Shown: positions 1 to 64,000 of the stretch, piece after piece
Layout of the letters: every line of letters starts with the position of its first letter
Position numbering within the stretch: the first letter of the stretch is position 1
NCBI GenBank assembly: GCA_964373715.1
Contig: CAYJVR010000001.1
Coordinates: 21,164 to 85,163 of the forward strand
DNA from: an uncultured Planctomycetia bacterium
GTDB taxonomy: Bacteria > Omnitrophota > Gorgyraeia > 1-14-0-20-64-10
DNA length: 64,000 nt
Reading direction: 5' to 3'
The notes under the pieces: model-generated
What the model was told of the DNA's origin: nothing
Seen by the model: only the letters and a program-made list of their open reading frames with translations
The model's database searches: none
Program-made: the position numbers and the translations under genes

Positions 1-907
1 GGCGGAAACGGCAGCTGATGGCGGCGGAAGCAGGCGCCTGTTCCGGATGGAGCAGATGTGCGAAAAGTTCCAGGCCTTCGATGAGACGCGGGCCTGCCCG
101 GTGAAAGAGACCGGTTTCCACGGCGAAAACCCGCTTGTTCCGGACGGCGCTTAGTTCTTTCCAGCCGGTCCGCCTCGTGAGCCGTTGTTTTTCTTTCAGC
201 GTCTGCGGGATTGAATAACTGCAGGGCATCACGATAATGACCTCGGGATCCATCCGCTTGATCTGTTCCCAGGAAAGCCACCGGGAGTCGGCCCCCTTCG
301 AAACCAGAGGGTCTTGTCCTCCCGCCAGCTCAATAAGTTCCGGAACCCAGTGGCCGGCTGCCATCAGCGGCTCAAGCCATTCGCAGCACCAGACCCGGGG
401 GCGCTCTTCAGCCCGGCTCACCCTCTTTTGAATCCGGGAGATTTTTTCTTTAAGGCGGCCGACCAGTTGACCGGCGGCCTTCTTCCGTTTTGTCGCTTTG
501 CCCAGCAGCATAATCTCGGAAAAAATTCCCTCCAGCCTGGTTGCGCTCAGGGAAATCGTTTGTGGTTCGGGAGAAATCTCCCGGAGGGCTGCCGTTACCT
601 CCGTGTGAGAAGCGGCGCAGACCGTGCAGAGGTTCTGGGTGATTACGAGGTCCGGCTTCAGTTTCTTGAGCGCGGGGATATTCAGTTGGAATTGGTGTTT
701 CCCCTCCCGCCGGAGTTTTAAAACCGCCTCATGAATTTTCAGGCTGTCCTGCGGCGCCAGTTGAGCGACCCGGCTGACCACCACCGTCGGTTTGAGGAGG
801 GCCTCAGGCGGGTAATCACAGTCGCCGCTGCGGCCGACGAGGTGGCGGCCTAACCCCAGGGCGTAGACCATCTCGGTGCCTGTCGGGAGGAGGGAACAGA
901 TCCGCAT
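1..907 (-). CDS. Cobalamin/Fe-siderophore-type periplasmic-binding-protein family 2 (BtuF-like) protein. Partial: the 3' end runs off the window. No signal peptide.
   Basis: Hand translation of the reverse complement from ATG (complement of 905-907) gives MRICSLLPTGTEMVYALGLGRHLVGRSGDCDYPPEALLKPTVVVSRV..., an uninterrupted frame to position 1 (>300 aa). Conserved BtuF-like N-terminus (LLPSxTE..YALG..vVG.s..CDYP). Absent from the ORF track because there is no in-window stop. Confidence 0.6.
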   Translation of the reverse strand, partial: MRICSLLPTGTEMVYALGLGRHLVGRSGDCDYPPEALLKPTVVVSRVAQLAPQDSLKIHEAVLKLRREGKHQFQLNIPALKKLKPDLVITQNLCTVCAASHTEVTAALREISPEPQTISLSATRLEGIFSEIMLLGKATKRKKAAGQLVGRLKEKISRIQKRVSRAEERPRVWCCEWLEPLMAAGHWVPELIELAGGQDPLVSKGADSRWLSWEQIKRMDPEVIIVMPCSYSIPQTLKEKQRLTRRTGWKELSAVRNKRVFAVETGLFHRAGPRLIEGLELFAHLLHPEQAPASAAISCRFR

Positions 908-1012
908 GGAATCACCCTAACACCCTGTTGTTGGGCGGTCAACGATGTTGCTACCGCTTTCTGAGGGTTCATTGGCCAGAAGATTTGTTGTGATGGAGGT
1001 TATAATGGGGGC

Positions 1013-1504
1013 ATGCCTAAATTTGTTGTGCAGGAACATCATGCGTCGCGGCTCCACTTCGATTTCCGGCTGGAGATCGGCGGAGTTCTGAAATCATGGG
1101 CTGTTCCGAAAGGCCCCTCAATGAATCCCTCGGATAAGCGGCTGGCAGTGCTGGTGGAGGATCACCCTCTGGTGTACGGCGGCTGGGAGGGTGTGATCCC
1201 CGGAGGGCATTACGGCGCCGGGCCGGTGGTGATCTGGGACAAAGGGACCTTCGAGCCGAGAGACCCGGCGGTCCCCGAGCAGGGGATTGAAAACGGCAAG
1301 CTGAGTTTTATTTTGAATGGGCAGAGGCTTAAAGGGGTCTTCGCTCTCGTCAAATTCAAGCGGCCTGGGATGAAAGGGAACGAATGGCTGCTGATGAAGC
1401 GCCCGGATGAGGATGCGGACCCTTCTTTTAAACTCGACACCGCGCTGACTCCCGCCAAGAGGGAATCCCTCGTTCTTCAAGAGCCTCCCTGCAGCACATC
1501 GTAA
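1013..1504 (+). CDS. Stand-alone LigD-type 3'-phosphoesterase (PE) domain protein
   Basis: 163 aa. MPKFVVQEHHASRLHFDFRLEIGGVLKSWAVPKGPS matches the LigD PE domain signature (HHA-R-LH-DFRLE...SWAvPKGPS). GGAGG 13 nt upstream. Confidence 0.7.
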   Translation: MPKFVVQEHHASRLHFDFRLEIGGVLKSWAVPKGPSMNPSDKRLAVLVEDHPLVYGGWEGVIPGGHYGAGPVVIWDKGTFEPRDPAVPEQGIENGKLSFILNGQRLKGVFALVKFKRPGMKGNEWLLMKRPDEDADPSFKLDTALTPAKRESLVLQEPPCSTS

Positions 1505-1543
1505 GTTCCGCGACGGGTTGAAACCCTGTATAATAACTTTTTC

Positions 1544-2314
1544 ATGGTTACCCCACCACCTGACTTAGGGCCCGACAGCCCGTCAAATCGGAGGTTCAAT
1601 CCGTCCCCGGCGGATAAGCCAAGTGGTGGGGTTAAGGAAAACCTGGAACGACTCCGGGCGCGGATCGCCCAGGCGGCCCGAAACGGGGGCAGGGAGCCCT
1701 CCTGCGTCCGCTTGATTTGCGCCACCAAAGGGGTGAGCGCCCAGCGTATCCAGGAGGCGGCTGCCTGCGGTGTTCAGGAGATTGGCGAGAACCGGGTCCA
1801 GGAAGCGAACGTCAAACAGCCCGAGCTTAACCGCCAGAAGCTCACGTGGCACATGATCGGGCATCTTCAGCGCAACAAGGTGAAAGAGGCGCTCGAGATT
1901 TTTGATGTGATCCAGTCGGTGGACCGCCCCGAACTGGCGGAGGGGATCCAGAAGGCGGCCGATGAGATGAAACGGTCCGTGGAGGTGCTCGTGGAGGTGA
2001 ACGTCGCCCGGATCGGGGGCCGTTCCGGCGTGTCGCCCGAAGAAGCGCCCGGATTGGTGGAGAAAGTGCGAGGGTTGAACCGGCTCCATCTTTTAGGGCT
2101 GATGGGGATGGCCCCGCTGGCGGAAGACCCGGAAACGGTCCGGCCGTATTTCCGTCAGCTGCGCGAGTTGGCGCACGGATTAGGCCTGAATGAACTTTCG
2201 ATGGGAATGAGCAACGATTTTGAGGTGGCGGTGGAGGAAGGTGCAACAATGGTCCGTATAGGTGCGGCGATATTTCACGAGGGGCACGGGGCGGGGGGCA
2301 TGGGGCGAGAATGA
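1544..2314 (+). CDS. yggS: YggS-family pyridoxal-phosphate homeostasis protein (alanine-racemase-fold PLP binding)
   Basis: VRLICATKGVSAQRIQEAAACGVQEIGENRVQE ... HMIGHLQRNKVKEA motifs. N-terminal 28 aa are low-complexity, so the true start may be downstream. Confidence 0.7.
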   Translation: MVTPPPDLGPDSPSNRRFNPSPADKPSGGVKENLERLRARIAQAARNGGREPSCVRLICATKGVSAQRIQEAAACGVQEIGENRVQEANVKQPELNRQKLTWHMIGHLQRNKVKEALEIFDVIQSVDRPELAEGIQKAADEMKRSVEVLVEVNVARIGGRSGVSPEEAPGLVEKVRGLNRLHLLGLMGMAPLAEDPETVRPYFRQLRELAHGLGLNELSMGMSNDFEVAVEEGATMVRIGAAIFHEGHGAGGMGRE

Positions 2315-3117
2315 AAAAGCTTTCGATTGGCGTGATTGGATGCGGCAATATGGGGCAGGCGCTGGTCCGTGGCATCCTGAAAGGGAAGCTGATTCCCGCC
2401 GGCGGCGTTGTTGTATGGGATGCCGATGCGAAAAAGCTCGGGCAGACAGGCCGTTCGCTCAAGGTCCGCTCCGCGAAATCCAACACGGAGGTTGCCGGTT
2501 CCTCGGTTATCCTTTTGGCCGTCAAGCCCCAGCAGATGGGAGCGGTCATCGATGAGATCAGACCGTTCCTCAAGCATAAGCCCCTTCTGATTTCGATCGC
2601 CGCCGGGATTTCCACCGGCTGGATCGAGAAGCGTTTAAATCAGGCGGTGCCGGTGGTGCGAGTGATGCCGAACACTCCGGCGCTGGTTGGCGCAGGGACG
2701 TCCGCTATTGCCGGAGGGCGGTACGCGACGGAGGTTTCTCTGGGGAATGCGGAGAAGATATTCCGGTGCGTGGGGGAGGTGGTCCGGGTGCCGGAAAAAT
2801 GGATCAACGCCGTGACCGCGGTCAGCGGGTCCGGTCCGGCCTACTTCTTTTTCCTGATGGAGCGTATGATCCGGGCGGGCGCTTCTCTTGGTCTTTCCGC
2901 CGATGTGGCCAAGCGCCTGGTTGTGCAGACGGCCTTAGGAGCGGCCGCGCTGGCCGCCTCTTCCAAAGAGGATCCTGCCGTTTTGCGCGGTAAGGTGACC
3001 TCCAGGGGGGGGACAACCGAAGCGGCATTCAAGACCTTCGAGAAAGGGGGATTGGGCCCTCTGATCGAAAAGGGTATTCGCGCTGCCGCCTCCAGAGCAA
3101 AGGAGCTGGGAAGTTAA
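2311..3117 (+). CDS. proC: Pyrroline-5-carboxylate reductase
   Basis: MKKLSIGVIGCGNMGQALVRGIL Rossmann N-terminus and P5CR C-terminal domain. ATGA overlap with yggS. Confidence 0.85.
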   Translation: MKKLSIGVIGCGNMGQALVRGILKGKLIPAGGVVVWDADAKKLGQTGRSLKVRSAKSNTEVAGSSVILLAVKPQQMGAVIDEIRPFLKHKPLLISIAAGISTGWIEKRLNQAVPVVRVMPNTPALVGAGTSAIAGGRYATEVSLGNAEKIFRCVGEVVRVPEKWINAVTAVSGSGPAYFFFLMERMIRAGASLGLSADVAKRLVVQTALGAAALAASSKEDPAVLRGKVTSRGGTTEAAFKTFEKGGLGPLIEKGIRAAASRAKELGS

Positions 3118-3119
3118 CC

Positions 3120-3416
3120 ATGTTTGTTTTCGGCAATCTTTTTACCGCGTTGGCGCAGATGGTGGACGGCACACTGACGATCTATACCTGGATTCTCATC
3201 GTCCGTGTCCTGATGAGCTGGGTCAGTCCCGACCCGTTCAATCCGATTGTCCAGTTTCTCCACAAGATGACCGATCCCGTTTTGGAGCCCGCGCGCCGGC
3301 TCATTCCGTCGATCGGCCCCTTGGATATCTCGGCCGTTGTGGTCCTTCTCCTCCTGCAGGGGCTGCAGCATTTCCTGGTGAGGACCCTGCTCGATATCGG
3401 CATGAGAATAAGGTAA
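3120..3416 (+). CDS. yggT: YggT-family membrane protein
   Basis: 98 aa. LIVRVLMSWVSPDPFNPIVQFL matches YggT/Ycf19. Conserved yggS-proC-yggT synteny. Confidence 0.7.
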   Translation: MFVFGNLFTALAQMVDGTLTIYTWILIVRVLMSWVSPDPFNPIVQFLHKMTDPVLEPARRLIPSIGPLDISAVVVLLLLQGLQHFLVRTLLDIGMRIR

Positions 3417-3420
3417 ACGG

Positions 3421-4239
3421 GTGACCCTTTCCGAGCAGCTTCAGGAGACGGTCCGTGCCGTCCGGGCGAAGGTTTCCGACACTCCCGATATCGGCGTGAT
3501 CCTGGGCACTGGCCTGGGCGGTTTCGGGGAGAAAATCCAGGATGCCAAGGCAATTCCGTATGCCGATATCCCCCACTTTCCTAAGACGACGGTGGAAAGC
3601 CATAAGGGCCAGCTTGTTTTCGGCCGGGTCGGAGGAAAGCGGGTGGTGGTGATGGAGGGGCGCTTCCACGTTTATGAAGGGTACACGGCCCAACAGGTTT
3701 CTTATCCGGTGAGGGCCATGCGGGCGATGGGGGCGGATACGCTGCTTATCTCCAACGCGGCGGGCGGGATGAATCCCTCGTACTCTTCGGGCGATCTGAT
3801 GCTGATCGCCGACCACATCAACCTGATGGGAGTGAATCCCCTGATCGGCCAGAACGACGATAAGGTAGGTCTTCGTTTTCCCGACATGTCGGTTCCCTAT
3901 GACGAGAAGCTGATAGACCTGGCCCAGAGGATCGCCGCGGAGGCTGCGATTCGGACGCACCGGGGTGTTTACGTGGCGGTGGCGGGGCCGAACCTCGAAA
4001 CAAAGGCGGAGTACAAGTTTTTGCGGGGGATCGGCGCCGACGCGGTGGGGATGTCCACCGTCCCAGAGGTTCTGGTGGCGGTCCACGGCGGGATGCGGAT
4101 CCTGGGGGTCAGCTGCATTACCGATATGTGCATTCCGGAAACACTCAAGCCGGCCGTGCTCGAGGAGATATTGGAAACCGCCCGGACCGCGGAGCCGAAA
4201 TTGACGCACCTGATCTCAAAAGTGATCGAACAACTCTAA
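3421..4239 (+). CDS. Purine nucleoside phosphorylase (trimeric PNP-I family)
   Basis: 272 aa, GTG start. GVILGTGLGGFGEKI ... RFHVYEG ... ISNAAGGMNP motifs of the PNP/MTAP family. Confidence 0.8.
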   Translation: MTLSEQLQETVRAVRAKVSDTPDIGVILGTGLGGFGEKIQDAKAIPYADIPHFPKTTVESHKGQLVFGRVGGKRVVVMEGRFHVYEGYTAQQVSYPVRAMRAMGADTLLISNAAGGMNPSYSSGDLMLIADHINLMGVNPLIGQNDDKVGLRFPDMSVPYDEKLIDLAQRIAAEAAIRTHRGVYVAVAGPNLETKAEYKFLRGIGADAVGMSTVPEVLVAVHGGMRILGVSCITDMCIPETLKPAVLEEILETARTAEPKLTHLISKVIEQL

Positions 4240-7073
4240 TGGACTACAAGAGTACGCTGAACCTGCCGAAAACCTCTTTTCCTATGAAGGGGAACCTGCC
4301 GCAGACCGAACCGGTCATGCTGGCGAAATGGGAGAAGGAGGAATTGTACAAAAAGATCCAATCTTCCCGCCAGGCAGCGCCCTCCTTTATCCTCCATGAC
4401 GGCCCGCCTTACGCGAACGGCGACATCCATATGGGACACGCGCTGAACAAGACCCTGAAGGATTTCGTCGTCCGGTACCAGACGATGCGGGGCAAGAGGG
4501 CGCCGTATGTGCCCGGGTGGGACTGCCACGGCCTGCCGATCGAATACGCTTTGATGAAAGAGATGAAGGTCTCCAAGCACCAGGTGGACATCGCCGACTT
4601 TCGGCGCAAGGCGCGCCAATACGCGCGCAGGTATGTCGGCATCCAGCGCGACCAGTTCAAGCGGCTCGGTGTCGCGGGGGACTGGGAGAATCCGTACCTC
4701 ACGCTGGATCCCGGTTATGTCACCGCCGCGCTGAATACGCTGGCGATGCTGACCTCTCGCGGGTTTGTCTACCGGGCTCGGAAGCCGGTCAACTGGTGCT
4801 GGTCCTGCGAGACGGCGCTGGCCGAGGCGGAGGTGGAATACGAGAAGCACACCTCGCCGTCGGTCTACGTGAAGTTCGAACTGACTCCGGAATCCTCCTG
4901 CAAATTGGCCGGAATGGCGGCTGGAAAAACACAGGCGAAGCGTTTCCATCTCGTGATCTGGACCACGACCCCCTGGACACTGATGGGCAACGTCGCGGTG
5001 GCGGTTCATCCGGTTTTCCGGTACGGCGTTTGGTGGAAGAAAGGGTCTGACGAAGCATGGATCGTTCTGTCGAGTCCTCCGCCGGGGGCCAGGGGGATGC
5101 TGGCTGCTCACGGGATGGAAGGTTCTGCGCCTCTGGCGGCGGAGATTGACGGCAAACAGCTTGAAGGGTTGGCCTACAAGCACCCGTTCGGCCTGCGGCA
5201 AGGGAAGGTGGTGCTGGCCGATTACGTTTCGATGGAGGACGGGACCGGACTTGTCCACACCGCCCCCGGATTCGGCGCCGAGGACTTTGCCACCGGCCGC
5301 AAGTATGGCCTCGAGGTTGTAGCGCCGGTTGACGCGCAGGGGAAATTTGCCGGTTTGCCGAAAGAGGCGGCTGAGTTCAACGGCCAGCAGGTGCAGGCGG
5401 CCAATCCGGAGGTGATCAAAAAACTTCAGACGGCCGGTGTTCTTTTGAAAGAGGCGGCGATCGAACATGACTATCCCCACTGCTGGCGCTGCCACAACCC
5501 GATCATCTTTCGGGCGACCGACCAGTGGTTTCTCAAGATCGAACATGAAGGTTTACGGCAGAAATTGTTGAGCGTGATCGACAAGGAGGTCCGTTGGATC
5601 CCCGCCGAGGGGAAGGATCGGATCTCGAGCATGGTGGGCCTGCGTCCCGACTGGTGCCTGTCGCGGCAAAGACTTTGGGGGATACCGATCCCGGCTGTCA
5701 TCTGCAAGAAATGCGGAAACGGCCAGCTTGATCCGCGCGTCATACAGAACTTTGCCAACGGGATCGAGGGGGACCCGGAGGGCAGTGACAAGTGGTTTAC
5801 CGAGCCGGTGGCGAAATGGATACCCGCCGGTTTTGCCTGCTCCTGCGGAAGCGCCGATTTTGACCGGGGAACCGATATTCTGGATGTTTGGTTTGATTCC
5901 GGTGTGAGCCATCAAGGGGTTTTAAAAAAGAGGGAAGGGCTCTGCTGGCCGGCCGATCTTTATTTGGAGGGGTCGGATCAACATCGCGGATGGTTCCAGG
6001 TATCCTTGATCACGAGTGTTGCGCTGGAGGGGAAGGCCCCGTACCGCTCCGTGCTGACCCACGGTTTCGTGGTGGATGGGGAAGGCCGGAAAATGTCGAA
6101 GTCGCTCGGCAACGTGATCGCCCCGCAAGAGGTCATAGCCGCTTCCGGTGCCGACGTGCTCAGGCTATGGGTGGCCTCTTCCGATTACCGGGAGGATATC
6201 CGCCTTTCCAAGGAGATCCTTTCCCAGGTCGCCGACTCCTACCGGAAGATTCGGAACACGATCCGATTCTGCCTGTCCAATGTTTCAGATGTCCAGGAAC
6301 CGGATCTGGTTCCTTTTCCGAAGATGGAGGAGTTGGACCGGTGGGCCGTCTCCCGGTTGAGCGGGCTGGTTGAAGAGGTGACCGACGCTTACGAGAGCTG
6401 TTCGTTCCACCGGGTCGTGAAGGCGATTCATGAATTCTGCACGATCCAGATGTCCAACTTCTACCTGGATGTGATCAAAGACAGGCTCTATACGAGCCAT
6501 CCCCAGAGCCCGAATCGGCGCTCCGCTCAGACGGCGCTGGTGGAGATCTCTAAATCGCTGATCCGGCTGATGGCCCCTCTTGTTCCCGTCACAGCGGAGG
6601 AGGCATGGTGCGCCCTTTATCCGGCGGCAGCGGCGCCGTCGGTTCACGCCTCGGCCTGGCCCGATCCGGTTGCTCTGCCGCGGGACAAGGGATTGGAAGA
6701 GGTTTGGTCCCGCCTCTTTAAGCTCCGGGATGAGGCGATGAAGGCGCTTGAAAAGGCCAGGCAGGAGGGGACGATCGGAGATTCCCTGGAGGCGGAGCTG
6801 GAGATTGCCATCAGAGACAAAGGGTTGTGGGATTTTCTTAAGGCCCGGCAGGAGTCGGTTGCGTCGGCCTGCATTGTCTCCAGCCTCCGGATGAATGAAA
6901 CAGCGGAGCTTGGGGATCCGGTTAGCTTTACCGTGCGCCGCGCGGCCGGGGAGAAATGCCAGAGGTGCTGGATGAGGCTGACCTCCGTGGGTTCCTCAGC
7001 CGAACACCCAACACTCTGCCGGAGGTGCGTAGAAAATATTTCGAAATCGGCCTTTTCAGCGGGTAAACTTTGA
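4239..7073 (+). CDS. ileS: Isoleucyl-tRNA synthetase
   Basis: HMGH and KMSKS motifs. C-terminal Zn-finger (CQRCW...CRRC). Start placed at ATG 4239 (MDYKSTLNLPKT), which overlaps the PNP stop. The ORF-track start at 4128 is an upstream extension. Confidence 0.9.
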   Translation: MDYKSTLNLPKTSFPMKGNLPQTEPVMLAKWEKEELYKKIQSSRQAAPSFILHDGPPYANGDIHMGHALNKTLKDFVVRYQTMRGKRAPYVPGWDCHGLPIEYALMKEMKVSKHQVDIADFRRKARQYARRYVGIQRDQFKRLGVAGDWENPYLTLDPGYVTAALNTLAMLTSRGFVYRARKPVNWCWSCETALAEAEVEYEKHTSPSVYVKFELTPESSCKLAGMAAGKTQAKRFHLVIWTTTPWTLMGNVAVAVHPVFRYGVWWKKGSDEAWIVLSSPPPGARGMLAAHGMEGSAPLAAEIDGKQLEGLAYKHPFGLRQGKVVLADYVSMEDGTGLVHTAPGFGAEDFATGRKYGLEVVAPVDAQGKFAGLPKEAAEFNGQQVQAANPEVIKKLQTAGVLLKEAAIEHDYPHCWRCHNPIIFRATDQWFLKIEHEGLRQKLLSVIDKEVRWIPAEGKDRISSMVGLRPDWCLSRQRLWGIPIPAVICKKCGNGQLDPRVIQNFANGIEGDPEGSDKWFTEPVAKWIPAGFACSCGSADFDRGTDILDVWFDSGVSHQGVLKKREGLCWPADLYLEGSDQHRGWFQVSLITSVALEGKAPYRSVLTHGFVVDGEGRKMSKSLGNVIAPQEVIAASGADVLRLWVASSDYREDIRLSKEILSQVADSYRKIRNTIRFCLSNVSDVQEPDLVPFPKMEELDRWAVSRLSGLVEEVTDAYESCSFHRVVKAIHEFCTIQMSNFYLDVIKDRLYTSHPQSPNRRSAQTALVEISKSLIRLMAPLVPVTAEEAWCALYPAAAAPSVHASAWPDPVALPRDKGLEEVWSRLFKLRDEAMKALEKARQEGTIGDSLEAELEIAIRDKGLWDFLKARQESVASACIVSSLRMNETAELGDPVSFTVRRAAGEKCQRCWMRLTSVGSSAEHPTLCRRCVENISKSAFSAGKL

Positions 7074-7091
7074 TATAATGCGAAGCTCACA

Positions 7092-7493
7092 ATGCTGAAA
7101 AAAGACCTGGACCGTTACAAGAAACTCCTCCAGAAGAAAAAGGAGGAGGTCTTCAAAGCGATGAAGCAGATCGAGCAGGACAACCTGAAGTCCCCGCGCG
7201 ATGCGGCGGGCGATTTGTCCGGTTACTCGCTTCACATCGCCGATTCCGCTACGGACAGTTATGATAGGGAGTTCTCCCTCGGCTTGGCGACGAACGCCCA
7301 GAAGATACTCTACGAGATTGACGAAGCCCTGAAAAGGGTGGATGAAAAGACGTTCGGCGACTGCCTTTCCTGCAGCAAACCGGTCAACCGCCGCCGGTTG
7401 ACGGCGATTCCCTATGCCCGCATGTGCATTGAATGCCAGTCGAAAGAGGAGACGAAACGCCGGGGCGTGGATTCTTTTGGGTTCGGCGGCTGA
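7092..7493 (+). CDS. DksA/TraR-family C4 zinc-finger regulator
   Basis: 133 aa. C-terminal CLSCSKPVNRRRLTAIPYARMCIECQ four-Cys finger, N-terminal coiled coil. Confidence 0.7.
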   Translation: MLKKDLDRYKKLLQKKKEEVFKAMKQIEQDNLKSPRDAAGDLSGYSLHIADSATDSYDREFSLGLATNAQKILYEIDEALKRVDEKTFGDCLSCSKPVNRRRLTAIPYARMCIECQSKEETKRRGVDSFGFGG

Positions 7494-7499
7494 GATTTT

Positions 7500-7940
7500 G
7501 TGGCGAATCGCATCCTCGCTTTAACCCTGGCGGTTCTTTTTCTGGACCAGGCCTCCAAAGCCTGGATGGTGAAATTTCTCGCCGGTGTTTCAAGCTACCC
7601 TGTCGTCCCTGGTGTTTTCCATCTGACGCTGGTAAAAAATTCCGGCATGGCTTTCGGCCTGATGAAAGGATACAGCATCCCGGTCTCCCTAGCCACTCTG
7701 GTGCTTGTCGTCTCGTTGTTTTGGTCTTTCTTCCGTCAGGTGGAATCGAGGGGGTTCCTTTTCCTTTTAAGTTTCAGCTTGGTGCTGGGCGGGGCGGTGG
7801 GCAACCTCATTGACCGGTTCCGGTTCGGGGGGGTTATTGATTTCCTCGATTTTCGTGTCTGGCCTGTTTTTAACCTGGCCGATTCCTGCATCACGGTCGG
7901 CGCCTGCCTGATCGCCTGGCAAATTCTACGTTACAATTAG
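7500..7940 (+). CDS. lspA: Lipoprotein signal peptidase II
   Basis: 146 aa polytopic membrane protein. LFLDQASKAW, NSGMAFG and FNLADS motifs typical of LspA. Confidence 0.75.
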   Translation: MANRILALTLAVLFLDQASKAWMVKFLAGVSSYPVVPGVFHLTLVKNSGMAFGLMKGYSIPVSLATLVLVVSLFWSFFRQVESRGFLFLLSFSLVLGGAVGNLIDRFRFGGVIDFLDFRVWPVFNLADSCITVGACLIAWQILRYN

Positions 7941-7959
7941 GATTAAAACAGCTTAGAAA

Positions 7960-8721
7960 ATGCACCCTATCCTTCTAAAATTCGGCCCGTTGACTTTGTA
8001 CAGTTACGGTCTCATGCTGGCGCTGGGGTTTCTCCTGGCGCTGTTTGTCGCCGAGCGGCGGGCGCGCGCCGCAGGGTTGGATCCGGTGGTTATCCAGAAT
8101 CTTGCCCTCACCGCTCTTGTGGCCGGTTTGGCTGGCGGCCGGGCGGCTTACGTTCTTCTGAATCTCCAGAGTTTTCTCGTAAACCCGCTGGAGATATTCC
8201 GGCTGGATCACGGAGGCCTGGTATTCTACGGCGGGCTGGCAGCCGGGATGGCGGCCGGAGTTTGTTTTATCCGGGCCAAGAAGCTTCCGGTCCTGCTGAC
8301 TTTGGATGTTATGATTCCTCCGCTGGTTCTGGCCCATGCCGTCGGCAGGATCGGTTGTTTCTTGAACGGCTGTTGTTATGGGAAATCCACCACTCTTCCG
8401 TGGGGGGTGATTTTCCCGGGGGATACCGTGATTCGCCATCCGGTCCAGCTTTATGAAGCCGGTGTTTTGCTGGTCTTTTACTGCCTGCTGAAGAGGATTG
8501 AAAAGGCCGGTTTCCGGGCCGGCACAGTGACGATTGTCTATGGGTTGATGTACGGCTGCTGGCGTTTCGTGATCGAGTTCTTTCGCGCCGATAACCCGGA
8601 AACAGCTCTCGGATTGACGGTGTTCCAGTGGTTCAGCCTCCTGCTGATCGCCGTCTCGATCTCCGCTCCCTTCTTAAAGAGAATGGTTTCGCTGGCGTCC
8701 AAAAACCGGCGCGGCGGCTGA
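7960..8721 (+). CDS. lgt: Prolipoprotein diacylglyceryl transferase
   Basis: 253 aa. YGLMLALGFLLA ... HAVGRIGCFLNGCCYG Lgt signature. Lies next to lspA. Confidence 0.85.
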   Translation: MHPILLKFGPLTLYSYGLMLALGFLLALFVAERRARAAGLDPVVIQNLALTALVAGLAGGRAAYVLLNLQSFLVNPLEIFRLDHGGLVFYGGLAAGMAAGVCFIRAKKLPVLLTLDVMIPPLVLAHAVGRIGCFLNGCCYGKSTTLPWGVIFPGDTVIRHPVQLYEAGVLLVFYCLLKRIEKAGFRAGTVTIVYGLMYGCWRFVIEFFRADNPETALGLTVFQWFSLLLIAVSISAPFLKRMVSLASKNRRGG

Positions 8722-8723
8722 AA

Positions 8724-9647
8724 ATGAAGGCCGTCTCCTCCGTGAGAAGCGAGCTGCATGTCGATGTTCCGGCGGGCGCCCTTTCTCAGCGGCTTGACCA
8801 GTACCTGACGATGATTATCCCGGATACCTCCCGTTCGAATGTCCAGCGCTGGATTGAGCAAAGGAGAGTGACCGTCAACGGCAGGCCCCAAAAATCCTCG
8901 CACCGTATTTCTCCCGGCGACCGGATCGACGTTAGCATTCCCCCTCCCGAGATCCTCGATTTGGAACCGGAACCGATACCTTTAAAGATCGTGCATGAAG
9001 ACAAATGGCTGTTGGTGGTGGATAAGCCGGCCGGCCTGGTGGTTCATCCCGCTCCCGGGCATCGGTCGGGGACGCTGGTGAACGCTTTATTGGCCCATGG
9101 AACGGCCCTTTCTTCCTCGGCCGGCTCCTTTAAACCCGGCATCGTCCACCGCTTGGATAAGGACACCTCGGGGCTTCTCGTCGTGGCGAAAGATGATAAA
9201 ACGCACAGGGCGGTCAGCCGCCAATTCGCCGACCGGACGGTCAAAAGAGTTTACCAAGCGATCGTCAAAGGGGTTGTTCAGCGGGATGAGGGGACGATTT
9301 CAGCGCCGATCGGCCGTGATCCGCACCGGCGTCAGAGGATGACCGTTCTCTATGGAGCGAGCCGCGACGCGGAAACCCGGTACAAGGTTATCCGGAGGTT
9401 TCCCGCGGCGACTTTTCTGGAGCTCACCCCGCAGACCGGGCGCACTCACCAGCTGCGGGTCCATCTAGCGCATGTGGGACACCCGATCCTGGGAGATCAG
9501 AGGTATGGGGTGAAGGCCGGGCTGGACCGGCAGGCCCTTCACGCCCACCGTTTGGGCTTCCTCCATCCCGGATCCCGCAAGAAGGTGGAGTTTGTTTCTC
9601 CTCTACCTGCCGATTTACGCGGCATGTTGAAAAAACTTGCGTCATGA
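8724..9647 (+). CDS. rluD: RluA/RluD-family 23S rRNA pseudouridine synthase
   Basis: S4 domain plus HRLDKDTSGLLVVAKDD catalytic motif. Start taken at ATG 8724, just after the lgt stop. Confidence 0.8.
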   Translation: MKAVSSVRSELHVDVPAGALSQRLDQYLTMIIPDTSRSNVQRWIEQRRVTVNGRPQKSSHRISPGDRIDVSIPPPEILDLEPEPIPLKIVHEDKWLLVVDKPAGLVVHPAPGHRSGTLVNALLAHGTALSSSAGSFKPGIVHRLDKDTSGLLVVAKDDKTHRAVSRQFADRTVKRVYQAIVKGVVQRDEGTISAPIGRDPHRRQRMTVLYGASRDAETRYKVIRRFPAATFLELTPQTGRTHQLRVHLAHVGHPILGDQRYGVKAGLDRQALHAHRLGFLHPGSRKKVEFVSPLPADLRGMLKKLAS

Positions 9648-9705
9648 AAAATGGGTGTGATACTATGGCGCAGTTCTTGGAGTTATACCGTTTGAACGGA
9701 GGAAA

Positions 9706-10548
9706 ATGATGGGGAAGCCCAAACTCAGCACCATCTTGTTATCGTTGGCTTTAATCGGCGCGCTTGTCGGCGCAGTGGTTATCTTCCTGGACAGGAATAA
9801 AGAACAGGCCCGCCGTATATGGGTTGAAGACCAGCTTGAGAAGATTAAAGCCGCTAAAGTTTCTTTGGAGCAGGAGAGGGATGAGCTCGCCAAGGTGAAG
9901 GAGACCCTTGAGACCCAGTTGACCGATGCTAACACTCAGGCGAAAAAACTGTCCGAAGAACTCGCCACAGAGAAACGTTCCCGGGATGCCGTATCGGACG
10001 AACTGAACAAGGCCAGGACGCAAGCCTCCGATTTGAATAAGAAGATGCAAATGGTGGAAACCGAAAAGAAGGCGGTTTCGGATGAGTTGGCCAGAGCCAA
10101 GCAGAGTTATCAGGCTTTGAGCAACGAACTGACGACCCTCCGGCAGGCGAAAGAGGCCTTGGAGCGGCGGGTCAAGGAGATGCTGACCGCCCAGAGTTCT
10201 GATGCGGAAAGGATTGTGGTCAATCCGGCTGCTGTTCCAGGAGCAGCCGCTGTTCCCGCAGCTGCGGCTGTTCGGGGCGCAAAGCCGGCGGCTTCCGCCG
10301 TTTCTTCAGGCGCCGGGTTGGAAGGGAAAGTTCTTGTCGTCAATAAAGAGTTTAACTTCGTTGTCGTTAACATCGGCGCGAAAGATGGTTTGCAAAGCGG
10401 CAGCCGCGTGGAGATCAGCCGATCAGGTAAAAAGATCGGATCTGCCCAGGTGGAGCGGCTCTACGACAATATGGCGGCTGCCACAGTCTTGATCGAGGAG
10501 CAGAAAGGGCAGATTAAAGAGGGGGACCTGGTTCAGGTCACCTCTTGA
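9706..10548 (+). CDS. Membrane-anchored coiled-coil protein with an Ala/Pro-rich linker and a small C-terminal beta-rich domain (hypothetical)
   Basis: N-terminal TM helix (LSTILLSLALIGALVGAVVIFL), about 130 aa of heptad-like coiled coil, an AAVPGAAAVPAAAAV linker, and a C-terminal about 80-aa domain (KVLVVNKEFNFVVVNIGAKDGL...). A strong terminator follows. Confidence 0.55.
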   Translation: MMGKPKLSTILLSLALIGALVGAVVIFLDRNKEQARRIWVEDQLEKIKAAKVSLEQERDELAKVKETLETQLTDANTQAKKLSEELATEKRSRDAVSDELNKARTQASDLNKKMQMVETEKKAVSDELARAKQSYQALSNELTTLRQAKEALERRVKEMLTAQSSDAERIVVNPAAVPGAAAVPAAAAVRGAKPAASAVSSGAGLEGKVLVVNKEFNFVVVNIGAKDGLQSGSRVEISRSGKKIGSAQVERLYDNMAAATVLIEEQKGQIKEGDLVQVTS

Positions 10549-10563
10549 TCCTCCCGTAGAGGC

Positions 10564-10608
10564 GAAGCCGTAAGGATGATCCACCGCTTCCTTACGGCTT
10601 CCTTTTTT
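10564..10608 (+). terminator. Rho-independent terminator (13-bp perfect stem plus T6)
   Basis: gaagccgtaagga (10564-10576) pairs with tccttacggcttc (10589-10601), followed by tttttt (10603-10608). Confidence 0.7.
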
Positions 10609-10622
10609 CCAGCATTTGCCCT

Positions 10623-11909
10623 ATGAGTGATATGACCGTTCATCCCGGTTCGTTCCTGCACGGAGAGGTTTCCTTTCCCGGAGATAAATCCATTTCCCAT
10701 AGGTCCCTCATGTTCGGAGCGATCAGCGAGGGGACGACACGCGTTTCCAACTGCCTCTGCTCGGTCGATGTCGAGATGACCCGGAAAGCGGTTCAGGCTT
10801 TAGGGGTTAAGATAGAAGAGGAAGGAAGGGACCTGCTCGTCTACGGGGCCGGGCACGGCAAGTTGAAAGCTCCCACCGGTTTCCTCGATATGGGGAATTC
10901 GGGCACGACGACACGCCTTTTGATGGGAATATTGGCGGGACAGCCGTTCAGCGCAACCCTTTTCGGAGACGCCTCCCTGTCAAAGCGTCCCATGAAACGG
11001 GTGACCGAACCTCTCGGAAAGATGGGGGCCAAGATTGACGGTCCCAACGGGCCGGACCGCCTTCCCCTGACAATCCATGGCGGCCACCTTCGAGGCATCC
11101 GCTACGCGCCCGCTGTGGTCAGCGCTCAGGTGAAATCGGCGCTTCTGCTAGCCGGGCTTTACGCCGAAGGGGTGACTACCGTCGTGGAACCTTCCGTGTC
11201 GCGGGACCACACGGAGCGGATGCTCCGCTTCTTCGGTGCGCTTGTTCGGAAGGAGGGGTTTGAAATTTCTGTGGAGCCCGGGGGCCGGATGAAGGGGCGC
11301 GATCTTGCTGTTCCGGGGGATATTTCCAGCGCCGCTTTCTTTCTCGTGGCGGCCAGCATTGTTCCGGGATCGTCGGTGATGGCCCGGGGGGTAGGGCTTA
11401 ACCCGACACGGACCGGATTGCTGGATCTGTTGACCCGGATGGGAATGAAATTAGAGATTTCTTCCCGGACCGGCGATGAGTGGGAGCCGGTTGGCGACAT
11501 TCACGCGGCGTACGGCCCTCTTCTGGGAATTACGGTGGAATCGGGCATGATTCCGCGCGTGATTGACGAACTGCCTATTCTTATGGTGGCCGCCACGCAG
11601 GCGCAAGGCCGGACGGTGATCCAAGGGGCGGGGGAGCTGCGGGTCAAAGAGACCGACAGGATCCATTCGATGATCACCGGTCTTGCCGCAATGGGAGCGG
11701 ATATCCGTTCGGAAGGGGATTCGGTCGTCATTGAAGGGCCGACCCGGCTCCATGCGGCGAGAGTGGACTCTTTCCAAGACCATCGGACCGCGATGGCTCT
11801 GGCCGTGGCCGCGCTGACAGCCAAGGAGCCATCGTCGATCACTGGTTCCGAGTGGGTGGATATCTCGTTCCCCGATTTCTGGGATAAGCTCAAGTTCATT
11901 CGTAGTTGA
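10623..11909 (+). CDS. aroA: 3-phosphoshikimate 1-carboxyvinyltransferase (EPSP synthase)
   Basis: 428 aa. LHGEVSFPGDKSISHRSLMFGAIS and NSGTTTRLL motifs. Confidence 0.9.
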   Translation: MSDMTVHPGSFLHGEVSFPGDKSISHRSLMFGAISEGTTRVSNCLCSVDVEMTRKAVQALGVKIEEEGRDLLVYGAGHGKLKAPTGFLDMGNSGTTTRLLMGILAGQPFSATLFGDASLSKRPMKRVTEPLGKMGAKIDGPNGPDRLPLTIHGGHLRGIRYAPAVVSAQVKSALLLAGLYAEGVTTVVEPSVSRDHTERMLRFFGALVRKEGFEISVEPGGRMKGRDLAVPGDISSAAFFLVAASIVPGSSVMARGVGLNPTRTGLLDLLTRMGMKLEISSRTGDEWEPVGDIHAAYGPLLGITVESGMIPRVIDELPILMVAATQAQGRTVIQGAGELRVKETDRIHSMITGLAAMGADIRSEGDSVVIEGPTRLHAARVDSFQDHRTAMALAVAALTAKEPSSITGSEWVDISFPDFWDKLKFIRS

Positions 11910-11994
11910 CACTCCTCGACGCCGGCTGTTAGAATAGCTGCGTTGTAAATCTTAGCAGGAAACACCCTTACCAACATTTTCGGGGAGATTCTCC

Positions 11995-13068
11995 ATGCCT
12001 AACAACGGTCATTGGTCCGACGAAGCTTATAACGGAGTTCTCGGTTTATTCTCCAACGATATGGGGATTGACCTGGGAACGGCCACGACTCTTGTTTTTG
12101 TTAAAGGGCAGGGGATTGTTTTGTGCGAGCCTTCCGTTGTCGCTATCCCTCGGGGCGGCGGTGAAGTACTGGCGGTAGGGGAAGAGGCCAAACGGATGCT
12201 TGGCCGGACGCCCGGTTCCATCTTAGCGATACGCCCGATGAAGGATGGGGTGATCGCCGATTTCGACGTGACCGAACAGATGCTCCGCCATTTCATCAAA
12301 AAGGTGCACAATCACCGGGTTCTCGTGCGTCCCCGGATGGTCATTGCCGTTCCTTCCGGCATTACCGAGGTGGAGAAGCGGGCTGTGCGCGATTCCGCGC
12401 TTCACGCGGGCGCCAGGGAGGTGCATCTCGTTCCTGAGCCGATTGCCGCGGCAATCGGAGTCGGATTGCCGATCCATGAGCCTGCCGGAAACATGATTGT
12501 GGACATCGGCGGCGGGACGACCGAGATCGCGGTCATCTCCTTGTCCGATAGCGTTTTCTCGAAGTCTATCCGCGTGGGCGGCGATGAGATGGATGACGCG
12601 ATCATCCAGCATTTGAAGAAAACGTACAATCTCATGATCGGCGAGCGGACGGCTGAGGAGATTAAGGTGAAGATTGGGTCCGCTTATCCTCTTGAACAGG
12701 AGGTCACGATGGAGGTCCGGGGGCGGGACCTCGTCGCCGGCTTGCCTAAATCGGTCGCGATCTCTTCTGAGGAAATCAGGGAAGCTTTGGCGGAGCCGAT
12801 TGCCCAGATCGTCGAAGCGGTCCGCATCACCTTGGAGCGGACGCCGCCGGAGCTTTCTTCCGACCTCATTGAGCGGGGCGTGGTTCTCGCCGGAGGAGGA
12901 TCTCTTTTGAAGGGTATTGACCGCCTTTTGGCGGAGGAGACGGGCCTGCCGTTTCACCTGGCCGACGATCCGATCACGGCCGTCGCTCTGGGCACAGGAA
13001 AGTATTTGAGCGACCTGAAGACTCTGCGCCGCGTCGCCACGGCTTCTTCCCGGTGGAGTGAATCTTAA
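11995..13068 (+). CDS. mreB: Rod-shape-determining actin homolog MreB
   Basis: [32 protein letters not shown], and [13 protein letters not shown] phosphate-2 motif. GGGGAG RBS lies 8 nt before ATG 11995. Confidence 0.9.
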
Positions 13069-13074
13069 AAACAG

Positions 13075-13150
13075 CCGTAAGGATTAAGCGGTAAGGATTA
13101 AGCGACACATCGCTTGAAGCGCTGGCTGCTTTGATCCTTACGGTTTAAAA
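13075..13150. repeat. Structured mreB-mreC intergenic element: tandem 14-bp direct repeat plus 10-bp inverted repeat sharing the CCGTAAGGA motif
   Basis: gtaaggattaagcg occurs twice in tandem (13077-13090 and 13091-13104). ccgtaaggat (13076-13085) and atccttacgg (13139-13148) form an inverted pair. The same motif builds the 10564 terminator stem. Confidence 0.5.
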
Positions 13151-13168
13151 CTTACGGCTCATTTTTTG

Positions 13169-13984
13169 ATGCGACGGAAGCTTGAACGTTACACTGTCCT
13201 TGTATTTCTAGTTGCCTCTCCTTTTTGGCTGCCCTCCATCCCCAAGGAGACAGGGGGTTCCCTGAGGTTAAAACTCGCCAGCTTGTTTCAGCCCGCGATC
13301 ATGGCAGTCCAATCCTTTCAGGTAGGTTTCCGGAGGTTAGGGGGAGGGTTGCTCCAGTGGCCTTTTCTCCAGGAAGAAAACCGGTTTCTCCACAAGCAGG
13401 TTGAAACCCTCTGGGCCCATGAAAAGGTTCACGGGGAGTTGTTTGAAGAGAATGCCCGCCTGCGGGCCCTGTTGGATCTGAAGGTTAAAAGCGCGTGGCG
13501 GCTTACTTCCGCCGAAGTGGCGTCGCGCGAGTTCAGCGTTTGGTCGCGGACGCTGTTGATTGATAAAGGAAGCCGTCATGGGATTCAGTCCGGCATGGCG
13601 GTGATTGTCCCTGCCGGACTTATCGGCCGGGTGTCGGAGGTGGGGCCTTCTTTGAGCAGGGTTACCCTTTTGAACGATCCGCATTTCCGGGTGGCGGCCA
13701 CAGCCTCCTCTTCGAGGGTCATGGGCTTGATGGTGGGGACCGCTTCGGGAGAGACGTTGATTACCTATGTGCCGCTTGACGCTCATCTCAAAGCGGGAGA
13801 ATTGGTCTCCTCTTCCGGAGGAACCAGTTTTTGTCCGGGGGATGTTCCCATCGGCATGATATCGGCCGTCATGGGAGATCCTTCCCACCTGTTCCAGTCT
13901 GCCCGGATCCGTCCGCTGGCCGATTTAAGCGCTGTTGAAGAGGTCTTGGTCGTGACATGGCCTTCCACAGAGTCTGCCTCTTAA
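13169..13984 (+). CDS. mreC: Rod-shape-determining protein MreC
   Basis: N-terminal TM/coiled coil, then the MreC beta-barrel region (GLIGRVSEVGPSLSRVTLLNDP...). Lies between mreB and mreD. Confidence 0.8.
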   Translation: MRRKLERYTVLVFLVASPFWLPSIPKETGGSLRLKLASLFQPAIMAVQSFQVGFRRLGGGLLQWPFLQEENRFLHKQVETLWAHEKVHGELFEENARLRALLDLKVKSAWRLTSAEVASREFSVWSRTLLIDKGSRHGIQSGMAVIVPAGLIGRVSEVGPSLSRVTLLNDPHFRVAATASSSRVMGLMVGTASGETLITYVPLDAHLKAGELVSSSGGTSFCPGDVPIGMISAVMGDPSHLFQSARIRPLADLSAVEEVLVVTWPSTESAS

Positions 13985-14472
13985 TCGTTTTTCTCTGGAT
14001 CATCGAGTTTCTTTTCCTGCCGATTATCCCTCTGGCGAAGATCCTGGTGGATCCTCTTTTTATATTTCTTGTGTTCCGCGGTCTTCAGGCTTCTTCCGGG
14101 CGGTTCCTGTGGGCCGAAGGGGTTTTCCTTGGCTTGTTGAAGGATTTGGCTACAGGAGGACTTTTCGGCGGGTTTGCCTGCTCGTTTGGATTTATCGGCT
14201 GGCTGCTCGGCCAAAGCCAGCATCTTGTTGAGAAGGAAGATCCGTTGATCCAGGCGGTTTGGGCAGGGTTTCTGACCGCTTTCCAATGGGTTGTTTATGG
14301 ATTATTAGTTGTTCTGGCGGAAAAAACGGTTGGTTGGGGCCGGGGATGGGGGCTTCTCCTTCCTTTGGCGGTCGCGGCCAACTGCGGGTCTGCTTTCTGG
14401 GTTTTTCCTTATTTTCGCCGGTTTCTCAAAGTCCGTGACAAGCGGAGGATTGACCTCTTCGTGGCTCAGTGA
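13957..14472 (+). CDS. mreD: Rod-shape-determining protein MreD
   Basis: 171 aa polytopic hydrophobic protein directly after mreC and before pbp2. Start uncertain. Confidence 0.6.
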   Translation: MAFHRVCLLIVFLWIIEFLFLPIIPLAKILVDPLFIFLVFRGLQASSGRFLWAEGVFLGLLKDLATGGLFGGFACSFGFIGWLLGQSQHLVEKEDPLIQAVWAGFLTAFQWVVYGLLVVLAEKTVGWGRGWGLLLPLAVAANCGSAFWVFPYFRRFLKVRDKRRIDLFVAQ

Positions 14473-14509
14473 ACGGACGAATAAGGGTTTTCCAAACCGG
14501 GATTTTCTC

Positions 14510-16234
14510 ATGAGGATTCTGATCCTCCAGCGGATCATTCTGGCTACCGTGGTTCTTTTATGGGGGGCCCTTTTTTCTTTCCAGGTCATCCACGGGGTGG
14601 AGTATCGGGGGAAGTCGGAGAAGAATAGGACGCGGCTCATCCCTCTTCCCGCCTCACGCGGGGCGATCCTGGACAGGCGCGGCGTTCCCCTCGCGGAGGA
14701 TCGTATGAGCTTTGAGCTGGCCGCGTTTCCCCAGGAGATCAAAGATCCCGGCGCTCTCTGGCAGAAACTCCAGCCGTTGGTGGGACAATCTCCCGAGGCG
14801 ATGGCTAAAGCGTACCGGAAAGGTTTTCAGGGCCCCTTTTCACCTGTGCCGATCGTCAAGAATCTTTCCAGCGAGGCGGCATTCCGGATTGAGGAGGATA
14901 AAACAGATCTTCCCGGCGTTATGGTCCGCCCTGTGCCGAAGAGAGATTATCCTCTCGGCGCCGCCCAGGGATCGGCGCTCGGATACATCGGCATTATCTC
15001 CCAGGCGGAGTTGACCCGCCTGAAGTCTTACGGTTATTCTTACCGCGATTACGTCGGCAAGGACGGCCTGGAGCAGATGTACGATAATGTCCTCCGCGGA
15101 AAACCGGGAGGCTTGCTTGTGGAGGTCAACGCCCGGGGGAAAATGGTCCGGCAGCTTGGGTTCCGAAAACCGGAAACGGGCCGCCAGATCACGGTCTCGC
15201 TCGACGGCCGGCTTCAGGAATTCTGCTATAAACTTCTTGATGAGAGACCGGGGGCGATCGTTGTGATGGACAACGCGACCGGCGAAATATTGGCCCTCGT
15301 CAGTTCCCCATCATTCGACCCCAATGCTTTTCTCGATTCGAACCGTTCGGAGGAGGTGCGTCGTTATCTCCACTCTCCGAAGAACCCGATGTTCAACCGG
15401 ACGATCTGGTCGGTTGTTCCGCCCGCTTCGACATTTAAGATAGCTGTCGCGGCTCATGCGCTCCAGCTGGGCAAGATTTCGGGGGACACCACGTTTGAAT
15501 GCAAAGGATTTTTCCAGCTTGGCGCGAGGGCTTTTAAATGCTGGTGGGCGGAAGGGCACGGTCGGCAGACGGTGACCGGCGCCCTGGAGCACTCCTGCGA
15601 CGTTTTTTTCTACAATACGGGGCGGCGGATCCGGGCGGATGGGGTTGCTCAGGCGGCGCGCCTCTTCGGGCTCGGTACTCGTACCGGGATCGATTTGCGG
15701 GGAGAGAACAACGGGTTCGTCCCGGATCCGGCCTGGATGAGAGAGATTGTCCATCAGCCTTGGCAGGAGGGAGACACCCTTTCTTTTTGTATTGGACAGG
15801 GGGCTTTGACGGCAACCCCGCTGCAGGTCATGATGCTTTTTGCCATCCTGGCCAATAACGGTTACTCCCCGCATCCCCACCTCCTCCTTAAAGTGGAAGG
15901 GGAGCCGGAGATGAGGGTGCCTGCTAAAGGCAGGCAGGTGGCGCTTCGGCCCGAGGTGATCGCGCGCGTGAAAGAAGGGATGGAAAAGGTGGTGAGTTCC
16001 GACACAGGGACCGGCCGCCTCGCCCAGTTGCCCGGCATTCCGGTTGCCGGCAAGACCGGAACGGCGCAGGTGACGAAAGGGCTTTCTCACGCCTGGTTTG
16101 GCGGATATGTGCCGGCGGATCACCCTAAGGTCAGTTTCATTGTTTTTCTTGATCATGGGGGGAGGGGCGGCGCGGAGGCCGCTTTCCTGGCGAGGGACAT
16201 GCTGGTATGTCTCCACGAGCTGGGGTATATTTGA
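14510..16234 (+). CDS. mrdA: Penicillin-binding protein 2 (elongasome transpeptidase)
   Basis: PBP dimerisation plus transpeptidase domains: STFK active-site serine motif, SxN and KTGT motifs. Start at ATG 14510, after the mreD stop. Confidence 0.85.
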   Translation: MRILILQRIILATVVLLWGALFSFQVIHGVEYRGKSEKNRTRLIPLPASRGAILDRRGVPLAEDRMSFELAAFPQEIKDPGALWQKLQPLVGQSPEAMAKAYRKGFQGPFSPVPIVKNLSSEAAFRIEEDKTDLPGVMVRPVPKRDYPLGAAQGSALGYIGIISQAELTRLKSYGYSYRDYVGKDGLEQMYDNVLRGKPGGLLVEVNARGKMVRQLGFRKPETGRQITVSLDGRLQEFCYKLLDERPGAIVVMDNATGEILALVSSPSFDPNAFLDSNRSEEVRRYLHSPKNPMFNRTIWSVVPPASTFKIAVAAHALQLGKISGDTTFECKGFFQLGARAFKCWWAEGHGRQTVTGALEHSCDVFFYNTGRRIRADGVAQAARLFGLGTRTGIDLRGENNGFVPDPAWMREIVHQPWQEGDTLSFCIGQGALTATPLQVMMLFAILANNGYSPHPHLLLKVEGEPEMRVPAKGRQVALRPEVIARVKEGMEKVVSSDTGTGRLAQLPGIPVAGKTGTAQVTKGLSHAWFGGYVPADHPKVSFIVFLDHGGRGGAEAAFLARDMLVCLHELGYI

Positions 16235-16238
16235 CCCC

Positions 16239-17342
16239 ATGCTTAACAGGCGTCAGTTTCGGGGGATTGACAAACCTCTCTTTTTTGCGGCCCTCGGTCT
16301 CTTGGCACTCGGGCTTCTGACTCTGTACAGCGCCTCTTTTCAGAAGGCCCAGGATTTAGGCGTCAGCTACATCAACCGCCAGCTCATGTGGGCGGCGATC
16401 GGGGCGGTCTTGGCGATCCTGCTGGTGAACCTCGATTATCACCGGTGGCTCGAGTGGTCCTACGCGTTTTACGCGCTGAATCTTCTTCTACTGGCCATCG
16501 TCTTGGTTGCCGGGGTCACGCGGGGCGGCGCTCAGCGCTGGCTGAGTTTCGGCGGATTGACGATTCAGCCTTCTGAGTTCGCCAAGATCACCACCATATT
16601 GGCTCTTACCCGTTATCTCGGTTCTCACCGGGAGATGACCAGTTTCAGCTGGAAGGCCATTTTCTTCGTGGGCGCTTTGGTCGTCCCTCCGATAGGCTTC
16701 ATTTTAAAAGAGCCGAATCTCGGGACTGCCTTCGTCTTCATTCCGGTGACTTTGGCCATGCTGCTTGTTTGGGGAATCCGTCTCAAGGTTTTGGGGATTA
16801 TTCTCGGAACGGGTGTCGCCGTTTCCCCTATTCTCTGGCACGGGTTGAAGGAGTACCAGCGTTCCCGGCTGATGGTCTTCATGAACCCGAACTTGGATCC
16901 TTTAGGCGCCGGCTATACGGTAATCCAGTCTAAAATTGCCATTGGTTCCGGCGGCCTGTTGGGGAAGGGGTGGTTTTCCGGAACGCAGAACCAGCTCAAC
17001 TTCCTGCCCGAGCGCCACACCGATTTCATCTTCTCGATCGTTGGGGAAGAATGGGGTTTTTTGGGGACGACCGTTTGTTTAGCCCTCTTCGTGGTGATCT
17101 TCTCCCGGGGCATCTTGATCGCGACCCAAACCCGCGACCCGTTCGGCCGTTTGCTGATCATCGGACTGGTGACGATGCTGTGGTTCCACGTTATGGTCAA
17201 CATCGGCATGACGATGGGACTGATGCCGGTCGTCGGTCTGCCTCTGCCGTTCTTAAGCTATGGCGGTTCCTGGACGCTGACCTGCCTTGTGGCCGTCGGA
17301 ATTATCCTCTCGGTCGGTGTCCGCAGGTCCCTTTACTCCTAA
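16239..17342 (+). CDS. rodA: SEDS-family peptidoglycan polymerase RodA
   Basis: FtsW/RodA 10-TM topology with conserved SEDS-family blocks. Start at ATG 16239, 5 nt after the pbp2 stop. Confidence 0.85.
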   Translation: MLNRRQFRGIDKPLFFAALGLLALGLLTLYSASFQKAQDLGVSYINRQLMWAAIGAVLAILLVNLDYHRWLEWSYAFYALNLLLLAIVLVAGVTRGGAQRWLSFGGLTIQPSEFAKITTILALTRYLGSHREMTSFSWKAIFFVGALVVPPIGFILKEPNLGTAFVFIPVTLAMLLVWGIRLKVLGIILGTGVAVSPILWHGLKEYQRSRLMVFMNPNLDPLGAGYTVIQSKIAIGSGGLLGKGWFSGTQNQLNFLPERHTDFIFSIVGEEWGFLGTTVCLALFVVIFSRGILIATQTRDPFGRLLIIGLVTMLWFHVMVNIGMTMGLMPVVGLPLPFLSYGGSWTLTCLVAVGIILSVGVRRSLYS

Positions 17343-17549
17343 GAGCCAGCTCTAAGCTCCTCCTTCCTTAATAATAGAGCTCTGTTGATCCCTTGTTGAG
17401 TTCGGATTGTTTGTGCAAAGTATAGTTTGCGTCTAGTTATCAGAACCTTGAATTAACAAGCAGGAATAATCCATACTTGCACCGAGTGGTCATCATCTGT
17501 GTATGGTGATCTTCAATGAAGTTAGATTGCAGATAATAGAGAGTCTTCT
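17343..17549 (+). promoter_or_regulatory. AT-richer 207-bp intergenic region, probable promoter/regulatory region for the pilus-associated genes
   Basis: This is the only sizeable non-coding gap in the first 25 kb, with a local GC drop. No confident -35/-10 or sigma-54 box was identified. Confidence 0.3.
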
Positions 17550-17729
17550 ATGGATCGATTGATGACAATAGAAGAGGTCGCGGCCTATATGCAGATAAGC
17601 CGGTTCACTGTTTACCGGCTGGCCAAGGATCGTTCCATCCCGGCGACTAAAATTGGTCGGCAGTGGCGTTTCCATAAAGATGAAATTGACCGATGGATGA
17701 GGGAAAGATGCCAAAGAGATCCCCAATAG
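17550..17729 (+). CDS. Small stand-alone helix-turn-helix protein (excisionase/MerR-like HTH_17 family)
   Basis: 59 aa, MDRLMTIEEVAAYMQISRFTVYRLAKDRSIPATKIGRQWRFHKDEIDRWM. Below the ORF-track size cutoff. Overlaps the next gene by 37 nt in another frame. Confidence 0.55.
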   Translation: MDRLMTIEEVAAYMQISRFTVYRLAKDRSIPATKIGRQWRFHKDEIDRWMRERCQRDPQ

Positions 17730-19168
17730 TAAAGTCGGATTTTTCTCTCGTGTCCCGGGGGCTCCGAGAGAAAATGATCGTCGCTTTTTGCCTGATGTCG
17801 GTTGTGCCCCTTTTGGTTCTCATTTACATCGTGACGACTTACGCCACCCCGCATCTAAAGACCTGGTGGGATATCGGGATACTGATAGGCATCTCGGCTG
17901 GCATCTCTGTTTTGGGTTTTGTCGTTACCCGTTCGTTTGTTATCCCGGTTGTGAGATTAGCCGAAGAGGCGAAAACGATTGCCGAAGGTAAGGTAGATCA
18001 GCAGGTGGAAGTGACGACCGAAGATGAGATCGGTGCCCTGGGAAAATCGCTTAATGAAATCACGCATAGGGTCAGGGAGAACATGGCCCAGCTGCAGGTC
18101 TACGGCGAGGAGTCGCGCCATCTGCATTTAGAGATCAACCGCCGGATAGTGACGTTTTCAAACCTTCTGCAGGTCAGTAATCTGATTACCCAATCGGCGA
18201 AGGTGGAGGAGATCGTCGCATTTATTCTGGAGAAGCTCAGCCATTTGGAAGAGGTGGAACTCAACCTCTTTCTCGAGCCTTCCAGCAGCCCAGATCTCTT
18301 TGTCGTCCGGATGGCCATGGGCGCGGACCGATCGAAAGCGGATAAGGCCGCGAACGTCTCGGTTTCTCTTCCTTGGCTCCACCGTTGCGCCTCGGAGAGG
18401 AAGATGCTCGTTCTTGACGCCAATACGGGAATCCAGGAGGAAAAGGATCTTTTATGCCGGTATTTCGGCATGCTGAACGCTGTTTGCCAGCCGCTGGTCG
18501 GCATGGGCAAAGTGATCGGGGTCCTGGTATGCGGAAACTCAAAAGAGAACTTTACTTTTGACGATGACTCGCAGGATATCCTGAGGGTTTTTGCGAAACA
18601 GATGGCGATTGCCATTGAGAACGATCTGCTCGTCAATCGGGCTAAGAAGTTGGAGATCCTCGATGATCTGACCGGACTTTACAATGCCCGTTACTCGAAA
18701 AACCGGCTGGAAGAGGAGATCCATCGGTCCATGAGGTTTCACCACCCCTGCTCCCTCATGATCCTGAATATCGATGGTTTCAAGAAGATCCAGGAGCGTC
18801 ATGGCCAGCAGTCGGCGAATAAGATTCTCGTGCGGGCGGCGGACCTGATACGCGGGGAGCTCAGCGATGTGGATCGGGTAGGGCGCATCGGTCCAGATGA
18901 ATTCTGCCTCATTCTTCCGGAGAGAAACAAGCGGGAGGCTATTCAGCTTGCCGAAAGGATCCGCAAGAAGATCGAGACCAGCGTTTTTGTGAAAGAGGGC
19001 CAGAAAATTCCAGAGCCTTTGACGATCTCGGGAGGGATCAGTGAAAATCCTTTGGATGGTTCAACGAGCGATGAGTTATTCAATAAAGCAATGGAGTTAA
19101 TGAAACTGGCCAAAGTGCAGGGGAAGAACAGGATTAACCCCGATCTTCCAGGCCACACCAAGGTGTGA
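17693..19168 (+). CDS. Membrane sensor with 2 TM, HAMP, GAF-like and GGDEF domains. The GGDEF motif is degenerate (GPDEF), so this is probably a c-di-GMP effector or inactive cyclase.
   Basis: TM helices at aa 28-50 and 60-82, a HAMP segment, and a GGDEF fold (DLTGLYNARY...LNIDGFKKIQERHG...RIGPDEFCLILPE). The signature reads G-P-D-E-F at nt 18890-18904. The RxxD I-site position reads SDVD. Confidence 0.8.
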   Translation: MDEGKMPKRSPIVKSDFSLVSRGLREKMIVAFCLMSVVPLLVLIYIVTTYATPHLKTWWDIGILIGISAGISVLGFVVTRSFVIPVVRLAEEAKTIAEGKVDQQVEVTTEDEIGALGKSLNEITHRVRENMAQLQVYGEESRHLHLEINRRIVTFSNLLQVSNLITQSAKVEEIVAFILEKLSHLEEVELNLFLEPSSSPDLFVVRMAMGADRSKADKAANVSVSLPWLHRCASERKMLVLDANTGIQEEKDLLCRYFGMLNAVCQPLVGMGKVIGVLVCGNSKENFTFDDDSQDILRVFAKQMAIAIENDLLVNRAKKLEILDDLTGLYNARYSKNRLEEEIHRSMRFHHPCSLMILNIDGFKKIQERHGQQSANKILVRAADLIRGELSDVDRVGRIGPDEFCLILPERNKREAIQLAERIRKKIETSVFVKEGQKIPEPLTISGGISENPLDGSTSDELFNKAMELMKLAKVQGKNRINPDLPGHTKV

Positions 19169-19181
19169 GGGCTACTAAATT

Positions 19182-20291
19182 ATGGGCGCGACAATCATTA
19201 CTCTGCAAGGAGAGACAGCGTTAAAGCCCCAGATGGAGCAGATGCTGAAGCTGATGGTCGAACGGAGAGCCTCAGACCTCCACCTGACAGTGAATTCCCA
19301 CCCGATGCTGCGTGTGGACGAAGGGTTGATCCCCTTAACCGAGTTTCCGGTTTTTTCCGGCGAAGACACGAGAGTTTTTGCCTACAGCCTGTTATTACCC
19401 GAGCAGAAAAAAATGTTCGAAACCAATAGAGAGCTCGACATCTCGTTTGGCGTCAGCGGCATGGGCCGCTTTCGCGTTAACGTTTTTCTCCAGAGGGGAT
19501 CGGTGAGCGTGGCTCTGCGGCTTTTACCGGCAGAAATACGAACATTTGAGCAATGCGGCCTGCCCGGAAAAATCATGGAAGAACTGTGCCGGAGAAAGAG
19601 GGGACTGATCCTGATTACCGGTTCCACTGGGAGCGGAAAATCCACCACGATGGCTTCGATGGTCGAGTGGATCAACAGCAACCGCAGTTGCCACATTATT
19701 ACGGTGGAGGACCCGATCGAGTACGTTTATAAGAATAAAAAAGCGATTGTCGACCAGCGGGAGGTAGGGATGGACACCCATTCTTTCGGCAACGCTTTAA
19801 AGCATATGCTTCGGGAAGACCCCAATGTGATCCTGATCGGAGAAATGCGCGACCTCGAGACGATTGAGTCGGCTCTCAACATCGCGGAAACAGGGCACCT
19901 TGTGCTGGCGACCCTGCACACGAACGACGCTGTCCAGACGGTGAACCGCATCGTGGATGTTTTTCCCTCTCACCAGCAGCAGCAGGTGCGCGTCCAGCTT
20001 TCCTTCGTTTTGCTGGCGGTTATGACCCAGCAGCTGATTCCAAAAGCGGGTGGAATGGGCCGCGTTCTCGGGATAGAAATCCTGATGGCCAATCCGGCTG
20101 TCCGCTCGCTGATCCGTGAAGGGAAAGCGCACCAGATTTATTCGGTGATCCAGACCAGCCATCGGGAAGGGATGAGGACGATGAACCACTCGTTGGCCGA
20201 GATGCATGTCCGAGGTGACGTCTCCTATGAAGAGGCCTTGGGGCGCTCATCCGATCCGGAGGAATTCCTGCGTTTGATTCATCACAAATAA
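19182..20291 (+). CDS. pilT: Type IV pilus retraction ATPase PilT
   Basis: 369 aa. Walker A GSTGSGKST, Asp box, His box (ATLHTNDA), and the PilT-family AIRNLIREGK-like motif. Confidence 0.9.
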   Translation: MGATIITLQGETALKPQMEQMLKLMVERRASDLHLTVNSHPMLRVDEGLIPLTEFPVFSGEDTRVFAYSLLLPEQKKMFETNRELDISFGVSGMGRFRVNVFLQRGSVSVALRLLPAEIRTFEQCGLPGKIMEELCRRKRGLILITGSTGSGKSTTMASMVEWINSNRSCHIITVEDPIEYVYKNKKAIVDQREVGMDTHSFGNALKHMLREDPNVILIGEMRDLETIESALNIAETGHLVLATLHTNDAVQTVNRIVDVFPSHQQQQVRVQLSFVLLAVMTQQLIPKAGGMGRVLGIEILMANPAVRSLIREGKAHQIYSVIQTSHREGMRTMNHSLAEMHVRGDVSYEEALGRSSDPEEFLRLIHHK

Positions 20292-20328
20292 AGAACCGAA
20301 GGGTAAGCCATGTCGCTGCGGGGGATGG

Positions 20329-20763
20329 ATGATAGCAAAAAAATTGGGCGAACTCCTGGTGGAGCGGAAAGTGATCTCCCCGGAGCAATTAAGCGAGGCA
20401 TTTAAAATTCAGCAGGAGAAGGGCGGCTTGCTGGGGCAGATCCTCGTTGAGCTTGGCTATTCCACGGAGGAGGCTGTCGCCCAAGCGCTTACCGCCCAAT
20501 ACGGTTTCCCGTACCTTCCGCTGAAACATTACGCCATTGACAATGAACTCTTAATCCTTATCCCGGAGAACGTCGCGAAGCAGTATTGTCTGATCCCCGT
20601 CGATAGGATTGGCAACACTCTCACGGTGGCGATGGCGGATCCGTTGAACGCGAAGGCGGTTGAAGACATCGAGATGCTCAGCCGCTGTTCCGTGCAGGTG
20701 TTTGTGACTACGATGAGCGATGTCATTGAGGCGATCGGGCGTTGTTATGGAGCCAAGCCATGA
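20329..20763 (+). CDS. Stand-alone MshEN / GspE-N-terminal (T2SSE_N) domain protein, a putative c-di-GMP receptor
   Basis: 144 aa. KKLGELLVERKVISPEQLSEAFKIQQ and LLGQILVELGYSTEEAVAQALTAQ resemble the two 24-residue MshEN c-di-GMP-binding motifs (RLGxxLVxxGxIxxxxLxxALxxQ). Ends in an ATGA overlap with pilB. Confidence 0.7.
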   Translation: MIAKKLGELLVERKVISPEQLSEAFKIQQEKGGLLGQILVELGYSTEEAVAQALTAQYGFPYLPLKHYAIDNELLILIPENVAKQYCLIPVDRIGNTLTVAMADPLNAKAVEDIEMLSRCSVQVFVTTMSDVIEAIGRCYGAKP

Positions 20764-22496
20764 CCAAACCGGACCCCTTGCAGAAAGCTTCCATGGGGAT
20801 CAGCGAGCGGCTTGCTGGAGTTCTTTTGAGCGAAAAACTTCTCAAGAAGGAGGATATCGAGAAGGCGTTGGCCCTTCAGCGGGAAAAGGGAGGATCTTTA
20901 AGCCAGGTTCTGATCGAGATGGGATTGGTGGAGGCCAAGGCCCTCGCGGCGGTTTTAAGCCGCACACTTCATATACCGATTATAAGTCTCTCAAAAATGG
21001 AATTGGATCCCGACATGGCGAAGCTGATTTCCCGGAAGTTGGCCATCCATTACCAAATTATTCCGGTTTCCCTCATGGGGAAACAGCTCACCGTGGTGAT
21101 GGCCGATCCGATGAATATCCTCGCGCTGGACCATCTCAGCCAGGCGACCGGAATGATCCTGACCCCTTTGATTACCACGCAGGAGGAGGTTCAAGACGCG
21201 CTCAACAGGTTATACGGAGGGGTCATCGCCGATACTCTGCAGGAACTTCAAGGAGGGCCTGTTTCTATCGAGGTTCTTGCCGAGAGGAAAGAGTCCAGCG
21301 GGTCGGAACAGGTCGAGGATCTGATCCGGTTGACAAAGGAAGGTCCTGTTGTTCGGATCACGAACGCGATCCTGACGGAAGGGGTGACTTTGAAGGCAAG
21401 CGATATATTGATCGAACCCTTTGAAAGGCGCCTTCGGATCCGTTACCGGGTCGATGGGGTCTTCCGGGAAGGGCAGTCGCTGCCTCCGGCGATGCATGCT
21501 GGTGTCGTATCGAGGATAAAAGTGATGTCGAACCTGAACATCGCCGAGCACCGTTTGCCGCAGGATGGGCGGATTAAATTCTCAGTGGCGAGTCGGGGTG
21601 TCGATTTCCGCGTTTCTGTCATCCCCACCTATTATGGTGAAAAAGTCTGTCTTCGGATCCTCGATAAGAGCCAAGTAAGGCTCGATGTGGACAAGCTGGG
21701 TTTCGATCCTGAGCCTTTGAGGGTTCTAAAGAAGGCGATGATGCACCCGCACGGGATGGTTTTGATCACCGGGCCGACCGGTTCCGGGAAAACAACGACT
21801 CTTTACGGACTGCTCAGCTTGGTGGATCGGCCGGAAAAGAATCTCGTGACTGTTGAGGATCCGGTGGAATACGACCTGCCGGGGATCAACCAGGTAGCCG
21901 TGCGTTCCGAAATCGGGCTGACCTTCGCTACGGTTTTGCGTTCCATCCTCCGGCAGGACCCGAATGTCATCATGATCGGCGAGATACGGGATGAAGAGAC
22001 GGCAGATATCGCGGTCAAGGCGGCTTTAACCGGGCACCTCGTACTTTCCACACTGCACACGAACGATGCGATCGGTGCGGTGGCCCGGTTGGCCAACATG
22101 GGGATCGAGCCTTATTTGATCGCCTCCTGCGTTCTTTTAGTCGGGGCGCAGAGGCTGCCTCGCCGCGTCTGTCCGCGCTGCAAGCAGCCGGTCCGGCATT
22201 CGAGAGAGCTTCTTGAGCGGATGGCGCTGCCTCTCGATGGCAGTTACATGAAGGGGAAGGGATGCGTCGAATGCCGCAGTACCGGGTTGGCCGGCCGTAT
22301 CGGCCTGCTTGAGGCTGTTCCGATCACCTCGGACCTGCGAAGATTGGTTGACCAGGGGGCTTCTTCCGTTAAGTTGCAGGGGGCTGCTCGGGCTGCCGGC
22401 TTTTATTCGCTCAGAGATTATGCGGTGGCAAAGGCAGTGGCAGGTTTGATCCCTCTGGAAGAGGTGGCCCGCACAACGGTTGGATTTCAAGAATAA
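20760..22496 (+). CDS. pilB: Type IV pilus assembly (extension) ATPase PilB/GspE, copy 1
   Basis: N-terminal GspE_N domain, Walker A GPTGSGKTT, Asp and His boxes, and a tetracysteine Zn motif (CPRC...CVEC). Confidence 0.9.
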   Translation: MTKPDPLQKASMGISERLAGVLLSEKLLKKEDIEKALALQREKGGSLSQVLIEMGLVEAKALAAVLSRTLHIPIISLSKMELDPDMAKLISRKLAIHYQIIPVSLMGKQLTVVMADPMNILALDHLSQATGMILTPLITTQEEVQDALNRLYGGVIADTLQELQGGPVSIEVLAERKESSGSEQVEDLIRLTKEGPVVRITNAILTEGVTLKASDILIEPFERRLRIRYRVDGVFREGQSLPPAMHAGVVSRIKVMSNLNIAEHRLPQDGRIKFSVASRGVDFRVSVIPTYYGEKVCLRILDKSQVRLDVDKLGFDPEPLRVLKKAMMHPHGMVLITGPTGSGKTTTLYGLLSLVDRPEKNLVTVEDPVEYDLPGINQVAVRSEIGLTFATVLRSILRQDPNVIMIGEIRDEETADIAVKAALTGHLVLSTLHTNDAIGAVARLANMGIEPYLIASCVLLVGAQRLPRRVCPRCKQPVRHSRELLERMALPLDGSYMKGKGCVECRSTGLAGRIGLLEAVPITSDLRRLVDQGASSVKLQGAARAAGFYSLRDYAVAKAVAGLIPLEEVARTTVGFQE

Positions 22497-22497
22497 G

Positions 22498-24225
22498 ATG
22501 GCAAACTCATTAAGACAGAAAGTCGTAGATCTCCTTGTCGAGACGTGCGGAGTGGACCGGGAGAAGCTGGAAACCGCGCTGAAATCGCCCAAGGCGAGGG
22601 AGAAGACCCTCAGCCAACTTCTGGTGGAGGAGGGTTTGGTCAGCCAGCAGGACCTTCTCGCCACGCTCGCCGAAGGACTTCACCTGCCGCCGATCAATTT
22701 GGCCCGCTATCAGATTGATCCAGCCCTCTCTGAAGTAATCCCTGAAAGGATGGCCCGCCAATACAGGGTTGTACCCGTTTCCCGGATCGGCAACCGATTG
22801 TCGGTGGCGATGGCCGATCCGATGAATATTTTGGCCTTGGATGATCTGGCGATGACGACCTTGCTCGACATCAGCCCTGTCATCGCGGCGGAAAGGGATG
22901 TGGATCAGGCTATCCAAAAGCTGTATCATCCCGGCTTCTCTCCGGAGGCTTTGAACACCGGTTCCCAGGCTGAATTTATGGGCGGTTCGGAGGAGATGGA
23001 GGAGGAATCCGATTCAGAAGAGGATGTCGTGGATCTGACCGCCTTCGGCATGGCCGGCCAAAAAGCTCCGATCGTTAAGGTGGTGGATATGATGATCATT
23101 GAAGCCTTGAAGGCGCGCGCCAGCGATATCCATGTCGAACCCTATGAGAAAGATATCAGAATCCGGTATCGGGTGGACGGTTCCTTGATAGAGGTTTTTC
23201 GCCTGCCGAAGAGGCACCAGAGCGCTCTCGTCACGCGCTTAAAGATCCTTTCCAAGCTGGACATCACGGAGAACCGACTCCCGCAGGATGGGCGTTTTAA
23301 AGTCCGTTCGGAGAACAGGGAGGTGGACTTCCGCGTTTCCGTGCTTCCGATCTCCTTTGGGAATAAGGTTGTCATGCGCGTGCTGGACAAAGGCAATCTC
23401 TCGGTGGGATTGGAAAAGCTGGGACTGCTGCCGGAGTCCCGCGCCGTTTTTGAGAAGGCGGTTGCCCGGCCCTACGGCATGCTTCTGATCACGGGTCCGA
23501 CGGGAAGCGGGAAATCCACGACCCTCTATTCCGTGTTAGCCCAGATGAATCAGCCGGTCCGAAACATTATGACGATCGAGGACCCGGTGGAGTACCAGGT
23601 GGAGGGTATCACGCAGGTCCAGGTCAACCCGGAGATCGGGCTGACTTTTCCCTCCACGCTGAGGTCATTTCTCCGGCAGGCTCCTGATGTGGTTTTTGTG
23701 GGTGAGATAAGGGACGGCGAAACGGCCGATATCGCGATCAAGGCCTCTCTCACCGGGCAGGTTGTCCTCTCGACTCTTCACACGAATGACGCCTCCAGCT
23801 CCATCACCCGGCTTATAGATATGGGGGTGGATCCCTTCCTGCTGGCTTCCAGCCTTATTTTTGTGGCCGCCCAGCGTTTGTGCCGCCAGGTCTGCCCTCG
23901 GTGCAAAATCCCCGAACAGGTGCCGCCGGAGCGCCTTAAAGCGGCGGGCCTGAAGCTGGAGAAGAACCAGCTCCTTTACAAAGGGCAGGGCTGCAGCTAT
24001 TGCCGTCAAACAGGATTTAGGGGACGCTTCGCTATTTTAGAGGCGATGCTGGTGGACGACGCGATCCGGGAGATGATTATCGCTCGAAAGTCATCCGATG
24101 AGATTAAAACATATGCCGTGGAACGCGGGATGAGAACGCTTCGGCAGGAAGGGCTGGTTCATCTGCTGGATGGCCGGACCAGCTTTGATGAGGTGCAGAG
24201 GGTAACCAGCGAAGACGAGGAGTAA
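22498..24225 (+). CDS. Second PilB/GspE-family ATPase paralog (copy 2)
   Basis: Same architecture: GspE_N, Walker A GPTGSGKST, CPRC...CSYC tetracysteine. About 45-50% identical to copy 1 by eye. An alternative ATG at 22480 is possible. Confidence 0.9.
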   Translation: MANSLRQKVVDLLVETCGVDREKLETALKSPKAREKTLSQLLVEEGLVSQQDLLATLAEGLHLPPINLARYQIDPALSEVIPERMARQYRVVPVSRIGNRLSVAMADPMNILALDDLAMTTLLDISPVIAAERDVDQAIQKLYHPGFSPEALNTGSQAEFMGGSEEMEEESDSEEDVVDLTAFGMAGQKAPIVKVVDMMIIEALKARASDIHVEPYEKDIRIRYRVDGSLIEVFRLPKRHQSALVTRLKILSKLDITENRLPQDGRFKVRSENREVDFRVSVLPISFGNKVVMRVLDKGNLSVGLEKLGLLPESRAVFEKAVARPYGMLLITGPTGSGKSTTLYSVLAQMNQPVRNIMTIEDPVEYQVEGITQVQVNPEIGLTFPSTLRSFLRQAPDVVFVGEIRDGETADIAIKASLTGQVVLSTLHTNDASSSITRLIDMGVDPFLLASSLIFVAAQRLCRQVCPRCKIPEQVPPERLKAAGLKLEKNQLLYKGQGCSYCRQTGFRGRFAILEAMLVDDAIREMIIARKSSDEIKTYAVERGMRTLRQEGLVHLLDGRTSFDEVQRVTSEDEE

Positions 24226-24229
24226 AGCG

Positions 24230-25432
24230 ATGCCTGTTTTTGCTTATGTTGCTAAGATGGACGATGGCCGGACGGTGAAAGGCTTTCTGGAGGCCCACTC
24301 CAAGTCAGCGATGCTCGAAACGCTCCACAGGCAGGGGCTCATCGTTCTGGAGGTTAATATCAAGAAAGTCGCCGGTTCGCCCGCGTTCGGCGGGAGGGTA
24401 AAAGCGGATGACCTGGCTATTTTCTCCCGGCAGCTGGCCACCCTCGTGGATGCCGGTATTCCGATCGTCGGCGGTTTAGAGGCGGTCTCGGACCAACTCG
24501 AAAATCCGCAGCTCCGGCAGGTGGTGATCAAGATCTATGAGGCGGTAGAGGGGGGCATGAACCTGACGGCTGCCATTGCCAAGCAGAACGCCGTTTTCTC
24601 CCCTTTGTTCGTCAACATGGTCAGGGCAGGGGAAGCCAGCGGCCATTTGGCCGATGTTTTGGACCGGCTGGCGACTTATCTTGAAAAGAGCGCCGCCCTT
24701 CAGAGGAAAGTCAAATCGGCCTGTATTTATCCGGCGATCGTTATCTCGATGGCTCTGATCATCACCACGCTGCTGATGATCAAAGTGATCCCCGTTTTTA
24801 AACAGATGTTCGAGCAGTTGGATGTGGATCTTCCTCTCCCGACACAGATTCTCATAGCCACGAGCGACCTGATGGCGGCCTTTTTCCTTCCCGGAATCGG
24901 TTTGATCATCGCGGCGGTTTTTCTTTTCCGCCGCCTGATTAAGACGCCCAATGGGCGCCTTTGGTTCCACCGCTTTTTGCTGAAAGCGGTCATTGTCGGG
25001 CCGATCGTTCGGAAGGTCGCGATTGCCAAATTTGCCCGCACCCTTTCCACGCTTGTCAGAAGCGGTGTTCCGATCCTTTTGGCGCTGGAGATTGTTTCCG
25101 AAACGTCGGGGAACCGCGTGGTGGAGCTGGCTGTTCTTCAGGTGAGGGCCTCGATCAAGGAGGGGGAAAATATCGCGGCACCGCTGGCGGCCAGCAAGGT
25201 TTTCCCCCCGCTTGTTGTCCGGATGATTGCCGTGGGGGAGCAGACCGGCCGGCTGGATGACATGCTCACCAAGATTGCCGAGTTTTATGAAGATCAGGCA
25301 GATACGGCAATAGCGGGACTGACTAGCGCCATCGAGCCGTTGATCATTGCCGTTTTAGGTGTTGTGGTGGGAGGCATCGTGATTTCGATCTTCCTGCCGA
25401 TCTTCAAACTGACGCAGGTATTTTCAGGCTAG
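24230..25432 (+). CDS. pilC: Type IV pilus inner-membrane platform protein PilC/GspF
   Basis: 400 aa with two repeated GspF domains and 3 TM segments. Lies directly after the ATPases. Confidence 0.9.
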   Translation: MPVFAYVAKMDDGRTVKGFLEAHSKSAMLETLHRQGLIVLEVNIKKVAGSPAFGGRVKADDLAIFSRQLATLVDAGIPIVGGLEAVSDQLENPQLRQVVIKIYEAVEGGMNLTAAIAKQNAVFSPLFVNMVRAGEASGHLADVLDRLATYLEKSAALQRKVKSACIYPAIVISMALIITTLLMIKVIPVFKQMFEQLDVDLPLPTQILIATSDLMAAFFLPGIGLIIAAVFLFRRLIKTPNGRLWFHRFLLKAVIVGPIVRKVAIAKFARTLSTLVRSGVPILLALEIVSETSGNRVVELAVLQVRASIKEGENIAAPLAASKVFPPLVVRMIAVGEQTGRLDDMLTKIAEFYEDQADTAIAGLTSAIEPLIIAVLGVVVGGIVISIFLPIFKLTQVFSG

Positions 25433-25576
25433 ATTTATAGCCAAATTTTTGTTAATTAACCCCCATTTAATTTCTTTAGAAAAGTCAGGTATACTTCAAA
25501 TCAGAGGTTATTAGATTATTGTAATTCATTAGATATAAATGAGTTGTGTAAAATTCGTAAATGGGAGGATTATAAA
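25433..25576 (+). promoter_or_regulatory. AT-rich (about 25% GC) leader/promoter region of the major pilin gene
   Basis: 144-bp AT-rich gap ending in a GGGAGG RBS 8 nt before the pilin ATG. No clear GG-N10-GC sigma-54 box was seen. Confidence 0.3.
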
Positions 25577-26017
25577 ATGCATACTCTAAATCGTAAGAAC
25601 TCCAAGGGTTTTACGCTCGTGGAGATCATGATCGTAGTCGCTATTATCGCGCTCATCGCAGCCATCGCGGTTCCTAACCTTTTGAGAGCGCGCCATAACG
25701 CCAATGAGACCGCGGCCATCGGAAATGTGAGGACGCTGCTGTCATCCTTGGAGTCGTTCCGGGCGGCGCAGAGCCCTCCAGCTTATCCGGATGCTTTGGA
25801 TGAGTTGAGCGCTGCGGATCCCCAGTATGTGCCGGATGAGCTGACGGATGGTGATCAGCAAGGATATGATTTTATTTTCACCCAGGTCAGCGATAACGAG
25901 TATACCCTGATTGCTACTCCAACAGTGGATGGCGTGACGGGAACGCGGCATTTCTTCGTGGACCAGACGGGTGTTATCCGGGTTGGTGATGACGACACGG
26001 GTACGCCGATCGAATAA
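25577..26017 (+). CDS. pilA: Type IV major pilin (PilA-like prepilin)
   Basis: 146 aa. Leader MHTLNRKNSKG followed by FTLVEIMIVVAIIALIAAIAVPNLL (class III signal: G-1, F+1, E+5). Strong RBS. Confidence 0.85.
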   Translation: MHTLNRKNSKGFTLVEIMIVVAIIALIAAIAVPNLLRARHNANETAAIGNVRTLLSSLESFRAAQSPPAYPDALDELSAADPQYVPDELTDGDQQGYDFIFTQVSDNEYTLIATPTVDGVTGTRHFFVDQTGVIRVGDDDTGTPIE

Positions 26018-26028
26018 ACAGCGGAGAG

Positions 26029-26101
26029 GCGCTAGCTTAACGCTAGCATGCCCAAACATGCAGGGGCGGCGACCCAAAGGTTGCCGCCCCTGCATGTTTG
26101 G
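26029..26101 (+). terminator. Compound stem-loop after the major pilin gene: a 6-bp gctagc hairpin plus a perfect 19-bp-stem hairpin. No T-tract, so it is more likely an attenuator or mRNA-stabilising element.
   Basis: gctagc(26031-36)-ttaac-gctagc(26042-47). Then ccaaacatgcaggggcggc (26052-26070) pairs with gccgcccctgcatgtttgg (26083-26101) around a 12-nt loop. Confidence 0.55.
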
Positions 26102-26119
26102 AGTGGGAAAGGGCGATCC

Positions 26120-26533
26120 ATGATTTTTCCCGGGGTGGATAAAAGAAGGCGCAGTGCGTCAGGCTTCACGCTGATCGAAGTATTGGTCGGCATGGCGGTT
26201 TTTGTCACGGCGCTTGTCGTTTTGTTGGGGATATACACCGGTATCGCTGCTCTCAGGGAATCGGGCCGGAATACGACCCAAGCGGTGGCGGATGCGAGGG
26301 CCGTTCTGGAAGCGATGAGGGACAGGTCGTCGACCGGTTTGTCTAACGTAACTGCGCAGGATTGGACCCAGTGGGCCGAAGATAACGGGTTGACCTCTCT
26401 TGACAGTGAGGTGATCACTGTCGATTACGTGGATACGTCAGCAGATCCGCTGGAAATCACGGTTCAGGTGGATTGGGTGGAGCGGGTAAGGGAGCGCTCG
26501 ATGACCATCAGCACTTTGATGACGCAGAGGTGA
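26120..26533 (+). CDS. Minor pilin / pseudopilin (GspI/PilV-like)
   Basis: 137 aa. MIFPGVDKRRRSASG followed by FTLIEVLVGMAVFV prepilin signal. The ORF-track start at 26048 lies inside the hairpin and was rejected. Confidence 0.7.
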   Translation: MIFPGVDKRRRSASGFTLIEVLVGMAVFVTALVVLLGIYTGIAALRESGRNTTQAVADARAVLEAMRDRSSTGLSNVTAQDWTQWAEDNGLTSLDSEVITVDYVDTSADPLEITVQVDWVERVRERSMTISTLMTQR

Positions 26534-26535
26534 GA

Positions 26536-27090
26536 ATGGATTTGATCCGGCACAGAGGCGGTTTTACCTTGATGGAGATGATGGTGACTATGTCGATCGT
26601 CGTCGGCATTTCAGGAGTGCTTGTGGCGGTTTTTCGGATGAACCAGCAATGCTGGGAGGTGGCTCAGGCCCACCTGTCTGTTTCGATGGAGCTCCGGAGG
26701 GGGATGGACGAGATGAGCCGGGAGTTGACCTCCACGCAGGTGGCCCAGGTGGATATCCCGGCGGACGGTACCTGGTACCCCTCGATCACCTTTTCGGTGC
26801 CGGAGGATGTGGATGGGGACGGAACCGTGCTGGATTCCTCCGGGGCGATGGAGTGGTCGGACTCGATTACCTACTCGTTAGGGGGGGAGACTGAGGAACA
26901 GGCGCTCCGGGAACAGGACGGGGAGTTGGACCGGGTTATCGCCAACGGCGTGACGGAACTTGAGTTTAAAAGAGACGCGGCGACTCCGACTGTGGTCGAA
27001 GTGCGCATCTCGGTTGAAAAGGTTGTTCATACGAAAGACTTTCCTCATACAGCGACCTTGTCAACCCGTGTTCGGCTGAGGAATAACTGA
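26536..27090 (+). CDS. Minor pilin / pseudopilin (GspJ/PilW-like)
   Basis: 184 aa. MDLIRHRGG followed by FTLMEMMVTMSIVVG prepilin signal. Size and position fit a J-type minor pilin. Confidence 0.7.
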   Translation: MDLIRHRGGFTLMEMMVTMSIVVGISGVLVAVFRMNQQCWEVAQAHLSVSMELRRGMDEMSRELTSTQVAQVDIPADGTWYPSITFSVPEDVDGDGTVLDSSGAMEWSDSITYSLGGETEEQALREQDGELDRVIANGVTELEFKRDAATPTVVEVRISVEKVVHTKDFPHTATLSTRVRLRNN

Positions 27091-27127
27091 TTTTGGGTAT
27101 AGTTTTCATAACAAGCGGGGGTGTGCG

Positions 27128-28177
27128 ATGAAAACCGTTTGCGGTAGGCGGACGAAAGAACGGGGCTTCATTCTGCTGACCCTCTCCATGATGCTTCCTG
27201 CCTTTCTCATCTTGGCTGGAGGGGTGATGGCGTATGTGTGGACCGATTCGAGGGCCTCGCAAAGATCCGAAGCCTCCATGCAGGCGCTTTATTTGGCGGA
27301 GGCGGGGGTCGATCAGGCGATATTGGAGCTCACCGATAATTTTGACTGGGCCGGAGGCGAAGGGAATCTCGAGAGAGCGGGGGAATACAGCGTCACTGTG
27401 GAGTCGCTGCCGAACAGCCGGAGGAGAATCCTTTCCCAGGGAACGAGCGATAATCTGGGCGCCCTCGTGGGCCGGACCGTCGAGGTGATTGTGGAGCAGT
27501 ACCCGCCTCCCGATTTCTACGAATACGTCATCTGGGCGGCGCAGGATTTCGACCTTAAGGGCAACTCCTACAGTGTGACCGGCAAGGTCAAGCACGGCGA
27601 CACGTCGCCCACGAACAACACGGGGAATGTGATCGGGCCGATCGTCTACGACCCAAAAGCGAACCCCCTGCCGAAGCTGAGCTATCAAAAGCTCTATGAA
27701 ATGGCGCAGGGGCAGGGGAATGTCTACGATGCCGCCCGGATCGGCAACGGGCACGGCGTTTTCCCGACATCGTTCTGGTACCAGGCGCCAACCGACCCGA
27801 ACGACCCGACCACCGGGATCCCGAACATAAACTACATCACGACCGACTTGGTGCTCAACGGCAATATCGGGACGATCGGGGGATTCTTCGTTGTGGTCGG
27901 CGACGTGATTACGAATCCGTCATCCGTCGAGGATACGACGCTCAACGGAAACGGCCGGGTGGCAGGGGCCATCTATTCCAGGGGGGACTTCCGCGTCAAT
28001 GGGGGAGGAGCCAGGCTGAATGTGGATGGCGGGATCTGGGCGGGCCAGCAGGCCAGGCTGAACGGGAAAGTGACGATGACCTACAACTGGAACTATATGC
28101 ACGCGATCCAAGGGCTGAATCTCGAGCCGGATGTTACGGTGATTTCTTGGAGCGAAAGAGAGAATCAAGCGGAATAG
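27128..28177 (+). CDS. PilX_N / GspK-like minor-pilin tip-complex protein, paralog 1
   Basis: N-terminal ERGFILLTLSMMLPAFLILAGGVMAYVWTDSRASQRSEASMQALYLAEAGVDQAILEL matches the PilX N-terminal domain. Confidence 0.7.
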   Translation: MKTVCGRRTKERGFILLTLSMMLPAFLILAGGVMAYVWTDSRASQRSEASMQALYLAEAGVDQAILELTDNFDWAGGEGNLERAGEYSVTVESLPNSRRRILSQGTSDNLGALVGRTVEVIVEQYPPPDFYEYVIWAAQDFDLKGNSYSVTGKVKHGDTSPTNNTGNVIGPIVYDPKANPLPKLSYQKLYEMAQGQGNVYDAARIGNGHGVFPTSFWYQAPTDPNDPTTGIPNINYITTDLVLNGNIGTIGGFFVVVGDVITNPSSVEDTTLNGNGRVAGAIYSRGDFRVNGGGARLNVDGGIWAGQQARLNGKVTMTYNWNYMHAIQGLNLEPDVTVISWSERENQAE

Positions 28178-28216
28178 GCGGCCGGAGGTTCTTAAGTCCC
28201 GAATGAAAGGAGACCT

Positions 28217-29269
28217 ATGGCTGGAGTATGGATTCGCCTGAAATCACAAAGCGGTTTCATGCTGATCACGATTTACATGATGATTCCGTTGCTGCTTGTG
28301 ATGGTCGGGGCGATTGTGGCCTACGCGTTTTCCGATCTGCACGCCGCCCAGCGGTCGCAGGCGGACATGCAGGCGCTGTACATGGCTGAGGCCGGAATTG
28401 ATGATGCGTTGGTGCAGCTGCGGGACAGTTACAGCTGGACCGGAGGCTCCGGAGTCGGCGCTGGGGGAGAATACTCGGTCACGGTCGAGGATCTCGGCAG
28501 CAGCCGTTTGCGGGTAATGGCTACCGGGATGGCTGACAAACTGCTCGCTGCGGCGGTCAGCCATGCTGTCGAAATCATCGTGGAACAGGCTATCCCGCCG
28601 AATTTCTACGATAACGCGGTTTGGGCTTCGCAGAACCTGGATTTCAAAGGGAACGCGTATTCTGTTGCGGGGGCCGTCCGCCACGGGGATACGACGCCTT
28701 CTTCGACCGGGAACGTCAATGGGTCCGTTACCTACGATCCGGACACCAACCCGTTGCCGCGGCTCGATTTCGAACAGATCTACGAGATTGCGCAGGCGCA
28801 GGGAAATGTCTACGATGCTGCCCGGATTGGCAATGGGCACAATGTTTTTCCGACGTCGTTCTGGTACCAGCAGCCGACCGATCCGACCGACCCGACCACC
28901 GGGGTCCCGAACGTGAACTACATCACGACTGATTTGGTGCTTAACGGCAATATCGGAACGATCGGCGGTTTCTTCGTTGTCGTCGGGGATGTGATTACCG
29001 ATCCCTTCGCTGTCGAGGATACGACGATCAACGGCAACGGACAGGTTGCGGGAGCGATCTATTCCAGGGGGGACTTCCGGGTCACCGGCGGTGGAAATGG
29101 CCTGAACGTCAACGGTAGCGTATGGGCGGGAGACGAAACCCGTTTAAACGGCAAGGTGACAATGACGTACAACTGGGATTACATGCACGCGATAGAGGGG
29201 CTGGGCATCAACCCGGATGTCACCGTTATCTCCTGGCAGGATGGAGGATCGGTCCAAGAGGACGAGTAG
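28217..29269 (+). CDS. PilX_N / GspK-like protein, paralog 2 (recent tandem duplicate of paralog 1)
   Basis: About 70% aa identity to paralog 1. The C-terminal half is nearly identical, and also at the DNA level (for example 27700-27915 versus 28790-29000). Confidence 0.7.
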   Translation: MAGVWIRLKSQSGFMLITIYMMIPLLLVMVGAIVAYAFSDLHAAQRSQADMQALYMAEAGIDDALVQLRDSYSWTGGSGVGAGGEYSVTVEDLGSSRLRVMATGMADKLLAAAVSHAVEIIVEQAIPPNFYDNAVWASQNLDFKGNAYSVAGAVRHGDTTPSSTGNVNGSVTYDPDTNPLPRLDFEQIYEIAQAQGNVYDAARIGNGHNVFPTSFWYQQPTDPTDPTTGVPNVNYITTDLVLNGNIGTIGGFFVVVGDVITDPFAVEDTTINGNGQVAGAIYSRGDFRVTGGGNGLNVNGSVWAGDETRLNGKVTMTYNWDYMHAIEGLGINPDVTVISWQDGGSVQEDE

Positions 29270-29314
29270 CGCTCAAAGAACCCGCCACATAGATTATTTC
29301 GGAGGTGAATCCGG

Positions 29315-30448
29315 GTGTACTCAACGAGGAAAGCCCAAAAAGGGTTTGTTCTGGTCACGATCTACCTGCTGGTCCCGCTGCTGATCATTATGTCGACCAG
29401 CTTGGTCGCTTTCGTGCTCCAGGATATCCGTTCCGCCCAACGGGTTTGGGCGGCCACGGAGGCTTTTTTTCTGGCGGAGGCCGGGATTGACCGGGCTATC
29501 GCGGAGCTCAAAGAGGATGCCGCCTGGACGAGTGGGTTTTCTGAGGAGCCGCTGAACTCGATGGGAACCTACACGGTGACCGTGGAGGATCTCGGCAGCG
29601 GCCGGTTCCGGCTCACGACCGAGGGCAGCAGCGAGCTGCTTTCCGCGCCGGTTGTCAGAACGATCGAAGCGGTTGTGGCGGTGTTTCCGGCCGGCCTGTT
29701 CAATTTCGCCCTCTTCGGCGATGACAGCGTTACGCTGACCGGCAACGCCATGACCGACAGCTATGATTCCTCCGAAGGTTCGTACAATGCGGCGACCGCC
29801 GGTTCCGAAGGAGATGTCGGCACCAACGGGATTGCTGCCGGAAGCATCACGCTGAACGGAAATGCCCGCGTGAAGGGAGATGCGCTGATCGGGTCTGAGG
29901 GGGATCCGGATACCGGCATCACGATGACCGGCAACTCCGTGATCACGGGGATTCAGGGAACCGAGGATGAAGAGAAGGATTTCCCCGAGGTGACGATCCC
30001 TGAGGGGGTTTCCAATGGCGGTTCGTTGAGCGTGTCGGGCAACAAGACCAAGACCTATCCTGCTGGCACCTACTGGTGGTCGAGCATATCGGTTTCCGGC
30101 AACGGTCGGCTGCAGTTTACCGGCCCCGCGGTTGTTTACGTCACCGGCAATGTGAGCATCAGCGGAAACGGGATAAACACCTCAAGCAACCTGCCGACCA
30201 ACCTGCTGATTTTCGTTGCTGGGAACCAGAGCGTCAGCGTTTCGGGCAACGGCAATTTTTACGGCGGGATTTATGCCCCGGACTCCAACGTGCACATTTC
30301 CGGCAACGGCGCTTTTTACGGCGCCGTGATGGGCAAGACAGCGACCAACAACGGCAATGGCGGGGTCCATTACGACACGGCTTTGCGGGACGCCGTTTCC
30401 AGCGATGGTGCCGAAGTCGATATCCTTTCCTGGCGGGATCTTTCCTAA
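29315..30448 (+). CDS. PilX_N-domain protein, paralog 3, with a divergent C-terminus rich in T/SGN repeats (beta-helix-like)
   Basis: GTG start with a GGAGG RBS. N-terminal QKGFVLVTIYLLVPLLIIMSTSLVAFVLQDIRSAQRVWAATEAFFLAEAGIDRAIAEL. C-terminal repeats VTLTGNA / VSGNG / ISGNG. Confidence 0.65.
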   Translation: MYSTRKAQKGFVLVTIYLLVPLLIIMSTSLVAFVLQDIRSAQRVWAATEAFFLAEAGIDRAIAELKEDAAWTSGFSEEPLNSMGTYTVTVEDLGSGRFRLTTEGSSELLSAPVVRTIEAVVAVFPAGLFNFALFGDDSVTLTGNAMTDSYDSSEGSYNAATAGSEGDVGTNGIAAGSITLNGNARVKGDALIGSEGDPDTGITMTGNSVITGIQGTEDEEKDFPEVTIPEGVSNGGSLSVSGNKTKTYPAGTYWWSSISVSGNGRLQFTGPAVVYVTGNVSISGNGINTSSNLPTNLLIFVAGNQSVSVSGNGNFYGGIYAPDSNVHISGNGAFYGAVMGKTATNNGNGGVHYDTALRDAVSSDGAEVDILSWRDLS

Positions 30449-30503
30449 AATACTCCCCTGAAAATTCTCTGAATAAAGTCTAAAGGATTCCGATTATTTC
30501 TGT

Positions 30504-31619
30504 TTGGACTTAGGCCTATTCTGCGGTAGAATTCAGACCAAGGTGCCTAATCCACTTCTAGCGCAGATAAAAGCCTTGCCGACCCGTTGGGCAGGCGTAG
30601 GAAAGTTGGTTCACCGTTCAACAGCCTGCATCGGTTTGGATGTCGGTTCTTTTTCCCTCAAAGCCCTTCTTGTTTCCGGTTCTTCCGCGGTTCCCCGGCT
30701 CAAGCGGATGGCGCTGAAAAGTTTCCCGCCGGGCGCTGATCAGCGGCAAAAGGCCGAGATCATCCGGTCGGTTGTGAATTCGTTGGATGGCGGCCGGGAA
30801 GTTTCACTTGTGACCGGTGTCGGAGGAGTCGGCACGGTACTCAGGTCTGTTTCCCTCCCTGAAATGTCCGAAAAGGAGCTGAAAGCGGCCTTCTCTTTTG
30901 AGGCGGAAAAATATATACCGTTCAAACTGGAGGAGACCTTCTTTGATTCGTGCATTCTAGGGAAGCGGCCGGGTGGGCGCATGGAGGTATTGGTAGCGGC
31001 GGCCAGGAAGGAGCTGGTCAACGCCCATTTGGAATTGTTGTCTGCCGCGGGGGTTACCCCTCATATTGTGGATTTGGAGTCTTTGACGTTGGGCAACGCA
31101 TGGGGGTTTTGCCGCCCGGAAGCCGTCGGGGAATCGATGGTGACGGCCCTTTTGCACGTGGGGGCCAGAGGGACCATCCTGGATTTCTTTGAGGGGTCTC
31201 AGCTGCAGTTTACCCGTGAGATTCCGATCGGAGGGGATTCTTTCACGAAGACGATTGCCGAGAGTCTTCGGCTAAATTCTGCTGAGGCGGAAAAGGTAAA
31301 ATGCCAGCAGGGAGACCGGGCGCCGGAGGTTCGCGCTGCGCTGGAATCTTTGTGGGAAGATTGGCTTGCCCAATGCCGCGTGTCGTTTGATTTCTTTGAG
31401 AACCAGTTTGGCCGCAAGGTAGAGCGGCTTGTGCTCAGCGGCGGGTCTGCCCGGCTTATCGGTTTTAAAGACAAGATACTCCATTCCGTTGGTTTACCCA
31501 CCGATGAATGGAATCCTACAGCCGGGTTTTTATCCGATGTAGATCAGCAGGAACTGGTTTCCGCCGGGTCTTCGCTGGCGGTGGCGGTTGGTTTAGCAAT
31601 TCGTGGAGTTGCCAAATGA
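30504..31619 (+). CDS. pilM: Type IV pilus assembly protein PilM (actin-like)
   Basis: IGLDVGSFSLKALLV ASKHA-fold N-terminus. The true start is probably a non-ATG codon near 30606. Confidence 0.85.
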   Translation: MDLGLFCGRIQTKVPNPLLAQIKALPTRWAGVGKLVHRSTACIGLDVGSFSLKALLVSGSSAVPRLKRMALKSFPPGADQRQKAEIIRSVVNSLDGGREVSLVTGVGGVGTVLRSVSLPEMSEKELKAAFSFEAEKYIPFKLEETFFDSCILGKRPGGRMEVLVAAARKELVNAHLELLSAAGVTPHIVDLESLTLGNAWGFCRPEAVGESMVTALLHVGARGTILDFFEGSQLQFTREIPIGGDSFTKTIAESLRLNSAEAEKVKCQQGDRAPEVRAALESLWEDWLAQCRVSFDFFENQFGRKVERLVLSGGSARLIGFKDKILHSVGLPTDEWNPTAGFLSDVDQQELVSAGSSLAVAVGLAIRGVAK

Positions 31620-31641
31620 GGAGTTTCTTTCGAGGCCGCGC

Positions 31642-32442
31642 ATGATTCGGATCAATCTGCTGCCGTCCGGTGTCCGCAAGTCAAGATCCCCCCTTCGAGT
31701 CAGCGTTCCTTGGTTGGAGATTCTTATCCTCATCGTTGCGGTTACGGCTGTTTATTCGGGATGGATTCTGGTTTCTTCCCAGGTTCAAGGAAGGAAACTC
31801 AAGAGGTTGACGGACCAATGGGAGAAGATGAAATCCGAACGGACGAAGGTTGAAACAACGGAAGCGGCTCTGCGTGCTTTTGAGAACAGGGAAGCGATCC
31901 TTAAAGAGATTAAATCGCCTCAGTCCCAGTGGGCGCCTCGCCTGAATATCCTGGCGGATTCCATCGTTGCAAAACTTTGGTTTACTTCACTGGAATATAA
32001 GCCTGAAGAGGCTTCTGACGAAGATGCAGAGGGAGGGAAGAAGAAGCGGGTTAAGCGCAAGAGTGGGGACAAAGCAGGGGAGTCGCCCCAGGCCAGTAAG
32101 AAGGCTGAGTCAAAGAAAAAGAAGAAGAAAGAATCTTCCAAAAGATCGGGTAAAGAATCCGCGGGCAAAGAGGGAAAGTCAAAAAAACCTTCGTCCCGGC
32201 AGGGCCAAGGGCAGGCGGTAGCCAGCGTCCCGCCTCCCGCGCTTATCTTAAAGGGCGCCTCTTTTGTGGCCGAGCAGGGAAATGGAGCGGCCGTTAACAG
32301 GTACATCCAGAATCTGGAGCAGCACCCCGATTTTAAGCTCCTCTTTAAAGGACTGAAATTGAAAACAATCGAACATCGGCAGATCCAAAAGGAGGAGGTT
32401 TCCGATTTTACTCTTGAGCTGTATCTCAAAGGCGGCAAATGA
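31642..32442 (+). CDS. pilN: Type IV pilus assembly protein PilN, with a lysine-rich low-complexity insertion
   Basis: MIRINLLP N-terminal PilN motif plus a TM helix. There is an about 65-aa K/S/E-rich insert (nt about 32005-32205). Confidence 0.8.
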   Translation: MIRINLLPSGVRKSRSPLRVSVPWLEILILIVAVTAVYSGWILVSSQVQGRKLKRLTDQWEKMKSERTKVETTEAALRAFENREAILKEIKSPQSQWAPRLNILADSIVAKLWFTSLEYKPEEASDEDAEGGKKKRVKRKSGDKAGESPQASKKAESKKKKKKESSKRSGKESAGKEGKSKKPSSRQGQGQAVASVPPPALILKGASFVAEQGNGAAVNRYIQNLEQHPDFKLLFKGLKLKTIEHRQIQKEEVSDFTLELYLKGGK

Positions 32443-33035
32443 TGCTTAATCTGAAGCTTCCTTTGCTCGAGGGGAAAGAGTGGAAAGCGATCGTTGCCGG
32501 CGCGGGGATTGTGGTGGGGCTGTTTGTCTGGTTGCAGCTCTTCATCATCCCGCAGCGCAGCAGTTTAATGGACAGCTGTTCTCGAAATAAAACGATTGTG
32601 AAAGATATGGCCCTTCTTAAGGAGAAGATTGCCAAGTTTCCGGAGATGGAGAAACAGTTGATCCAGTTGGCGGGCCAGTACGACCCCCGGATGGTAACGA
32701 CCCCTCCGGAGAAGCAGCTGCCTGAGATTCTCGAAGTGATTGCTCAGGCCGCGAAAGCATCGGATGTCCGCCTGCTGGGCGCGAAGCCGAGGATGGAGAT
32801 CAGCGATCTTTCTCCCGGCTCATCCGGTTTCTTGGAGCTTCCTGTTCAAGTGGATGCCTCCGGAGGGTATCATCAATTGGGTCTTTTCTTGGATTCTTTG
32901 GAGAGTTCGAGGATGCTTGTGCGTGTGCATGAGTTAAAGATACAGACCAACCCGGAAGATATATGGCATCATCAGGCAACATTCGTTCTCTGGACCTATC
33001 TGTTCCCTGTAGTAGGAGACCAGTCAAAATCGTGA
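32439..33035 (+). CDS. pilO: Type IV pilus assembly protein PilO
   Basis: 198 aa, N-terminal TM and coiled coil. ATGA overlap with pilN. Sits in the pilMNOPQ order. Confidence 0.8.
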   Translation: MMLNLKLPLLEGKEWKAIVAGAGIVVGLFVWLQLFIIPQRSSLMDSCSRNKTIVKDMALLKEKIAKFPEMEKQLIQLAGQYDPRMVTTPPEKQLPEILEVIAQAAKASDVRLLGAKPRMEISDLSPGSSGFLELPVQVDASGGYHQLGLFLDSLESSRMLVRVHELKIQTNPEDIWHHQATFVLWTYLFPVVGDQSKS

Positions 33036-33418
33036 GGAGAGTTCTTGCTGCGGCACTAGTTTTTTGCTCGTGCGCAGGTTTTCTGTCTGTTCAGCCGGCG
33101 TTCGCAGAATACCTCCCGAAAGGGAAAAGGGATCCGTTTGTCCTTTTGATTACCCCGGATGGGCAGAAGGTTTATCCCCCCGGTTTGGATGAGGAAGTGG
33201 CCGCCAGGGTGGACAGCTTCGCTCTTCAGGGGATTGTTTTTGATCCGAACGGAGATTCTTTTGCTGTGATCAACGGCGAGGTTGTCCATGAAGATGACGA
33301 GCTGGATGGGATAATAATCTTGAAGATAGACCCGGACATGGTGACGGTGCTGGTGGACGGCAAAGAAGACCAGCTTACCCTCAGCCAGCCAATAAAGGAG
33401 AATGAGACAGAGCCATGA
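33032..33418 (+). CDS. pilP: Type IV pilus assembly protein PilP (signal-peptide/lipoprotein-like)
   Basis: GTG start overlapping the pilO stop. Signal peptide VRRVLAAALVFCSCAGF, then a PilP-like beta domain. Confidence 0.65.
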   Translation: MRRVLAAALVFCSCAGFLSVQPAFAEYLPKGKRDPFVLLITPDGQKVYPPGLDEEVAARVDSFALQGIVFDPNGDSFAVINGEVVHEDDELDGIIILKIDPDMVTVLVDGKEDQLTLSQPIKENETEP

Positions 33419-35112
33419 GGTCAAACCTTGGTTGGAGAACGACAGTGTTTTTCGTGTGCGGTGCGGTGATTCTCGTGCAGGTCGAGCCGTTTGTCCGGAT
33501 GGCGGACGCCGACTCTGAAACGAACCAGCATGAGAGATCCAAGGTGGCCTCGTTAAGCCTGCAGGCTTCTGATGGAACTCCGGTTCCGGATAACCTGATA
33601 ACGCTTGATTTTAAGGAAGCGGACGTCCAGGTAGTCCTTCAAGCTTTGGCTAAAAAAGCGAGTATAAATATCGTCACGGCGTCCGATGTCACAGGGGCTG
33701 TCAGTCTTCACCTGAAGGATGTCACGCTGGAACAGGCGCTCGATACGATCGCCAAGACCTATGGTTTCGGCTATGAGAAGGACGGCAACGTGGTGCTGGT
33801 TTCCACCTTGGAAGAGTTAAAGGCGCGGCGTGAAACGATGAAGGACCTGGTGGAGATTGAGCCGGTGGTCACCAAAATCATTGAGCTCAGGTACATTGAC
33901 GCCGCCGACGCGCAGGATTTTCTTGAGCCTCAGCTGACCGCCCGCGGGCGAATTTCCGTCTTGGAAATAACCGGGCAAAAGGGATGGGCTTTCGGGACGG
34001 CCAAGCTGGGTAAGACCACGGATGACAAGCAGCGTAAACGGATACAGAGGGAGTCGGCCCGGTCCAAGGTGATTGTGATTACCGACACCCCGACGACCAT
34101 TGACCGTTTGGAGAGGATTTTGGCGAAGGTGGATGTCCTTCCGAAACAGATCCTCATCGAAACGCGCGTGATGGAGGTCAGCCGGGATTTGCTGCGCGAT
34201 ATTGATTTGGGCGCTGTGACCGGAGCAACCGCGGGAAGTTCTACGCTCACCGTGAGCAACCAGCCCGCCGCTAAGCAGGGCGGCACCTCAATCTCTGAAT
34301 TTGCGGGGACCCTTCTGCAGAGTTCCTTCACCCCGTCGACCTTTAACCCCGCCACGACAGGGCTGACCGCCGCGACGGCCGGGGCGCAGGTTTTCTTTCA
34401 GCAGTTGCGCGGGACGCAATTCTCCGCTTTGCTCCGGCTCTTAGAAGAGGATGTGCGCACAAACACGCTTTCCGCGCCGAATATCCTGACTCTTTCGGGC
34501 CAGGAAGCGAGAATCTTGGTCGGAGAGAAATACCCGATCCTAAAGACAGAAGTCGCCGGAACCTCGACGACGACCACCACGACAAGCCTGGATTACTACC
34601 AGAACATCGGTATTGAATTGTTCGTGGTTCCTTCGATAGGCGGTGAGGAACATGTGAGCATGCTGGTCCATCCGATTATTTCCACACGGGTCGGAACGGT
34701 CGGGACGAACGCTTACCCCATCATCAACACCCGTGAGGCTGAGACCCAGGTTGTCCTCGAGAAGGGGGATACGATCGTGATCGGCGGGTTGCTCAAGGAT
34801 CTCAAGGCCAAGTCAAGGATCGGGTTGCCCTTTCTTGGCAAGTTACCTCTTATAGGGCCTTTGTTTGCCCGTACCACGGAGGATATCGCTAAAATAGATT
34901 TGTTGATCTTCATAACGGCCAGAGTGATTGAGCCCGGAATGCTTTCTCCCGAAGAGATGGTGAGGCTGCAGCAGCAGTACCAGGAGTTTGTACATGAGCG
35001 GTTGAGCAGGAAAGGTAAACGGCGCCGTTCTGCGCCGGTTGCCTCGGGCGTTGCTTCGTCGGCAGCCACTCCTGTGTCGGGCAATAAGGGAGTTCTTTAC
35101 CAGAAGCCCTAA
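33415..35112 (+). CDS. pilQ: Type IV pilus secretin PilQ
   Basis: 565 aa. Signal peptide, N0/secretin_N-like domains, and a C-terminal secretin domain (VVLEKGDTIVIGGLLKDLKAKSRIGLPFLGKLPLIGPLF). Confidence 0.85.
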   Translation: MRSNLGWRTTVFFVCGAVILVQVEPFVRMADADSETNQHERSKVASLSLQASDGTPVPDNLITLDFKEADVQVVLQALAKKASINIVTASDVTGAVSLHLKDVTLEQALDTIAKTYGFGYEKDGNVVLVSTLEELKARRETMKDLVEIEPVVTKIIELRYIDAADAQDFLEPQLTARGRISVLEITGQKGWAFGTAKLGKTTDDKQRKRIQRESARSKVIVITDTPTTIDRLERILAKVDVLPKQILIETRVMEVSRDLLRDIDLGAVTGATAGSSTLTVSNQPAAKQGGTSISEFAGTLLQSSFTPSTFNPATTGLTAATAGAQVFFQQLRGTQFSALLRLLEEDVRTNTLSAPNILTLSGQEARILVGEKYPILKTEVAGTSTTTTTTSLDYYQNIGIELFVVPSIGGEEHVSMLVHPIISTRVGTVGTNAYPIINTREAETQVVLEKGDTIVIGGLLKDLKAKSRIGLPFLGKLPLIGPLFARTTEDIAKIDLLIFITARVIEPGMLSPEEMVRLQQQYQEFVHERLSRKGKRRRSAPVASGVASSAATPVSGNKGVLYQKP

Positions 35113-35142
35113 CTCTGGCTGATTGTCTAGCCGGTTGTTCCC

Positions 35143-36522
35143 ATGACAAAGACGGTCAAGGCTTACGCCCTTTTTATTCCTGAGATTAAGCAGCTTCTAC
35201 AGGCGGACGATAAAGCCACCCTCAAGAGTTTTTTAAAAGAAATCAATCCTGTCGATTTGGCGGAGGGGTGGAAGGAATTGTCGCATGAGGAGCAGCTTGC
35301 TCTCTTTGAACTTCTGTCTACCCGCCGGGCGGTCGTCTTGTTCGAAGAGCTGGATGTGCCCGAACAGTCGGCTCTGCTACAGGCGATGGGAGAGCAGGCG
35401 ACGGGGGAGATGCTCTCCGAACTGCCCCCCGGAGAAGTCGCGCACCTTTTCAGAAAGCTGCCGAGACGGGTAACTCGTCGTTTAAGCAACCTCGTGAAAA
35501 AGCAGGAAGCGGTGGAGAAGTTCGAGCGGGTATTCTCTTATCCGCCGAACACCGCCGGATCGTTGATGCATACCGAGGTGATGCGCCTGAAGGAGGGGAT
35601 GACTGCTTCCCAGGCGCTGGATCTCATCCGGGCGGTGACCCGGACCCATATCCACGAAGAGAAGATACTCTCGGTTTTGTACGTCACCAACGGAAACGGC
35701 AGGCTGGTCGGTTTTGTCCCGCTTCAAACCCTCGTGGCGGCGCCCCACGACAGCAAAGTCGGAGAGCTGATGTCTTCCGTGCGGGCCGTCGCGATTCAAG
35801 CTTCGTCGGACCAGGAGGAGGCGGCGCGGATCGTTTCCAAATACAACCTGCTTTCGGCCCCGGTGGTGGATGATGAGGGGCGGCTGATCGGCGCCCTTTT
35901 GGTGGATGATGTGCTGGACATCCTTAGCCAAGAGGCCAGCGAAGACATCGCGAAAATGGTCGGCACCCGGCTTGAAGAGTTCGGCCCAAAGTCGATTTTT
36001 CATGTTGTTTGCCTGCGTTTGCCGTGGCTCGTGGCTTCTATCATCGGCGGTTTTTTTGTCTCTTTTGTCGTGAAGCATTATGAAGGGACCCTGCGCGAGT
36101 TGATTGCGCTGGCCTCTTTCATGCCGTTGATCGCGGCGATGGGAGGGAATGTCGGCGCTCAGTCGGCGACGATCATTGTTCGAAGTTTAGCGACGGGCCG
36201 CCTGAAGATAAGCGATTGGCGGAAAGCGATGGCGCACGAATGCGCGGTCGGGTTACTGCTGGGATTGAGTTACGGCGTGTTGGTGGGAGTGTTTGCTTAC
36301 GCTTTGTACGGAAGGGAGCTTGGGGCGTATTTTGCATTGGTCGTTTCTCTGGGGATGTTGACGTCGATGGTTGTTGCCGCGACGATAGGAGGGATCGAGC
36401 CGTTTATTTTCGAGAGACTCGGGATAGATCCTGCGACGGCCACGGGGCCCTTGATTACCACCACGACGGACTTGATCGCAACTTCGGCCTATTTGGCTCT
36501 GGCGACGGCCATTCTTTTATGA
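35143..36522 (+). CDS. mgtE: Magnesium transporter MgtE
   Basis: MgtE-N domain, CBS pair, and a C-terminal 5-TM MgtE domain. Confidence 0.85.
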   Translation: MTKTVKAYALFIPEIKQLLQADDKATLKSFLKEINPVDLAEGWKELSHEEQLALFELLSTRRAVVLFEELDVPEQSALLQAMGEQATGEMLSELPPGEVAHLFRKLPRRVTRRLSNLVKKQEAVEKFERVFSYPPNTAGSLMHTEVMRLKEGMTASQALDLIRAVTRTHIHEEKILSVLYVTNGNGRLVGFVPLQTLVAAPHDSKVGELMSSVRAVAIQASSDQEEAARIVSKYNLLSAPVVDDEGRLIGALLVDDVLDILSQEASEDIAKMVGTRLEEFGPKSIFHVVCLRLPWLVASIIGGFFVSFVVKHYEGTLRELIALASFMPLIAAMGGNVGAQSATIIVRSLATGRLKISDWRKAMAHECAVGLLLGLSYGVLVGVFAYALYGRELGAYFALVVSLGMLTSMVVAATIGGIEPFIFERLGIDPATATGPLITTTTDLIATSAYLALATAILL

Positions 36523-36556
36523 GGGCACCCTTCTCTATGATCAAGGAGATTTTGCA

Positions 36557-36853
36557 ATGAAAAGGACAGCGTTAAGGGCTGTTTTTTTGAGTTCCGCATT
36601 GGTTCTTATTTGTGTTGGTTTTTTGTATGCCGCTGAATACCGGTCTTCCTACAGGGAGAAAAAGTCGGATTATGACGGGGGAGGTTCTGAGCAGTCGTTT
36701 GATCCGTCTCAGTTCCGGAAAGGGAACCCTGAGTGGGATACCCAGGAGCAGATCGCCAGCGGTTTTAAGACGCTCCACGAGGAGAATATGAAAATCTTGA
36801 AGGAGTTGAAGGAGTTAAAAGCAGCTGTCGAAAGACGGGAAGGGAGCAATTAA
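36557..36853 (+). CDS. Hypothetical small secreted protein
   Basis: 98 aa. Signal peptide (MKRTALRAVFLSSALVLICVGFLYA), AAGGAG RBS, helical C-terminus. No recognisable domain. Confidence 0.4.
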   Translation: MKRTALRAVFLSSALVLICVGFLYAAEYRSSYREKKSDYDGGGSEQSFDPSQFRKGNPEWDTQEQIASGFKTLHEENMKILKELKELKAAVERREGSN

Positions 36854-36863
36854 GGCTACTAGA

Positions 36864-38369
36864 ATGAAAGATCTCTTTATTAACATTGAGCCGATGGAGA
36901 CCCGTGTTGCTGTTTTGCAAGAGGGGTCTTTTGAAGAATTTTATGTGGAGAGGTCTTCACCGACCCCTCTATTGGGAAATGTCTACAAAGGAAAAGTCAG
37001 CTCCGTGGTGCCGGGCATCCGGGCCGCTTTTGTGGACCTTGGGATCGGCAAGAACGGTTTCTTGTACCTGACGGACATCATGGGTCCAACGCCGGATGTG
37101 GAGGATGCGGTCTCTCTGGAGTCGGCTCCTGAAAAGACCGAATCTTTGGCCGGCGCCCATATGCCGCGCATCCAGGATCTTGTTCGGATCGGCCAGGAAA
37201 TTCTTGTCCAGGTGATCAAGGAGCCGATGGGGACCAAAGGGCCCCGGTTGACCACCCACCTCACGCTGCCCGGCCGGTTCCTGGTTTTGATGCCTTTAGA
37301 CGCCACCTTTGGGATCTCGAAGAGGATTGATGATCCCAAGGAGCGGGACAGGCTTCGGGCGACTATGAAGGAGATGCATGTTCCTAAAGACATCGGTGTA
37401 ATTGTCCGGACGGCGGCGGACGGCGCGAACAAGAAGCAATTAGGAAGAGATTTTCGATTCCTGCTCTCTTTATGGAAGAGAATCAAAGTGCGGTCGGTCC
37501 GGGCTACGGCCCCTGCGTTGATCCATGAAGAGTACAATCTCCCTCTGCGGATTGTGCGCGACAACCTGACGGAAGACGTCAACAAGATCATTCTCGATTC
37601 CAGGAGCGAGTACCAGCAGCTGCAGCGTTTTCTCATGCAGACCGAGCCCCAATTCCGCTCGAAAGTGGAGCTCTACCAGGAGGATATCCCCCTCTTTGAG
37701 AAGAAAGGCCTCGAGAAAGAGATCGAGAAGATCTATAACCGCAAGGTGGAATTGCCCAGCGGCGGTTATGTCGTTATCGAGCAGACCGAGGGGCTTGTCT
37801 CCATCGACGTCAACAGCGGCAAGTTTACGGGAAGGAAAAACCTCGAAGAAACCGCTTTCGTCACCAATATGGAAGCGGCTAAAGAGATTACCAGGCAGTT
37901 GCGGCTCAGGGACTTAGGGGGGATCATAATTTTTGACTTCATCGACATGAACTCCCAGTCGCACAAGCAGAAAGTTTTTAATACCCTCCAGAACGCTTTA
38001 AGGAAAGACAGGGCGAAGACGAACATAAGCTTCCTCTCGGAGTTCGGCCTTGTCGAGATGACCCGCCAGCGGGTGCGCAGGTCGCTTGAATCGGTTTCCT
38101 TTCAGGAGTGTCCCACCTGCCAGGGGCGCGGGATGATCCGATCCTCTCTGACGGTTTCAATCAACGCTCTTCGTCAGATCAAGAGGGCTTTCCAGACGTC
38201 AAAGAAGCGTGTTGTCGAAGTGATGGTCCATCCGGATCTCGCCTCCCGCCTCTTCAACGAGGACAGAGATTCGATCGCCGCGATTGAAAATCAGCACCAC
38301 GGCCGCGTGCTGGTGAAGCCGGATCCTTCCATCCATTTGGAGATGGTCAAAGTTCAACCGCTTGATTAA
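36864..38369 (+). CDS. rng: Ribonuclease G (RNase E/G family)
   Basis: 501 aa. S1 domain (GNVYKGKVSSVVPGIRAAFVDLGIGKNGFLY) and an RNase E/G catalytic core. Size is typical of Rng/CafA. Confidence 0.85.
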   Translation: MKDLFINIEPMETRVAVLQEGSFEEFYVERSSPTPLLGNVYKGKVSSVVPGIRAAFVDLGIGKNGFLYLTDIMGPTPDVEDAVSLESAPEKTESLAGAHMPRIQDLVRIGQEILVQVIKEPMGTKGPRLTTHLTLPGRFLVLMPLDATFGISKRIDDPKERDRLRATMKEMHVPKDIGVIVRTAADGANKKQLGRDFRFLLSLWKRIKVRSVRATAPALIHEEYNLPLRIVRDNLTEDVNKIILDSRSEYQQLQRFLMQTEPQFRSKVELYQEDIPLFEKKGLEKEIEKIYNRKVELPSGGYVVIEQTEGLVSIDVNSGKFTGRKNLEETAFVTNMEAAKEITRQLRLRDLGGIIIFDFIDMNSQSHKQKVFNTLQNALRKDRAKTNISFLSEFGLVEMTRQRVRRSLESVSFQECPTCQGRGMIRSSLTVSINALRQIKRAFQTSKKRVVEVMVHPDLASRLFNEDRDSIAAIENQHHGRVLVKPDPSIHLEMVKVQPLD

Positions 38370-38376
38370 CTATGGA

Positions 38377-39408
38377 ATGAGTGGATTCCGCCGTCTGACC
38401 GCCGCCGGGTTGCTGTGTGTTTCGTTGTGCGCTTACCCGGCGGCGGTTTCTTTCTGTGAGGACTCAGGGGATTTTGCCGCTGCGGTCGTCGCCTACAACG
38501 ACCGCCGGCTCGATGATGCGCTTGTCCGCGCCAAAAAAGCTGTTCGGGAGAACCCCCGGCACGTGGACGCGCTTGCCCTTCTCGGAGAGCTCTATTACCT
38601 GAAGCAAGATCTTTCTCAAGCGAAGGAGACGTGGGAAAAGGCGTTGAGGCTGGCCCCTTCGCGGCAGGATGTCCGGCAGCGCTTAGGCCAGCTTCAAAGA
38701 GAGGCCCCGGTCGAGAAGAATATGGCCCGAAGCGACACCTATCCGTTTGTTGTCCGGTTCGCGGAGGGGCAAATGCCTGTTGATCTGGGAGAACTGCGCC
38801 TGCTCTTGCGGGACACATACCGGCTTGTGGGGCAGCAATTTCAATATTTTCCAGACCACACGGTCACGGTGATCCTGTATCCTCAGGAGGGTTTTAATCA
38901 AGTCAAGCAGCTGATCCATCAGGCGGTTGGCCTTTACGATGGGAAGATCCGGTTGCCTATTCCGCACAATCTTGCCGGGTCAAGGATACCCGCCTCGCAA
39001 GAGCTTAAACGGATTCTCTGGCATGAATACACCCATGCGCTTGTCCACGACCTGTCAAAGGGACAGTGCCCCATATGGCTTAATGAGGGGTTAGCCAGCC
39101 TTCAGGAGAGCCGCGTTTACGATATCCATCTGGATGATTTCCGCGAGGCCTTGAACTCGGGGGTTTTATTCCGGTGGGAACAGTTTTGGAACCAGCCTTA
39201 TGATCCCAAGCAATTGGCCCTTCAGTATCAGCAGGCTTATATGATGGCGGGGTATCTTGTCAAACGTTGGGGGTGGAGCACGATGGTGGTCTTACTGAAG
39301 AGGCTGGGCGAGGGGTACCCGATTGAAGATGCGATAAAAGCTGAGTATAAAACGGAGTCGGCTGCTTTAGAAAAAGAATGGCTCCTTTGGCTGAAGCGCA
39401 ACATGTGA
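38377..39408 (+). CDS. TPR-repeat protein with a C-terminal gluzincin-type metallopeptidase motif (Peptidase_MA-like)
   Basis: Signal peptide, TPR region, and a HEYTH motif followed about 19 aa later by NEG (HExxH...E). Confidence 0.55.
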   Translation: MSGFRRLTAAGLLCVSLCAYPAAVSFCEDSGDFAAAVVAYNDRRLDDALVRAKKAVRENPRHVDALALLGELYYLKQDLSQAKETWEKALRLAPSRQDVRQRLGQLQREAPVEKNMARSDTYPFVVRFAEGQMPVDLGELRLLLRDTYRLVGQQFQYFPDHTVTVILYPQEGFNQVKQLIHQAVGLYDGKIRLPIPHNLAGSRIPASQELKRILWHEYTHALVHDLSKGQCPIWLNEGLASLQESRVYDIHLDDFREALNSGVLFRWEQFWNQPYDPKQLALQYQQAYMMAGYLVKRWGWSTMVVLLKRLGEGYPIEDAIKAEYKTESAALEKEWLLWLKRNM

Positions 39409-39535
39409 GACGACAAGCGGAAGATTCTCCCGCGCCGGGGTATACTTGAACAGGGGAAGTGTGAGTTTCTGGCGGATATCTTAAAATAGCTACTCCCGAG
39501 CGGGAGGTTCTTTGAGGAGAACGTGGGGGTGTACG

Positions 39536-39979
39536 ATGCGTGTCCATTTATTCAATCGTCACGCTCGTGGTTTTACGCTGGTTGAAGTCATGATTGTCGT
39601 CGGGATCATCGCGCTGCTCGCCTCGATCGCTTTTCCGGCATTTTTAAGAGCGAGGATCAGCGCCAACGAGATGGTCTCCATTTCCACCTGCAGAACCCTG
39701 TCGACCAGTCTGGAGGGTTTTCGCTCTGCCCAGTCTCCTCCAAGCTACCCTGTGGGTTTGGAGGAGCTTTCCGACTCCTTGCCGGCTTACATTGATTCAA
39801 GTCTTACCAGCGGCAGCCGTCAGGGGTACACGTTCGAATACGAACAGCTCAGCGAGAACCAGTTTCAGATTGTGGCAACCCCGGAGATTCCAAATCTAAC
39901 GGGTGTGCGGGAGTTTTATGTGGACGAAACGGGCGTGATCCGGGTAGGTACGGACAATTCAGGCCCCCCTATTGAATAG
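39536..39979 (+). CDS. Second type IV pilin (paralog of the cluster pilin)
   Basis: Leader MRVHLFNRHARG followed by FTLVEVMIVVGIIALLASIAFPAFL. Downstream blocks shared with the 25577 pilin: FRSAQSPPSYP and FYVDETGVIRVG...PIE. Confidence 0.8.
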   Translation: MRVHLFNRHARGFTLVEVMIVVGIIALLASIAFPAFLRARISANEMVSISTCRTLSTSLEGFRSAQSPPSYPVGLEELSDSLPAYIDSSLTSGSRQGYTFEYEQLSENQFQIVATPEIPNLTGVREFYVDETGVIRVGTDNSGPPIE

Positions 39980-40025
39980 GAAATACTTGCCTCCCCCCTG
40001 AATCCGTGGTAACTTACTTCTCGCT

Positions 40026-40349
40026 ATGTATGCCATCATTGCTACCGGAGGAAAACAGTATAAAGTGAATCCAGGGATGCTCCTGGATGTCGAGCGGTTG
40101 AAGGGGGAGATCGGCTCCCAGGTCCGTTTAGAAGAGGTTCTTGCTGTCCGGACCGAGGAGAATCTTCAGGTTGGGCGCCCCACTCTTAAGGGGGCGGCTA
40201 TTCTGGCTGAGATTGTCGCTCAGCCAAGAGGCCCGAAAGTAGTTAATTTTACCTACAAACGCCGAAAAGGGTACCATAGAAAAGTGGGCCATAGACAGGA
40301 GCTTACCCGGTTGAAAGTTTTGGAGATCGTCACTAATGGCACACACTAA
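40026..40349 (+). CDS. rplU: 50S ribosomal protein L21
   Basis: [14 protein letters not shown]... canonical L21. Confidence 0.9.
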
Positions 40350-40578
40350 AGGGCAGGGTTCCACAAGAAACGGTCGCGATTCCAACGCGCAGCACCTTGG
40401 GATCAAAGCCTACGGCGGAGAGTTTGTCACTGCCGGTTCCATTCTTATCCGGCAGCGGGGAACCCGCTTCAAGCCGGGCCTGAACGTGGCTAAGGGCCGG
40501 GACGACACCCTCTTTGCCCTTCGCGACGGGAAAGTCGCTTTCCCCAAACCCCGGGTAATCGCTGTTCTTGCCGCATGA
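40336..40578 (+). CDS. rpmA: 50S ribosomal protein L27
   Basis: [24 protein letters not shown] canonical L27. Confidence 0.9.
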
Positions 40579-40627
40579 CCCTTCGAGGCCGCTCAGCTTT
40601 TTATGAGCGGACGGAGGAACCCAAATC

Positions 40628-41644
40628 ATGACCCGCTTTGTGGACCAGGCCATCATACGGGTGCAAGCCGGCCAGGGTGGCAAAGGGGTTCATTCCTACT
40701 ATAGAGATATGTGGACCCGGCATCCTCTGCCTGACGGTGGAAATGGCGGCAGAGGCGGGCATGTAATTGTCCGGGCCAACCCTCAGTTAACTACCCTCCT
40801 TGATTTCCAGACCCAGCGCCATTTCAGGGCCGGCGGAGGCGCGCACGGTTCCGGCAAAGGCAAGCACGGGGCAAGGGGCAAGGACGCCGTTATCCAGGTT
40901 CCTCTGGGCACGCTTGTCTATGACGCCGATACGGGGGAGCCGATACGCGAAATTCTCCAGCCGTCGGATGAAATCGTCGTGGCTCGCGGCGGCGCCGGCG
41001 GAATCGGCAACGGCTCCCGTTCCAGATCAAAAGACCTTCATGTCCGGCATTCGGAGGAGTTTCTTCATGGCGCGGCGGGAGAAAGGCGCAAACTCCGTTT
41101 CGAGCTGAAACTTGTGGCGGATGTCGGGATCATCGGGATGCCGAATGCCGGCAAGTCCACATTGATCGGCCAGATTTCCGGCGCGAAGCCGAAGGTCGCC
41201 GCTTTCCCCTTTACAACCCTCAGCCCTGTCCTCGGGGCTGTGGCCCTTCCATCAGGTCCTCAAATCGTGGCGGTGGATGTCCCCGGTCTCATTGAAGGGG
41301 CCCATGAGGGCAAAGGGCTCGGCGTCGATTTTCTCAGGCACATCGAGCGGACGCGTTTGCTTGTCCATATGATTGATATGGCTGGCACTGACGGAAGGAA
41401 TCCGGCGGCCGATTATAAAACACTCAACGCGGAGCTGAAATCATACAGCCCCGAAATTCCGCGCAAGCCGGTCATCGTTGTCGCCAACAAGATGGATTCT
41501 CCCGAGGCTAAGAAGAATCTCGCGCTCTTCAAGAGGCGGATAAAGGCGGTTGTGCTGCCGATTTCCGCCAGAACGGGTGAGGGGGTGCCGGCGTTGCTGA
41601 AACAGATATCGTCAAAACTTAAACGGCTGAACGGACATGAGTGA
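40628..41644 (+). CDS. obg: GTPase Obg/CgtA
   Basis: Obg fold N-terminus (FVDQAIIRVQAGQGGKG) and a GTPase domain with G1-G4 motifs. Confidence 0.9.
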   Translation: MTRFVDQAIIRVQAGQGGKGVHSYYRDMWTRHPLPDGGNGGRGGHVIVRANPQLTTLLDFQTQRHFRAGGGAHGSGKGKHGARGKDAVIQVPLGTLVYDADTGEPIREILQPSDEIVVARGGAGGIGNGSRSRSKDLHVRHSEEFLHGAAGERRKLRFELKLVADVGIIGMPNAGKSTLIGQISGAKPKVAAFPFTTLSPVLGAVALPSGPQIVAVDVPGLIEGAHEGKGLGVDFLRHIERTRLLVHMIDMAGTDGRNPAADYKTLNAELKSYSPEIPRKPVIVVANKMDSPEAKKNLALFKRRIKAVVLPISARTGEGVPALLKQISSKLKRLNGHE

Positions 41645-42776
41645 TCTCTCCAATCCTATGAAGATGGTGCAGTCGGCCAGCCGGGTCGTAATTAAGGTAG
41701 GCACCCGGATACTAACGACCCAGAAGAACGAGCTGGACCAGCGCAGGATCGAAAAGCTTGCCGAAGATATTGTCCGCTTGAGGAAGGAGGGCAGGCAGGT
41801 GATCCTCGTTTCCTCGGGGGCGATCGGGGCCGGGCTGGGCCTTCTTGGCTGGGCGGCGCGCCCTAAGGGGTTGGCGAAGTCTCAGGCCGCCGCGGCGGTG
41901 GGACAGGGCCGGCTGATGCAGGTCTACGCCGAGAAGTTCGGCTGCTACGGCGTCCGGGTGGCCCAGATCCTTTTAACGCGGGATGATATGGCGCAAAGGA
42001 ACAGGTACCTGAACGCGCGCCAAACGATGAAGGTTCTTCTGCAGGAAGATGTCCTGCCGGTTGTTAACGAGAACGACACCGTTTCGGTCGATGAGATCCG
42101 TTTCGGCGACAACGACGAGCTTTCCGCTCAAGTGGCGCAGCTGATGGATGCTCAGCTTTTGGTGATCCTGACCGATGTGGACGGTTTTGAGCTCCGTCCT
42201 GCGACAGGTCCCCGAGAGCTGATTCCTTTGGTGGAGAAGATCACCCCTGAGTTGGAGCGCTCCGCCGGCGGAGCGGGCCAGCCGACCTCGACGGGAGGCA
42301 TGGTCAGCAAGATTAAAGCGGCTAAGACGGTAATGGCTTGCGGTATTCCGATGCTCCTCGCCAACGGAACAAAAGAAGGGATTTTAGAGACACTGCTTAT
42401 TGAGGGAAGGCTCAAAGGGACGCTCTTCCTGCCCTCCGGGAAGCGCCGGATCGAATCCAGGAAACGCTGGCTGGCTTTTACCGGAAGGCCCGCGGGCATG
42501 GTTCAGGTGGACGCCGGCGCGAGGGATGCGTTGCTTTCGAAAGGGAAATCTTTGCTCGCTTCCGGAATTCGAAGGATAGAGGGCAGCTTCAAAAAAGGGG
42601 ACCTTGTGAGCGTCCGGGATGAATCGGGGGAAGAGTTCGCCCGGGGTTTGGTCAACTATCCGAGCGGTGATTTGGCAAGGATACGCGGGATGCGCAGCGA
42701 CGAGATCAGCAGTTTGTTGGGACAGAAAGCCCAAGAGGCGATCCACAGAGATTTTATGGTTATCCTGAAGAATTGA
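41637..42776 (+). CDS. proB: Glutamate 5-kinase (with PUA domain)
   Basis: AAK-family kinase N-terminus (VIKVGTRILT...VSSGAIGAG) and a C-terminal PUA domain. Confidence 0.9.
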   Translation: MSDLSNPMKMVQSASRVVIKVGTRILTTQKNELDQRRIEKLAEDIVRLRKEGRQVILVSSGAIGAGLGLLGWAARPKGLAKSQAAAAVGQGRLMQVYAEKFGCYGVRVAQILLTRDDMAQRNRYLNARQTMKVLLQEDVLPVVNENDTVSVDEIRFGDNDELSAQVAQLMDAQLLVILTDVDGFELRPATGPRELIPLVEKITPELERSAGGAGQPTSTGGMVSKIKAAKTVMACGIPMLLANGTKEGILETLLIEGRLKGTLFLPSGKRRIESRKRWLAFTGRPAGMVQVDAGARDALLSKGKSLLASGIRRIEGSFKKGDLVSVRDESGEEFARGLVNYPSGDLARIRGMRSDEISSLLGQKAQEAIHRDFMVILKN

Positions 42777-44047
42777 GGATGATGAAACCGCTCAAGCAGT
42801 ACGTTCGTGACTTAGCGTGCAAGGCGAAACAGGCGGCGTTTATCTTGGGGACCGTTCCCGCCAAGATAAAAAATAGGGCCCTGATCGGGATGGCCGACAG
42901 TCTGGAATTCGAGCAGAGGGAGATTCTGAACGCGAACGCCAAGGATATGAAAGCCGCTGAAGCGGCAGGCGTTAAAGGGGCTTTCCTCGACAGGCTCCTG
43001 CTGAACCCGAAGCGGATCGCAGAGATGGCAGAGGGATTAAGAGAAGTGGCCTGTTTGGAAGACCCGGTCGGGGAGGTGCTCAAGGAGTGGGTTCGCCCCA
43101 ATGGTTTGAAGATCCGGAAAGTGCGCGTCCCGATCGGCGTGATCGGGATCATCTATGAATCGAGGCCTAACGTTACGGCTGATTGCGCCGGACTGTGCCT
43201 GAAAGCAGGCAACAGCGTTATCCTCAGGGGAGGGTCTGAGGCGATTTGTTCCAACACGGCGATCTTTCGCCGTCTTGAAAAAGCGGCGCTGGCCCGAAAG
43301 CTTCCCAAGGGAGCTCTGAGTTTTGTGGCGACGACCGACCGGCGGGCCGTGGAGCTGTTGCTCTCGCAGGTCGGGTTGGTGGATCTTGTTATCCCCCGCG
43401 GGGGGGAAGGGCTTATCCGGGAGGTTGTGGAAAAGGCGAGAGTCCCGGTGATTAAGCAGTACAAGGGTGTCTGCCATACTTTTGTGGATTCCGGTGCCGA
43501 TTTGAAAATGGCAAGGGAGATTTGCTATAACGCCAAAGTCCAGCGGCCCGGCGTCTGCAACGCGATGGAAACCCTGTTGGTGCACCGGAAGGCGGCGCCG
43601 AAATTTCTTCCCGCGATGGCCAGGAGGTATGTCGAGGCCGGTGTGCAGCTTCGCGGCGACGCCGAAACGCGCCGGATATTGAAAGGGTTTCCGGTCAGGC
43701 CGGCCACCGAGAAAGACTGGTCTACCGAATATTCGGCCCTTATCCTATCGATCAAGGTGGTTGGGTCACCGGGGGAGGCGATAGGCCATATCCAGCGCTA
43801 TGGGTCGGGCCATTCGGATGCGATCGTGACGAAGTCGAAAGAAAATATCGAGAGGTTTCTCAACGAGGTGGATTCCGCCTGTGTTTACGCCAATGCGTCG
43901 ACCCGTTTTACCGACGGCGGCCAGTTCGGCATGGGGGCGGAGATCGGCATTTCCACAGATAAGCTTCATGCCCGGGGGCCCATGGGTCTGGAAGAGTTGA
44001 CCACCTACAAGTACCAGGTGATGGGACGGGGACAGATACGCAAGTGA
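42773..44047 (+). CDS. proA: Gamma-glutamyl phosphate reductase
   Basis: ALDH-superfamily ProA. ATGA overlap with proB. Confidence 0.9.
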   Translation: MRMMKPLKQYVRDLACKAKQAAFILGTVPAKIKNRALIGMADSLEFEQREILNANAKDMKAAEAAGVKGAFLDRLLLNPKRIAEMAEGLREVACLEDPVGEVLKEWVRPNGLKIRKVRVPIGVIGIIYESRPNVTADCAGLCLKAGNSVILRGGSEAICSNTAIFRRLEKAALARKLPKGALSFVATTDRRAVELLLSQVGLVDLVIPRGGEGLIREVVEKARVPVIKQYKGVCHTFVDSGADLKMAREICYNAKVQRPGVCNAMETLLVHRKAAPKFLPAMARRYVEAGVQLRGDAETRRILKGFPVRPATEKDWSTEYSALILSIKVVGSPGEAIGHIQRYGSGHSDAIVTKSKENIERFLNEVDSACVYANASTRFTDGGQFGMGAEIGISTDKLHARGPMGLEELTTYKYQVMGRGQIRK

Positions 44048-44652
44048 TTCGCCGGCGAAAGAAAAGTTCCACACCCGGCCTTCGGATCGGGATTTTCGGC
44101 GGCACTTTTAATCCCGTTCATATAGGCCACACGCTCCTTGCGCAGGGGGCGTTGGATGAGATCCCGTTGGATCTTGTTCTGTGGGTCCCTTGCCGGATTC
44201 CCCCGCACAAGAAGTTGAAAGGTGATGTTTCAGGGGAAGACAGGTATAGGATGGTCCGGCTGGCCGCCGGGAGCCATCCCCGTTTCCGGGTTTCCCGGGT
44301 CGAGCTTCAAAGGTCCGGCCCTTCCTACACGATTGATACCGTGAAACTTCTTCAGGCGGAATTTCCAGGACGGGTTGCCCGGTGGTATTTTCTGGTCGGT
44401 GCCGATTCCGCCAGGCAGTTATCCGCATGGCGGCAGATTGGGGAATTAAGAAAGAGGATTACCTTTATCGCGGTTCCCCGTCCCGGACAAAAACTCTGGC
44501 GCCGCGTGAAGGGTGTAAGGACGATTCTCGTGAAGACGCTGGACATCTCCGCCTCCGACATCCGGAAGAGGGTGAAAGAGGGCCGTTCCATCCGGTACCT
44601 GGTGCCGGATACTGTCCGCGCCTACATAGCACGTAAGGGATTGTACCGATGA
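44044..44652 (+). CDS. nadD: Nicotinate-nucleotide adenylyltransferase
   Basis: GIFGGTFNPVHIGH nucleotidyltransferase motif. Confidence 0.85.
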   Translation: MIRRRKKSSTPGLRIGIFGGTFNPVHIGHTLLAQGALDEIPLDLVLWVPCRIPPHKKLKGDVSGEDRYRMVRLAAGSHPRFRVSRVELQRSGPSYTIDTVKLLQAEFPGRVARWYFLVGADSARQLSAWRQIGELRKRITFIAVPRPGQKLWRRVKGVRTILVKTLDISASDIRKRVKEGRSIRYLVPDTVRAYIARKGLYR

Positions 44653-45668
44653 GTTCCTTGGAAATAGCCCTGCTAATCCTTTTCATAGCTGCCTCCGCCT
44701 TCATGTCTTTGGCGGAGATATCCCTCGTCGGCATTTCCAAAATCCGGCTGCATCACATGGTCACGAGGGGAGTCCGCCGGGCAAAAATGGTCCAGGGACT
44801 GGTGTCCCGCCTGGACCATGTGATTACCACGATTCTGGTCTGGAGCAACTTCATCAATGCGGCGTTAACCAGCCTGTTGACCGCCGCTTGCATCTATTGG
44901 TTTAAGGGAGACAAGGGGGTGTTCATCGCGGCCCTTCTTTCCGGAAGCGTCATTCTTCTTTTTACGGACATCCTTCCCAAAGTGTATGCGGCCCGGTTTG
45001 CGGAGAGGGTCGCGCTCGGGGTGGCTCCGGCCATGTGGGTTTTCGTCCGGTTTTCCCGGCCTGTCAGCGAAACGATGAACAAACTGATCAATGCCATCCT
45101 GAAGTTTGTTGGTGTGCCGGTTTCCGACCGGTCTCCGCTGGTCACCGAGGAAGAGCTGAAGCTGATGATCGAGCTGGGCAGGAAGGAGGGGTTTCTCGGG
45201 GAGCATGAGAGGAAGCTCCTGCACCGGATCTTCGAATTCGGCGATTTAAAGGTGAAGGATGTGATGGTGCCCCGCGACCAGATGGTGACAGTCCAGGATT
45301 CGGCCGACCATGAAGAGGTTCTGCGGGTCCTTACCGAAGAGGGGCATTTGAGGGTCCCGGTTTACCGGGACTCGCCCGACCATATCGTGGGCATCATCTA
45401 CGCCCAGGAGCTTCTGCACATCTGGAGGGAGGGGTGGCTGATCGTGCTGCAAGACCTGATCCATCCCCCGTTTGAGGTTTCCGCCGATGCGCGCGTCGTG
45501 GACCTGTTGGAGGAATTCCAGAGGAATCGCATCCAGATTGCGATTGTTGTGGATCAAAACAAGAAGGCGGTCGGGTTGGTGACGCTGGAAGACCTTGTTG
45601 AGGAGATTGTGGGGGAGGTTCCGGAGAAGCATAAAGAGGGCTGGCTTGACAGACCAGAGGGGGCATGA
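44649..45668 (+). CDS. CNNM/HlyC-family membrane protein (DUF21 plus CBS pair)
   Basis: N-terminal DUF21 TM domain followed by tandem CBS domains. Confidence 0.75.
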   Translation: MSSLEIALLILFIAASAFMSLAEISLVGISKIRLHHMVTRGVRRAKMVQGLVSRLDHVITTILVWSNFINAALTSLLTAACIYWFKGDKGVFIAALLSGSVILLFTDILPKVYAARFAERVALGVAPAMWVFVRFSRPVSETMNKLINAILKFVGVPVSDRSPLVTEEELKLMIELGRKEGFLGEHERKLLHRIFEFGDLKVKDVMVPRDQMVTVQDSADHEEVLRVLTEEGHLRVPVYRDSPDHIVGIIYAQELLHIWREGWLIVLQDLIHPPFEVSADARVVDLLEEFQRNRIQIAIVVDQNKKAVGLVTLEDLVEEIVGEVPEKHKEGWLDRPEGA

Positions 45669-45756
45669 TAGATTCCGGTTCGGTGCTTATTGAGGCGGCA
45701 ATTCCTGTTTTCGTTTTGCTCCGTTGTCTTGTTCATGAAACTTTAAAGGGGGGATC

Positions 45757-45897
45757 ATGGAAGCCTACTGTGTAAAGTGCAAAGCTAAGAAAGAGATGCA
45801 GGAAGCCCAGAAGGTCTCTATGAAGAATGGGCGTCCTGCGATGAAGGGGAAGTGCCCTGATTGCGGAACAGGCCTTTACCGGATTCTTAAGCCATAA
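45757..45897 (+). CDS. Small zinc-ribbon protein (DUF5679-like), missed by the ORF track
   Basis: 46 aa, MEAYCVKCKAKKEMQEAQKVSMKNGRPAMKGKCPDCGTGLYRILKP. CxxC...CxxC. Strong AAAGGGGGGA RBS 3 nt upstream. Confidence 0.55.
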   Translation: MEAYCVKCKAKKEMQEAQKVSMKNGRPAMKGKCPDCGTGLYRILKP

Positions 45898-45929
45898 CTG
45901 CCCGCACAACACGACAGATCGCGGTTGCC

Positions 45930-46262
45930 ATGGCCGAGGCGGCCTTGGATTCCAAGGCCGAGGAGGTGGTGATCCTAGATCTGAGAAAACTTTCGTTCAG
46001 TTTCGACTATTTCGTCCTCTGTAGCGCCACCTCCGACCGGCATTTGCAGACCGTTGCCGAAGGGATAGGTGAGCGGTTTGCCGGCAACGGATTCCGATCA
46101 ACCCACCGGGAAGGTCGCCCGGAAGGGGGGTGGGTGTTGCTTGATTACGGCCCGGTTGTGGCTCATGTTTTCCTGCCTGAAACCAGGGAATTCTACAGGC
46201 TGGAACGGTTGTGGGCCGATGCCCCGCGCCTGTCCGTTCCGAAAAAGAAGCGTTCCAAATAA
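45930..46262 (+). CDS. rsfS: Ribosomal silencing factor RsfS (Iojap)
   Basis: 110 aa. DYFVLCSATSDRHLQTVAEGI ... GWVLLDYGPVVAHVF match RsfS. Confidence 0.85.
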   Translation: MAEAALDSKAEEVVILDLRKLSFSFDYFVLCSATSDRHLQTVAEGIGERFAGNGFRSTHREGRPEGGWVLLDYGPVVAHVFLPETREFYRLERLWADAPRLSVPKKKRSK

Positions 46263-46277
46263 GCTGTTCCTGCAGGG

Positions 46278-47966
46278 ATGCCTATAATGCCTACCACATC
46301 GCTTGAGCTTACATTGCGGGATTTGATCCAGAAAGCGGTCGAAGAAGCTGGATTCCTGCCCAGCGGGGAGTCGGTTCTTCCGATCAGCTTGGAGATCCCG
46401 AGGATACGTTCGCACGGGGATATGGCAACCTCCGTGGCGATGCAGCTGGCTTCCAAACTCCGCAAACCCCCGCTGGAGATTGCCGAGACCGTTTCCAACC
46501 ATCTGAGAGGGTTGCTCAAAGATTCCCCGATTCAGGAATCGGTGGAACGGCTCGAGACCAAACCGCCGGGTTTCATCAACCTTTTCGTCAGCCGGAATTT
46601 TCTCTACCAGGTGCTCCAGGAGGTTCTCGAACAGGGGCCGGAATACGGCAGGTCAGACCTCGGAAAAGGGCGCAAGGCGCTGGTGGAGTTTGTCAGCGCC
46701 AACCCGACCGGGCCTCTTTCGGTGGCACACGGGCGTCAGGCGGCCGTGGGAGATGCGCTGGCACATATACTTGCTTTTACCGGGTACCGGGCCATGCGGG
46801 AATATTACCTCAACGATGAGGGCACTCAGATTGACTTGCTCGGGGAATCGGTTTTGGTCCGGGCCAAGGAGTCTCTTGGGATTTCCGCCCAGTTTCCGGA
46901 AAACGGCTATAAGGGAGACTACATCCGCTCGATGGGGGAGTCCCTGGCCAAAAAATTCGGTCGGGCCGTTTTGGAAAGCGGCAAGGCTAAAGAGATTTCC
47001 AAGAAATTCGCCGTCGGGGAACTCGGGCGGGTCATTCAAGGAGAACTGGACCGTTTCGGCGTGAAGTTCGGGCCCTGGTTTCCCCAGAGTTCCCTGAACA
47101 GGTTCGGCTATCTTACCCGCACTCTCGGCATTCTCAAGAGGCGCGGATATCTTTATGAGCAGGAAGGGGCCTGGTGGCTGAAGTCCACCGCTTTTGGGGA
47201 TGACAAAGACCGGGTGGTGATCCGGTCGGACGGCCGCCTCACCTACATCGCCGCGGATATCGCTTACCACAGAAAAAAATTCCAGCGGGGGTTTGAGCTG
47301 CTGGTGAATCTTTGGGGGCCGGATCATCACGGCTATATCGCCCGGATGAGGGCGGCGATTCAGGCGCTGGGTTTCCCTTCTGAGGCGCTGGAGGTGAAAA
47401 TCATCCAGCTGTGCACCTTAAAGAGAGGGGAGGAAACGATCCCGATGTCCACGCGGGAAGGGGAATTCACCACCTTGACCCAAGTGATGGATGAGGTCGG
47501 CATGGATGCCGCCCGGTTCTTTTTCCTTCTGCGGAAGTCGGATGCCCACCTGGAATTCGACCTGGAGTTGGCGAAGAAACATTCATTGGAAAACCCCGTT
47601 TACTACATCCAGTACGCGCACGCCAGGATATGCAACATCCTTGAGAACCAGAAGAAGGAGTCGGAAATTTCGGGTGCCCGGCCCGATTATTCGAAGATGA
47701 GCTCTCCCGAAGAGTTGGCCCTCTTAAGGCTGCTGCGGGAATTTTCCGGCGCGGTGGAGGCCGCCGCCCGGGCTTTGGAGCCCTTTGGGGTCATCTCTTA
47801 CCTGCAGGGCCTTGCCGAGGCGTTCCACCGTTTCTACGATGTTCACCGGGTGCTTGGCCAAGACCCTGCCCTTTCGGCCGCTAGGCTGGATCTGATCAGG
47901 GGTGTCAGGACCGTTTTAGCGACCGGTTTAAGGCTTTTAGGGGTTTCCGCTCCGGAAAAAATGTAA
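46278..47966 (+). CDS. argS: Arginyl-tRNA synthetase
   Basis: 562 aa. Class I core with a HIGH-like SANPTGPLSVAHGRQ motif and a C-terminal DALR anticodon-binding domain. Confidence 0.9.
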   Translation: MPIMPTTSLELTLRDLIQKAVEEAGFLPSGESVLPISLEIPRIRSHGDMATSVAMQLASKLRKPPLEIAETVSNHLRGLLKDSPIQESVERLETKPPGFINLFVSRNFLYQVLQEVLEQGPEYGRSDLGKGRKALVEFVSANPTGPLSVAHGRQAAVGDALAHILAFTGYRAMREYYLNDEGTQIDLLGESVLVRAKESLGISAQFPENGYKGDYIRSMGESLAKKFGRAVLESGKAKEISKKFAVGELGRVIQGELDRFGVKFGPWFPQSSLNRFGYLTRTLGILKRRGYLYEQEGAWWLKSTAFGDDKDRVVIRSDGRLTYIAADIAYHRKKFQRGFELLVNLWGPDHHGYIARMRAAIQALGFPSEALEVKIIQLCTLKRGEETIPMSTREGEFTTLTQVMDEVGMDAARFFFLLRKSDAHLEFDLELAKKHSLENPVYYIQYAHARICNILENQKKESEISGARPDYSKMSSPEELALLRLLREFSGAVEAAARALEPFGVISYLQGLAEAFHRFYDVHRVLGQDPALSAARLDLIRGVRTVLATGLRLLGVSAPEKM

Positions 47967-48002
47967 GAACGTTGCAGCTAAGTTTGCGCCAGCCGCCCGT
48001 TC

Positions 48003-49952
48003 TTGCAGAGCGCCTTCTTTATGTCTAGTTTTGATTCTATAAAAATCTGCAGGGGACAAGAACTGGACCTGCACGAAACGGTCCAGCAGCTTCTCGCCCA
48101 AGGGTATCAGCGCGTCGTCAAGGTGTCCGACCCGGGGGATTGTTCCGTCCGCGGCGGGATACTGGATCTTTTCCCTGAAGGTTTTGATGCCCCGGTCCGG
48201 ATCGAGTTGGATGACCAAACGGTAGAGGGGATCCGGTCAGTTCATCCTCTGACCGGCAAGCCGTTTTTCTCCCACGAGATGGTGATCGTTGTCCCGACGG
48301 TTTCGCTCCATCGCCGCTCTTTGAAAGCCTCCGTCAAACATCTGTTTCTGGGAGAGGAGTCCCCGCTGGACCCGTTCGTGGATATCCGGGTGGGGGACAT
48401 GGTCGTCCATGTGTCGCACGGGATCGGCAAGTATTTGGGGTTGAAGAAGGTCAGAGGGAAAAGCGGGATTGTGGAGCACATCGCGCTTGAGTATGCCAAC
48501 GGGGACCGCCTTTATGTGCCTCTGGCGGAATTGAATTTGCTCCAGAAATACATCGGGTTTGAGGGTAGACCCGCGCAGCTGTCCCGCCTGGGCACGAAAT
48601 ACTGGGAGCGGTCGAAGGAATGGGCGAGGAAAGGGGCGGCTTCGGTCGCGTTCGAGCTTCTGGCTCTTCAGGCCAAGAGGCTGAGTCGTTCCGGATTTGC
48701 CTTCAACCCGGATACCGATTGGCAGAAGGAGTTGGAGGAGGCTTTTCCTTATAAAGAGACAGGCGGCCAGTTGAAGGCAATGAAAGAGGTCAAGCAGGAT
48801 ATGGAGACCGCCAGGCCGATGGACCGCCTTTTGTGCGGCGATGTCGGGTACGGCAAAACGGAGGTGGCTCTGCGGGCCGCTTTCAAAGCGGTCATGAACG
48901 GCAAGCAGGCGGCACTCTTATGCCCCACCACGATTTTGGCGGAGCAGCATTACACCACATTTTCCGGCCGGATGAAACAATTCCCGGTGTCGGTGGCGAT
49001 GCTCTCGAGATTTCAGACCGCCGTGGCGCAGGCCGAGGTGGTCAAGAGACTCGCTCAAGGTGAAGTGGACATCCTCATTGGGACCCACAGGCTTCTTTCC
49101 AAAGATGTCCGGTTTAAAGATTTGGGCCTTCTCATCCTCGATGAAGAACAGCGGTTCGGAGTCCGCCACAAAGAGCATTTGAAGCGGTTGAAGACGGAGG
49201 TGGACGTTTTGGCGATGACGGCCACCCCCATTCCCCGGACGCTGTATCTTTCTCTCATGGGGGCTAAGGCGATGTCGGTCATTGACACCCCTCCGTTCGA
49301 GAGGCTTCCGGTGGAGTCGGTGGTGGCTGAGGAGGAGAATTCACTGATCCGGCATGCCATCGAACGGGAAATCTCCCGTTCCGGGCAGATCTTCGTGGTC
49401 TATCCGTGGATTGAAGGGATATTCAAGGTCTACAAGAGGATTGCTGCCCTTGTTCCCTCGGCCCGGATGGCGCTGGCCCACGGGCAGATGCCTTCCCGCG
49501 CATTGGAGAAGGCGATGCTCTCCTTCATGCGAAGGGAATTAGACATCCTGGTTTCCACGGCTATTATCGAGTCCGGCATTGATATTCCGAACGCTAACAC
49601 GATCATCATCTTCCGGGCCGAATCGTTCGGCCTGGCGGATCTTTATCAGCTCAGGGGTAGGGTAGGCCGTTTTACGCGGCAGGCCCACGCCTATTTTTTA
49701 ACACCCAAGGGGATGCCTTTAACCGGGGAGGCGAGGAAAAGGCTGAAAGCCATCGAAGAGTTCTCCAGCTTGGGTGCTGGGTTCCAGATTGCCCTCCAGG
49801 ACCTTCAACTGCGGGGCGCAGGAAATATGCTCGGAGTTGAGCAGCATGGCCACATCAGCGCGGTTGGTTTTGACCTGTACTGCCGGCTTTTGAAGGGAGA
49901 GGTCCAAAAGCTGAAGGAGCAGCAGGCGGCCGTTGGTTTGGCGGCTGGATAG
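48003..49952 (+). CDS. mfd: Transcription-repair coupling factor Mfd homolog, short form (lacks N-terminal D1a/D2 and C-terminal D7)
   Basis: 649 aa versus about 1150 for canonical Mfd. Contains the RNAP-interaction domain ([17 protein letters not shown]...YVPLAEL) and the SF2 translocase ([16 protein letters not shown]...DEEQRFGV...QLRGRVGR). Ends about 25 aa after the helicase core, and argS abuts upstream. Confidence 0.8.
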
Positions 49953-49963
49953 GGGTTTCGGGC

Positions 49964-49992
49964 TTGATGGGAAGATCGCTTCGTGGTAGACT
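49964..49992 (+). promoter_or_regulatory. Candidate sigma-70-like promoter (TTGATG-17-TAGACT)
   Basis: ttgatg 49964-69, 17-nt spacer, tagact 49987-92, about 70 nt upstream of the ppiC-like gene. A similar -10 hexamer occurs at 63634. Confidence 0.3.
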
Positions 49993-50062
49993 CTCGTAGT
50001 GTTTTTGGTAGTTTGCCAAGCCAAATGAACTGTTTCATAACCCGAACTTAGGAGAAATAAAC

Positions 50063-50974
50063 GTGTTTCGACATCCTTTTTTCCGCGTGAGAGGACTTCT
50101 TTTGTCCCTGGTGTTGATCGGTGTTGCCCTCACCTCAGGCGGTTGCGGTTCCGGGGGTAAGGTTGCCGCCGTCGTTAACGGACAGGTGATTACTCAGAAA
50201 GAGGTGGATCAGCGGATGGCTCGCCTGAATCCCGCCTACCGCCAGGCTTTAGGCGGGGACAGCAAGAGGCTTCTCGAAGAGATGATTATGGAGACGATTC
50301 TTATTCAGGAGGCGCGCCGCCGGGGTCTCGAGCGGGATGTCGAAGTGGATAAATTGGTGAAAGAGGCCAGAAGGCAGATCCTTCTTGGACGTCTTTTGGA
50401 GACGATCCGGGAAGGGAAGGCGTCGGAGCTGGGCGCCGCCGATGTGGCCAAGGCGTATGAGGAAAATAAGAAGTTTTATGTCGAGCCGGAGACCTTCCGG
50501 GCCAGTCATGTCCTGGTTGCCACTGAACAGGAGGCGCAGCAGGTAATCGACCGGTTGAAGGCCGGAGAGGATTTCGCCAAGGTGGCACAGGAGCTTTCCA
50601 CCGATCCGACCAAAGCCCGCGGAGGCGACATCGGTTATTTCTCGAAAGGGCAGCTTATCCCTGAGTTTGAGCAGGCCTGTGAAAAACTGCAGCCGGGGGA
50701 GATCAGCGGGGTTATCAAAACCCAGTTGGGCTGTCATGTGATCCGCCTTACCGAACGGAAAGCGTCCAGACAGCTCCCTCTAGAAGAGGTGAACGATCAG
50801 ATCAAGAAGCAATTAGTGTCCCAGCAGGAGCAGAAACTGGTGGAGACCTTCATCCAGCAGCTGCGGGCGAAAGCGCAGGTGCAGATCCGGGACGCCGCCA
50901 ATGCTGTTTCGAAGACCGCTCCGGCAAACAAGCCGGTTGCCCCTGACGCGAATCTTCCTGCCGGCGGTTCTTAG
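50063..50974 (+). CDS. PpiC/parvulin-type peptidyl-prolyl isomerase, probable lipoprotein (PrsA-like)
   Basis: GTG start after an AGGAG RBS. Signal peptide with a Cys (LTSGGCGS). Parvulin domain (FRASHVLV...GGDIGYFSKGQLIPEFEQA...GCHVIRL). Confidence 0.75.
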   Translation: MFRHPFFRVRGLLLSLVLIGVALTSGGCGSGGKVAAVVNGQVITQKEVDQRMARLNPAYRQALGGDSKRLLEEMIMETILIQEARRRGLERDVEVDKLVKEARRQILLGRLLETIREGKASELGAADVAKAYEENKKFYVEPETFRASHVLVATEQEAQQVIDRLKAGEDFAKVAQELSTDPTKARGGDIGYFSKGQLIPEFEQACEKLQPGEISGVIKTQLGCHVIRLTERKASRQLPLEEVNDQIKKQLVSQQEQKLVETFIQQLRAKAQVQIRDAANAVSKTAPANKPVAPDANLPAGGS

Positions 50975-51017
50975 CCGTCGGCGTTTTTATTTTAGAGAGC
51001 GGTTCCGGGGGTAGTTG

Positions 51018-52049
51018 ATGAGACAGAAAAGATTTACCGGCTGTTTTTTGAAGTTAACCCTCGGATTGTTTTTCCTGCACGTTTTCCTTCTGGACCCGTT
51101 TTCCCCCGCGGTTTGCCTGCATGCCGAACAGATGGGCATCGTGGCGGTCGTCAATGATGACGTCATTACACAGTCGGATTTGGATATGGCCCTCGCCCCC
51201 GTTTACCTGCAGATGCAAAACAGCACCGCTCCGGAGGAGATGGCCTCAAAAGCGGAGGAATTGCGCGAAGAGGTCCTTCAGCAGCTGATCGAAGAGAGCC
51301 TCCTTCTCCAGGAGGCTCATCAGCCGAAACCGGTGGAGTTCGGGAAGAATAAGATCGGCACGCCTTCCCCGATCGAGGTGACGGAGTTCGAGGTGGATAA
51401 GATGGTCAAACAGGTGACATCAAAATTCCCCACGGTCGAGGAGTTTAACCAGGCTCTCAAAGAACAGGGATTGACGATCGAAAACTTGAGGGATCGCTTC
51501 AAGAAACAGATCACCATCAAAAAACTGATCGGCAGGCAAGTCTATTCCCGGATCGTGGTGGCTCCGTCAGAGGTGACCTCCTACTACCAGGAGCACCAGA
51601 GGGAATTCATGCTCCCCGCCGCGGTCAAGGTGGCGGTTATCGTCATCCGCACTAAGAAAGGGCTTGACGCCTTGCATGCGAAGAGCCTCGCGGATAACCT
51701 CCACCAACAAATTTTAAGCGGCGGCGATTTTTATGATCTGGCGGCCCGTTATACCGACGGCCCAAATCCCAAGATGGGCGGCCGCATCGGGTTTCTGGAT
51801 CAGGGCAGAGGGATGAAAGAGATTGACGTGGTTCTGTTCAAGCTCAAAGCAGGGGACATCTCGCCGGTGATCGAGGCGGGCGGCGCTTTTTATATTTTCC
51901 GTGTTGAGGAGTTCCGGCCGGCCGAGCAGGCCACGCTCGATTCAGTCAAAGACCTTGTCCAGGATAAGCTTTTTCAGAAGAAAGGTTCGGTTGTCTACAA
52001 AGAGTGGATAGATAAGCTGAAGGAGAATGCCTACATCTCGATCAAGTAG
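51018..52049 (+). CDS. surA: SurA-like periplasmic chaperone/PPIase
   Basis: Signal peptide, SurA N-terminal chaperone domain (VVNDDVITQSDLD), and one parvulin domain. Confidence 0.75.
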   Translation: MRQKRFTGCFLKLTLGLFFLHVFLLDPFSPAVCLHAEQMGIVAVVNDDVITQSDLDMALAPVYLQMQNSTAPEEMASKAEELREEVLQQLIEESLLLQEAHQPKPVEFGKNKIGTPSPIEVTEFEVDKMVKQVTSKFPTVEEFNQALKEQGLTIENLRDRFKKQITIKKLIGRQVYSRIVVAPSEVTSYYQEHQREFMLPAAVKVAVIVIRTKKGLDALHAKSLADNLHQQILSGGDFYDLAARYTDGPNPKMGGRIGFLDQGRGMKEIDVVLFKLKAGDISPVIEAGGAFYIFRVEEFRPAEQATLDSVKDLVQDKLFQKKGSVVYKEWIDKLKENAYISIK

Positions 52050-52992
52050 GATCATCCGCCTGGCCGTGACGATGGGAGATCCGGCCGGGATCGGGCCGGA
52101 AGTTCTTCTCAAAGTCCTCGCCCATCAAAACTCTAACGTCTCCCTTTCTGTCATTGCGGATTTGTCATGGCTGAAATTTTGCGCCGGCCGGCTGCGTCTT
52201 CGGATTCCTTGGTCTCGCTACCGCTGGATTAACGCGGCGGATGTGCCCGCCCGTTTTTCTGTTGGAAAGATCCAGCCGGCGGCGGGCCGGGCCGCGCATG
52301 CTTGCGTGGAGGAGGCCGTTCGATTGCTGCGCGGCGGCGAAGTGGACGGTTTGGTGACCGCGCCTGTTTCGAAAGAGGCAATTGTCCGCGCCGGAATACG
52401 CTGGATCGGTCACACCGAATTCCTCGGCGAGTCGTTTCATGTCCGGACGGTGATGATGTTCATATCGGATTCGTTCCGGGTCAGCCTTGTAACGACGCAT
52501 GTTCCGGTGCGCCGGTTGTCCGGCCTGTTGACGAAAGAAAAGGCGCGCTTCGTGATCCGGATGACTCGGGAGGCTCTTCTCCGTGATTTCGGCGTGAGAA
52601 ACCCGAAAATCGGCTTATGCGCATTGAACCCCCACGGAGGGGAGGGAGGAATTTTCGGCGATGAAGAGGCCCGTGTTTTGCGTCCTGCCGCCCGAAGTTT
52701 CGGCGGTTCCCTGAAAGGGCCTCTTCCGGCCGATTCCTTGATCAAAGATGCGATGGAAGGACAATATGACGCTGTTGTCGCCATTTACCACGATCAGGCG
52801 TTGATTCCGCTGAAGCTGAAGGGGTGGAACCGGGCGGTGAACGTGACGCTCGGGCTTCCGTTTATGAGGACATCGCCGGTCCACGGGACCGCTTTCGACA
52901 TTGCCGGAAAAGGGAAAGCGGATGCCGGTTCGATGTTGTCCGCGCTTGATCTGGCGCACAGGTTGTCCGTAAGCCGGGCGACGCGGCAATGA
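52027..52992 (+). CDS. pdxA: 4-hydroxythreonine-4-phosphate dehydrogenase
   Basis: LAVTMGDPAGIGPEVLLK PdxA N-terminal signature. Start codon uncertain (an ATG lies at 52072). Confidence 0.8.
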   Translation: MPTSRSSRIIRLAVTMGDPAGIGPEVLLKVLAHQNSNVSLSVIADLSWLKFCAGRLRLRIPWSRYRWINAADVPARFSVGKIQPAAGRAAHACVEEAVRLLRGGEVDGLVTAPVSKEAIVRAGIRWIGHTEFLGESFHVRTVMMFISDSFRVSLVTTHVPVRRLSGLLTKEKARFVIRMTREALLRDFGVRNPKIGLCALNPHGGEGGIFGDEEARVLRPAARSFGGSLKGPLPADSLIKDAMEGQYDAVVAIYHDQALIPLKLKGWNRAVNVTLGLPFMRTSPVHGTAFDIAGKGKADAGSMLSALDLAHRLSVSRATRQ

Positions 52993-53837
52993 ACAGCCGC
53001 GAAATCAAAGAACTGGTCAGGCACCACCGCCTCGGCATTTCTCCCCGGCGGATGGGGCAGAATTTCCTCGTGGATCCCCGAATTCTTGCCCGGATTGTGG
53101 GTGCTCTCGGTCCGGTTCCCGGGGATACCGTGCTCGAGATAGGGGCCGGGCTGGGAGCTTTGACCGAAGGGCTGATTGAATCGGGAGCCTCCGTTCTCGC
53201 GGTTGAAAAGGATGCCGGTTTCTTCAGGGCTTTGTCCGACCGGTTGAAAGGGGTCGAACGCCTCCAGTTTATCCATTCGGACATCCTAAAGCTCGATCTG
53301 GGCTCGTACGCGGCAAATCTCCCCAAAAGCCTTCTTGTTGCTGGAAACATACCGTATTCTCTGACCAGCCCGATTTTGGAATTCCTTCTGCGGCATCGCC
53401 GATGGGTCAAGCGGGCCATTCTTACGGTGCAGAAAGAGGTGGCTTTAAGGATCGTGGCCGAACCCGGCACAAAGGCTTACTCCAGCATTACGGTGCTGGC
53501 AAAAGCGGCGTTTAAGCCGTCGGTGGCGTTCACGATCCCCCCCAACTGTTTTTATCCGCAGCCGAAGGTCACATCGGCGGTTTTGCTGCTCGACTCCCTC
53601 GAAAGCCCTCCGATTCCGCCGGAGGAAGAGGAGGCGGTTTTGAAGCTGGCCAGGAGTTTGTTTATGCACCGCCGGAAGACCCTTTTAAACGTTCTCAGCC
53701 TGTCGGAATCGGAACGGGAGAAATCAGAGTTTCGTCTCATCCTTGAGAAGGCCGGGTTAGACCCGGTCCGGAGACCGGAAACCCTCGGTCTGGCTGAACT
53801 TCTGCATTTGAAGCGGGCTCTCGCCCCGGCGCGTTGA
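52989..53837 (+). CDS. rsmA: 16S rRNA (A1518/A1519-N6) dimethyltransferase
   Basis: GQNFLVDPRIL...VLEIGAGLGALT SAM-methyltransferase motifs. Conserved pdxA-ksgA synteny. Confidence 0.85.
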   Translation: MNSREIKELVRHHRLGISPRRMGQNFLVDPRILARIVGALGPVPGDTVLEIGAGLGALTEGLIESGASVLAVEKDAGFFRALSDRLKGVERLQFIHSDILKLDLGSYAANLPKSLLVAGNIPYSLTSPILEFLLRHRRWVKRAILTVQKEVALRIVAEPGTKAYSSITVLAKAAFKPSVAFTIPPNCFYPQPKVTSAVLLLDSLESPPIPPEEEEAVLKLARSLFMHRRKTLLNVLSLSESEREKSEFRLILEKAGLDPVRRPETLGLAELLHLKRALAPAR

Positions 53838-53895
53838 TTTCTTTTCCCGTGCTGTGCTATGATTAATTTTGCGTATCCGGTTGGAAGGCAAAACG

Positions 53896-54189
53896 ATGGC
53901 CATCTCCTTAAAAGATGTCGAATATCTCTCCCATCTGGCGAGATTAGAGCTTACCCCTGAAGAGCTGCAGCGTTTCGCTCCTCAGCTTGAGGAGATATTG
54001 GCTTACGTTGAAAAGCTAAAAACAGCTCCGACCGAAGGGGTTGCCGCCACAACCCATGTTCTGAATTTGGCCAATGTTTTCCGGGAGGATAAAGTCCAGC
54101 CGTCGCTTCCCACGGAACAAGTTCTGGCAAACACCTCCTCCCGCGAAGGGCTGTTTTTCAAGGTTCCGAAAGTCATTGACTCCTCGTAA
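53896..54189 (+). CDS. gatC: Asp/Glu-tRNA amidotransferase subunit C
   Basis: MAISLKDVEYLSHLARLELTPEE canonical GatC. Confidence 0.8.
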   Translation: MAISLKDVEYLSHLARLELTPEELQRFAPQLEEILAYVEKLKTAPTEGVAATTHVLNLANVFREDKVQPSLPTEQVLANTSSREGLFFKVPKVIDSS

Positions 54190-54222
54190 CTCGGTGAATA
54201 TCCTTCCTGCTGGAGCATTGCC

Positions 54223-55662
54223 TTGACCGTCAGCGAAATCCACGCTCTGTATCAGAGCGGGAAAACCTCCCCCTCCGAGATTATCGAACAGGCCATCCGG
54301 CGTATTGAATCCCTGGATCCGAAGATCCATGCGTTTGCTTGGTTTGATCCTCAGTGGGTGCGGCAGCAGGTAAAGGTTTTGGAAGCCCGCGGTGGCGGCA
54401 GAGGTCCCCTGTGGGGAATTCCGGTCGTGGTGAAGGACAACATTTGCGTCCAAGGGGCGCCGGCGACCTGCGCCTCCAAGATTTTATCGGGATTTGACCC
54501 TCCGTACAACGCCACCGTGATTGAGAAGCTCCGGGCAGCTGGGGCCATTCTGATGGGGATGGCCAACATGGATGAGTTTGCTTTCGGGTCCTCGTGTGAA
54601 CATTCCTGTTATGGTCCGACGAGGAATCCGTGGGACCTCGGGCGCGTCCCCGGCGGTTCCAGCGGCGGTTCGGCCGCCTCTACGGCTGCTTCATTTACTC
54701 CGTTGGCTTTGGGCTCGGATACCGGCGGTTCGATAAGGCAGCCCGCTTCTTTCTGCGGCGTGGTCGGGATGAAGCCGACTTACGGCCGTGTTTCCCGGTA
54801 CGGTTTAATTGCCTTTGCCTCTTCTCTTGACCAGATCGGTCCTTTTTCGAGTACGGTTGCCGATTCGGCGCTGCTGCTCGGCGCTATCGCCGGTTTTGAC
54901 CCGAGGGATTCCACCTCGGGCAATGTTCCGGTTCCGGATTACCTTCAGGAGATCAAGCAGGGGGCCAAGGGGCTGAGGATCGGCGTTCCGAAGGAATGTT
55001 TCGGCAAGGGAATTGACCCCGAGGTGAATGAGGCTCTCCAACAGGCTCTTGAGCAATGCAAAAAACTCGGGATAACGGTTAAAGAGGTCTCTCTTCCGAG
55101 GACCGAATACGCGATACCTACCTATTACGTTGTGGCTACGGCCGAAGCGAGTTCCAACCTGGCCCGTTTCGACGGGGTCCAGTACGGCTACCGGTCCGCT
55201 TCCGGGCAGACGATCCTGGATATGTATGCCAAAACAAGAGGAGAGGGATTCGGCCCTGAAGCGAAACGGAGGATCATCCTCGGGACGTTTGTGCTTTCTT
55301 CCGGCTATTACGACGCTTACTACGGGCACGCCTTGAAGGTCAGGACATTGATCAAAGAGGATTTTGACCGGGTTTTTCGGGAGGTGGATTGTGTTGTCAC
55401 CCCCACCTCCCCGACGCCTGCTTTTAAACTGGGCGAGAAGCTTGCGGATCCGCTGACGATGTATTTGTCGGACATTTTTACGATCTCCGTGAACATGGCG
55501 GGACTGCCCGGTGTTTCTATCCCGTGCGGGTTCACCAAGGCAGGGCTGCCGATCGGGATGCAGTGGATCGGCCGTCCGTTTGAGGAGGGGGTCCTTTTCA
55601 GGGGTTGCCACGCTTACGAGCGGGCGGCCGGCTGGCACACGAAGCGGCCTCCCCTATCATGA
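54223..55662 (+). CDS. gatA: Asp/Glu-tRNA amidotransferase subunit A
   Basis: Amidase signature family with a GGSSGGSAA motif. TTG start. Confidence 0.9.
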   Translation: MTVSEIHALYQSGKTSPSEIIEQAIRRIESLDPKIHAFAWFDPQWVRQQVKVLEARGGGRGPLWGIPVVVKDNICVQGAPATCASKILSGFDPPYNATVIEKLRAAGAILMGMANMDEFAFGSSCEHSCYGPTRNPWDLGRVPGGSSGGSAASTAASFTPLALGSDTGGSIRQPASFCGVVGMKPTYGRVSRYGLIAFASSLDQIGPFSSTVADSALLLGAIAGFDPRDSTSGNVPVPDYLQEIKQGAKGLRIGVPKECFGKGIDPEVNEALQQALEQCKKLGITVKEVSLPRTEYAIPTYYVVATAEASSNLARFDGVQYGYRSASGQTILDMYAKTRGEGFGPEAKRRIILGTFVLSSGYYDAYYGHALKVRTLIKEDFDRVFREVDCVVTPTSPTPAFKLGEKLADPLTMYLSDIFTISVNMAGLPGVSIPCGFTKAGLPIGMQWIGRPFEEGVLFRGCHAYERAAGWHTKRPPLS

Positions 55663-57095
55663 ATTACACGACGGTCATCGGGTTAGAGGTGCATCTTCAG
55701 CTCAAGACGGCCACGAAGATCTTTTGCGGCTGCTCCAACCGTTTCGGCGCCGCGCCCAACAGCCAGGTGTGCCCGGTCTGCCTTGGGTTTCCGGGCACGC
55801 TTCCCGTTCTGAACCGGCAGGTTTTGGTTTCCGGGATCAGGGTGGCGCTGGGCTTAAGCTGCGGTGTTCAGCCGAGGATCGTTTTTCACCGGAAAAACTA
55901 TTTCTACCCGGATTTGCCTAAGGCTTATCAGATTTCCCAGTACGATTTGCCGCTCGGTTCCAATGGTTTTGTCCAGGTCGGCGGCCAGAAGGTTCGGGTC
56001 AACAGGGTCCACATGGAGGAGGATGCCGGCAAGCTGATCCATAAGGAGGGGGAGAACGCGAGCCTCGTGGATTACAACCGCTGCGGCGTTCCTTTGCTGG
56101 AGATCGTCAGCGAGCCGGATATGCGCTTCCCGGAAGAGGCGCATGCCTACCTGAAGACGCTCAAGGGGATATTGGAATACCTCGATGTCTCCGACTGCGA
56201 TATGGAAAAAGGGTCCCTACGCTGCGACGCGAACGTCTCCTTGACCCCGGATACCAAGGTGTTCGGTTCAAAGGTGGAGATCAAGAACCTGAATTCGTTC
56301 AAAGCGGTTGCCCGCGCGCTGGCTTACGAGGTGCAGCGGCAGGCCGCTGTTCTTGATGAAGGGGGCCGCGTTCAGCAGGAGACCCGCCTGTGGGACGATG
56401 TGAAGGAGATGACGCAAGGGATGCGCAGCAAGGAGTTCGCCCACGACTACCGCTATTTTCCTGAGCCGGACCTGGTTCCGTTTTCCGTTTCAAAGGAAGA
56501 GATTGGGGCTGTCCGGGCCGTTCTTCCGGAGTTGCCGGCCCAAAAGGCAGACCGGTTTGTCCGCGAATACGGGCTTCCGGCGACGGACGCGGCCGGTTTG
56601 ACGGCTGAAAAAGCGAGTGCCGATTACTACGAAGAATGCGTTAAGCGCGCTCCGGAAGGCAGCCAAGGCAAAACCTTAGCCAACTGGATCCTCAGCGACG
56701 TTGCGCGGGAGATGAACGAGCGCGGCCTGGACGACATCGGCGCGCTGGGTTTCCCGCCCGAACGGCTCGTTGAACTGGTCGGGTTGATCCAATCGGGTGT
56801 GATCAGCGGAAAGATGGCGAAAGAGGTTTTTATCGAGGCGGTGGAGTCGCGGCAGTCTCCCTCTGAGGTGGTGAAAGCCAAAGGGTTGGCCCAGGTGACC
56901 GATCGCGGCGCCATCCAGGAGGCGGCCTTATCCGTGATTCAGGAGCAGCCTCGCGCCGTTGAGGATTATCGCGGCGGCAAGGCGCAGGCGCTGATGTTTA
57001 TGGTGGGGCAGCTGATGCGCAAAACAAAAGGGGCCGCCAGCCCCGCGCTTTCGCAGGAGATTTTGCGCGAACTTTTGGAAAAGAAAAATGCTTAA
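55659..57095 (+). CDS. gatB: Asp/Glu-tRNA amidotransferase subunit B
   Basis: MNYTTVIGLEVHLQL...CGCSN GatB N-terminus. ATGA overlap with gatA. Confidence 0.9.
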   Translation: MNYTTVIGLEVHLQLKTATKIFCGCSNRFGAAPNSQVCPVCLGFPGTLPVLNRQVLVSGIRVALGLSCGVQPRIVFHRKNYFYPDLPKAYQISQYDLPLGSNGFVQVGGQKVRVNRVHMEEDAGKLIHKEGENASLVDYNRCGVPLLEIVSEPDMRFPEEAHAYLKTLKGILEYLDVSDCDMEKGSLRCDANVSLTPDTKVFGSKVEIKNLNSFKAVARALAYEVQRQAAVLDEGGRVQQETRLWDDVKEMTQGMRSKEFAHDYRYFPEPDLVPFSVSKEEIGAVRAVLPELPAQKADRFVREYGLPATDAAGLTAEKASADYYEECVKRAPEGSQGKTLANWILSDVAREMNERGLDDIGALGFPPERLVELVGLIQSGVISGKMAKEVFIEAVESRQSPSEVVKAKGLAQVTDRGAIQEAALSVIQEQPRAVEDYRGGKAQALMFMVGQLMRKTKGAASPALSQEILRELLEKKNA

Positions 57096-57127
57096 TCGAA
57101 TCCTTTTTACTGCGGAGGGTTAGCCGG

Positions 57128-58405
57128 ATGAAACGGTCCTCTCGGAAGCTGGTTGCGGGGGCGGTGTTTGCCGTTGCGGTCCTCACGGCTGTTTTCTTTT
57201 TTGTGCCGGGCGGATGGAGTGCTCCGAAAAAATCCACAGTGGAAGCACTCTACGATCAGGTGGAGCTGTTGGCCGAGACGATCACCATAATCCAGTCCGA
57301 TTATGTCAATGAGGTGGACCCAAAGCGCCTGATTTACGGAGCTCTTAAAGGGCTCGTGGAGTCTTTGGACCGGCACAGCCAGTTCCTTGACCCGGGTGCT
57401 TTCACGGAGATGCAAGTGGAGACCAAGGGGGAATTCGGCGGGGTCGGCCTCGAGATCACGATCTCCAAGGACGGCTATTTAACGGTCGTTGCCCCGATTG
57501 ACGACACCCCGGCATTTACCTCCGGTTTGCGGCCGAACGATAAAATCGTTAAGATCGACGACCAATCTACGAGAGGGATTTCTCTCCATGAAGCGGTCAA
57601 GAAGCTGCGCGGCCGGGCCGGGACGAAAGTAAACCTCTCGATCTTCCGCGAATCCGAAAACAAGATGTTGAAGGTGGTTCTCACGCGTGCTGTGGTCAAG
57701 ATACAATCGGTCAAGGACGCCAAGATCATGGACGGCAACATCGCCTACATTCGTTTAGCCGAGTTTCAGGATTATACCGGGATAGATTTAAAGAAAAAAC
57801 TCAGCCAATTTGCTCCGAAATCCTTGGACGGCTTGATACTCGATTTAAGGAACAACCCGGGCGGTCTTTTGGATGTTGCGGTCGAGGTGGCCGGCAGTTT
57901 CCTTCCCAAGGGCAGGCTGGTTGTCTCCACCAAAGGGCGCGTGAAGAGCCAGAATATGGAATTCTACGGCAAGGAGGAGTCTCCGCAGCTGGATTACCCG
58001 ATGGTTGTTTTGATTAACGGAGGGTCGGCTTCCGCTTCGGAGATTGTTGCCGGTGCTTTGAGGGATCACGAAAGGGCGATTTTAATGGGCACAAAAAGTT
58101 TCGGGAAGGGTTCCGTTCAGACCGTGATCCCATTGAAGGACGGGTCCGCCATCCGTTTGACGACCAGCCTCTATTACACTCCCTCCGGCAAGACGATTCA
58201 TGGGGAGGGATTACAGCCTGATATTTTAGTTGAGGATGCGGAACCTGACGCTTCGGAAAAAGAAGAGAAAGAAGAAAAAGAAGAAAAAGAGGAAAAAGAG
58301 CAGCCCAAATTGCCCGAGGGGCTCGATGCGAAGCAGATGAAAGATCCGGTTCTGTTGCGGGCGTTGGACCTTTTAAAGGGACTTAAGGTTTACAAGCTGA
58401 ACTAA
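57128..58405 (+). CDS. ctpA: Carboxyl-terminal processing protease (S41 family, PDZ-containing)
   Basis: Signal anchor, PDZ domain, and S41 catalytic region (GGSASASEIVAGAL...GTKSFGKGSVQ). C-terminal (EKE)n tail. Confidence 0.85.
   Translation: MKRSSRKLVAGAVFAVAVLTAVFFFVPGGWSAPKKSTVEALYDQVELLAETITIIQSDYVNEVDPKRLIYGALKGLVESLDRHSQFLDPGAFTEMQVETKGEFGGVGLEITISKDGYLTVVAPIDDTPAFTSGLRPNDKIVKIDDQSTRGISLHEAVKKLRGRAGTKVNLSIFRESENKMLKVVLTRAVVKIQSVKDAKIMDGNIAYIRLAEFQDYTGIDLKKKLSQFAPKSLDGLILDLRNNPGGLLDVAVEVAGSFLPKGRLVVSTKGRVKSQNMEFYGKEESPQLDYPMVVLINGGSASASEIVAGALRDHERAILMGTKSFGKGSVQTVIPLKDGSAIRLTTSLYYTPSGKTIHGEGLQPDILVEDAEPDASEKEEKEEKEEKEEKEQPKLPEGLDAKQMKDPVLLRALDLLKGLKVYKLN
58255..58310 (+). repeat. Low-complexity (GAA/AAA)n repeat encoding an EKEEKEEKEEKEEKE tail inside ctp
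   Basis: gaaaaagaagagaaagaagaaaaagaagaaaaagaggaaaaagag, a slippage-prone purine tract. Confidence 0.6.
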
Positions 58406-58429
58406 CAGTTAGGTCTTTTCGAACAGCTC

Positions 58430-59626
58430 ATGCCACCTCGTCCAACTTCCACCTTCGGTTTTTCTGCGAAGATGCTTGCGGGGATCTCCGGCCTGATCCT
58501 GCTGGCGATCTTCTTCATCGTGGGTCGTTCCGCTGATATGAATGCCGACGCTCGCAGCGCGCAGAAGATTACTGCGGCTGTTTTAAAGGCCCACGGGATC
58601 GGGCTGAAGAGAGATCTTATTGCCGAGGAGACCGTTCAACTCAGGCGAGGGAAAGCCCAGTGGAGTTTTCTTGAGCAGCGCTACAAAGTCGGATCCGGTT
58701 TCCGGATGGAAAATTTCCGCGACGCGCTGGGGAAAAGTCTCAAACCCCGCCATTTGGAGGTTCTTAAATCGGAGCGTGTGAGAAAAGGGAATGGGTGGGT
58801 TTTCAAAGCGGAGGTCGGCCGTCCGGATACCCTGTTCTACAGGGTGGTGTTGGCGGAACCGCCTGCCTCCGCGCCTCCGGCATCCTCCGTGCAGGTTCCT
58901 GTTCAGGCGCCCGTCCCTGTTTTCCCCCTCGCCTCTCCGGAGATACCGAGAGGCAAAGGAAAGATTGCGATCATCCTGGATGATTGGGGCTACAGCATGC
59001 GGCAGATTCCGGCTCTCGATGCCATCCGGCAGCCCTTGACCGTCTCGGTTTTACCGGGATTGCCCCACTCAGCCGATGTGGCGAAGGCGGCCAGGGGGGC
59101 GGGACATCAGGTGATGCTCCATCTGCCGATGGAACCGCTGAATTCCAACGCTCCGAGGGAGTCCCGGATGATTTCTTCCGGGATGCCGAAGAAGGATATA
59201 CTCCGAGTGATAGAAAGCTCTCTCGCCAGCGTTCCCTATGTTTCCGGGATCAATAATCACCAGGGATCAAAGGCGACTTCCGACAGGGAACTGATGCGGG
59301 TTGTTTTGGGCGAAGTTAAAAAGCGGGGTCTCTTTTTCGTGGACAGCGTTGTGACCGATCGGACCATATGCGCAGAAGTCGCAAAAGGAATGAAGATTAA
59401 GTTTGCTAAAAGGGCTGTTTTTCTCGATAACGAAGGGGATCCGGCGGCGATCCGCGCGCAGCTTCTGCGCGCGGCGGCCGAGGCCTCCAAGAGCGGCAAA
59501 GCGATTGCTATCGGGCACGACCGGCCGGCCACACTGAAAGTCCTCGGTTCCGTTTTACCGGACCTGGAGAAGGCAGGTTACAGTGTCGTGGCCGCCTCTG
59601 AGTTGACCGACCTCCAGGGAGAGTAA
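58430..59626 (+). CDS. Divergent polysaccharide deacetylase family protein (YibQ-like)
   Basis: N-terminal TM, and a C-terminal domain matching the divergent polysaccharide deacetylase family (KIAIILDDWGYS...NNHQGSKATSD). Confidence 0.7.
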   Translation: MPPRPTSTFGFSAKMLAGISGLILLAIFFIVGRSADMNADARSAQKITAAVLKAHGIGLKRDLIAEETVQLRRGKAQWSFLEQRYKVGSGFRMENFRDALGKSLKPRHLEVLKSERVRKGNGWVFKAEVGRPDTLFYRVVLAEPPASAPPASSVQVPVQAPVPVFPLASPEIPRGKGKIAIILDDWGYSMRQIPALDAIRQPLTVSVLPGLPHSADVAKAARGAGHQVMLHLPMEPLNSNAPRESRMISSGMPKKDILRVIESSLASVPYVSGINNHQGSKATSDRELMRVVLGEVKKRGLFFVDSVVTDRTICAEVAKGMKIKFAKRAVFLDNEGDPAAIRAQLLRAAAEASKSGKAIAIGHDRPATLKVLGSVLPDLEKAGYSVVAASELTDLQGE

Positions 59627-59690
59627 TCGCCTTAAGGGTTCCCCACATCTGCTGCTTGTTCCTCTTTCGGACGGGTGGTATCCTGAAGTC

Positions 59691-60713
59691 ATGCTTGTTT
59701 TGGGAATTGAGACCTCGTGCGATGAGACCGCGTTTGCTTTGGTCAAAGACGGCCGGGAGATTCTCGCTACCCAGGTCGCGTCCAGCCTTAAAGCGCATCA
59801 ACGGTACGGCGGGGTGGTTCCTGAGATTGCCAGCCGCGCCCATGTCGAGCTTTTAACCTACGAGCTGGAAGTGCTCCTATCCGCCGCGAAAATTTCTCCC
59901 GGTCAGATTGACCGGATTGCGGTGACGTATGGGCCCGGGTTGCCCGGTTCTCTGGTGATCGGTATCGCTGCCGCCAAGTCTTTGGGTATTGCATGGGGCA
60001 AGCCGGTGGTGGGCGCGAATCATCTGCACGCGCATCTTTATGCCGCTTTAATGGGACTGCCCCGCTGGTCTTTGGACTCTCCGATGATCGGTCTCGTCAT
60101 TTCCGGGGGCCACACGGCGCTGGTGCGGACGGAGGGTATATGGAAATTTTCCCTTTTAGGCCAGACCCGGGATGATGCTGTGGGGGAGGCGTTTGACAAG
60201 GTGGCGAAGCTGCTGGGGTTAGGGTTTCCCGGCGGGCCGGAGATCCAGAGGGTCGCTTCCTCGGGGAACGCCCGGGCTCACCGCTTTACCGTTCCGAAAA
60301 TAAAATCCGGGTCGGCCTATGATTTCTCTTTCAGCGGCATTAAAACCGCTGTTTTGTATAAGATCCGGAAACCCGGCTCAGAAGATTCCGGGAAACTGGA
60401 GTCTCAGCAGGTAGCCGATTTGGCGGCCAGTTTTCAGAGCGCTATAGTGGAGGAGGTTGTGATGAAGGCGGTGAAGGCCTGCCGGGCAAGCAGGATTCGC
60501 CACCTGGCTGTCGGCGGGGGAGTGATCGCCAATTCTAGGTTACGTGAGCGTCTTCAGGAGGTGTGCGCCGATCTCAAAATTGAGGCGGCGATCCCTCCGA
60601 TGGATTTATGCACCGATAACGGAGCGATGATCGCGGGATTAGGGTTTCATCTTCAACCAAGCGGTTTTTCAGAACTGGCGGCCATTCCGGACCTGCCTGT
60701 GGGGTTAAACTGA
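59691..60713 (+). CDS. tsaD: tRNA N6-adenosine threonylcarbamoyltransferase
   Basis: MLVLGIETSCDETAFALV canonical Kae1/TsaD N-terminus. Confidence 0.9.
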   Translation: MLVLGIETSCDETAFALVKDGREILATQVASSLKAHQRYGGVVPEIASRAHVELLTYELEVLLSAAKISPGQIDRIAVTYGPGLPGSLVIGIAAAKSLGIAWGKPVVGANHLHAHLYAALMGLPRWSLDSPMIGLVISGGHTALVRTEGIWKFSLLGQTRDDAVGEAFDKVAKLLGLGFPGGPEIQRVASSGNARAHRFTVPKIKSGSAYDFSFSGIKTAVLYKIRKPGSEDSGKLESQQVADLAASFQSAIVEEVVMKAVKACRASRIRHLAVGGGVIANSRLRERLQEVCADLKIEAAIPPMDLCTDNGAMIAGLGFHLQPSGFSELAAIPDLPVGLN

Positions 60714-60714
60714 C

Positions 60715-61173
60715 ATGTCGGACAGAGAGGTTATCTTAAGGTTGGTTCTGGCTTTTGTGTTGAGCGCTTTGGTGGGGTTGGAGCGGGAGGTGAGTGGCCG
60801 GGCGGCCGGTTTCAGGACGCACATCCTCGTTTGTGTCGGTTCAACGCTGATCATGCTCACCTCCATATATCTTTACGAGCAGTATAAAACGCTAGGCGGC
60901 GGAGTTGATCCCGGCAGGGTGGCCGCGCAGGTGGTCAGCGGGATTGGTTTTCTCGGCGCCGGAACGATCATTCAGATTAAGGATTCGGTCAGGGGGTTGA
61001 CGACTGCCGCCAGCCTGTGGGTGGCGGCCGGCATCGGGCTGGCTGTCGGGACCGGTTTTTACGTGGGGGCTCTGGGGACCACGGCTCTGGTGTTGATTGT
61101 GCTGTTCTTTTTATCCAGGCTTGAACGGCATGTGGTCGGCTCAAAGCGGTCGAATATGCCGGAGCCTGAATAA
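60715..61173 (+). CDS. MgtC/SapB-family membrane protein
   Basis: LRLVLAFVLSALVGLEREVSGRAAGFRTHILVCVGS MgtC signature. Confidence 0.8.
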   Translation: MSDREVILRLVLAFVLSALVGLEREVSGRAAGFRTHILVCVGSTLIMLTSIYLYEQYKTLGGGVDPGRVAAQVVSGIGFLGAGTIIQIKDSVRGLTTAASLWVAAGIGLAVGTGFYVGALGTTALVLIVLFFLSRLERHVVGSKRSNMPEPE

Positions 61174-61214
61174 GATGGATCGGCGGCGAGTAATCCGATA
61201 AGGAGGATGGCGAT

Positions 61215-61742
61215 ATGGCAATCATGGGAAGGTCAAAAGGCAAACCTGAGGAATCTCAATCCCGCGTTTTGGATGTGGCGGCTAGCATGCAGGGCTCCCT
61301 GATTTTTCAGGAGCCGGTTTCCCTGAGGATCAGTGGCCGGTTCGAGGGATCCCTTCAAACTAAGGGGGAGCTTACCATTGCCGAACAGGCGGTTGTTGAG
61401 GCGGATATTACCGGGGAGACGATCACGATTGCCGGCAGGGTGTCCGGCAAGCTTATCGCCAAGAATTCGTTGAGGATTGTCCCTCCGGCTTTGGTGACCG
61501 GGGAGATATGGACTCCGTCTCTTGAGGTCGAGGCTGGCGGCCGGATTGAGGGGGAGATCCACATGGGACAGCAGGGCCAGACGATGACACTGGAAGAGGT
61601 TGCCACGTATCTCGAAGTGGATAGTCGCACCATCGAGCAGTGGGCCCGGGAAGGGAAGATCTCAGGGATGCAGGAGAAAGGGAAATGGCAGTTCGAGAAG
61701 GTGAGAGTAGACAACTGGGTAGCCAGTCAGAAAAGTTCCTGA
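61215..61742 (+). CDS. Bactofilin-domain (polymer-forming cytoskeletal) protein fused to a C-terminal excisionase-type HTH (HTH_17)
   Basis: Bactofilin beta-helix repeats (LRISGRFEGSLQTKGELTIAEQAVVEADITGETITIAGRVSGKLIA...IEGEI). Then MTLEEVATYLEVDSRTIEQWAREGKISGMQEKGKWQFEKVRVDNWV. Confidence 0.7.
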   Translation: MAIMGRSKGKPEESQSRVLDVAASMQGSLIFQEPVSLRISGRFEGSLQTKGELTIAEQAVVEADITGETITIAGRVSGKLIAKNSLRIVPPALVTGEIWTPSLEVEAGGRIEGEIHMGQQGQTMTLEEVATYLEVDSRTIEQWAREGKISGMQEKGKWQFEKVRVDNWVASQKSS

Positions 61743-62071
61743 CGCTTGAAGAGGCTGCGAAGCGGCTGGATCTGCCGACGGATGTTGTGGAGAGCATGGT
61801 CCGTTCCGGCAAGCTGCCTTCTTTTCGGCTGGGGGGCGATATTCTCCGGTTGAAGGCCTCAGACGTGGAGGCGGTCAGGGCTGGGCTGGCGTGGCCTAAA
61901 CCGGATTTTAAGACGGCGGTCGCAAAGTCGGTTCCAGCGCCTGCGGCACGCGAGCCTGTTTCTCCGCCTGGCCCTGTGGACAGATTTGCCGATTTCCTCT
62001 ATTACAACGATTTTTACATCGTTGGTCTCCTCATTATCCTGACGTTGGTGGCCATCATTTTCGCTCTCTAA
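61685..62071 (+). CDS. HTH_17-type helix-turn-helix protein with a C-terminal TM anchor. Start uncertain; overlaps the preceding gene.
   Basis: LTLEEAAKRLDLPTDVVESMVRSGKLPSFRLGGDILRLKASDVEAV HTH, then a C-terminal hydrophobic helix (IVGLLIILTLVAIIFAL). The only in-frame ATG is 61685; alternatively a CTG near 61739. Confidence 0.45.
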   Translation: MAVREGESRQLGSQSEKFLTLEEAAKRLDLPTDVVESMVRSGKLPSFRLGGDILRLKASDVEAVRAGLAWPKPDFKTAVAKSVPAPAAREPVSPPGPVDRFADFLYYNDFYIVGLLIILTLVAIIFAL

Positions 62072-62098
62072 AAAAGACCGCGGGGTTTTCCTCTTCCA

Positions 62099-62866
62099 TT
62101 GAAAAAACAACTTGAATTGCTCCTTTTAAAATATAAAAAAGGCACGATGAAGCGTTCCGAACTTGTGGCGGCGCTGAAGGATTTTCCGTACAAGGATCTC
62201 CGGTTCGCGAAGGTGGACACCCACCGGGGTTTGCGGAGAGATTTCGCCGAGGTGATTTACGCCAAGGGAAAGACGCCGGCCGACATCGTGGCAATCGCCC
62301 GGGTTTTGCGCGAGTCGGGCCATTCCGTTCTGGTGACCAAGCTAGATTCCGCCAAGTCGAAGTCGGTCCGGAAAGAACTGCCCTGGCTGACCTATTTCCC
62401 GGAGGCCCGGATTGCCGCAAGCGGGTTTCCGCCGCGCCGGATCGGAAACGGCCGGAAGCCTGAAATGGCCGGTTCTGTTCTTATTGTGACGGCTGGAACG
62501 AGCGATATCCCGGTGGCGGAAGAATGTTTTGTGACGCTGAGGTCGTTCGGCATCCCGGCCCGGAAGATTTTCGACGTGGGAGTGGCCGGACTGCATCGGG
62601 TTCTGGCGCACCGCAAGCAGCTTCAGGCGGCCCGCGTTATCGTCGTGGTCGCCGGGATGGACGGGGCTTTGCCGAGCGTTATCAGCGGGTTGGTCGGTTC
62701 TCCGGTGATCGCTGTCCCCACCAGCGCTGGTTACGGCGCCTCCTTTAAAGGGGTCGCCCCTCTCTTAACGATGCTCAACAGCTGTTCGCCGGGTGTGGCG
62801 GTGGTCAACATTGACAACGGATTCGGCGCCGGCTACCTCGCCGCGGCGATCGTTAGAAATAAGTGA
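62099..62866 (+). CDS. larB: Nickel-pincer nucleotide cofactor biosynthesis carboxylase/hydrolase LarB (PurE-like)
   Basis: DLRFAKVDTHRGLRRDFAEVIYAKGKT... and a PurE-like C-terminal half (VLIVTAGTSDIPVAEE...VVAGMDGALPSVISGL). TTG start. Confidence 0.8.
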   Translation: MKKQLELLLLKYKKGTMKRSELVAALKDFPYKDLRFAKVDTHRGLRRDFAEVIYAKGKTPADIVAIARVLRESGHSVLVTKLDSAKSKSVRKELPWLTYFPEARIAASGFPPRRIGNGRKPEMAGSVLIVTAGTSDIPVAEECFVTLRSFGIPARKIFDVGVAGLHRVLAHRKQLQAARVIVVVAGMDGALPSVISGLVGSPVIAVPTSAGYGASFKGVAPLLTMLNSCSPGVAVVNIDNGFGAGYLAAAIVRNK

Positions 62867-63597
62867 ACCTCCTTTACATTGACGCCTCCGCCGGTTTAAG
62901 CGGCGATATGCTGTTGGCCTCGCTGCTGGATTTGGGACTGCCCATGTCGCTGGTCCGGGGAACGGCCCGGGCTTTAAAGCTGCCCCCGCTTTCCATGAGA
63001 ATGGAAAAGGTCAACTGGGCGGGGTATTCGGCAACCCGGGTTTTTATCCAGACCCGGCATGAAGATCCTTCTCTCAGGCATGCGGATGACCTTTTCCGCC
63101 GTTTGCGGGAGGCGGTTGGGTTTTCCCATGCTCTCAGGGAAAGGATATTCAGGACTGTTTCCGTGCTGACGGGGGCCGAGGGGGTCGTCCACGGTGTTTC
63201 TTCGAGAGAGGTGGTTTTTCAACAGCTTGGTTGCGTGGATACGCTTGCCGCGGTAGCCGGTTTCTGCGCCGGTTTAGATTATTTTGGGATTGATCGGATC
63301 CATGTGTCGCCGGTTCCGGTAGGGCAGTGGCATCAGGATCACTACGGAGCGTGGAAGGCCGAGCCGGGTCCCGCGACGGTGAGAATGCTGAAACGGTTTC
63401 CGACACGGTTTCTGAAAGAGCGTTTTGAGTGGACCACTCCAACTGGTTCGGCGCTTATCGCTGCTTTGGCAAAACCGGGCGCGGCTCCCCCGTTTACGCT
63501 ACTTAACGTGGGATACTCCGCTGGGCACAGGTGGTTTACCGGTCGGGCCGGTGTGTTGAAGGTTCTTTTAGGCAGGGAATTCCGAGCGTATCATTAA
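62863..63597 (+). CDS. larC: LarC N-terminal-domain protein (LarC1/DUF111 part of the nickel insertase). The C-terminal half is not adjacent.
   Basis: MNLLYIDASAGLSGDMLLASLLDLG canonical LarC N-terminus. At 244 aa it is shorter than full-length LarC (about 400 aa), so it looks like a split gene. Confidence 0.75.
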   Translation: MNLLYIDASAGLSGDMLLASLLDLGLPMSLVRGTARALKLPPLSMRMEKVNWAGYSATRVFIQTRHEDPSLRHADDLFRRLREAVGFSHALRERIFRTVSVLTGAEGVVHGVSSREVVFQQLGCVDTLAAVAGFCAGLDYFGIDRIHVSPVPVGQWHQDHYGAWKAEPGPATVRMLKRFPTRFLKERFEWTTPTGSALIAALAKPGAAPPFTLLNVGYSAGHRWFTGRAGVLKVLLGREFRAYH

Positions 63598-63610
63598 AAA
63601 TCTTTTAGTC

Positions 63611-63639
63611 TTGACATGACCCTTACGGTTGTATAGACT
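63611..63639 (+). promoter_or_regulatory. Candidate sigma-70 promoter TTGACA-17-TAGACT
   Basis: ttgaca 63611-16, 17-nt spacer, tagact 63634-39, 12 nt before the ATG region of the TPR gene. Confidence 0.35.
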
Positions 63640-63650
63640 TACCAATAACG

Positions 63651-64000
63651 ATGAAGGCAGACTTCAACAACGGCGACCATGATGTTGCTCAAACGGAAGA
63701 AGTCGTTTCCTTCGGGAAAACCCTCTCTCTCGATCGCATGAAACGGTATCCGAGTATCACTCCTATTCTCCAAATCAGCTCCTTATTCATGGCAGCGCTC
63801 TTCTTGACCGGTTCTGTCAGGCCGGGGGAGCTTTTGCTTGATCAGTCCAACTTTTACAGGGCTGAGGGGCGGGAAGCTCAGCTGACGGGTGATTTGGATA
63901 CTGCGGAAGCTTCCTATAGAAAAGCGATCATTAACAATCCGTATTTCGCAGAAGCCTATGTGGATCTTGGCGTGATCCTTGAAAGCCGCGGCAAGGCCGA
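63651..64000 (+). CDS. TPR-repeat protein (partial, continues past the window end)
   Basis: MKADFNNGDHD..., a TM-like segment, then TPR-like AEASYRKAIINNPYFAEAYVDLGVILESRGKA. Confidence 0.5.
   Translation, partial: MKADFNNGDHDVAQTEEVVSFGKTLSLDRMKRYPSITPILQISSLFMAALFLTGSVRPGELLLDQSNFYRAEGREAQLTGDLDTAEASYRKAIINNPYFAEAYVDLGVILESRGKA

Follow-up and report, generated by a model that had tools for sequence, protein, structure and literature searches.

The window analysed here, a stretch of 64,000 nucleotides from a Candidatus Omnitrophota MAG, carries at 17550-35112 (+ strand) a canonical type IVa pilus (T4aP) cluster of these uncultured, ultra-small bacteria. [quoted passage not shown] In the preferred reading, to which a probability of about 0.55 was assigned, this free MshEN protein is a PilF-like sensor domain that has been separated from PilB1 and works on it in trans.

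Genes were assigned using Pfam and NCBIfam models, which bore out the single co-directional run of pilus genes, from HTH_17 through the secretin, that had been outlined in the preliminary description. Intergenic distances within the run were -73 to +111 nt. The features are, in order:

17343..17549, + strand: intergenic region after rodA, 207 nt, upstream of the HTH gene; largest gap of the run
17550..17729, + strand: HTH_17 protein, 59 aa, excisionase/MerR-like, DNA-binding (PF12728, E 3.6e-19)
17708..19168 (alternative start 17693), + strand: membrane-anchored TM-HAMP-GAF-degenerate GGDEF protein (Pfam HAMP, GAF_2, GGDEF)
19182..20291, + strand: PilT-type retraction ATPase (TIGR01420, 474 bits, cut-off 319)
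20329..20763, + strand: stand-alone MshEN/GSPII domain protein, 144 aa (PF05157; NF053729)
20760..22496, + strand: PilB1 extension ATPase (MshEN and T2SSE), its own MshEN domain complete but degenerate
22480..24225, + strand: PilB2 extension ATPase paralog (degenerate MshEN and T2SSE)
24230..25432, + strand: PilC platform protein (two T2SSF domains)
25544..26017, + strand: major pilin (N_methyl; TIGR02532)
26048-26533, + strand: minor prepilin (N_methyl)
26473-27090, + strand: minor prepilin (N_methyl)
27128..30448, + strand: three pilin-like paralogs, X1, X2 and X3 (pairwise BLAST, N-termini)
30504-31619, + strand: PilM (PilM_2; passes TIGR01175)
31603-32442, + strand: PilN (Pfam PilN)
32439-33035, + strand: PilO (Pfam PilO)
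32963..33418, + strand: PilP-position protein (position only; weak T2SSB and CdsD_C matches)
33415..35112, + strand: secretin (STN/N0, one Secretin_N, Secretin)

The region at 17343..17549 is likely the promoter region of the cluster; a consensus promoter scan of it gave nothing above chance, and an Rfam search of it returned no match. The end of the HTH_17 gene overlaps the start of the degenerate GGDEF gene by 22 nt, and among the relatives none but the closest (L006/L009 and L008) had an HTH_17 gene 5' of the GGDEF gene. The start of the GGDEF gene at 17708 was chosen after the 486-aa gene call in identical contigs. This gene lies upstream of pilT, and not between pilT and pilB as had been described; the MshEN gene does lie there and is the only gene to do so. 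The reported lack of pilD, pilR/S and pilY1 in the window was confirmed by Pfam scans of the other ORFs of sufficient size, which returned housekeeping genes only, and no TsaP-like domain (LysM) was seen among them.

Myxococcus likewise has its pil genes together. The contiguity of the present cluster, which had been called unusual, is unremarkable because Seymour et al. 2023 (PMC10066038) had already described T4aP gene clusters in nearly all Omnitrophota and because about 40 related genomes share this order, with mreBCD-pbp2-rodA and rng as flanks. MshEN-PilB1-PilB2-PilC forms an invariant core (35/35 loci), preceded by PilT in 33/35 and followed downstream by PilM..PilQ in 14/15. The degenerate GGDEF gene was present in 22 of 32 loci. 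Median identity to the window was 60% for both the free MshEN protein and PilT, 50-51% for the PilBs and 37% for the GGDEF protein; together with its 120 orthologs at 71-100% identity, this places the free protein under strong constraint. The adjacency of the MshEN gene to pilT (33/35 loci) would also fit a PilT-directed role.

PilT carries the Walker A, Asp box, Walker B, His box and AVRSLIRE motifs. In PilB1, pattern matching located Walker A, the Asp box, the His box and two CxxC motifs, and Walker B was read by eye from the translation as VIMIGEIRD. PilB2 is 42% identical to PilB1.

The free MshEN protein, whose homologs in Omnitrophota carry the annotation 'hypothetical protein', passes the NCBIfam model NF053729 'c-di-GMP_motif' (65 bits, cut-off 38), whereas PilB1 (36.2) and PilB2 (30.3) fall below this cut-off. 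Gly3 and Gln24 of both c-di-GMP-binding motifs are retained by the free protein in 37/37 loci, by PilB1 in 0/37 and by PilB2 in 0/40, a pattern of invariance with decay in both PilBs that would be hard to explain without selection for a ligand site. The extended consensus is (R/K/L)LGxx...Q, in which K/L replacement was named a predictor of very high affinity (PMC11731258). Lys is found at motif I position 1 and Leu at motif II position 1 in the window; Leu opens motif II in 36/37 loci, and motif I begins with Gln, beyond the published R/K/L set, in 19/37. At motif I position 10 the clade of the window has Lys versus the consensus Gly, which is present in 27/37 loci. All 35 aligned orthologs have Asp104, which corresponds to the Asp of 'SDPR' in PilF GSPII-B; since Arg268 lies next to the latter, we take it for the Asp that PMC11731258 describes as contacting guanine. 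The AF2 model of the protein was poor (pLDDT 55.7).

On one related contig only (L053), protein P0252 joins an MshEN domain (47% identical) by a low-complexity linker of about 35 aa to a full-length PilB1 (49% identical), and is followed by PilB2, PilC and a DUF7305 protein. This fusion could be a product of read-through or a sequencing artefact; if natural, it points to the extension motor as the probable partner of the free protein, and not to a PilB/PilT toggle. PilBs with multiple GSPII domains also occur among Nitrospirota MAG proteins and in Thermus PilF.

Thermus thermophilus PilF is a T4aP/DNA-uptake extension ATPase with three N-terminal GSPII/MshEN domains (PDB 6f8l, 8pdk; PMC11731258), of which GSPII-B binds c-di-GMP at 6 nM and loses binding in Gln-to-Glu mutants. 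By sequence, it gave the top PDB hit for the free MshEN protein (E 5.8e-47 over the three PilF domains). Both show an 'arginine-free' pattern, in which Lys opens motif I and Leu motif II, both keep Gln24 of each motif, and in both an extra sensor domain is combined with a PilB having further non-binding GSPII-like domains. The sensor is fused in PilF, with measured binding, but is a separate polypeptide and a predicted binder in Omnitrophota, where the locus has two tandem PilB paralogs; further differences are the Lys for Gly at motif I position 10 in the clade of the window and a Leu in place of PilF Arg268. Vibrio cholerae MshE (5HTL; PMC5013675) shares this domain, which is built of two motifs of 24 residues with a spacer of 5, and the free protein also matched it and the Myxococcus and Geobacter PilB N-termini in sequence (5htl, 3jc8, 5tsg, 5zfr), although all of these carry the domain covalently, at the N-terminus of the ATPase itself. 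In the portion of PMC5013675 that covers MshEN partners (REC, HD-GYP, CheA, CheX and others), no conserved stand-alone protein of a pil operon is listed.

Gene content, synteny, the keeping and loss of motifs and one fusion are observed directly; from them we infer that the protein binds the ligand, which partner it acts on and in which direction it regulates. The core of the system is a motor module of PilT, free MshEN, PilB1, PilB2 and PilC that is kept across the phylum. Within it, the free MshEN protein would be a supplementary sensor domain for PilB1, of the PilF GSPII kind but made as a separate polypeptide, which is predicted from the K/L pattern and the invariant Gly3/Gln24 to bind c-di-GMP with high affinity and may relay the signal in trans to the extension motor, most likely by docking on the PilB1 hexamer or N-terminal ring. 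The MshEN domains of PilB1 and PilB2 themselves, in which the binding residues are lost, presumably have only structural or platform-docking roles. Neither the window nor the surroundings of about 45 related loci yielded an active diguanylate cyclase, so that a c-di-GMP source in these genomes remains putative.

The c-di-GMP link drawn in the preliminary description is thus plausible for the free MshEN protein, by its NF053729 score and its Gly/Gln retention, but not for the GGDEF protein, which had been counted as a second c-di-GMP component. The latter has two predicted TM segments with a very short loop between them. Its GGDEF assignment and degeneracy were upheld; the A-site in the window is GPDEF and not GG[DE]EF, and SDVD replaces the RxxD I-site. 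Across 121 orthologs, the family motif was G[P/D]xEF; the second Gly of the A-site occurred in only 9 members, and neither GGDEF nor GGEEF was among the 25 most frequent variants. Many members have Asp second (e.g. GDNEF, GDDEF). Such varied replacement of the Gly indicates relaxed constraint. By alignment with active cyclases, both guanine-recognition residues are changed (N335-equivalent Q/R/H; D344-equivalent E/D, N in the window), the family has [T/S]xxD in place of RxxD, and the gene is confined to one large clade. This family-wide degeneracy makes the protein an unlikely source of c-di-GMP and an unlikely classical receptor. By prediction it has neither catalytic activity nor an I-site, and it would most likely serve as a signal transducer or scaffold, via protein contact or another nucleotide. 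The degenerate GGDEF-EAL protein FimX, which controls PilB together with PilZ in Pseudomonas and Xanthomonas (PMC11656802), is similar in being a degenerate GGDEF protein tied to T4P motor control and in having Asp second in its motif (GDSIF). The Omnitrophota protein differs from it in having no EAL domain (the c-di-GMP-binding part of FimX), in its membrane anchor with HAMP and GAF, and in that one third of the related loci do without it; a PilZ partner was not observed.

Several other readings were weighed against the preferred one. That the free MshEN protein is no c-di-GMP sensor, and is instead a ligand-independent N1-domain adaptor or decoy, is the least doubtful of them, though still rather unlikely. 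Such a protein would act on the PilB N-domains at the PilM/PilC platform, either by competition or by bridging, for example in the choice between PilB1 and PilB2 or as a docking aid for PilT, which is without an N1 domain. In line with such a role, the N1 domains of GspE in the T2SS dock on GspL. The deviations at motif I positions 10 and 1 and the lack of a cyclase nearby are consistent with this reading, as is the existence of Thermus GSPII-A, a domain of the same kind without c-di-GMP binding (PMC11731258). The invariance of Gly3 and Gln24 at positions that have decayed in both PilBs and the passing of the curated NF053729 model argue for the sensor, as does an apparently intact REC-HD-GYP gene between PilB2 and PilC in locus L007. 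It is scarcely conceivable that the MshEN ORF results from misannotation or is a functionless, decaying piece of a split pilB. It runs 4 nt into the start of PilB1 and both parts are fused in one relative, but it is a separate ORF of 144-169 aa in 35/35 loci, its 120 orthologs are 71-100% identical with 36 invariant columns, it is more conserved than the PilBs, and PilB1 has a complete MshEN domain of its own; this candidate was effectively refuted by the conservation data.

The model of the preliminary description, a dedicated local c-di-GMP circuit in which the GGDEF protein makes or binds the ligand and MshEN reads it, toggling PilB extension and PilT retraction, appears improbable. The GGDEF gene is translationally close to pilT (13-nt gap) and accompanies the module in most loci, the MshEN gene stands between pilT and pilB1 in 33/35, and the GGDEF family has lost neither the Mg-binding Asp nor the D/N-E-F stretch of its motif nor the C-terminal Lys, with SGDEF, a variant reported active elsewhere, in four orthologs. 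However, the A-site Gly is absent in 112/121 members, with the guanine and I-site residues changed as above, the gene is missing from 10/32 loci that retain PilT-MshEN-PilB1-PilB2-PilC, and MshEN is retained where pilT is not adjacent (L007, L033) and is fused to PilB1 in L053. We likewise consider it unlikely that the machine is mainly one of secretion or DNA uptake, like the T2SS or the Thermus DNA translocator, in which the two PilB paralogs would power separate outputs and ComZ-like proteins would be tip DNA receptors. PilB1, PilB2 and PilC scored almost as high on the GspE/GspF models as on the PilB/PilC models, and below all equivalog cut-offs (PilB1 604 bits on TIGR02538, cut-off 675.65; PilC below both the GspF and PilC values), the tandem extension ATPases are conserved, the best structural match of X1 is the DNA-binding competence pilin ComZ, and Omnitrophota giant-protein/CAZyme loci are flanked by pilus/secretion genes (preprint 10.64898/2026.06.07.730766; L053). 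Against this stand PilT and PilM, which pass T4aP models, the presence of PilN and PilO, the lack of any GspC or GspM, a GspL trace that amounts to a weak secondary T2SSL match on PilM, and a secretin that is better as PilQ than GspD (TIGR02515, 244 bits, below the cut-off of 284 and above its GspD score); the ComZ match has a TM-score of 0.21 and is driven by a generic beta-solenoid. A secretion or uptake function is compatible with the c-di-GMP reading.

In the preferred reading, the pilins, the ComZ-like beta-solenoid tip pilins and PilMNO(P)Q would form the fibre and envelope conduit. The major pilin probably starts at an internal MHTLNRKNSKG/FTLVE, and the minor prepilins have the N-termini GFTLIE and GFTLME. 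Where three PilX/GspK-like paralogs had been described, three pilin-like paralogs with a prepilin-like GF site without Glu5 were found, none with an above-threshold Pfam PilX match; X3 alone matched Pfam (DUF7305, weakly PilX_N, E 0.015). X1 is 64% identical to X2, whereas X3 resembles them over no more than the first ~147 aa. The AF2 model of X1 was confident (pLDDT 90.8), with a pilin fold and a beta-solenoid head that X2 and X3, by similarity, may share. Its best PDB match by Foldseek was ComZ (6qvi, E 3.5e-5, probability 0.99, but TM 0.21), followed by ice-binding beta-solenoids; like X1, the Thermus competence tip pilin joins a beta-solenoid to the N-terminal helix and sheet of a pilin, but sequence identity is 12% and the Omnitrophota locus has three paralogs. 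The PilMNOPQ set of the preliminary description stood for PilM, PilN (with a Lys/Ser-rich insert of about 80 aa in the translation), PilO and the secretin, which is without an AMIN domain; PilP is assigned by its position between PilO and secretin, which is conserved in relatives, the protein having no Pfam PilP match.

The locus belongs to the same system as the Omnitrophota T4aP clusters of Seymour et al. (PMC10066038), although the 'symbiotic' F-type ATPase found near many of those is absent from the window; the text of that study holds 0 occurrences of 'pilt', 'ggdef' and 'c-di-gmp' and makes no mention of MshEN. T4aP were proposed there to serve in attachment to host or prey, and attachment to host or prey cells would likewise be the probable role of the present pilus.

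The type IVa pilus (T4aP) run at 17550-35112 of the window was delimited from an ORF listing combined with Pfam/NCBIfam scans, and it is co-directional on the + strand throughout. Neighbouring genes overlap or lie no more than 111 nt apart, and the 207-nt gap before the HTH gene is the largest. The genes are listed below.

Genes of the pilus run, with the evidence for each assignment
17550-17729, + strand, small protein with an HTH_17 domain (Pfam)
17708-19168, + strand, membrane protein with HAMP, GAF and degenerate GGDEF domains, here GGDEF* (Pfam)
19182-20291, + strand, PilT (TIGR01420, 474 bits, cut-off 319; AVRSLIRE motif)
20329-20763, + strand, 144-aa protein consisting of an MshEN domain only, here free MshEN (PF05157, NF053729)
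20760-22496, + strand, PilB1, extension ATPase (T2SSE)
22480-24225, + strand, PilB2, extension ATPase 42% identical to PilB1 (T2SSE)
24230-25432, + strand, PilC (T2SSF, two copies)
After PilC, + strand, three prepilins with class III signal peptides (G|FxxxE) and G|FTLxE N-termini, GFTLVE, GFTLIE and GFTLME (N_methyl or TIGR02532)
27128-30448, + strand, three pilin-like paralogs, X1, X2 and X3 (N-termini, pairwise comparison)
Run end at 35112, + strand, PilM, PilN, PilO, a gene in the PilP position and the secretin

The gene content proposed in the preliminary description was borne out by these HMM scans with small corrections. Both PilBs carry a T2SSE domain, Walker A and B motifs (Walker B of PilB1 was identified by eye in the translation), Asp and His boxes, and two CxxC pairs (tetracysteine). 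Against the PilB model TIGR02538 the two paralogs scored 604 and 629 bits, under the cut-off of 675.65, and the GspE model gave nearly equal scores of 568 and 581 bits. PilM passes TIGR01175 (170 bits against 133), and PilN (24.0 against a threshold of 22.8) and PilO (46.6 against 22) were likewise recovered. The Secretin, STN and Secretin_N domains of the secretin gene pass Pfam; its TIGR02515 score of 244 bits is below the cut-off of 284, yet it is the best among the secretin models. Within the proposed PilMNOPQ series only PilP was left without its Pfam match; its place after PilO and before the secretin is taken by a gene with weak T2SSB and CdsD_C matches. A T2SS reading of the run is unlikely: PilT, PilM, PilN and PilO are present, GspC and GspM were not found, and the trace of GspL consists of a weak secondary match on PilM and nothing else. 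In PilN (31603-32442) the TM/coiled-coil region at the N-terminus is separated from the PilN domain by an insert of about 80 residues, rich in Lys, Ser and Glu and of low complexity (residues ~135-215, e.g. KKKRVKRKSGDK...SKKKKKKESSKRSGKE).

Gene order was compared among related loci. Named homologs of GGDEF*, free MshEN and the pilin-like paralogs came from Candidatus Omnitrophota/Omnitrophica MAGs, the rest (nearly all) being metagenomic. A PilC scan, reduced to one genome per species, yielded 44 loci, 43 of which were Omnitrophota-type, some of them labelled 'Planctomycetia'.

Gene order at related loci (BLAST-based counts; each denominator is the number of loci covering the position)
MshEN-PilB1-PilB2-PilC: 35/35
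PilT directly upstream: 33/35
GGDEF protein: 22/32
PilM to PilQ downstream (flank of at least 8 kb): 14/15
pbp2 upstream: 26/30

The motor module is the part that is strictly invariant. Four lineages (L015, L019, L023 and L024) have no pilin or PilM-Q matches after PilC within the available flank, so their genes for fibre and envelope parts must lie at other sites; L019 and L024 continue instead with unrelated housekeeping genes (glmU-like, aconitase-family and isopropylmalate dehydrogenase; fatty-acid oxidation, patatin and a hybrid histidine kinase). Since the same order recurs in related loci, the contiguity over 17.5 kb is the common state of the phylum and no oddity of one genome. The view that this contiguity is unusual is contradicted both by the shared order and by Seymour et al. 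2023 (PMC10066038), who described such clusters for almost the whole phylum and tied them to host attachment. PilT, GGDEF and c-di-GMP go unmentioned in that paper, and the literature searched held no other paper linking Omnitrophota pili with c-di-GMP.

The strongest c-di-GMP signature in the cluster is that of free MshEN. Across loci its median identity to the window sequence was 60%, equal to that of PilT and higher than the values of the PilBs (50-51%) and GGDEF* (37%), and its 120 orthologs (71-100% identical) share 36 invariant columns. Residues 5-57 match NF053729, a curated 53-residue c-di-GMP motif model of NCBIfam, scoring 65 bits where the cut-off is 38, and PF05157 covers residues 58-142; PilB1 (36.2 bits) and PilB2 (30.3 bits) fall under the same cut-off. 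The protein comprises two tandem 24-residue motifs with a 5-residue spacer, followed by a C-terminal subdomain; motif I (KLGELLVERKVISPEQLSEAFKIQ), the spacer (QEKGG) and motif II (LLGQILVELGYSTEEAVAQALTAQ) were assigned by hand, and the register was hand-checked. The published MshEN consensus is RLGxxL(L/V/I)xxG(L/V/I/F)(L/V/I)xxxxLxxxLxxQ (PMC5013675). Neissner et al. 2024 (PMC11731258) widened its position 1 to R/K/L because the GSPII-B domain of Thermus PilF, whose motif I starts with Lys and motif II with Leu, binds at 6 nM with no arginine at all and depends on its terminal Gln residues, mutation of which abolishes binding. Free MshEN of the window has exactly the same K/L pattern (K5 and L34), together with G7 and G36 at Gly3 and Q28 and Q57 at Gln24.

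Gly3 and Gln24 of both motifs were found in 37/37 free MshEN proteins, and all four residues together in 0/37 PilB1 and 0/40 PilB2 sequences. Motif II begins with Leu in 36/37 loci; motif I begins with Gln in 19 of the 37, deviating from the consensus. Position 10 of motif I, for which the consensus is Gly, is Lys14 in the window and Lys in 105/121 close orthologs, and it is Gly in 27/37 more distant loci. In the alignment Myxococcus PilB, which is reported as a c-di-GMP binder (review PMC11656802), has Asn at this position. A simple 22-position motif score separated free MshEN (17.1) only weakly from the PilBs (15.9 and 13.6), whereas the curated HMM, like the four key residues, divided them cleanly. 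The best PDB sequence match of free MshEN was PilF, followed by the N-domains of Geobacter and Myxococcus PilB and by MshEN 5HTL. The AF2 alignment was too shallow (35 sequences, 70-89% identical) and the model poor (pLDDT 55.7); just its order of secondary-structure elements agrees with the MshEN fold. Judged by these residues, free MshEN is a conserved and probably high-affinity c-di-GMP receptor, which would replace the sensing lost by both PilBs.

In a full scan of 1.8 billion representative proteins, stand-alone proteins of about 150 aa were abundant; ten were sampled, and all ten were unnamed or an Omnitrophota 'hypothetical protein'. The same scan returned numerous PilBs extended at the N-terminus by one to three additional MshEN domains; some of these belong to Nitrospirota MAGs. 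Tandem MshEN proteins with five to seven domains and about 1300 aa also occur in metagenomes (P0243, P0249, P0278, P0288, P0311 and P0320). One protein, P0252 (765 aa; locus L053, 8001-10298; JGI 3300009514, Ga0129284_10000161), is an MshEN-PilB1 fusion, in which a domain resembling free MshEN (47% identical) is joined, through some 35 aa of linker rich in Gly, Lys and Asn, to a complete PilB1-like portion (49%), whose inner motif is degenerate as usual. It is followed by PilB2, PilC and a DUF7305 protein and preceded by a 1792-aa glycoside-hydrolase-like protein. The fusion, present on a single contig, may be an artefact of assembly or of read-through.

PilB1 is most likely the partner of free MshEN, because of this fusion, the 4-nt stop/start overlap of the two genes in the window, the persistence of free MshEN at two loci where pilT is not adjacent (L007 and L033), and the PilF precedent. 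The system looks like a PilF-type multi-GSPII ATPase from which the sensing domain has been split off, and by analogy it may work like PilF. By architecture it is not a member of the Thermus PilF-like multi-GSPII ATPases, its sensor being unfused: the extra GSPII domain is a separate ORF in 35/35 loci and is covalently joined in P0252 alone.

GGDEF* departs from active diguanylate cyclases at its key sites. Its A-site reads GPDEF in the window, in place of GG[DE]EF, and the second position is Gly in 9/121 orthologs and otherwise Asp, Pro or many other residues; neither GGDEF nor GGEEF is among the 25 most frequent motif variants, which account for 113/121 sequences. The guanine-recognition positions were set by alignment to other, active cyclases and correspond to the Asn and Asp numbered N335 and D344 in PleD. 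The window has Gln367 and Asn376 there; in the 121 orthologs the Asn-equivalent is Gln, Arg or His and the Asp-equivalent Glu/Asp. The I-site, five residues upstream of the A-site, is SDVD in the window and [T/S][E/D][V/I]D family-wide, not RxxD. Even so, no other part of the protein is as well conserved as the GGDEF domain (identity to the window sequence averages 51%), which must therefore have some function, one that is probably neither c-di-GMP synthesis nor classical I-site binding. The sequence reads as two N-terminal TM segments with about 8 residues between them, a loop so short that a signal would be sensed within the membrane or, in the cytoplasm, by the GAF domain. Of 32 loci with the motor module, 10 lack the gene. 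On this sequence evidence GGDEF* is probably a dead cyclase, dispensable in many lineages. With a family HMM, the window and about 50 related loci gave no GGDEF gene beyond that of the cluster. Of the dedicated c-di-GMP switch that the preliminary description had built from these two genes, the free MshEN part is plausible, on the NF053729 match and the universal key residues, and the GGDEF* part is not supported, on the A-site, the guanine-recognition residues, the I-site and the patchy distribution.

Another link to c-di-GMP was found at L007, a more distant Omnitrophota lineage with pilT away from the module, where a REC-HD-GYP gene (15556-16626) with intact HD and HHExxDGxGYP motifs lies between PilB2 and PilC.

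The paralogs X1-X3 have a prepilin-like GF site whose position +5 is Thr, not Glu. Identity between X1 and X2 is 64%; X3 has only its first ~147 residues in common with them. Of these three genes, 'PilX/GspK-like' in the preliminary description, X3 alone matches in Pfam, to DUF7305 and, at E 0.015, to PilX_N. In the AF2 model of X1 (59 Omnitrophota homologs; pLDDT 90.8) a pilin fold, made up of a long helix at the N-terminus and a sheet of four strands, leads into a beta-solenoid. Foldseek ranked ComZ, the competence tip pilin of Thermus, first among PDB matches (E 3.5e-5, probability 0.99), though its TM was 0.21; ice-binding beta-solenoids came next. From the predicted structure, X1-X3 are best described as putative tip-type minor pilins with a beta-solenoid head, which may act as adhesins or as DNA receptors. 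Their region is the most variable portion of the cluster between genomes, and this tip-pilin region turns over quickly. X1/X2 (27128-29269) form a tandem duplicate, and a neighbouring genome (L009) has two longer DUF4900-type copies of 434-435 aa.

A conductive 'e-pilin' reading of pilA was set aside, as the mature pilin is ~7% aromatic by our own count, below the published 9.8% threshold. A second major-pilin paralog at 39512-39979 (+; N_methyl, GFTLVE N-terminus, 54% identical to pilA) lies 4.4 kb 3' of the cluster, past rng and a TPR/Peptidase_MA gene.

The run is bordered on its 5' side by mreB-mreC-mreD-pbp2-rodA and on its 3' side by mgtE, a 98-aa ORF and rng; genes further downstream include a TPR-peptidase, the pilin paralog, obg, proB/A, nadD, argS, mfd, surA, pdxA, ksgA and gatA/B. 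The mreBCD-pbp2-rodA genes (11995-17342) and rng (36864-38369) flank the pilus cluster in most relatives (L006-L052), and rng is 3' of the secretin in 8/18 loci having PilQ. The mre genes and rng adjoin in E. coli, and so the pilus locus has the appearance of an ancient insertion within a cell-shape gene neighbourhood. Almost all genes of the window (1-64000) are on the + strand, and cumulative GC skew climbs monotonically throughout. The Mfd-like protein at 48003-49952 (UvrB_inter, CarD_TRCF_RID, DEAD, Helicase_C) is 649 aa as called; a typical Mfd has about 1100 aa.

The reported absence of pilD, pilR/S and pilY1 from the window was upheld by Pfam scans, in which the remaining larger ORFs were housekeeping genes only. 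No A24 peptidase (prepilin peptidase PilD) was found among window ORFs of suitable size, and PilD may be encoded elsewhere in the genome. The 'symbiotic' F-type ATPase is absent from the window, though reported beside many Omnitrophota T4aP loci. No Rfam family reached its gathering threshold in the whole 64 kb, and no c-di-GMP riboswitch or other RNA element was found by Rfam in the 207-nt leader or upstream of pilA, the sole match at E<=1 within 17200-26100 being a meaningless 21 bits. Promoter and terminator counts in the cluster were no higher than in shuffled sequence and are therefore uninformative on operon structure; repeats in the two larger intergenic gaps were trivial.

In sum, what the preliminary description observed is confirmed and its interpretation partly supported: this is an ordinary Omnitrophota T4aP locus, and its contiguity and the presence of a 'GGDEF' gene are likewise ordinary for the phylum. 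Control of PilB by c-di-GMP via an MshEN/GSPII domain is known; delivery of that domain in trans is what would be new. We tentatively propose, with a probability of roughly 0.3 for the reading as a whole, that free MshEN loads onto PilB1 or arbitrates between PilB1, PilB2 and PilT, that the second messenger would then govern host/prey attachment across a phylum of ultra-small predators and parasites, and that the dead GGDEF sensor might feed membrane- or GAF-sensed signals to the same motor by protein contact.

If true, a type IV pilus ATPase would for the first time have its c-di-GMP-sensing domain working as a separate protein, and the locus would offer a naturally split system in which to study how the ATPase is activated by MshEN occupancy. 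The pattern, in which a small protein keeps the signature in every genome examined, both ATPases have lost it and one fusion joins the two, amounts to a concrete hypothesis, and it bears on what c-di-GMP binding at the PilB N-terminal domain does, sensor and motor being naturally apart here. The Omnitrophota are widespread and uncultured, proposed predators or parasites that attach to their hosts via type IVa pili, and it is this attachment that the second messenger may control.

Follow-up and report, generated by a model that had tools for sequence, protein, structure and literature searches.

The window analysed here, a stretch of 64,000 nucleotides from an uncultured Omnitrophota bacterium, contains a complete type IVa pilus (T4aP) cluster at 17550-35112, headed by a gene for a degenerate GGDEF protein. 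Judged from sequence comparison, this protein is on balance best read as a membrane-anchored, probably dimeric pseudo-cyclase that would act as a nucleotide-blind transducer or adaptor of the Omnitrophota T4aP cluster. Its GGDEF fold most likely no longer makes c-di-GMP and binds neither GTP nor c-di-GMP at the classical sites; sensing of either nucleotide finds no support, because neither nucleotide site is conserved. The GGDEF domain is nevertheless under purifying selection despite its decayed sites, and the gene keeps its place beside the pilus motor genes in every informative locus.

Gene and protein architecture

The gene corresponds to the open reading frame 17693..19168 on the + strand, 491 aa as listed. 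The probable start is the ATG at 17708, which gives 486 aa and corrects the listed start at 17693, because a GAGG sequence (17699-17702) lies 5 nt upstream of it and the 90%-identical homologue P0001 begins with MPKRP. A basic N-terminus precedes two hydrophobic helices (aa 28-50 and aa 61-84; 17774..17944, + strand) separated by a loop of ~10 residues, which appear in the AF2 model (mean pLDDT 86.7) as helices H23-54 and H58-97. Sequence and model together predict an N-in topology with two transmembrane (TM) helices and without a periplasmic domain. These are followed by a HAMP domain (aa 78-129; 17924..18079, + strand; PF00672 37.4 bits, cut-off 25), a long and highly conserved helix (aa 112-166) on the N-terminal side of the GAF domain, the GAF domain itself (GAF/GAF_2, aa 170-309; 18200..18619, + strand; PF13185 41.6 bits, PF01590 33.9 bits; AF2 pLDDT >90), for which a further ligand is possible, and a GGDEF-fold domain (aa 323-480; 18659..19132, + strand; PF00990 113.8 bits, E 8.5e-33, cut-off 23.8; TIGR00254 111.5 bits). 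The HAMP-GAF-GGDEF membrane architecture of the original prediction is thus borne out by the Pfam matches to all three domains and by the two hydrophobic helices. No EAL domain was found in the protein by Pfam.

The GGDEF fold is modelled with pLDDT >90, and the AF2 model superposes on the GGDEF crystal structures 3ign, 7a7e and 4urs at an rmsd of 1.2-1.6 A (Foldseek), so that both the PF00990 profile match and the fold match place the domain in the GGDEF superfamily. A Foldseek comparison of the full model with the PDB returned only generic GGDEF and GAF-GGDEF cyclases; the fold is intact and gives no other functional clue. Since canonical cyclases are the closest matches in both sequence and structure, the family probably descends from a cyclase of the canonical GAF-GGDEF or HAMP-GGDEF type.

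Loss of catalytic and allosteric residues

Aligned with PleD by phmmer (2wb4 numbering), the protein runs without gaps through the whole catalytic core. The signature pentapeptide is GPDEF (GGT CCA GAT GAA TTC, aa 400-404; 18890-18904, + strand) instead of GG(D/E)EF and falls on PleD G368-G369-E370-E371-F372, and the I-site position reads SDVD (AGC GAT GTG GAT; 18863-18874, + strand) instead of RxxD, falling on PleD R359-x-x-D362. Both motifs had been placed correctly by the original prediction. The gap-free alignment also rules out an alternative A-site elsewhere in the domain, and searching all six-frame ORFs of the window with the GGDEF domain of PleD (phmmer) revealed no second intact GGDEF, the sole match being the ORF 17693..19168.

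The substitution of Pro for the second Gly (PleD G369) had been expected to abolish cyclase activity. As far as the sequence can tell, the case for a dead domain is stronger than that, since three A-site support residues are replaced as well (N359, Q367 and N376; 18767..18820, + strand): the metal ligand D327 is N359 (codon 18767-18769), and the guanine-binding residues N335 and D344 are Q367 (codon 18791-18793) and N376 (codon 18818-18820), respectively. Further PleD residues are lost at H340 (Q372), R300 (A332) and D435 (M467). Seven PleD reference residues serve by convention to judge GGDEF activity (PMC6629876, citing Wassmann 2007), and three of these seven are lost here in addition to the second signature Gly. 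Among the hallmarks of an active diguanylate cyclase (EC 2.7.7.65), the GG(D/E)EF glycine pair, the metal ligand D327 and the guanine ligands N335 and D344 are therefore all disrupted. A one-off mutation or sequencing error is ruled out as the source, because the homologue P0001 also carries GPDEF and the whole family is degenerate.

Part of the pocket is retained. D402 in place of PleD E370 is an acceptable metal-ligand swap, PleD K332, R366 and K442 are kept (the phosphate-binding K442 as K474), and R446 is Lys478, so that D402-E403-F404, R398, K364, K474 and K478 are all present. The second I-site Arg (PleD R390, PelD R402) is also an Arg in the window protein (R422).

Family-wide decay of the nucleotide sites

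Relatives were found in 313 stretches of species-representative genomes, and there are 751 clusters at 50% identity (E<=1e-30), a count that includes canonical cyclases too. By alignment of 121 close homologues and 80 species-representative loci, the signature decay is ancient and family-wide. The 121 homologues carry 47 different signature pentapeptides, the commonest being GPDEF (22) and GDNEF (18); GPDEF, whose conservation among orthologues had been proposed as a check, is not shared by all of them. The second signature position is D in 43, P in 39 and G in 9 of the aligned sequences. At the D327 position N (79) outnumbers D (23), the N335 position is occupied by Q (59), R (21), H (21) and only twice by N, the D344 position by E (106), D (13) and N (2), and the E370 position is N in 34/121; with N at D327 plus GDNEF, many members lack both metal carboxylates. 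The full canonical catalytic set occurs in 0/121 homologues. More distant members, represented by clusters at 50% identity, show almost no constraint on the signature, for example GHHLF, DRDIF, EKNSF and SWDEF. The same search also listed non-family matches, and these have the canonical DDKND/RDR/GGEEF/KR pattern.

These counts bear on whether the protein could still be an enzyme, namely a weak or unconventional nucleotidyl cyclase that supplies c-di-GMP or another cyclic dinucleotide locally to the adjacent MshEN domains. Public annotation labels the family 'diguanylate cyclase', active cyclases are the nearest relatives of known structure, among them the promiscuous Geobacter GacA (6d9m), a literal GGDEF pentapeptide occurs in 8/47 variant-A loci, and an operon with receptors and a phosphodiesterase would otherwise be incomplete for want of a cyclase. 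Nevertheless, even the members with a literal GGDEF (e.g. P0088, P0126) lack N335 and mostly lack D327, and the absence of the canonical set from all homologues, the disappearance of both metal carboxylates from many of them and the 47 forms of the site argue that there is no selection for chemistry. We therefore regard residual enzyme activity as extremely improbable.

GTP sensing needs the base-binding residues N335 and D344 and a stable A-site; for Caulobacter PdeA (GEDEF), GTP binding without turnover at a degenerate A-site has been proposed. A comparable role here, in which the degenerate A-site would bind GTP or another NTP without turnover and inform the pilus motors of the energy or GTP state of the cell, could draw on the retained D402-E403-F404, R398, K364, K474 and K478 and on the degenerate FimX motif as a precedent for GTP binding (PMC11656802). 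However, the base residues (N335 to Q, D344 to N) and one metal ligand (D327 to N) are replaced, and neither the protein nor the scanned ORFs of the window contain an EAL domain, which leaves no downstream EAL to regulate as in sensors of the PdeA/FimX type. With Asn at the N335 position in only 2/121 homologues, where Q, R, H or another residue stands instead, and with an unconserved signature, no common nucleotide pocket appears to be under selection; the GTP sensor of the original prediction is very unlikely. Most close homologues retain the phosphate-contacting K442 (K in 110/121) and a basic residue at R446 (K in 96/121), and R366 never varies, so that the A-site of the window protein may still bind some nucleotide or phosphate; many distant family members have lost the K442 and R446 equivalents.

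The I-site has decayed as thoroughly. Sensing of c-di-GMP in the manner of PelD or PopA needs RxxD, placed five residues ahead of the signature, and a second Arg. The lack of the I-site Arg, noted for SDVD in the original prediction, extends to the whole family: the Arg position is T or S in 105/121 homologues, the RxxD Arg is found in 0/80 species loci, and the R390 equivalent varies among A, E, S, N, T and D. The site that defines I-site receptors of the PelD, PopA, CdgA and SgmT type is consequently missing, and the proposal of a c-di-GMP sensor is not sustained at this site.

Conserved features of the family

What the family has kept lies elsewhere. Mean column identity is 0.70 in TM1, and in the GGDEF domain it is 0.64, higher than in HAMP (0.58) and GAF (0.49). 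In TM1, L34, M35, P39, L40, L41, V42 and Y45 are each conserved at >=90%, with P39 invariant; this conservation, together with the lack of a periplasmic domain, fits intramembrane sensing or partner binding. Near-invariant residues of the GAF domain are K181, D242, P267, N282 and Q303, and those invariant in the GGDEF domain are D324, T327, E342, R345, C353, R398, P409, E410, E451, N452, P453, D455 and G456 (numbering of the window protein).

Two of these features are family-specific. Cys353, at the start of strand beta-1 (18749..18751, + strand), is invariant in 81/81 sequences; this position is Cys in nearly all family representatives, and in the canonical cyclases matched by the same search mostly Leu, Phe or Val, with Cys in two. 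The near-invariant motif S450-E451-N452-P453-L454-D455-G456 (19040..19060, + strand) stands at the end of the last core strand, with E451, N452, P453, D455 and G456 invariant in 81/81 sequences; 'CENPDG' is found in 78/80 species loci (46/47 variant A, 30/30 variant B and 2/3 unclassified), and the E-N positions are S/T-Y/F in canonical cyclases. Judged by the ferredoxin-like 4-1-3-2 topology only, C353 and E451/N452 would lie at one end of the sheet, with the A-site at the opposite end.

Members of the family defined here, the Omnitrophota pilus-cluster HAMP-GAF-dGGDEF family, are ~440-500 aa long and combine two TM helices, HAMP and GAF with a GGDEF fold that carries C353 and, beyond the last core strand, E-N-P-x-D-G. 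Their genes immediately precede pilT, or a stand-alone MshEN gene, together with pilB-pilB-pilC. The window protein has every one of these features.

Genomic context in the pilus cluster

The gene start is overlapped by a small ORF of 59 aa with an excisionase-type helix-turn-helix (HTH_17; 17550..17729, + strand; PF12728 69 bits). Only 13 nt downstream of the GGDEF gene lies the gene for the PilT retraction ATPase (19182..20291, + strand; TIGR01420 474 bits); a terminator scan found no terminator between the two, and a promoter and terminator scan of 17200-20400 gave counts at or below the shuffle expectation. It is followed by a stand-alone MshEN-domain protein of 144 aa (20329..20763, + strand; PF05157 73.6 bits) and two tandem PilB-type assembly ATPases with an N-terminal MshEN each (20742-22496 and 22480-24225, + strand; TIGR02538 604 and 629 bits). 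Pfam scans assigned the rest of the cluster, from pilC to the pilQ secretin (24230..35112, + strand), including three pilin-like genes (25544, 26048 and 26473, + strand), three genes without assigned function, one with DUF7305 (27128-30448, + strand), and pilM, pilN, pilO, a T2SSB-like gene and pilQ.

This arrangement is strikingly constant. In 77/77 informative species loci, pilT (47 loci) or the stand-alone MshEN gene (30 loci) comes next, and pilB-pilB-pilC follow it in the same orientation; six further metagenome loci show this gene order as well. The functional link to the type IV pilus in the original prediction is supported by this synteny. Its description of the gene as directly upstream of pilT and the pilB genes holds in the window, but the emphasis on pilT was too narrow, as pilT is not adjacent in 30/77 loci; the neighbours present throughout are the stand-alone MshEN protein, the two PilB paralogues and PilC. 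Conserved gene order is an association, not a mechanism.

The upstream neighbourhood raises another option, that the protein does not control the pilus and instead regulates cell-wall elongation (mreBCD-mrdA-rodA) or the overlapping HTH_17 protein, and hence transcription. RodA and PBP2 are encoded upstream in 40/46 loci with room for them, and ORFs of 60-66 aa equivalent to the HTH_17 ORF of the window overlap the gene start in L001, L002, L006 and L008. Yet in some loci the gene is no longer joined to rodA, and its pilus link never breaks: in L008 a 6-kb insertion with a transposase parts rodA from the gene, which stays beside the pilus genes. The HTH_17 ORF is upstream in only 15/80 species loci, with a radical-SAM gene in its position in L003/L004 and L005, and the gap from rodA to the HTH ORF is 208 nt, against the 13 nt between the GGDEF gene and pilT. 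A role outside the pilus is accordingly improbable.

The same context introduces c-di-GMP. The stand-alone MshEN protein scores 65 bits against the NCBIfam c-di-GMP motif NF053729 (cut-off 38), the two PilB proteins score 36 and 30 bits, both below that cut-off, and a REC-HD-GYP gene whose HD and HHExxDGxGYP motifs are intact is present in variant-B operons. Because of the MshEN score above the cut-off and this variant-B gene, c-di-GMP is probably relevant to the operon. A c-di-GMP role for the GGDEF fold itself would be a parsimonious guess on context alone. Across 73 sequences, comprising the protein of the window and 72 orthologues, the stand-alone MshEN protein keeps its Leu/Gly/Gln scaffold but has both motif Arg replaced (Q in 54/73, L in 72/73). 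No EAL, HD-GYP or PilZ domain was found among the window ORFs scanned by Pfam, which covered all except those at 9706-13984 and a few short ones; the scanned ORFs are otherwise housekeeping genes and the pilus cluster.

Comparison with known GGDEF proteins

PelD is a membrane-anchored protein with a GAF domain and a catalytically dead GGDEF domain, is encoded in the operon of the envelope machine that it controls, and binds c-di-GMP at an intact I-site formed by R367, D370 and R402 (PMC7112168). The protein described here resembles it in the membrane anchor, in the cytoplasmic GAF domain followed by a dead GGDEF fold, and in being encoded in the operon of an envelope machine. In contrast to PelD, the Omnitrophota family is missing both I-site Arg positions, and PelD lacks a HAMP domain and regulates a polysaccharide synthase (the Pel system of Pseudomonas aeruginosa and Bacillus cereus) rather than a pilus, whereas the operon here is a type IVa pilus cluster. 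A specific relationship to PelD was not detected, with no match to its Pfam family and no PelD among the best 60 of 95 PDB matches (E<=0.001).

The parallel with a proven receptor (PMC7112168) lends some weight to a further explanation, that the protein relays c-di-GMP to the pilus motors as PelD, CdgA and FimX do, binding it in the GAF domain or at a non-canonical site on the GGDEF fold formed by the invariant D394, R395 and R398 and conserved basic residues. MshEN domains on three neighbouring proteins, one of them above the motif cut-off, the apparently intact phosphodiesterase of variant-B operons and the conservation of the D362, R366 and K442 equivalents in the family are compatible with it. 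However, ordinary cyclases conserve D362 and R366 too, so that these provide no evidence of a new site; both I-site Arg of PelD and PleD are missing family-wide, the hairpin of the A-site, where c-di-GMP is also known to make contact, is hypervariable, and the adjoining MshEN-only protein itself lacks both motif Arg. We consider such a receptor rather unlikely.

FimX of Pseudomonas and Xanthomonas combines a degenerate GGDEF (GDSIF) with regulation of the type IV pilus, acting on pilus assembly through PilB directly or via PilZ, and is a precedent for a non-catalytic GGDEF pilus regulator (PMC11656802). Sequence comparison detects its GGDEF domain as a relative (3hva, E 5.7e-16). FimX differs in being a soluble REC-PAS-GGDEF-EAL protein that senses c-di-GMP in its EAL domain and whose GGDEF domain is thought to bind GTP, whereas the protein here is membrane-bound, with a HAMP-GAF input, no EAL and no conserved nucleotide site. 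Canonical cyclases (PleD, WspR, Dcsbis PA2771 and YfiN/TpbB) share the fold and the stalk-plus-GGDEF design, but keep D327, N335, D344, GG(D/E)EF, K442, R446 and often RxxD, which the Omnitrophota family does not, and the latter has instead fixed C353 and E451-N452. CsrD, GdpS and PdeB-HubP are similar in retaining the GGDEF fold for a non-catalytic, nucleotide-independent role. NCBIfam similarity is weak and below the curated cut-offs, at 73.6 bits for GdpS (cut-off 400) and 31.9 bits for CsrD (cut-off 663). They differ in domain context and target (RNase E adaptor, staphylococcal regulation and polar landmark, respectively), and none is a component of a pilus operon. The GGDEF domain of PdeB with HubP is a precedent for this fold as a protein-interaction module (PMC9061725).

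Proposed role and significance

For the nucleotide-blind transducer favoured here, a signal would be perceived by the strongly conserved TM1 in the membrane, by the GAF domain in the cytoplasm or by both, and would travel along the HAMP/coiled-coil/S-helix stalk so as to change the position or pairing of two GGDEF-fold domains. These could then serve as a protein-interaction output to the motor module, comprising the stand-alone MshEN protein, the two PilB, PilC and, where present, PilT, and the output would gate pilus extension and retraction. It is above all the protein-protein output and its partner that we infer in this scheme, along with the lost activity and nucleotide binding and the operon-level functional link. 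A more speculative extension, which we hold to be unlikely, is that a local c-di-GMP circuit has been fossilised and rewired, with the nucleotide-dead cyclase and the MshEN protein, which lacks both guanine-contacting Arg but keeps the remainder of its binding scaffold, forming a membrane-to-motor relay that would switch the two PilB and PilT. The dead GGDEF fold would dock on the MshEN module, possibly in place of c-di-GMP, and TM1 may sense the pilin pool or PilC. If this were true, a pseudo-cyclase would be a core, phylum-wide structural component of the T4aP machine.

The Omnitrophota are uncultured, mostly ultra-small bacteria, in which T4aP are nearly universal and are believed to attach the bacteria to their host or prey cells (PMC10066038). 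GGDEF, c-di-GMP and diguanylate cyclase are unmentioned in that study, and no description of the family was found in the literature on Omnitrophota with GGDEF, pili or diguanylate cyclase; the family is an undescribed variant within the known class of degenerate GGDEF regulators. In public records the family members bear the name 'diguanylate cyclase' or 'sensor domain-containing diguanylate cyclase'; this annotation is very probably mistaken and makes counts of c-di-GMP genes for the phylum too high. Since it opens the pilus cluster as its first large gene in all informative genomes studied here and has many relatives, the gene probably provides the phylum's main dedicated input to pilus activity. 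The family also offers a clean natural case of pseudo-enzyme evolution, in which the catalytic hairpin drifts freely and another face of the fold turns invariant. C353, E451/N452, TM1 and the MshEN-only partner provide handles on how pilus extension and retraction are gated in these uncultured organisms.

Domain architecture and loss of the catalytic site

The degenerate GGDEF gene (dGGDEF gene) is a real ORF of 491 aa on the forward strand (17693–19168), with Pfam matches for the HAMP (aa 78–129), GAF (aa 170–309) and GGDEF (aa 323–480; 113.8 bits, E 8.5e-33) domains of the original prediction. ATG 17708 is likely the true start, because GAGG precedes it and the homolog P0001 (90% identical) begins MPKRP; all the domains are unaffected. 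Behind a basic N-terminus come two hydrophobic helices (aa 28–50 and 61–84, about 10 residues apart; helices 23–54 and 58–97 in the AlphaFold2 model), and the predicted topology is N-in and two-pass, without a periplasmic sensor domain.

The C-terminal 179 residues were aligned with PleD (phmmer; 2wb4 numbering) without a gap over the entire catalytic core. GPDEF (18890–18904, forward strand; codons GGT CCA GAT GAA TTC) falls on G368-G369-E370-E371-F372 and SDVD (18863–18874, forward strand; codons AGC GAT GTG GAT) on R359-x-x-D362 of the allosteric I-site, which places both motifs correctly, and no second candidate catalytic site (A-site) was found in this alignment. According to the passage of PMC6629876 that cites Wassmann et al. 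2007, GGDEF activity is conventionally judged by PleD D327, K332, N335, D344, E370, K442 and R446. Three of these seven residues are lost in the dGGDEF protein, namely the metal ligand D327 (Asn359) and the guanine-binding N335 (Gln367) and D344 (Asn376), in addition to the second Gly of the signature. H340 is replaced by Gln, R300 by Ala, R446 by Lys, and the Asp of the C-terminal ‘RAD’ motif by Met, while K332, R366 and K442 are kept. The loss of three reference residues and the signature Gly makes cyclase activity very unlikely, and established structure–function knowledge gives us high confidence that catalysis has been lost. The domain had been predicted to be dead from its signature; the residue losses are wider than was then seen.

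Degeneracy across the family

Searching a collection of 5.8 billion proteins yielded more than 120 full-length homologs (E below 1e-100, 37–90% identity), all sharing the HAMP-GAF-GGDEF architecture, and all those bearing source names were labelled Candidatus Omnitrophica/Omnitrophota and annotated as ‘diguanylate cyclase’. Public names such as ‘diguanylate cyclase’ or ‘sensor domain-containing diguanylate cyclase’ are attached to P0002, P0006, P0035, P0047 and other homologs. Among 121 aligned sequences, the second signature position is D in 43, P in 39 and G in 9; the N335 position is Q in 59, R in 21, H in 21 and N in 2; the D344 position is E in 106, D in 13 and N in 2; the D327 position is N in 79 and D in 23; and the I-site Arg position is T in 65, S in 40 and R in 2. 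GPDEF itself is not conserved among orthologs, the 121 sequences having 47 different signature pentapeptides, and none of them carries the complete canonical residue set; the name ‘diguanylate cyclase’ is thus probably a systematic misannotation. The second I-site Arg (PleD R390) is Arg in the window protein and A, E, S, N, T or D among the family. Judged by these alignments, the whole family is degenerate and the window gene is no exception in it.

HMMER, run exhaustively against 1.84 billion cluster representatives, retrieved 751 clusters at E <= 1e-30, canonical cyclases included. Among the best 150 of them, the signature of the distant members is essentially free (GHHLF, GGNQF, SDSEF, DRDIF, EKNSF, SWDEF and others), and unrelated longer proteins further down carry the canonical D-D-K-N-D, R-D-R, GGEEF and K-R residues. 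An A-site pocket that varies so widely is not being selected to bind one given nucleotide. GTP sensors such as PdeA and FimX depend on a nucleotide pocket that is conserved and, as a rule, on an EAL domain that they regulate; the GTP-sensing mechanism first proposed finds neither here and is very improbable. Residual or unusual cyclase activity, for which the family likewise offers no conserved pocket, is the least credible of the readings.

Constraint on the fold

Mean column identity is higher in the GGDEF domain (0.64) than in GAF (0.49) and HAMP (0.58). Invariant residues in the 81-sequence alignment include D324, T327, E342, R345, C353, R398, P409, E410, E451, N452, P453, D455 and G456. 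The DxLT turn, R366 and the P-x-D-G loop are shared with GGDEF domains generally, whereas Cys353 and Glu451-Asn452 are family-specific; canonical cyclases in the HMMER search mostly have Leu/Phe/Val and Ser/Thr-Tyr/Phe, respectively, at these positions. Given the family alignment, AlphaFold2 yields a confident model (mean pLDDT 86.7, above 90 over GAF and GGDEF), whose GGDEF domain superposes on the cyclase crystal structures 3ign, 7a7e and 4urs at 1.2–1.6 Å. C353 opens strand beta-1 and E451/N452 close the last core strand, and from the ferredoxin-like 4-1-3-2 topology these ends should be neighbors on the side of the sheet that lies farthest from the catalytic hairpin. With the fold constrained and the residues so placed, selection appears to have left the active site for a different face of the domain.

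A conserved position at the head of the pilus cluster

The dGGDEF gene stands at the head of a complete type IVa pilus cluster, in which all genes lie on the forward strand. It is followed after a 13-nt gap without terminator by pilT (19182–20291), and then by a gene for a stand-alone MshEN protein of 144 aa (20329–20763), two pilB genes (20742–22496 and 22480–24225), pilC (24230–25432), three pilin-like genes (25544–27090), three genes without assigned function (27128–30448), pilM, pilN and pilO (30504–33035), a T2SSB-like gene (32963–33418) and the pilQ secretin gene (33415–35112). The three unassigned genes, of about 350 aa each (two without a Pfam match and one with DUF7305), may code for minor pilins, for a tip adhesin or for components particular to this cluster. 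About 4 kb past pilQ lies an extra pilin-like gene (39512–39979, forward strand; 155 aa, N_methyl motif), with mgtE, RNase E/G and a TPR-peptidase gene between it and the cluster. No other GGDEF domain was found in the window, and no EAL, HD-GYP or PilZ domain in the scanned ORFs, which comprise those outside 9706–13984 except for a few short ones; the remainder of the scanned ORFs are housekeeping genes. Further along the forward strand, one ORF (61215–61742) joins a bactofilin domain to a C-terminal HTH_17, an unusual union of cytoskeletal polymer and DNA-binding domain, and a second HTH_17 ORF (61640–62071) overlaps or adjoins it.

Gene order was identical in six metagenome loci with homologs of 39–66% identity. 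Scanning one genome per GTDB species gave 313 stretches encoding a relative; the best 80, all from Omnitrophota or PVC-labelled MAGs, were annotated using the window proteins. Many of these MAGs (L012–L014, L017, L018, L020, L023, L024 and others) are TPA assemblies titled ‘uncultured Planctomycetia/Planctomycetales bacterium’, probably a coarse or wrong label for Omnitrophota genomes. In all 77 loci with downstream sequence, the next gene is pilT in 47 (variant A) and the stand-alone MshEN gene in 30 (variant B), with pilB-pilB-pilC after it on the same strand. This bears out the predicted pilus link and makes a pilus-related function highly likely. The tandem full-length PilB-type assembly ATPases are a duplication that almost all orthologous loci have kept; the pair may represent two specialized extension motors or a hetero-oligomer.

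Upstream of the cluster lie mreB-mreC-mreD-mrdA(PBP2)-rodA (11995–17342, forward strand) and an HTH_17 ORF (17550–17729, forward strand; 59 aa, 69 bits), which overlaps the start of the dGGDEF gene by 22–37 nt and may encode a transcriptional regulator of the cluster. rodA is upstream in 40 of the 46 loci with room, where the whole mreB–rodA set adjoins the cluster, so this arrangement is the usual one among the Omnitrophota genomes studied. The dGGDEF protein could instead serve the elongasome, or act in transcription together with the HTH_17 protein; however, such links break in some genomes and the pilus link never does, which leaves this alternative improbable. In the metagenome locus L008, a 6-kb insertion with transposase parts rodA from the dGGDEF gene while the pilus genes remain adjoining; among the 80 species loci the HTH_17 ORF is confined to the 15 nearest to the window, and the more distant L003/L004 and L005 have a radical-SAM gene at its position.

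Cyclic di-GMP-related neighbors

Among the 80 species loci, almost all orthologous clusters with downstream room have a gene for the stand-alone MshEN protein (about 145–150 aa). Against the NCBIfam c-di-GMP motif model (cut-off 38 bits) the window copy scored 65 bits, and the N-terminal MshEN domains of the two PilB proteins 36 and 30 bits, below the cut-off. In 73 aligned sequences (the window protein and 72 orthologs), the Gly, Leu and Gln positions of the binding scaffold are almost invariant; the leading Arg is replaced by Gln in motif 1 (54 of 73) and by Leu in motif 2 (72 of 73), both outside even the relaxed published motif. Its c-di-GMP binding is ambiguous, because the score exceeds the cut-off yet both leading Arg residues are replaced.

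In variant B, which has no pilT after the dGGDEF gene, a gene of about 1 kb lies between the second pilB and pilC in 14 of 15 loci; its REC-HD-GYP product has kept both the HD and the HHExxDGxGYP motif intact (L003, 13556–14626; L034, L035, L041, L049, L054, L056–L058, L060, L067, L071, L081 and L084). This apparently active enzyme, in an operon full of c-di-GMP-related parts, leaves some room for c-di-GMP bound by the dGGDEF protein at a non-canonical site, a reading we consider unlikely though likelier than GTP sensing. A receptor of the PelD/PopA/CdgA type needs RxxD; its Arg is present in none of the 80 species loci, so the c-di-GMP-receptor mechanism originally envisaged finds no support here. 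We speculate that the ancestral operon plausibly had a functional local circuit made up of cyclase, HD-GYP and MshEN receptors, and that the cyclase later decayed to an adaptor.

Proposed role and significance

A nucleotide-blind pseudo-cyclase is the best-supported reading, and we lean slightly towards nucleotide independence. The protein would be a dimeric HAMP/GAF transducer held in the membrane by the conserved transmembrane pair, with the GGDEF folds as an output surface facing the pilus motor module; direct protein–protein output from this fold is a tentative proposal. The input could be a small molecule on the GAF domain or intramembrane, the latter because TM1 is the most conserved helix and its Pro39 is invariant. 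As constant neighbors, the stand-alone MshEN protein, the two PilB paralogs and PilC are the best candidate partners; pilT is missing from the adjacent position in 30 of 77 loci.

By architecture the closest analog is PelD (TM-GAF-dead GGDEF, inside the operon it controls), but the dGGDEF protein lacks its defining I-site and has no specific sequence relationship to it. FimX is closest in biological role and differs in architecture and sensing domain, while the active cyclases PleD, DgcR, WspR and Geobacter GacA are closest in sequence and structure; the family presumably descends from ordinary active cyclases. Proteins of this kind are already known, since CsrD, GdpS and PdeB-HubP use GGDEF folds in nucleotide-independent roles. 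The novelty lies in the family, which spans the phylum, keeps its place at the front of a type IVa pilus cluster, has lost the two nucleotide sites and shows an invariant patch elsewhere. No description of it was found in the literature, and a major Omnitrophota genomics paper (PMC10066038) treats type IVa pili at length without mentioning GGDEF or c-di-GMP. Recognizing the family corrects a probable systematic ‘diguanylate cyclase’ misannotation, and the family members are probable dedicated regulators of the pilus with which Omnitrophota are thought to contact hosts or prey.

Follow-up and report, generated by a model that had tools for sequence, protein, structure and literature searches.

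A stand-alone MshEN domain encoded ahead of two PilB-type ATPases, a candidate c-di-GMP sensor module of the type IVa pilus extension motor in Omnitrophota

MshEN is, to our knowledge, one of the few widespread receptor domains for c-di-GMP. In the published PilB-type examples compared here, the domain belongs to the ATPase polypeptide and is both flexible and poorly resolved there. In Omnitrophota, an uncultured phylum whose members are ultra-small, type IVa pili are believed to serve in attachment to host or prey (PMC10066038). Expression of such pili is reported from the proteome and transcriptome of the Velamenicoccus archaeovorus LiM co-culture. In the locus described here, an MshEN domain is encoded by a gene of its own, flanked by a gene for a PilT-family ATPase on one side and by genes for two tandem PilB/GspE-type ATPases on the other, and this gene is at present without annotation or mislabelled "PilB". 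The relevant features of the window (the whole 64-kb stretch of DNA that was analysed) are as follows.

17550..17729, + strand: HTH_17 DNA-binding protein, 59 aa (PF12728, 69.2 bits, cut-off 27)
17708..19168, + strand: HAMP-GAF-GGDEF protein with the degenerate site GPDEF (Pfam HAMP, GAF and GGDEF)
19182..20291, + strand: PilT-family retraction ATPase, 369 aa (TIGR01420, 474.3 bits, cut-off 319.1; T2SSE without MshEN)
20329..20763, + strand: free MshEN gene, 144 aa, ATG start; a single complete MshEN domain, no ATPase
20341..20412, + strand: c-di-GMP half-motif I, aa 5-28, KLGELLVERKVISPEQLSEAFKIQ, aligned to MshE residues 9-32
20413..20427, + strand: five-residue spacer QEKGG, aa 29-33, of the same length as in MshE (Wang 2016)
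20428..20499, + strand: c-di-GMP half-motif II, aa 34-57, LLGQILVELGYSTEEAVAQALTAQ, aligned to MshE residues 38-61
20500..20754, + strand: MshEN_C / T2SSE_N1 alpha/beta subdomain, aa 58-142 (PF05157, AF2 model)
20760..22496, + strand: PilB1, PilB/GspE-type extension ATPase, 578 aa (Pfam MshEN and T2SSE); its start overlaps the free MshEN stop
22480..24225, + strand: PilB2, second PilB/GspE-type ATPase, 581 aa (Pfam MshEN and T2SSE)
24230..25432, + strand: PilC platform protein, 400 aa (Pfam T2SSF, two repeats, 214.5 bits)
25577..26017, + strand: type IV pilin-like protein with an N-terminal methylation motif (Pfam N_methyl, 37.7 bits)

An earlier note on this DNA had described a stand-alone MshEN protein, encoded between pilT and two pilB paralogues, with a stop codon overlapping the pilB start, and all of this was confirmed. 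The ORF comprises MshEN_N and the C-terminal subdomain and nothing more, and the neighbours were identified by TIGR01420 and T2SSE matches. The nearest preceding stop is followed by no earlier in-frame start, gene callers placed the same start on identical contigs, and a Shine-Dalgarno-like G-run lies upstream. The stop codon (TGA, 20761-20763) overlaps the ATG of the PilB1 gene at 20760 to form ATGA, and GGAG is present 7 nt upstream of this ATG. The curated NCBIfam model of the 53-position c-di-GMP motif, NF053729, matched aa 5-57 over profile positions 1-53 of 53 (65.0 bits, cut-off 38, E=3.7e-18), and PF05157 matched with 73.6 bits (cut-off 23.1); the identity of the protein as MshEN is far beyond chance. 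The PilB model TIGR02538 scored 79.3 bits (cut-off 675.65) and covered profile positions 1-138 of 564 only. In the Pfam search the protein had no T2SSE domain and no PilZ match, and neither a full-length PilB match with a Walker A/B core nor a PilZ beta-barrel with RxxxR / DxSxxG was found. The JGI label "type IV pilus assembly protein PilB" on orthologues is thus an over-annotation. A weak DUF4388 hit (19.1 bits, below the Pfam cut-off of 25) was set aside.

The AF2 model of the protein (pLDDT 92.3) contains a four-helix bundle typical of MshEN_N (helices at residues 6-12, 18-31, 35-41 and 47-58), and the strands and helices of the alpha/beta subdomain were also seen. [quoted passage not shown] The Xanthomonas PilB N-domain from the PilB(N)-PilZ complex was matched with a TM of 0.78, while GspE N1-GspL complexes matched over the C-terminal subdomain only. 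This subdomain carries a conserved A-D104-P105, in which D104 and P105 are invariant in the free MshEN family and D104 aligns with MshE D108.

[quoted passage not shown] Two motif copies were indeed found, at aa 5-28 and 34-57, separated by the canonical five-residue spacer, giving a 53-residue site of two 24-residue motifs. Ungapped alignment with residues 9-61 of V. cholerae MshE pairs K5 with R9, G7 with G11, Q28 with Q32, L34 with R38, G36 with G40 and Q57 with Q61. The resemblance holds for the layout and the contact residues but not for the strict consensus RLGxx(L/V/I)(L/V/I)xxG(L/V/I)(L/V/I)xxxxLxxxLxxQ, from which motif I departs at K5 (position 1), K14 (position 10) and F25 (position 21), and motif II at L34 (position 1), S45 (position 12) and V50 (position 17). 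An HMM search with the Pfam T2SSE_N/MshEN model had been proposed as a check; it recovered the domain but left the motif region uncovered. Because its alignment spans only aa 58-142, outside the c-di-GMP site, PF05157 is uninformative as a motif test and NF053729 was used in its place.

Ligand contacts were scored at ten positions (2, 3, 17, 21 and 24 of each half-motif), with hydrophobic residues expected at 2, 17 and 21, Gly at 3 and Gln at 24. All ten are present in the window protein and are kept in 80 of 81 genomes, and the Gly and Gln residues of both half-motifs (G7, Q28, G36 and Q57) are found in 81 of 81. Lys4, immediately before motif I and equivalent to MshE K8, is likewise present in 81/81. 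In motif II, L34 is conserved in 80/81 and G43 in 78/81, and G32 and G33 of the spacer are invariant in the close family. NF053729 scored 60-65 bits in all free MshEN orthologues tested. In MshE, G11L leaves no detectable binding, G40I binds 72-fold more weakly and Q32A/Q61A bind 9- to 12-fold more weakly, and the backbone amides of Gly-x read guanine O6/N7 and exclude adenine (Wang 2016, PMC5013675).

Other positions are less uniform. In PilF GSPII-B the motifs start with K167 and L196 and the Kd is 6 nM; the consensus has been widened to (R/K/L)LG, with a hydrophobic first residue proposed as a predictor of high affinity (PMC11731258), and both first positions of the window protein are acceptable under this extended form. 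However, residue 5 is variable among the 81 genomes (Q48 K11 T11 R8 H2 L1), so that motif I begins with Q, T or H in 61/81 orthologues, outside even (R/K/L), and S45 occupies a hydrophobic position of motif II; both argue against a c-di-GMP sensor. K14 counts in the same direction: it replaces the Gly of a helix turn, and at this residue (motif I position 10) K40/G34 was found across the phylum. Small deviations can abolish binding, as in PilF GSPII-A (PMC12002112).

The MshEN domains of the neighbouring ATPases have drifted at the contact positions. The motif starts of PilB1 are degenerate (RLAGVLL... / SLSQVLI...) and those of PilB2 more so (KVVDLLV... / TLSQLLV...), and an acidic residue precedes motif I in both. 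In the window PilB1 has 7/10 contact positions (phylum mean 7.23) and PilB2 6/10 (phylum mean 6.69). Both Gly were found in 2 of 78 PilB1 and 0 of 61 PilB2 sequences across the phylum, and both Gly together with both Gln in none of either (0/78 and 0/61). The free domain is only about 27-33 % identical to the PilB N-domains, which gives no reason to assume that they dock on a common partner; in its C-subdomain it is similar to both PilB1 and PilB2. Because the same positions drift in these paralogous domains of shared fold, motif conservation in the free domain does not follow from folding alone. On the equivalog models, PilB1 scored 604 bits against TIGR02538 (below the cut-off of 675.65), and the paralogues scored 404 and 441 bits on the TfpB equivalog, for which the cut-off is 850.

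NF053729 separates the free domain from the PilB N-domains in the window (65 bits against 36.3 for PilB1 and 30.3 for PilB2, both below 38). However, in divergent loci the PilB N-domains reach 40-59 bits, above the cut-off, despite the missing key Gly and Gln, and the cut-off was therefore rejected as a discriminator; the comparison rests on position-specific contact counts instead. That a model of the c-di-GMP motif accepts PilB N-domains without the essential glycines is an annotation trap. From their sequences the MshEN domains of PilB1 and PilB2 appear ligand-blind, and inability to bind c-di-GMP is predicted for them. Against this prediction stand the scores above the NF053729 cut-off in other loci; moreover, the Ser or Ala at position 3 in PilB is a milder change than the Ile and Leu substitutions tested in MshE, and the PilF mutants Q190E and Q218E were nonetheless crystallised with c-di-GMP.

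A GTDB scan with the close-family alignment as query found relatives of the free MshEN protein in at least 581 species genomes. The best 80 of these were essentially all from Candidatus Omnitrophota, and in 80/80 the domain is a separate intact ORF and the order free MshEN, PilB1, PilB2 is retained. The junction with PilB1 is overlapping or no more than 30 nt wide in 62/80. The ATGA overlap was rejected as a conserved feature, since the exact type occurs at 4/80 junctions, though tight spacing is general. Most of the best 80 loci also have the HTH_17 gene and a degenerate HAMP-GAF-GGDEF gene upstream, and usually PilT; the latter lies between the GGDEF and free MshEN genes in 48/64 loci and is absent in 16/64. 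Median identity to the window protein was 62 % for free MshEN, the same as for PilT, compared with 50 % for PilB1, 52 % for PilB2 and 54 % for PilC; by this measure the free MshEN gene, conserved across Omnitrophota, is on a par with that for PilT and ahead of those for PilB1, PilB2 and PilC. Within the close family mean column identity is 76 %, and comparison with a 90 %-identical orthologue gave a dN/dS of 0.05, indicating strong purifying selection.

One relative (P0132, locus L090) is fused: a free-MshEN-like domain is joined by a low-complexity linker to an ATPase closer to PilB1 (49 % identity) than to PilB2 (43 %), and genes for PilB2 and PilC come next. Here too the distal MshEN is intact and the proximal one degenerate. 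More distant relatives (40-52 % identity) retain the free MshEN gene followed by a PilB1-type ATPase, and have either other inputs upstream, such as the REC protein of L091, or a duplicated free MshEN, as in L092.

The HTH_17 gene is the first of the conserved cluster, overlaps the start of the GGDEF gene and has the same position in loci L004-L007. The position of PilC after PilB2 is conserved among loci, and the gene at 25577..26017 is the first of several pseudopilin genes, with a further N_methyl protein at 26048-26533. Terminator-like or promoter-like sites showed no excess within the operon.

The HAMP-GAF-GGDEF gene, whose start was taken from calls on identical contigs, was considered as a sign of local c-di-GMP synthesis and rejected. 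Its product has a degenerate signature, is without an RxxD I-site and has altered guanine-binding residues; in alignment with active cyclases, FKxxNDxxGHxxGD is replaced by FKKIQERHGQQSAN. Nearly all of 69 aligned orthologues have a degenerate signature, a canonical GGDEF being seen in 2/69. The protein is probably not an active diguanylate cyclase, and the label "diguanylate cyclase" is an annotation trap. When ORFs of 120 aa or more were screened for motifs and the hits checked with Pfam, the 64-kb window yielded no GGDEF, EAL or HD-GYP gene whose signature motif is intact, which, like the degenerate neighbour, counts against the sensor reading; candidates for c-di-GMP turnover at 41.6-44.0 kb and 52.0 kb were assigned by Pfam to a ProB-like protein (AA_kinase-PUA), an aldehyde dehydrogenase and PdxA. 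In favour of a sensor, Omnitrophota genomes are reported to contain GGDEF domains and PilZ genes elsewhere (bioRxiv 10.1101/2023.11.21.568195).

On balance, the free MshEN protein is probably the c-di-GMP sensor of a PilF-like type IVa pilus extension motor, made as a separate module that acts in trans, because it keeps the ligand-binding residues that both neighbouring ATPases have lost. It would be the counterpart of the ligand-competent distal GSPII/MshEN domain of PilF-like (MshEN)n-T2SSE ATPases, cut loose from the chain and translated from the shared operon just before PilB1 across an overlapping or close junction. The four-helix bundle would hold one c-di-GMP through both 24-residue half-motifs, with G7/E8 and G36/Q37 contributing backbone amides and the Leu clusters and Q28/Q57 making further contacts. 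The module would then join the PilB1 hexamer, and possibly PilB2. Since key contacts are missing from the MshEN domains built into the ATPases, it would be this module that couples the c-di-GMP level to pilus extension. The earlier suggestion of a free c-di-GMP receptor docking on the motor agrees with the invariant contacts, the adjacency to PilB1 in 80/80 of the best 80 genomes and the one PilB1-type fusion examined; that the protein binds the ligand and docks on PilB1, and in which direction it affects extension, is what we infer. Gene order and fusion imply association and are silent on functional direction.

Among the nearest known parallels, V. cholerae MshE (PDB 5HTL; PMC5013675) shares the two-subdomain fold, the half-motif layout, the Gly/Leu/Gln contacts and the link to a pilus extension ATPase; however, there the domain forms the N-terminal part of the ATPase polypeptide, whereas in Omnitrophota it is a separate 144-aa protein of about 30 % sequence identity, in which Arg9, Arg38 and the turn Gly18 are replaced by Lys, Leu and Lys. 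The K5/L34 pair corresponds to K167/L196 of Thermus thermophilus PilF GSPII-B (PDB 8PDK, 6F8L; PMC11731258, PMC12002112). PilF combines competent domains (B and C) and an incompetent one (A) in one motor, as the Omnitrophota locus combines one intact domain with degenerate ones, and (MshEN)2-T2SSE is precisely how the fused relative P0132 is built. In PilF all GSPII domains are on one chain, whereas in 80/80 of the best 80 Omnitrophota genomes the competent domain has its own gene beside two ATPase paralogues. Furthermore, the N-terminal-most domain is the non-binder in PilF, whereas here it is the distal module, now detached, that is intact. A stop codon precedes PilB1 in the window and in all 80 loci, so there is no covalent MshEN-T2SSE join and the protein may resemble a PilF module in its working but is not a member of the PilF architecture.

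The alternatives can be weighed against the same evidence. It is fairly unlikely that the protein is a ligand-independent structural or adaptor subunit, an extra N1-type module like the non-binding GSPII-A of PilF, linking PilB1/PilB2 with PilM/PilC of the platform, or with the degenerate, membrane-anchored HAMP-GAF-GGDEF protein. Conservation is not confined to the motif but extends along the whole protein, which points to surfaces for contact with other proteins; docking through the MshEN/N1 fold is known (in PilB(N)-PilZ, and in GspE N1-GspL over the C-terminal subdomain only), and the adjoining GGDEF protein is probably inactive. Positions 1 and 10 of motif I are also off-consensus in many orthologues, and GSPII-A shows how slight a deviation can cost binding. 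Against an adaptor, Gly/Gln/Leu contacts kept complete in 80/81 and drifting in PilB1/PilB2 are difficult to account for if no ligand is bound, a 6 nM binder has the same K/L signature, and NF053729 recognises every orthologue tested.

A decoy or brake is quite improbable. In this alternative, which had been raised in the earlier note as competition with the PilB N-domains, the protein would rival PilB1 and PilB2 for a docking site on the platform and limit extension, perhaps together with PilT. The similar C-subdomain, the position directly after pilT in 48/64 loci and the docking of the GspE MshEN_C/N1 subdomain on GspL, in structures matched by the C-terminal subdomain, are in line with it. 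However, adjacency is to PilB1, in 80/80 of the best 80 genomes, while PilT is missing in 16/64 loci, and in L090 the module is covalently joined to a PilB1-type ATPase, which ill fits a competitor. The decoy is disfavoured because it would not be expected fused to its target, and a ligand-free competitor needs no invariant ligand site. A sensor of the same fold for a different nucleotide, such as 3',3'-cGAMP or another guanine-containing dinucleotide, is very improbable. The variability of the guanine-stacking position 1 of motif I (Q/K/T/R), the deviation at position 10 and the lack of any cyclase with an intact active site found near the gene would suit such a ligand, but both half-sites keep the Gly-x amides that read guanine and exclude adenine (Wang 2016), and the halves are equally conserved, as expected of a symmetric di-guanine ligand. 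Finally, a non-functional remnant (a duplicated 5' pilB fragment or gene-calling artefact), to which homology with the first ~145 residues of the adjoining pilB genes and the overlap with the pilB1 start might point, is effectively refuted by an intact ORF in 80/80 of the best 80 genomes, a dN/dS of 0.05, a confident fold, the Shine-Dalgarno-like G-run and conservation equal to that of PilT and above that of PilB1, PilB2 and PilC.

The sensor-module reading may be extended to the GGDEF neighbour. Although unlikely, the free MshEN protein and the probably dead, membrane-anchored HAMP-GAF-GGDEF protein could form a three-part switch with the pilus motor, the former acting as a mobile, shared c-di-GMP 'key' subunit that chooses between PilB1 and PilB2 or between extension and PilT retraction. 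If so, the ligand state would pick PilB1 or PilB2, or extension or PilT-driven retraction, at the platform, and would gate pilus-mediated attachment to prey or host in the ultra-small, host-dependent Omnitrophota. The switch would then be a convergent counterpart, built of unrelated parts, of the Xanthomonas FimX-PilZ-PilB complex. A similar logic of outsourced c-di-GMP sensing is known from PilZ-FimX-PilB of Xanthomonas citri and FimX-PilB of Pseudomonas (PDB 7LKM/7LKO; PMC8389850, PMC5595344). In X. citri a small trans adaptor and a degenerate-GGDEF protein regulate PilB through its MshEN-like N-domain; the adaptor has the PilZ fold and does not bind c-di-GMP, the ligand being read by the EAL domain of FimX. 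In contrast, the candidate adaptor of Omnitrophota is itself an MshEN domain, and the GGDEF protein is of HAMP-GAF type without EAL. The resemblance to PilZ-type adaptors is functional only, a helical bundle with an alpha/beta subdomain standing against a beta-barrel.

With the sensor separate and the ATPases' own copies apparently ligand-blind, ligand sensing and motor docking would be naturally separated. Each would then be testable alone, by supplying the sensor in trans, by mutations that spare the ATPase and by structures of the complex. The free MshEN and PilB arrangement is missing from the architecture table of Wang 2016 and from a 2024 review of PilB cofactors, and searches of literature outside subscription journals turned up no account of free MshEN as a PilB cofactor, which is absence of evidence only. 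Systems with dual extension ATPases (PilB and a TfpB-type; PMC11656802) resemble PilB1 and PilB2 in having two PilB-family ATPases per pilus system, but no free MshEN partner is described for them. MshEN also occurs outside T2SSE ATPases in P. aeruginosa PA3740 (MshEN-xT2SSE_N1), E. coli NfrB and cyanobacterial cce_1044 ((MshEN_N)2; Wang 2016 Supplementary Table 4), none of which is described as a pilus-operon partner of PilB ATPases with degenerate MshEN. Single-domain MshEN proteins are themselves common: 38 of the 150 best cluster representatives (50 % identity) are 130-190 aa long.

The open reading frame at 20329–20763 on the forward strand encodes a 144-aa protein. It begins with ATG, has no earlier in-frame start after the preceding stop and is preceded, 4–9 nt upstream, by a G-rich Shine–Dalgarno-like run. 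The same boundaries were obtained in gene calls on identical contigs from three metagenomes; with its start, boundaries and single domain checked, the stand-alone MshEN gene reported in the earlier note is real. It also lies, as described there, between pilT and pilB. A PilT-family ATPase gene (TIGR01420, 474 bits against a cut-off of 319) ends 37 nt before it, and its TGA stop (20761–63) overlaps the ATG of a PilB-type gene at 20760 as ATGA, with a GGAG 7 nt ahead of that ATG. Two tandem PilB/GspE-type ATPase genes (PilB1 and PilB2, each with its own N-terminal MshEN domain) follow, then PilC and pilin genes. The cluster and its surroundings are as follows.

13957–17342 (+), cell-shape cluster (mreD, PBP2, rodA) directly upstream of the pilus cluster
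17550–17729 (+), 59-aa HTH_17 DNA-binding protein (Pfam, 69 bits), overlapping the start of the GGDEF gene
17708–19168 (+), HAMP-GAF-GGDEF protein
20329–20763 (+), free MshEN protein, 144 aa
20760–24225 (+), tandem PilB1 and PilB2, conserved phylum-wide, both below the TIGR02538 and TfpB equivalog cut-offs

Promoter-like and terminator-like sites in the cluster showed no excess over shuffle expectation. The HTH_17 gene falls under a 60-aa ORF threshold and is easily missed. In locus L001 mreB and mreC lie still further upstream, and the cell-shape/pilus neighbourhood recurs in L005 and L006.

In the HMM search proposed earlier, PF05157 (MshEN) matched with 73.6 bits, but over aa 58–142 only, the alpha/beta subdomain, so this check does not test the c-di-GMP motif; NF053729, a dedicated 53-position NCBIfam model, does cover the motif (65.0 bits, cut-off 38, profile positions 1–53, aa 5–57). 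With phmmer against the PDB, the free MshEN protein aligned over its full length to PilF GSPII domains, Geobacter and Myxococcus PilB N-termini and MshE. Structure prediction bore out the fold: an AlphaFold2 model from a 45-sequence family alignment (mean pLDDT 92.3, pTM 0.80) had four N-terminal helices and the alpha/beta subdomain. Its top Foldseek PDB match was 5HTL, MshE with c-di-GMP (TM 0.82/0.85, rmsd 2.2 Å). Several c-di-GMP-bound PilF GSPII-B structures (TM 0.71–0.79) were among the best matches, and Xanthomonas PilB(N)–PilZ complexes (TM 0.78) were also found.

The consensus of Wang et al. 2016 is RLGxx(L/V/I)(L/V/I)xxG(L/V/I)(L/V/I)xxxxLxxxLxxQ, occurring twice with a 5-residue spacer (PMC5013675). 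Leu clusters grip the guanines, which are recognized through the backbone amides of Gly-3 and of the residue after it; Gln-24 binds ribose and phosphate (PMC5013675). In MshE, binding was abolished by G11L and reduced 72-fold by G40I; Leu-to-Ala changes made singly weakened it more than 10-fold, and Q32A/Q61A 9- to 12-fold (PMC5013675). Without gaps, K5, L6, G7, K14 and Q28 of the window protein aligned with MshE R9, L10, G11, G18 and Q32 in half-motif I (aa 5–28), and L34, L35, G36, G43 and Q57 with R38, L39, G40, G47 and Q61 in half-motif II (aa 34–57). Thus both motif copies recognized in the earlier note are present with the canonical 5-residue spacer, but the strict consensus fails at K5, K14, F25, L34, S45 and V50. 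K5 and L34 are the identical Lys/Leu pair that opens motifs I and II of PilF GSPII-B, which binds with a Kd of 6 nM, and even more tightly as K167L (Neissner et al. 2024, PMC11731258). That study allowed R, K or L as the opening residue, (R/K/L)LG, and suggested that very high affinity is to be expected where this residue is hydrophobic (PMC11731258). Across 81 orthologues, position 1 of motif II was Leu in 80, and position 1 of motif I was Q, T or H in 61, outside the extended consensus. K14 lies in the helix 1–2 turn, which is still formed in the model, and is K in 40/81 and G in 34/81 across the phylum; S45 is mostly Ala elsewhere in the family.

A word-indexed search with free MshEN returned 4214 matches, the best 120 of which were all 144–160 aa and 71–100% identical, the named ones being Candidatus Omnitrophota MAGs. 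Relatives were present in at least 581 genomes (one genome per GTDB species), the best 80 of which were essentially all Omnitrophota, a phylum in which type IVa pili are near-universal (PMC10066038). Some of these 80 were TPA bins carrying the automatic label 'uncultured Planctomycetia', and one bin was labelled Deltaproteobacteria (L048). The TPA_asm bins L010, L012, L017, L019–L023 and others, titled 'uncultured Planctomycetia/Planctomycetales bacterium', carried the Omnitrophota-type operon at 60–80% identity. All these names are probably placeholders or wrong taxonomy. Most orthologues were 149–157 aa with a short basic N-terminal extension (e.g. MPRRLIAK); the window protein begins MIAKK.

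Free MshEN was a separate ORF in all of the best 80 loci, and a PilB1-type gene came next in 80/80, then PilB2 and PilC. The exact ATGA overlap was rare (4/80); junctions were overlapping or at most 30 nt apart in 62/80. Among the 64 loci where 3 kb or more was available upstream, a HAMP-GAF-GGDEF gene lay upstream in 62, and PilT stood between it and the MshEN gene in 48 and was absent in 16. In these 16, which include L031, L034, L037, L039, L042, L048, L052, L061, L063, L069, L077 and L078, the degenerate GGDEF gene is the immediate neighbour of free MshEN. The best PilB2 match lay ~2 kb farther downstream than usual in L042, L052 and L069. The HTH_17 gene was first in the cluster in the window and in four divergent loci inspected by called genes (L004–L007), and this shared position suggests that it encodes a transcriptional regulator dedicated to this cluster. 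Median identities to the window proteins were 62% for free MshEN, 62% for PilT, 54% for PilC, 52% for PilB2, 50% for PilB1 and 37% for the GGDEF protein.

Ligand contacts were compared across all loci in the aligned 53-residue region of free MshEN and both PilB N-domains.

Conservation of ten contact positions (2, 3, 17, 21 and 24 of each half-motif)
Free MshEN: 10/10 contacts in 80/81; both Gly 81/81; both Gly and both Gln 81/81; residue before motif I Lys 81/81 (= MshE K8)
PilB1: mean 7.23 of 10 contacts; both Gly 2/78; both Gly and both Gln 0/78; residue before motif I usually Glu or Asp
PilB2: mean 6.69 of 10 contacts; both Gly 0/61; both Gly and both Gln 0/61; residue before motif I usually Asp or Glu

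The degeneracy is thus complementary, with the caveats that the position-3 replacements seen here (Ser, Ala or Thr) are less drastic than the Ile/Leu ones assayed and that, for the loss of Gln, crystals of PilF Q-to-E mutants still held ligand. All three domains keep the fold, yet the contacts are invariant only in the free copy; this argues for selection for ligand binding rather than folding. On NF053729 the window PilB1 (RLAG... / SLSQ...SRT) reached 36.3 bits and PilB2 (KVVD... / TLSQ...AEG) 30.3 bits, both under the cut-off. In divergent loci (L024, L046, L064), PilB N-domains in which Gly at motif position 3, the terminal Gln or both are missing scored 40–59 bits against the cut-off of 38. 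NF053729 therefore does not discriminate, and automated annotation with it would over-call c-di-GMP binding.

An exhaustive search over 50%-identity cluster representatives revealed varied uses of the MshEN module: the best 150 included 38 single-domain proteins of 130–190 aa, and many others were multi-MshEN. One, P0132 (765 aa), joins an MshEN domain like the free one, through a low-complexity linker, to a complete PilB whose ATPase portion shares 49% identity with PilB1 and 43% with PilB2. Both halves of its distal domain retain Gly-3 and Gln-24; those of the proximal domain (RVI..., SLLN...) do not. At its locus (L090) a PilB2-type gene and PilC follow: the operon core is retained, with PilB1 and the free domain on one chain. 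L091 (42% identity) has REC, free MshEN, PilB1, PilB2 and PilC; L088 has PilT, free MshEN and a PilB-type gene. At L092:110-1037, a PilB1-type ATPase gene comes after a tandem pair of free MshEN genes, whose products share 39% and 61% identity with the window protein; this is a PilF-like (MshEN)3-ATPase in twice-split form. Together with the fused (MshEN)2-4-T2SSE ATPases catalogued by Wang et al. (Supplementary Table 4, PMC5013675), these arrangements form a continuum from fully fused (e.g. PilF) to singly or doubly split, in which the Omnitrophota gene is a split form.

The best-supported reading is that free MshEN serves a PilF-like extension motor as its c-di-GMP sensor module, detached and acting in trans. 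It would be co-translated with PilB1 and dock on it, possibly on PilB2 too; we infer that it binds c-di-GMP and affects extension. A ligand-independent adaptor is a less probable role, about a one-in-five prospect on our reckoning; the invariant contacts point to a ligand. The decoy suggested in the earlier note, competing with the PilB N-domains, is unlikely, being disfavoured by the fusion of the module to a PilB1-type ATPase and by the universal adjacency of PilB1.

The neighbouring HAMP-GAF-GGDEF protein has GPDEF instead of GG(D/E)EF. In 69 orthologues the signature was hypervariable (SGDTF, ADDEF, SGDEF, GPDEF, GADEF, ERDRF and others); only 2 had canonical GGDEF. At the I-site, (T/S)E(V/I)D takes the place of RxxD. 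FKxxNDxxGHxxGD of active cyclases aligns with FKKIQERHGQQSAN, in which the Asn and Asp that contact guanine in PleD-type cyclases are replaced. Judged from these residues, the protein is probably catalytically inactive and may be a sensor or scaffold. When ORFs of 120 aa or more in the 64-kb window were screened for signature motifs and matches were checked by Pfam, no GGDEF/EAL/HD-GYP gene with an intact signature emerged; GGDEF domains and PilZ genes are reported from elsewhere in Omnitrophota genomes (bioRxiv 10.1101/2023.11.21.568195). Sensing of a different nucleotide by free MshEN is rated somewhat less likely still than the decoy. With a dN/dS of 0.05 against the closest orthologue, a remnant is extremely improbable.

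The MshEN domain and its ligand mode are already known, as is the mixing of competent and incompetent domains in a multi-MshEN ATPase (PilF). Small proteins acting in trans as adaptors at the PilB N-domain are likewise known (PilZ/FimX), though of another fold. Single-domain MshEN ORFs are common in databases and uncharacterised. A free MshEN partner of PilB is not in Wang's architecture table (PMC5013675), a 2024 review of PilB cofactors (PMC11656802) or the Omnitrophota genomics paper, which mentions neither PilB nor c-di-GMP (PMC10066038). Full-text literature searches found none; their coverage is incomplete and novelty is unproven. The gene is conserved phylum-wide, yet unannotated or mis-annotated, and as a natural split system it may help in learning how MshEN domains control pilus motors. 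Two further proteins, P0151 (454 aa) and P0157 (723 aa), carry a query-like MshEN domain (52–54% identical) fused to unrelated C-terminal regions, by eye a DnaA-type AAA+ module (GKTHLL...) in the former and a long region of unknown function in the latter; these fusions hint at possible c-di-GMP inputs to other machinery.
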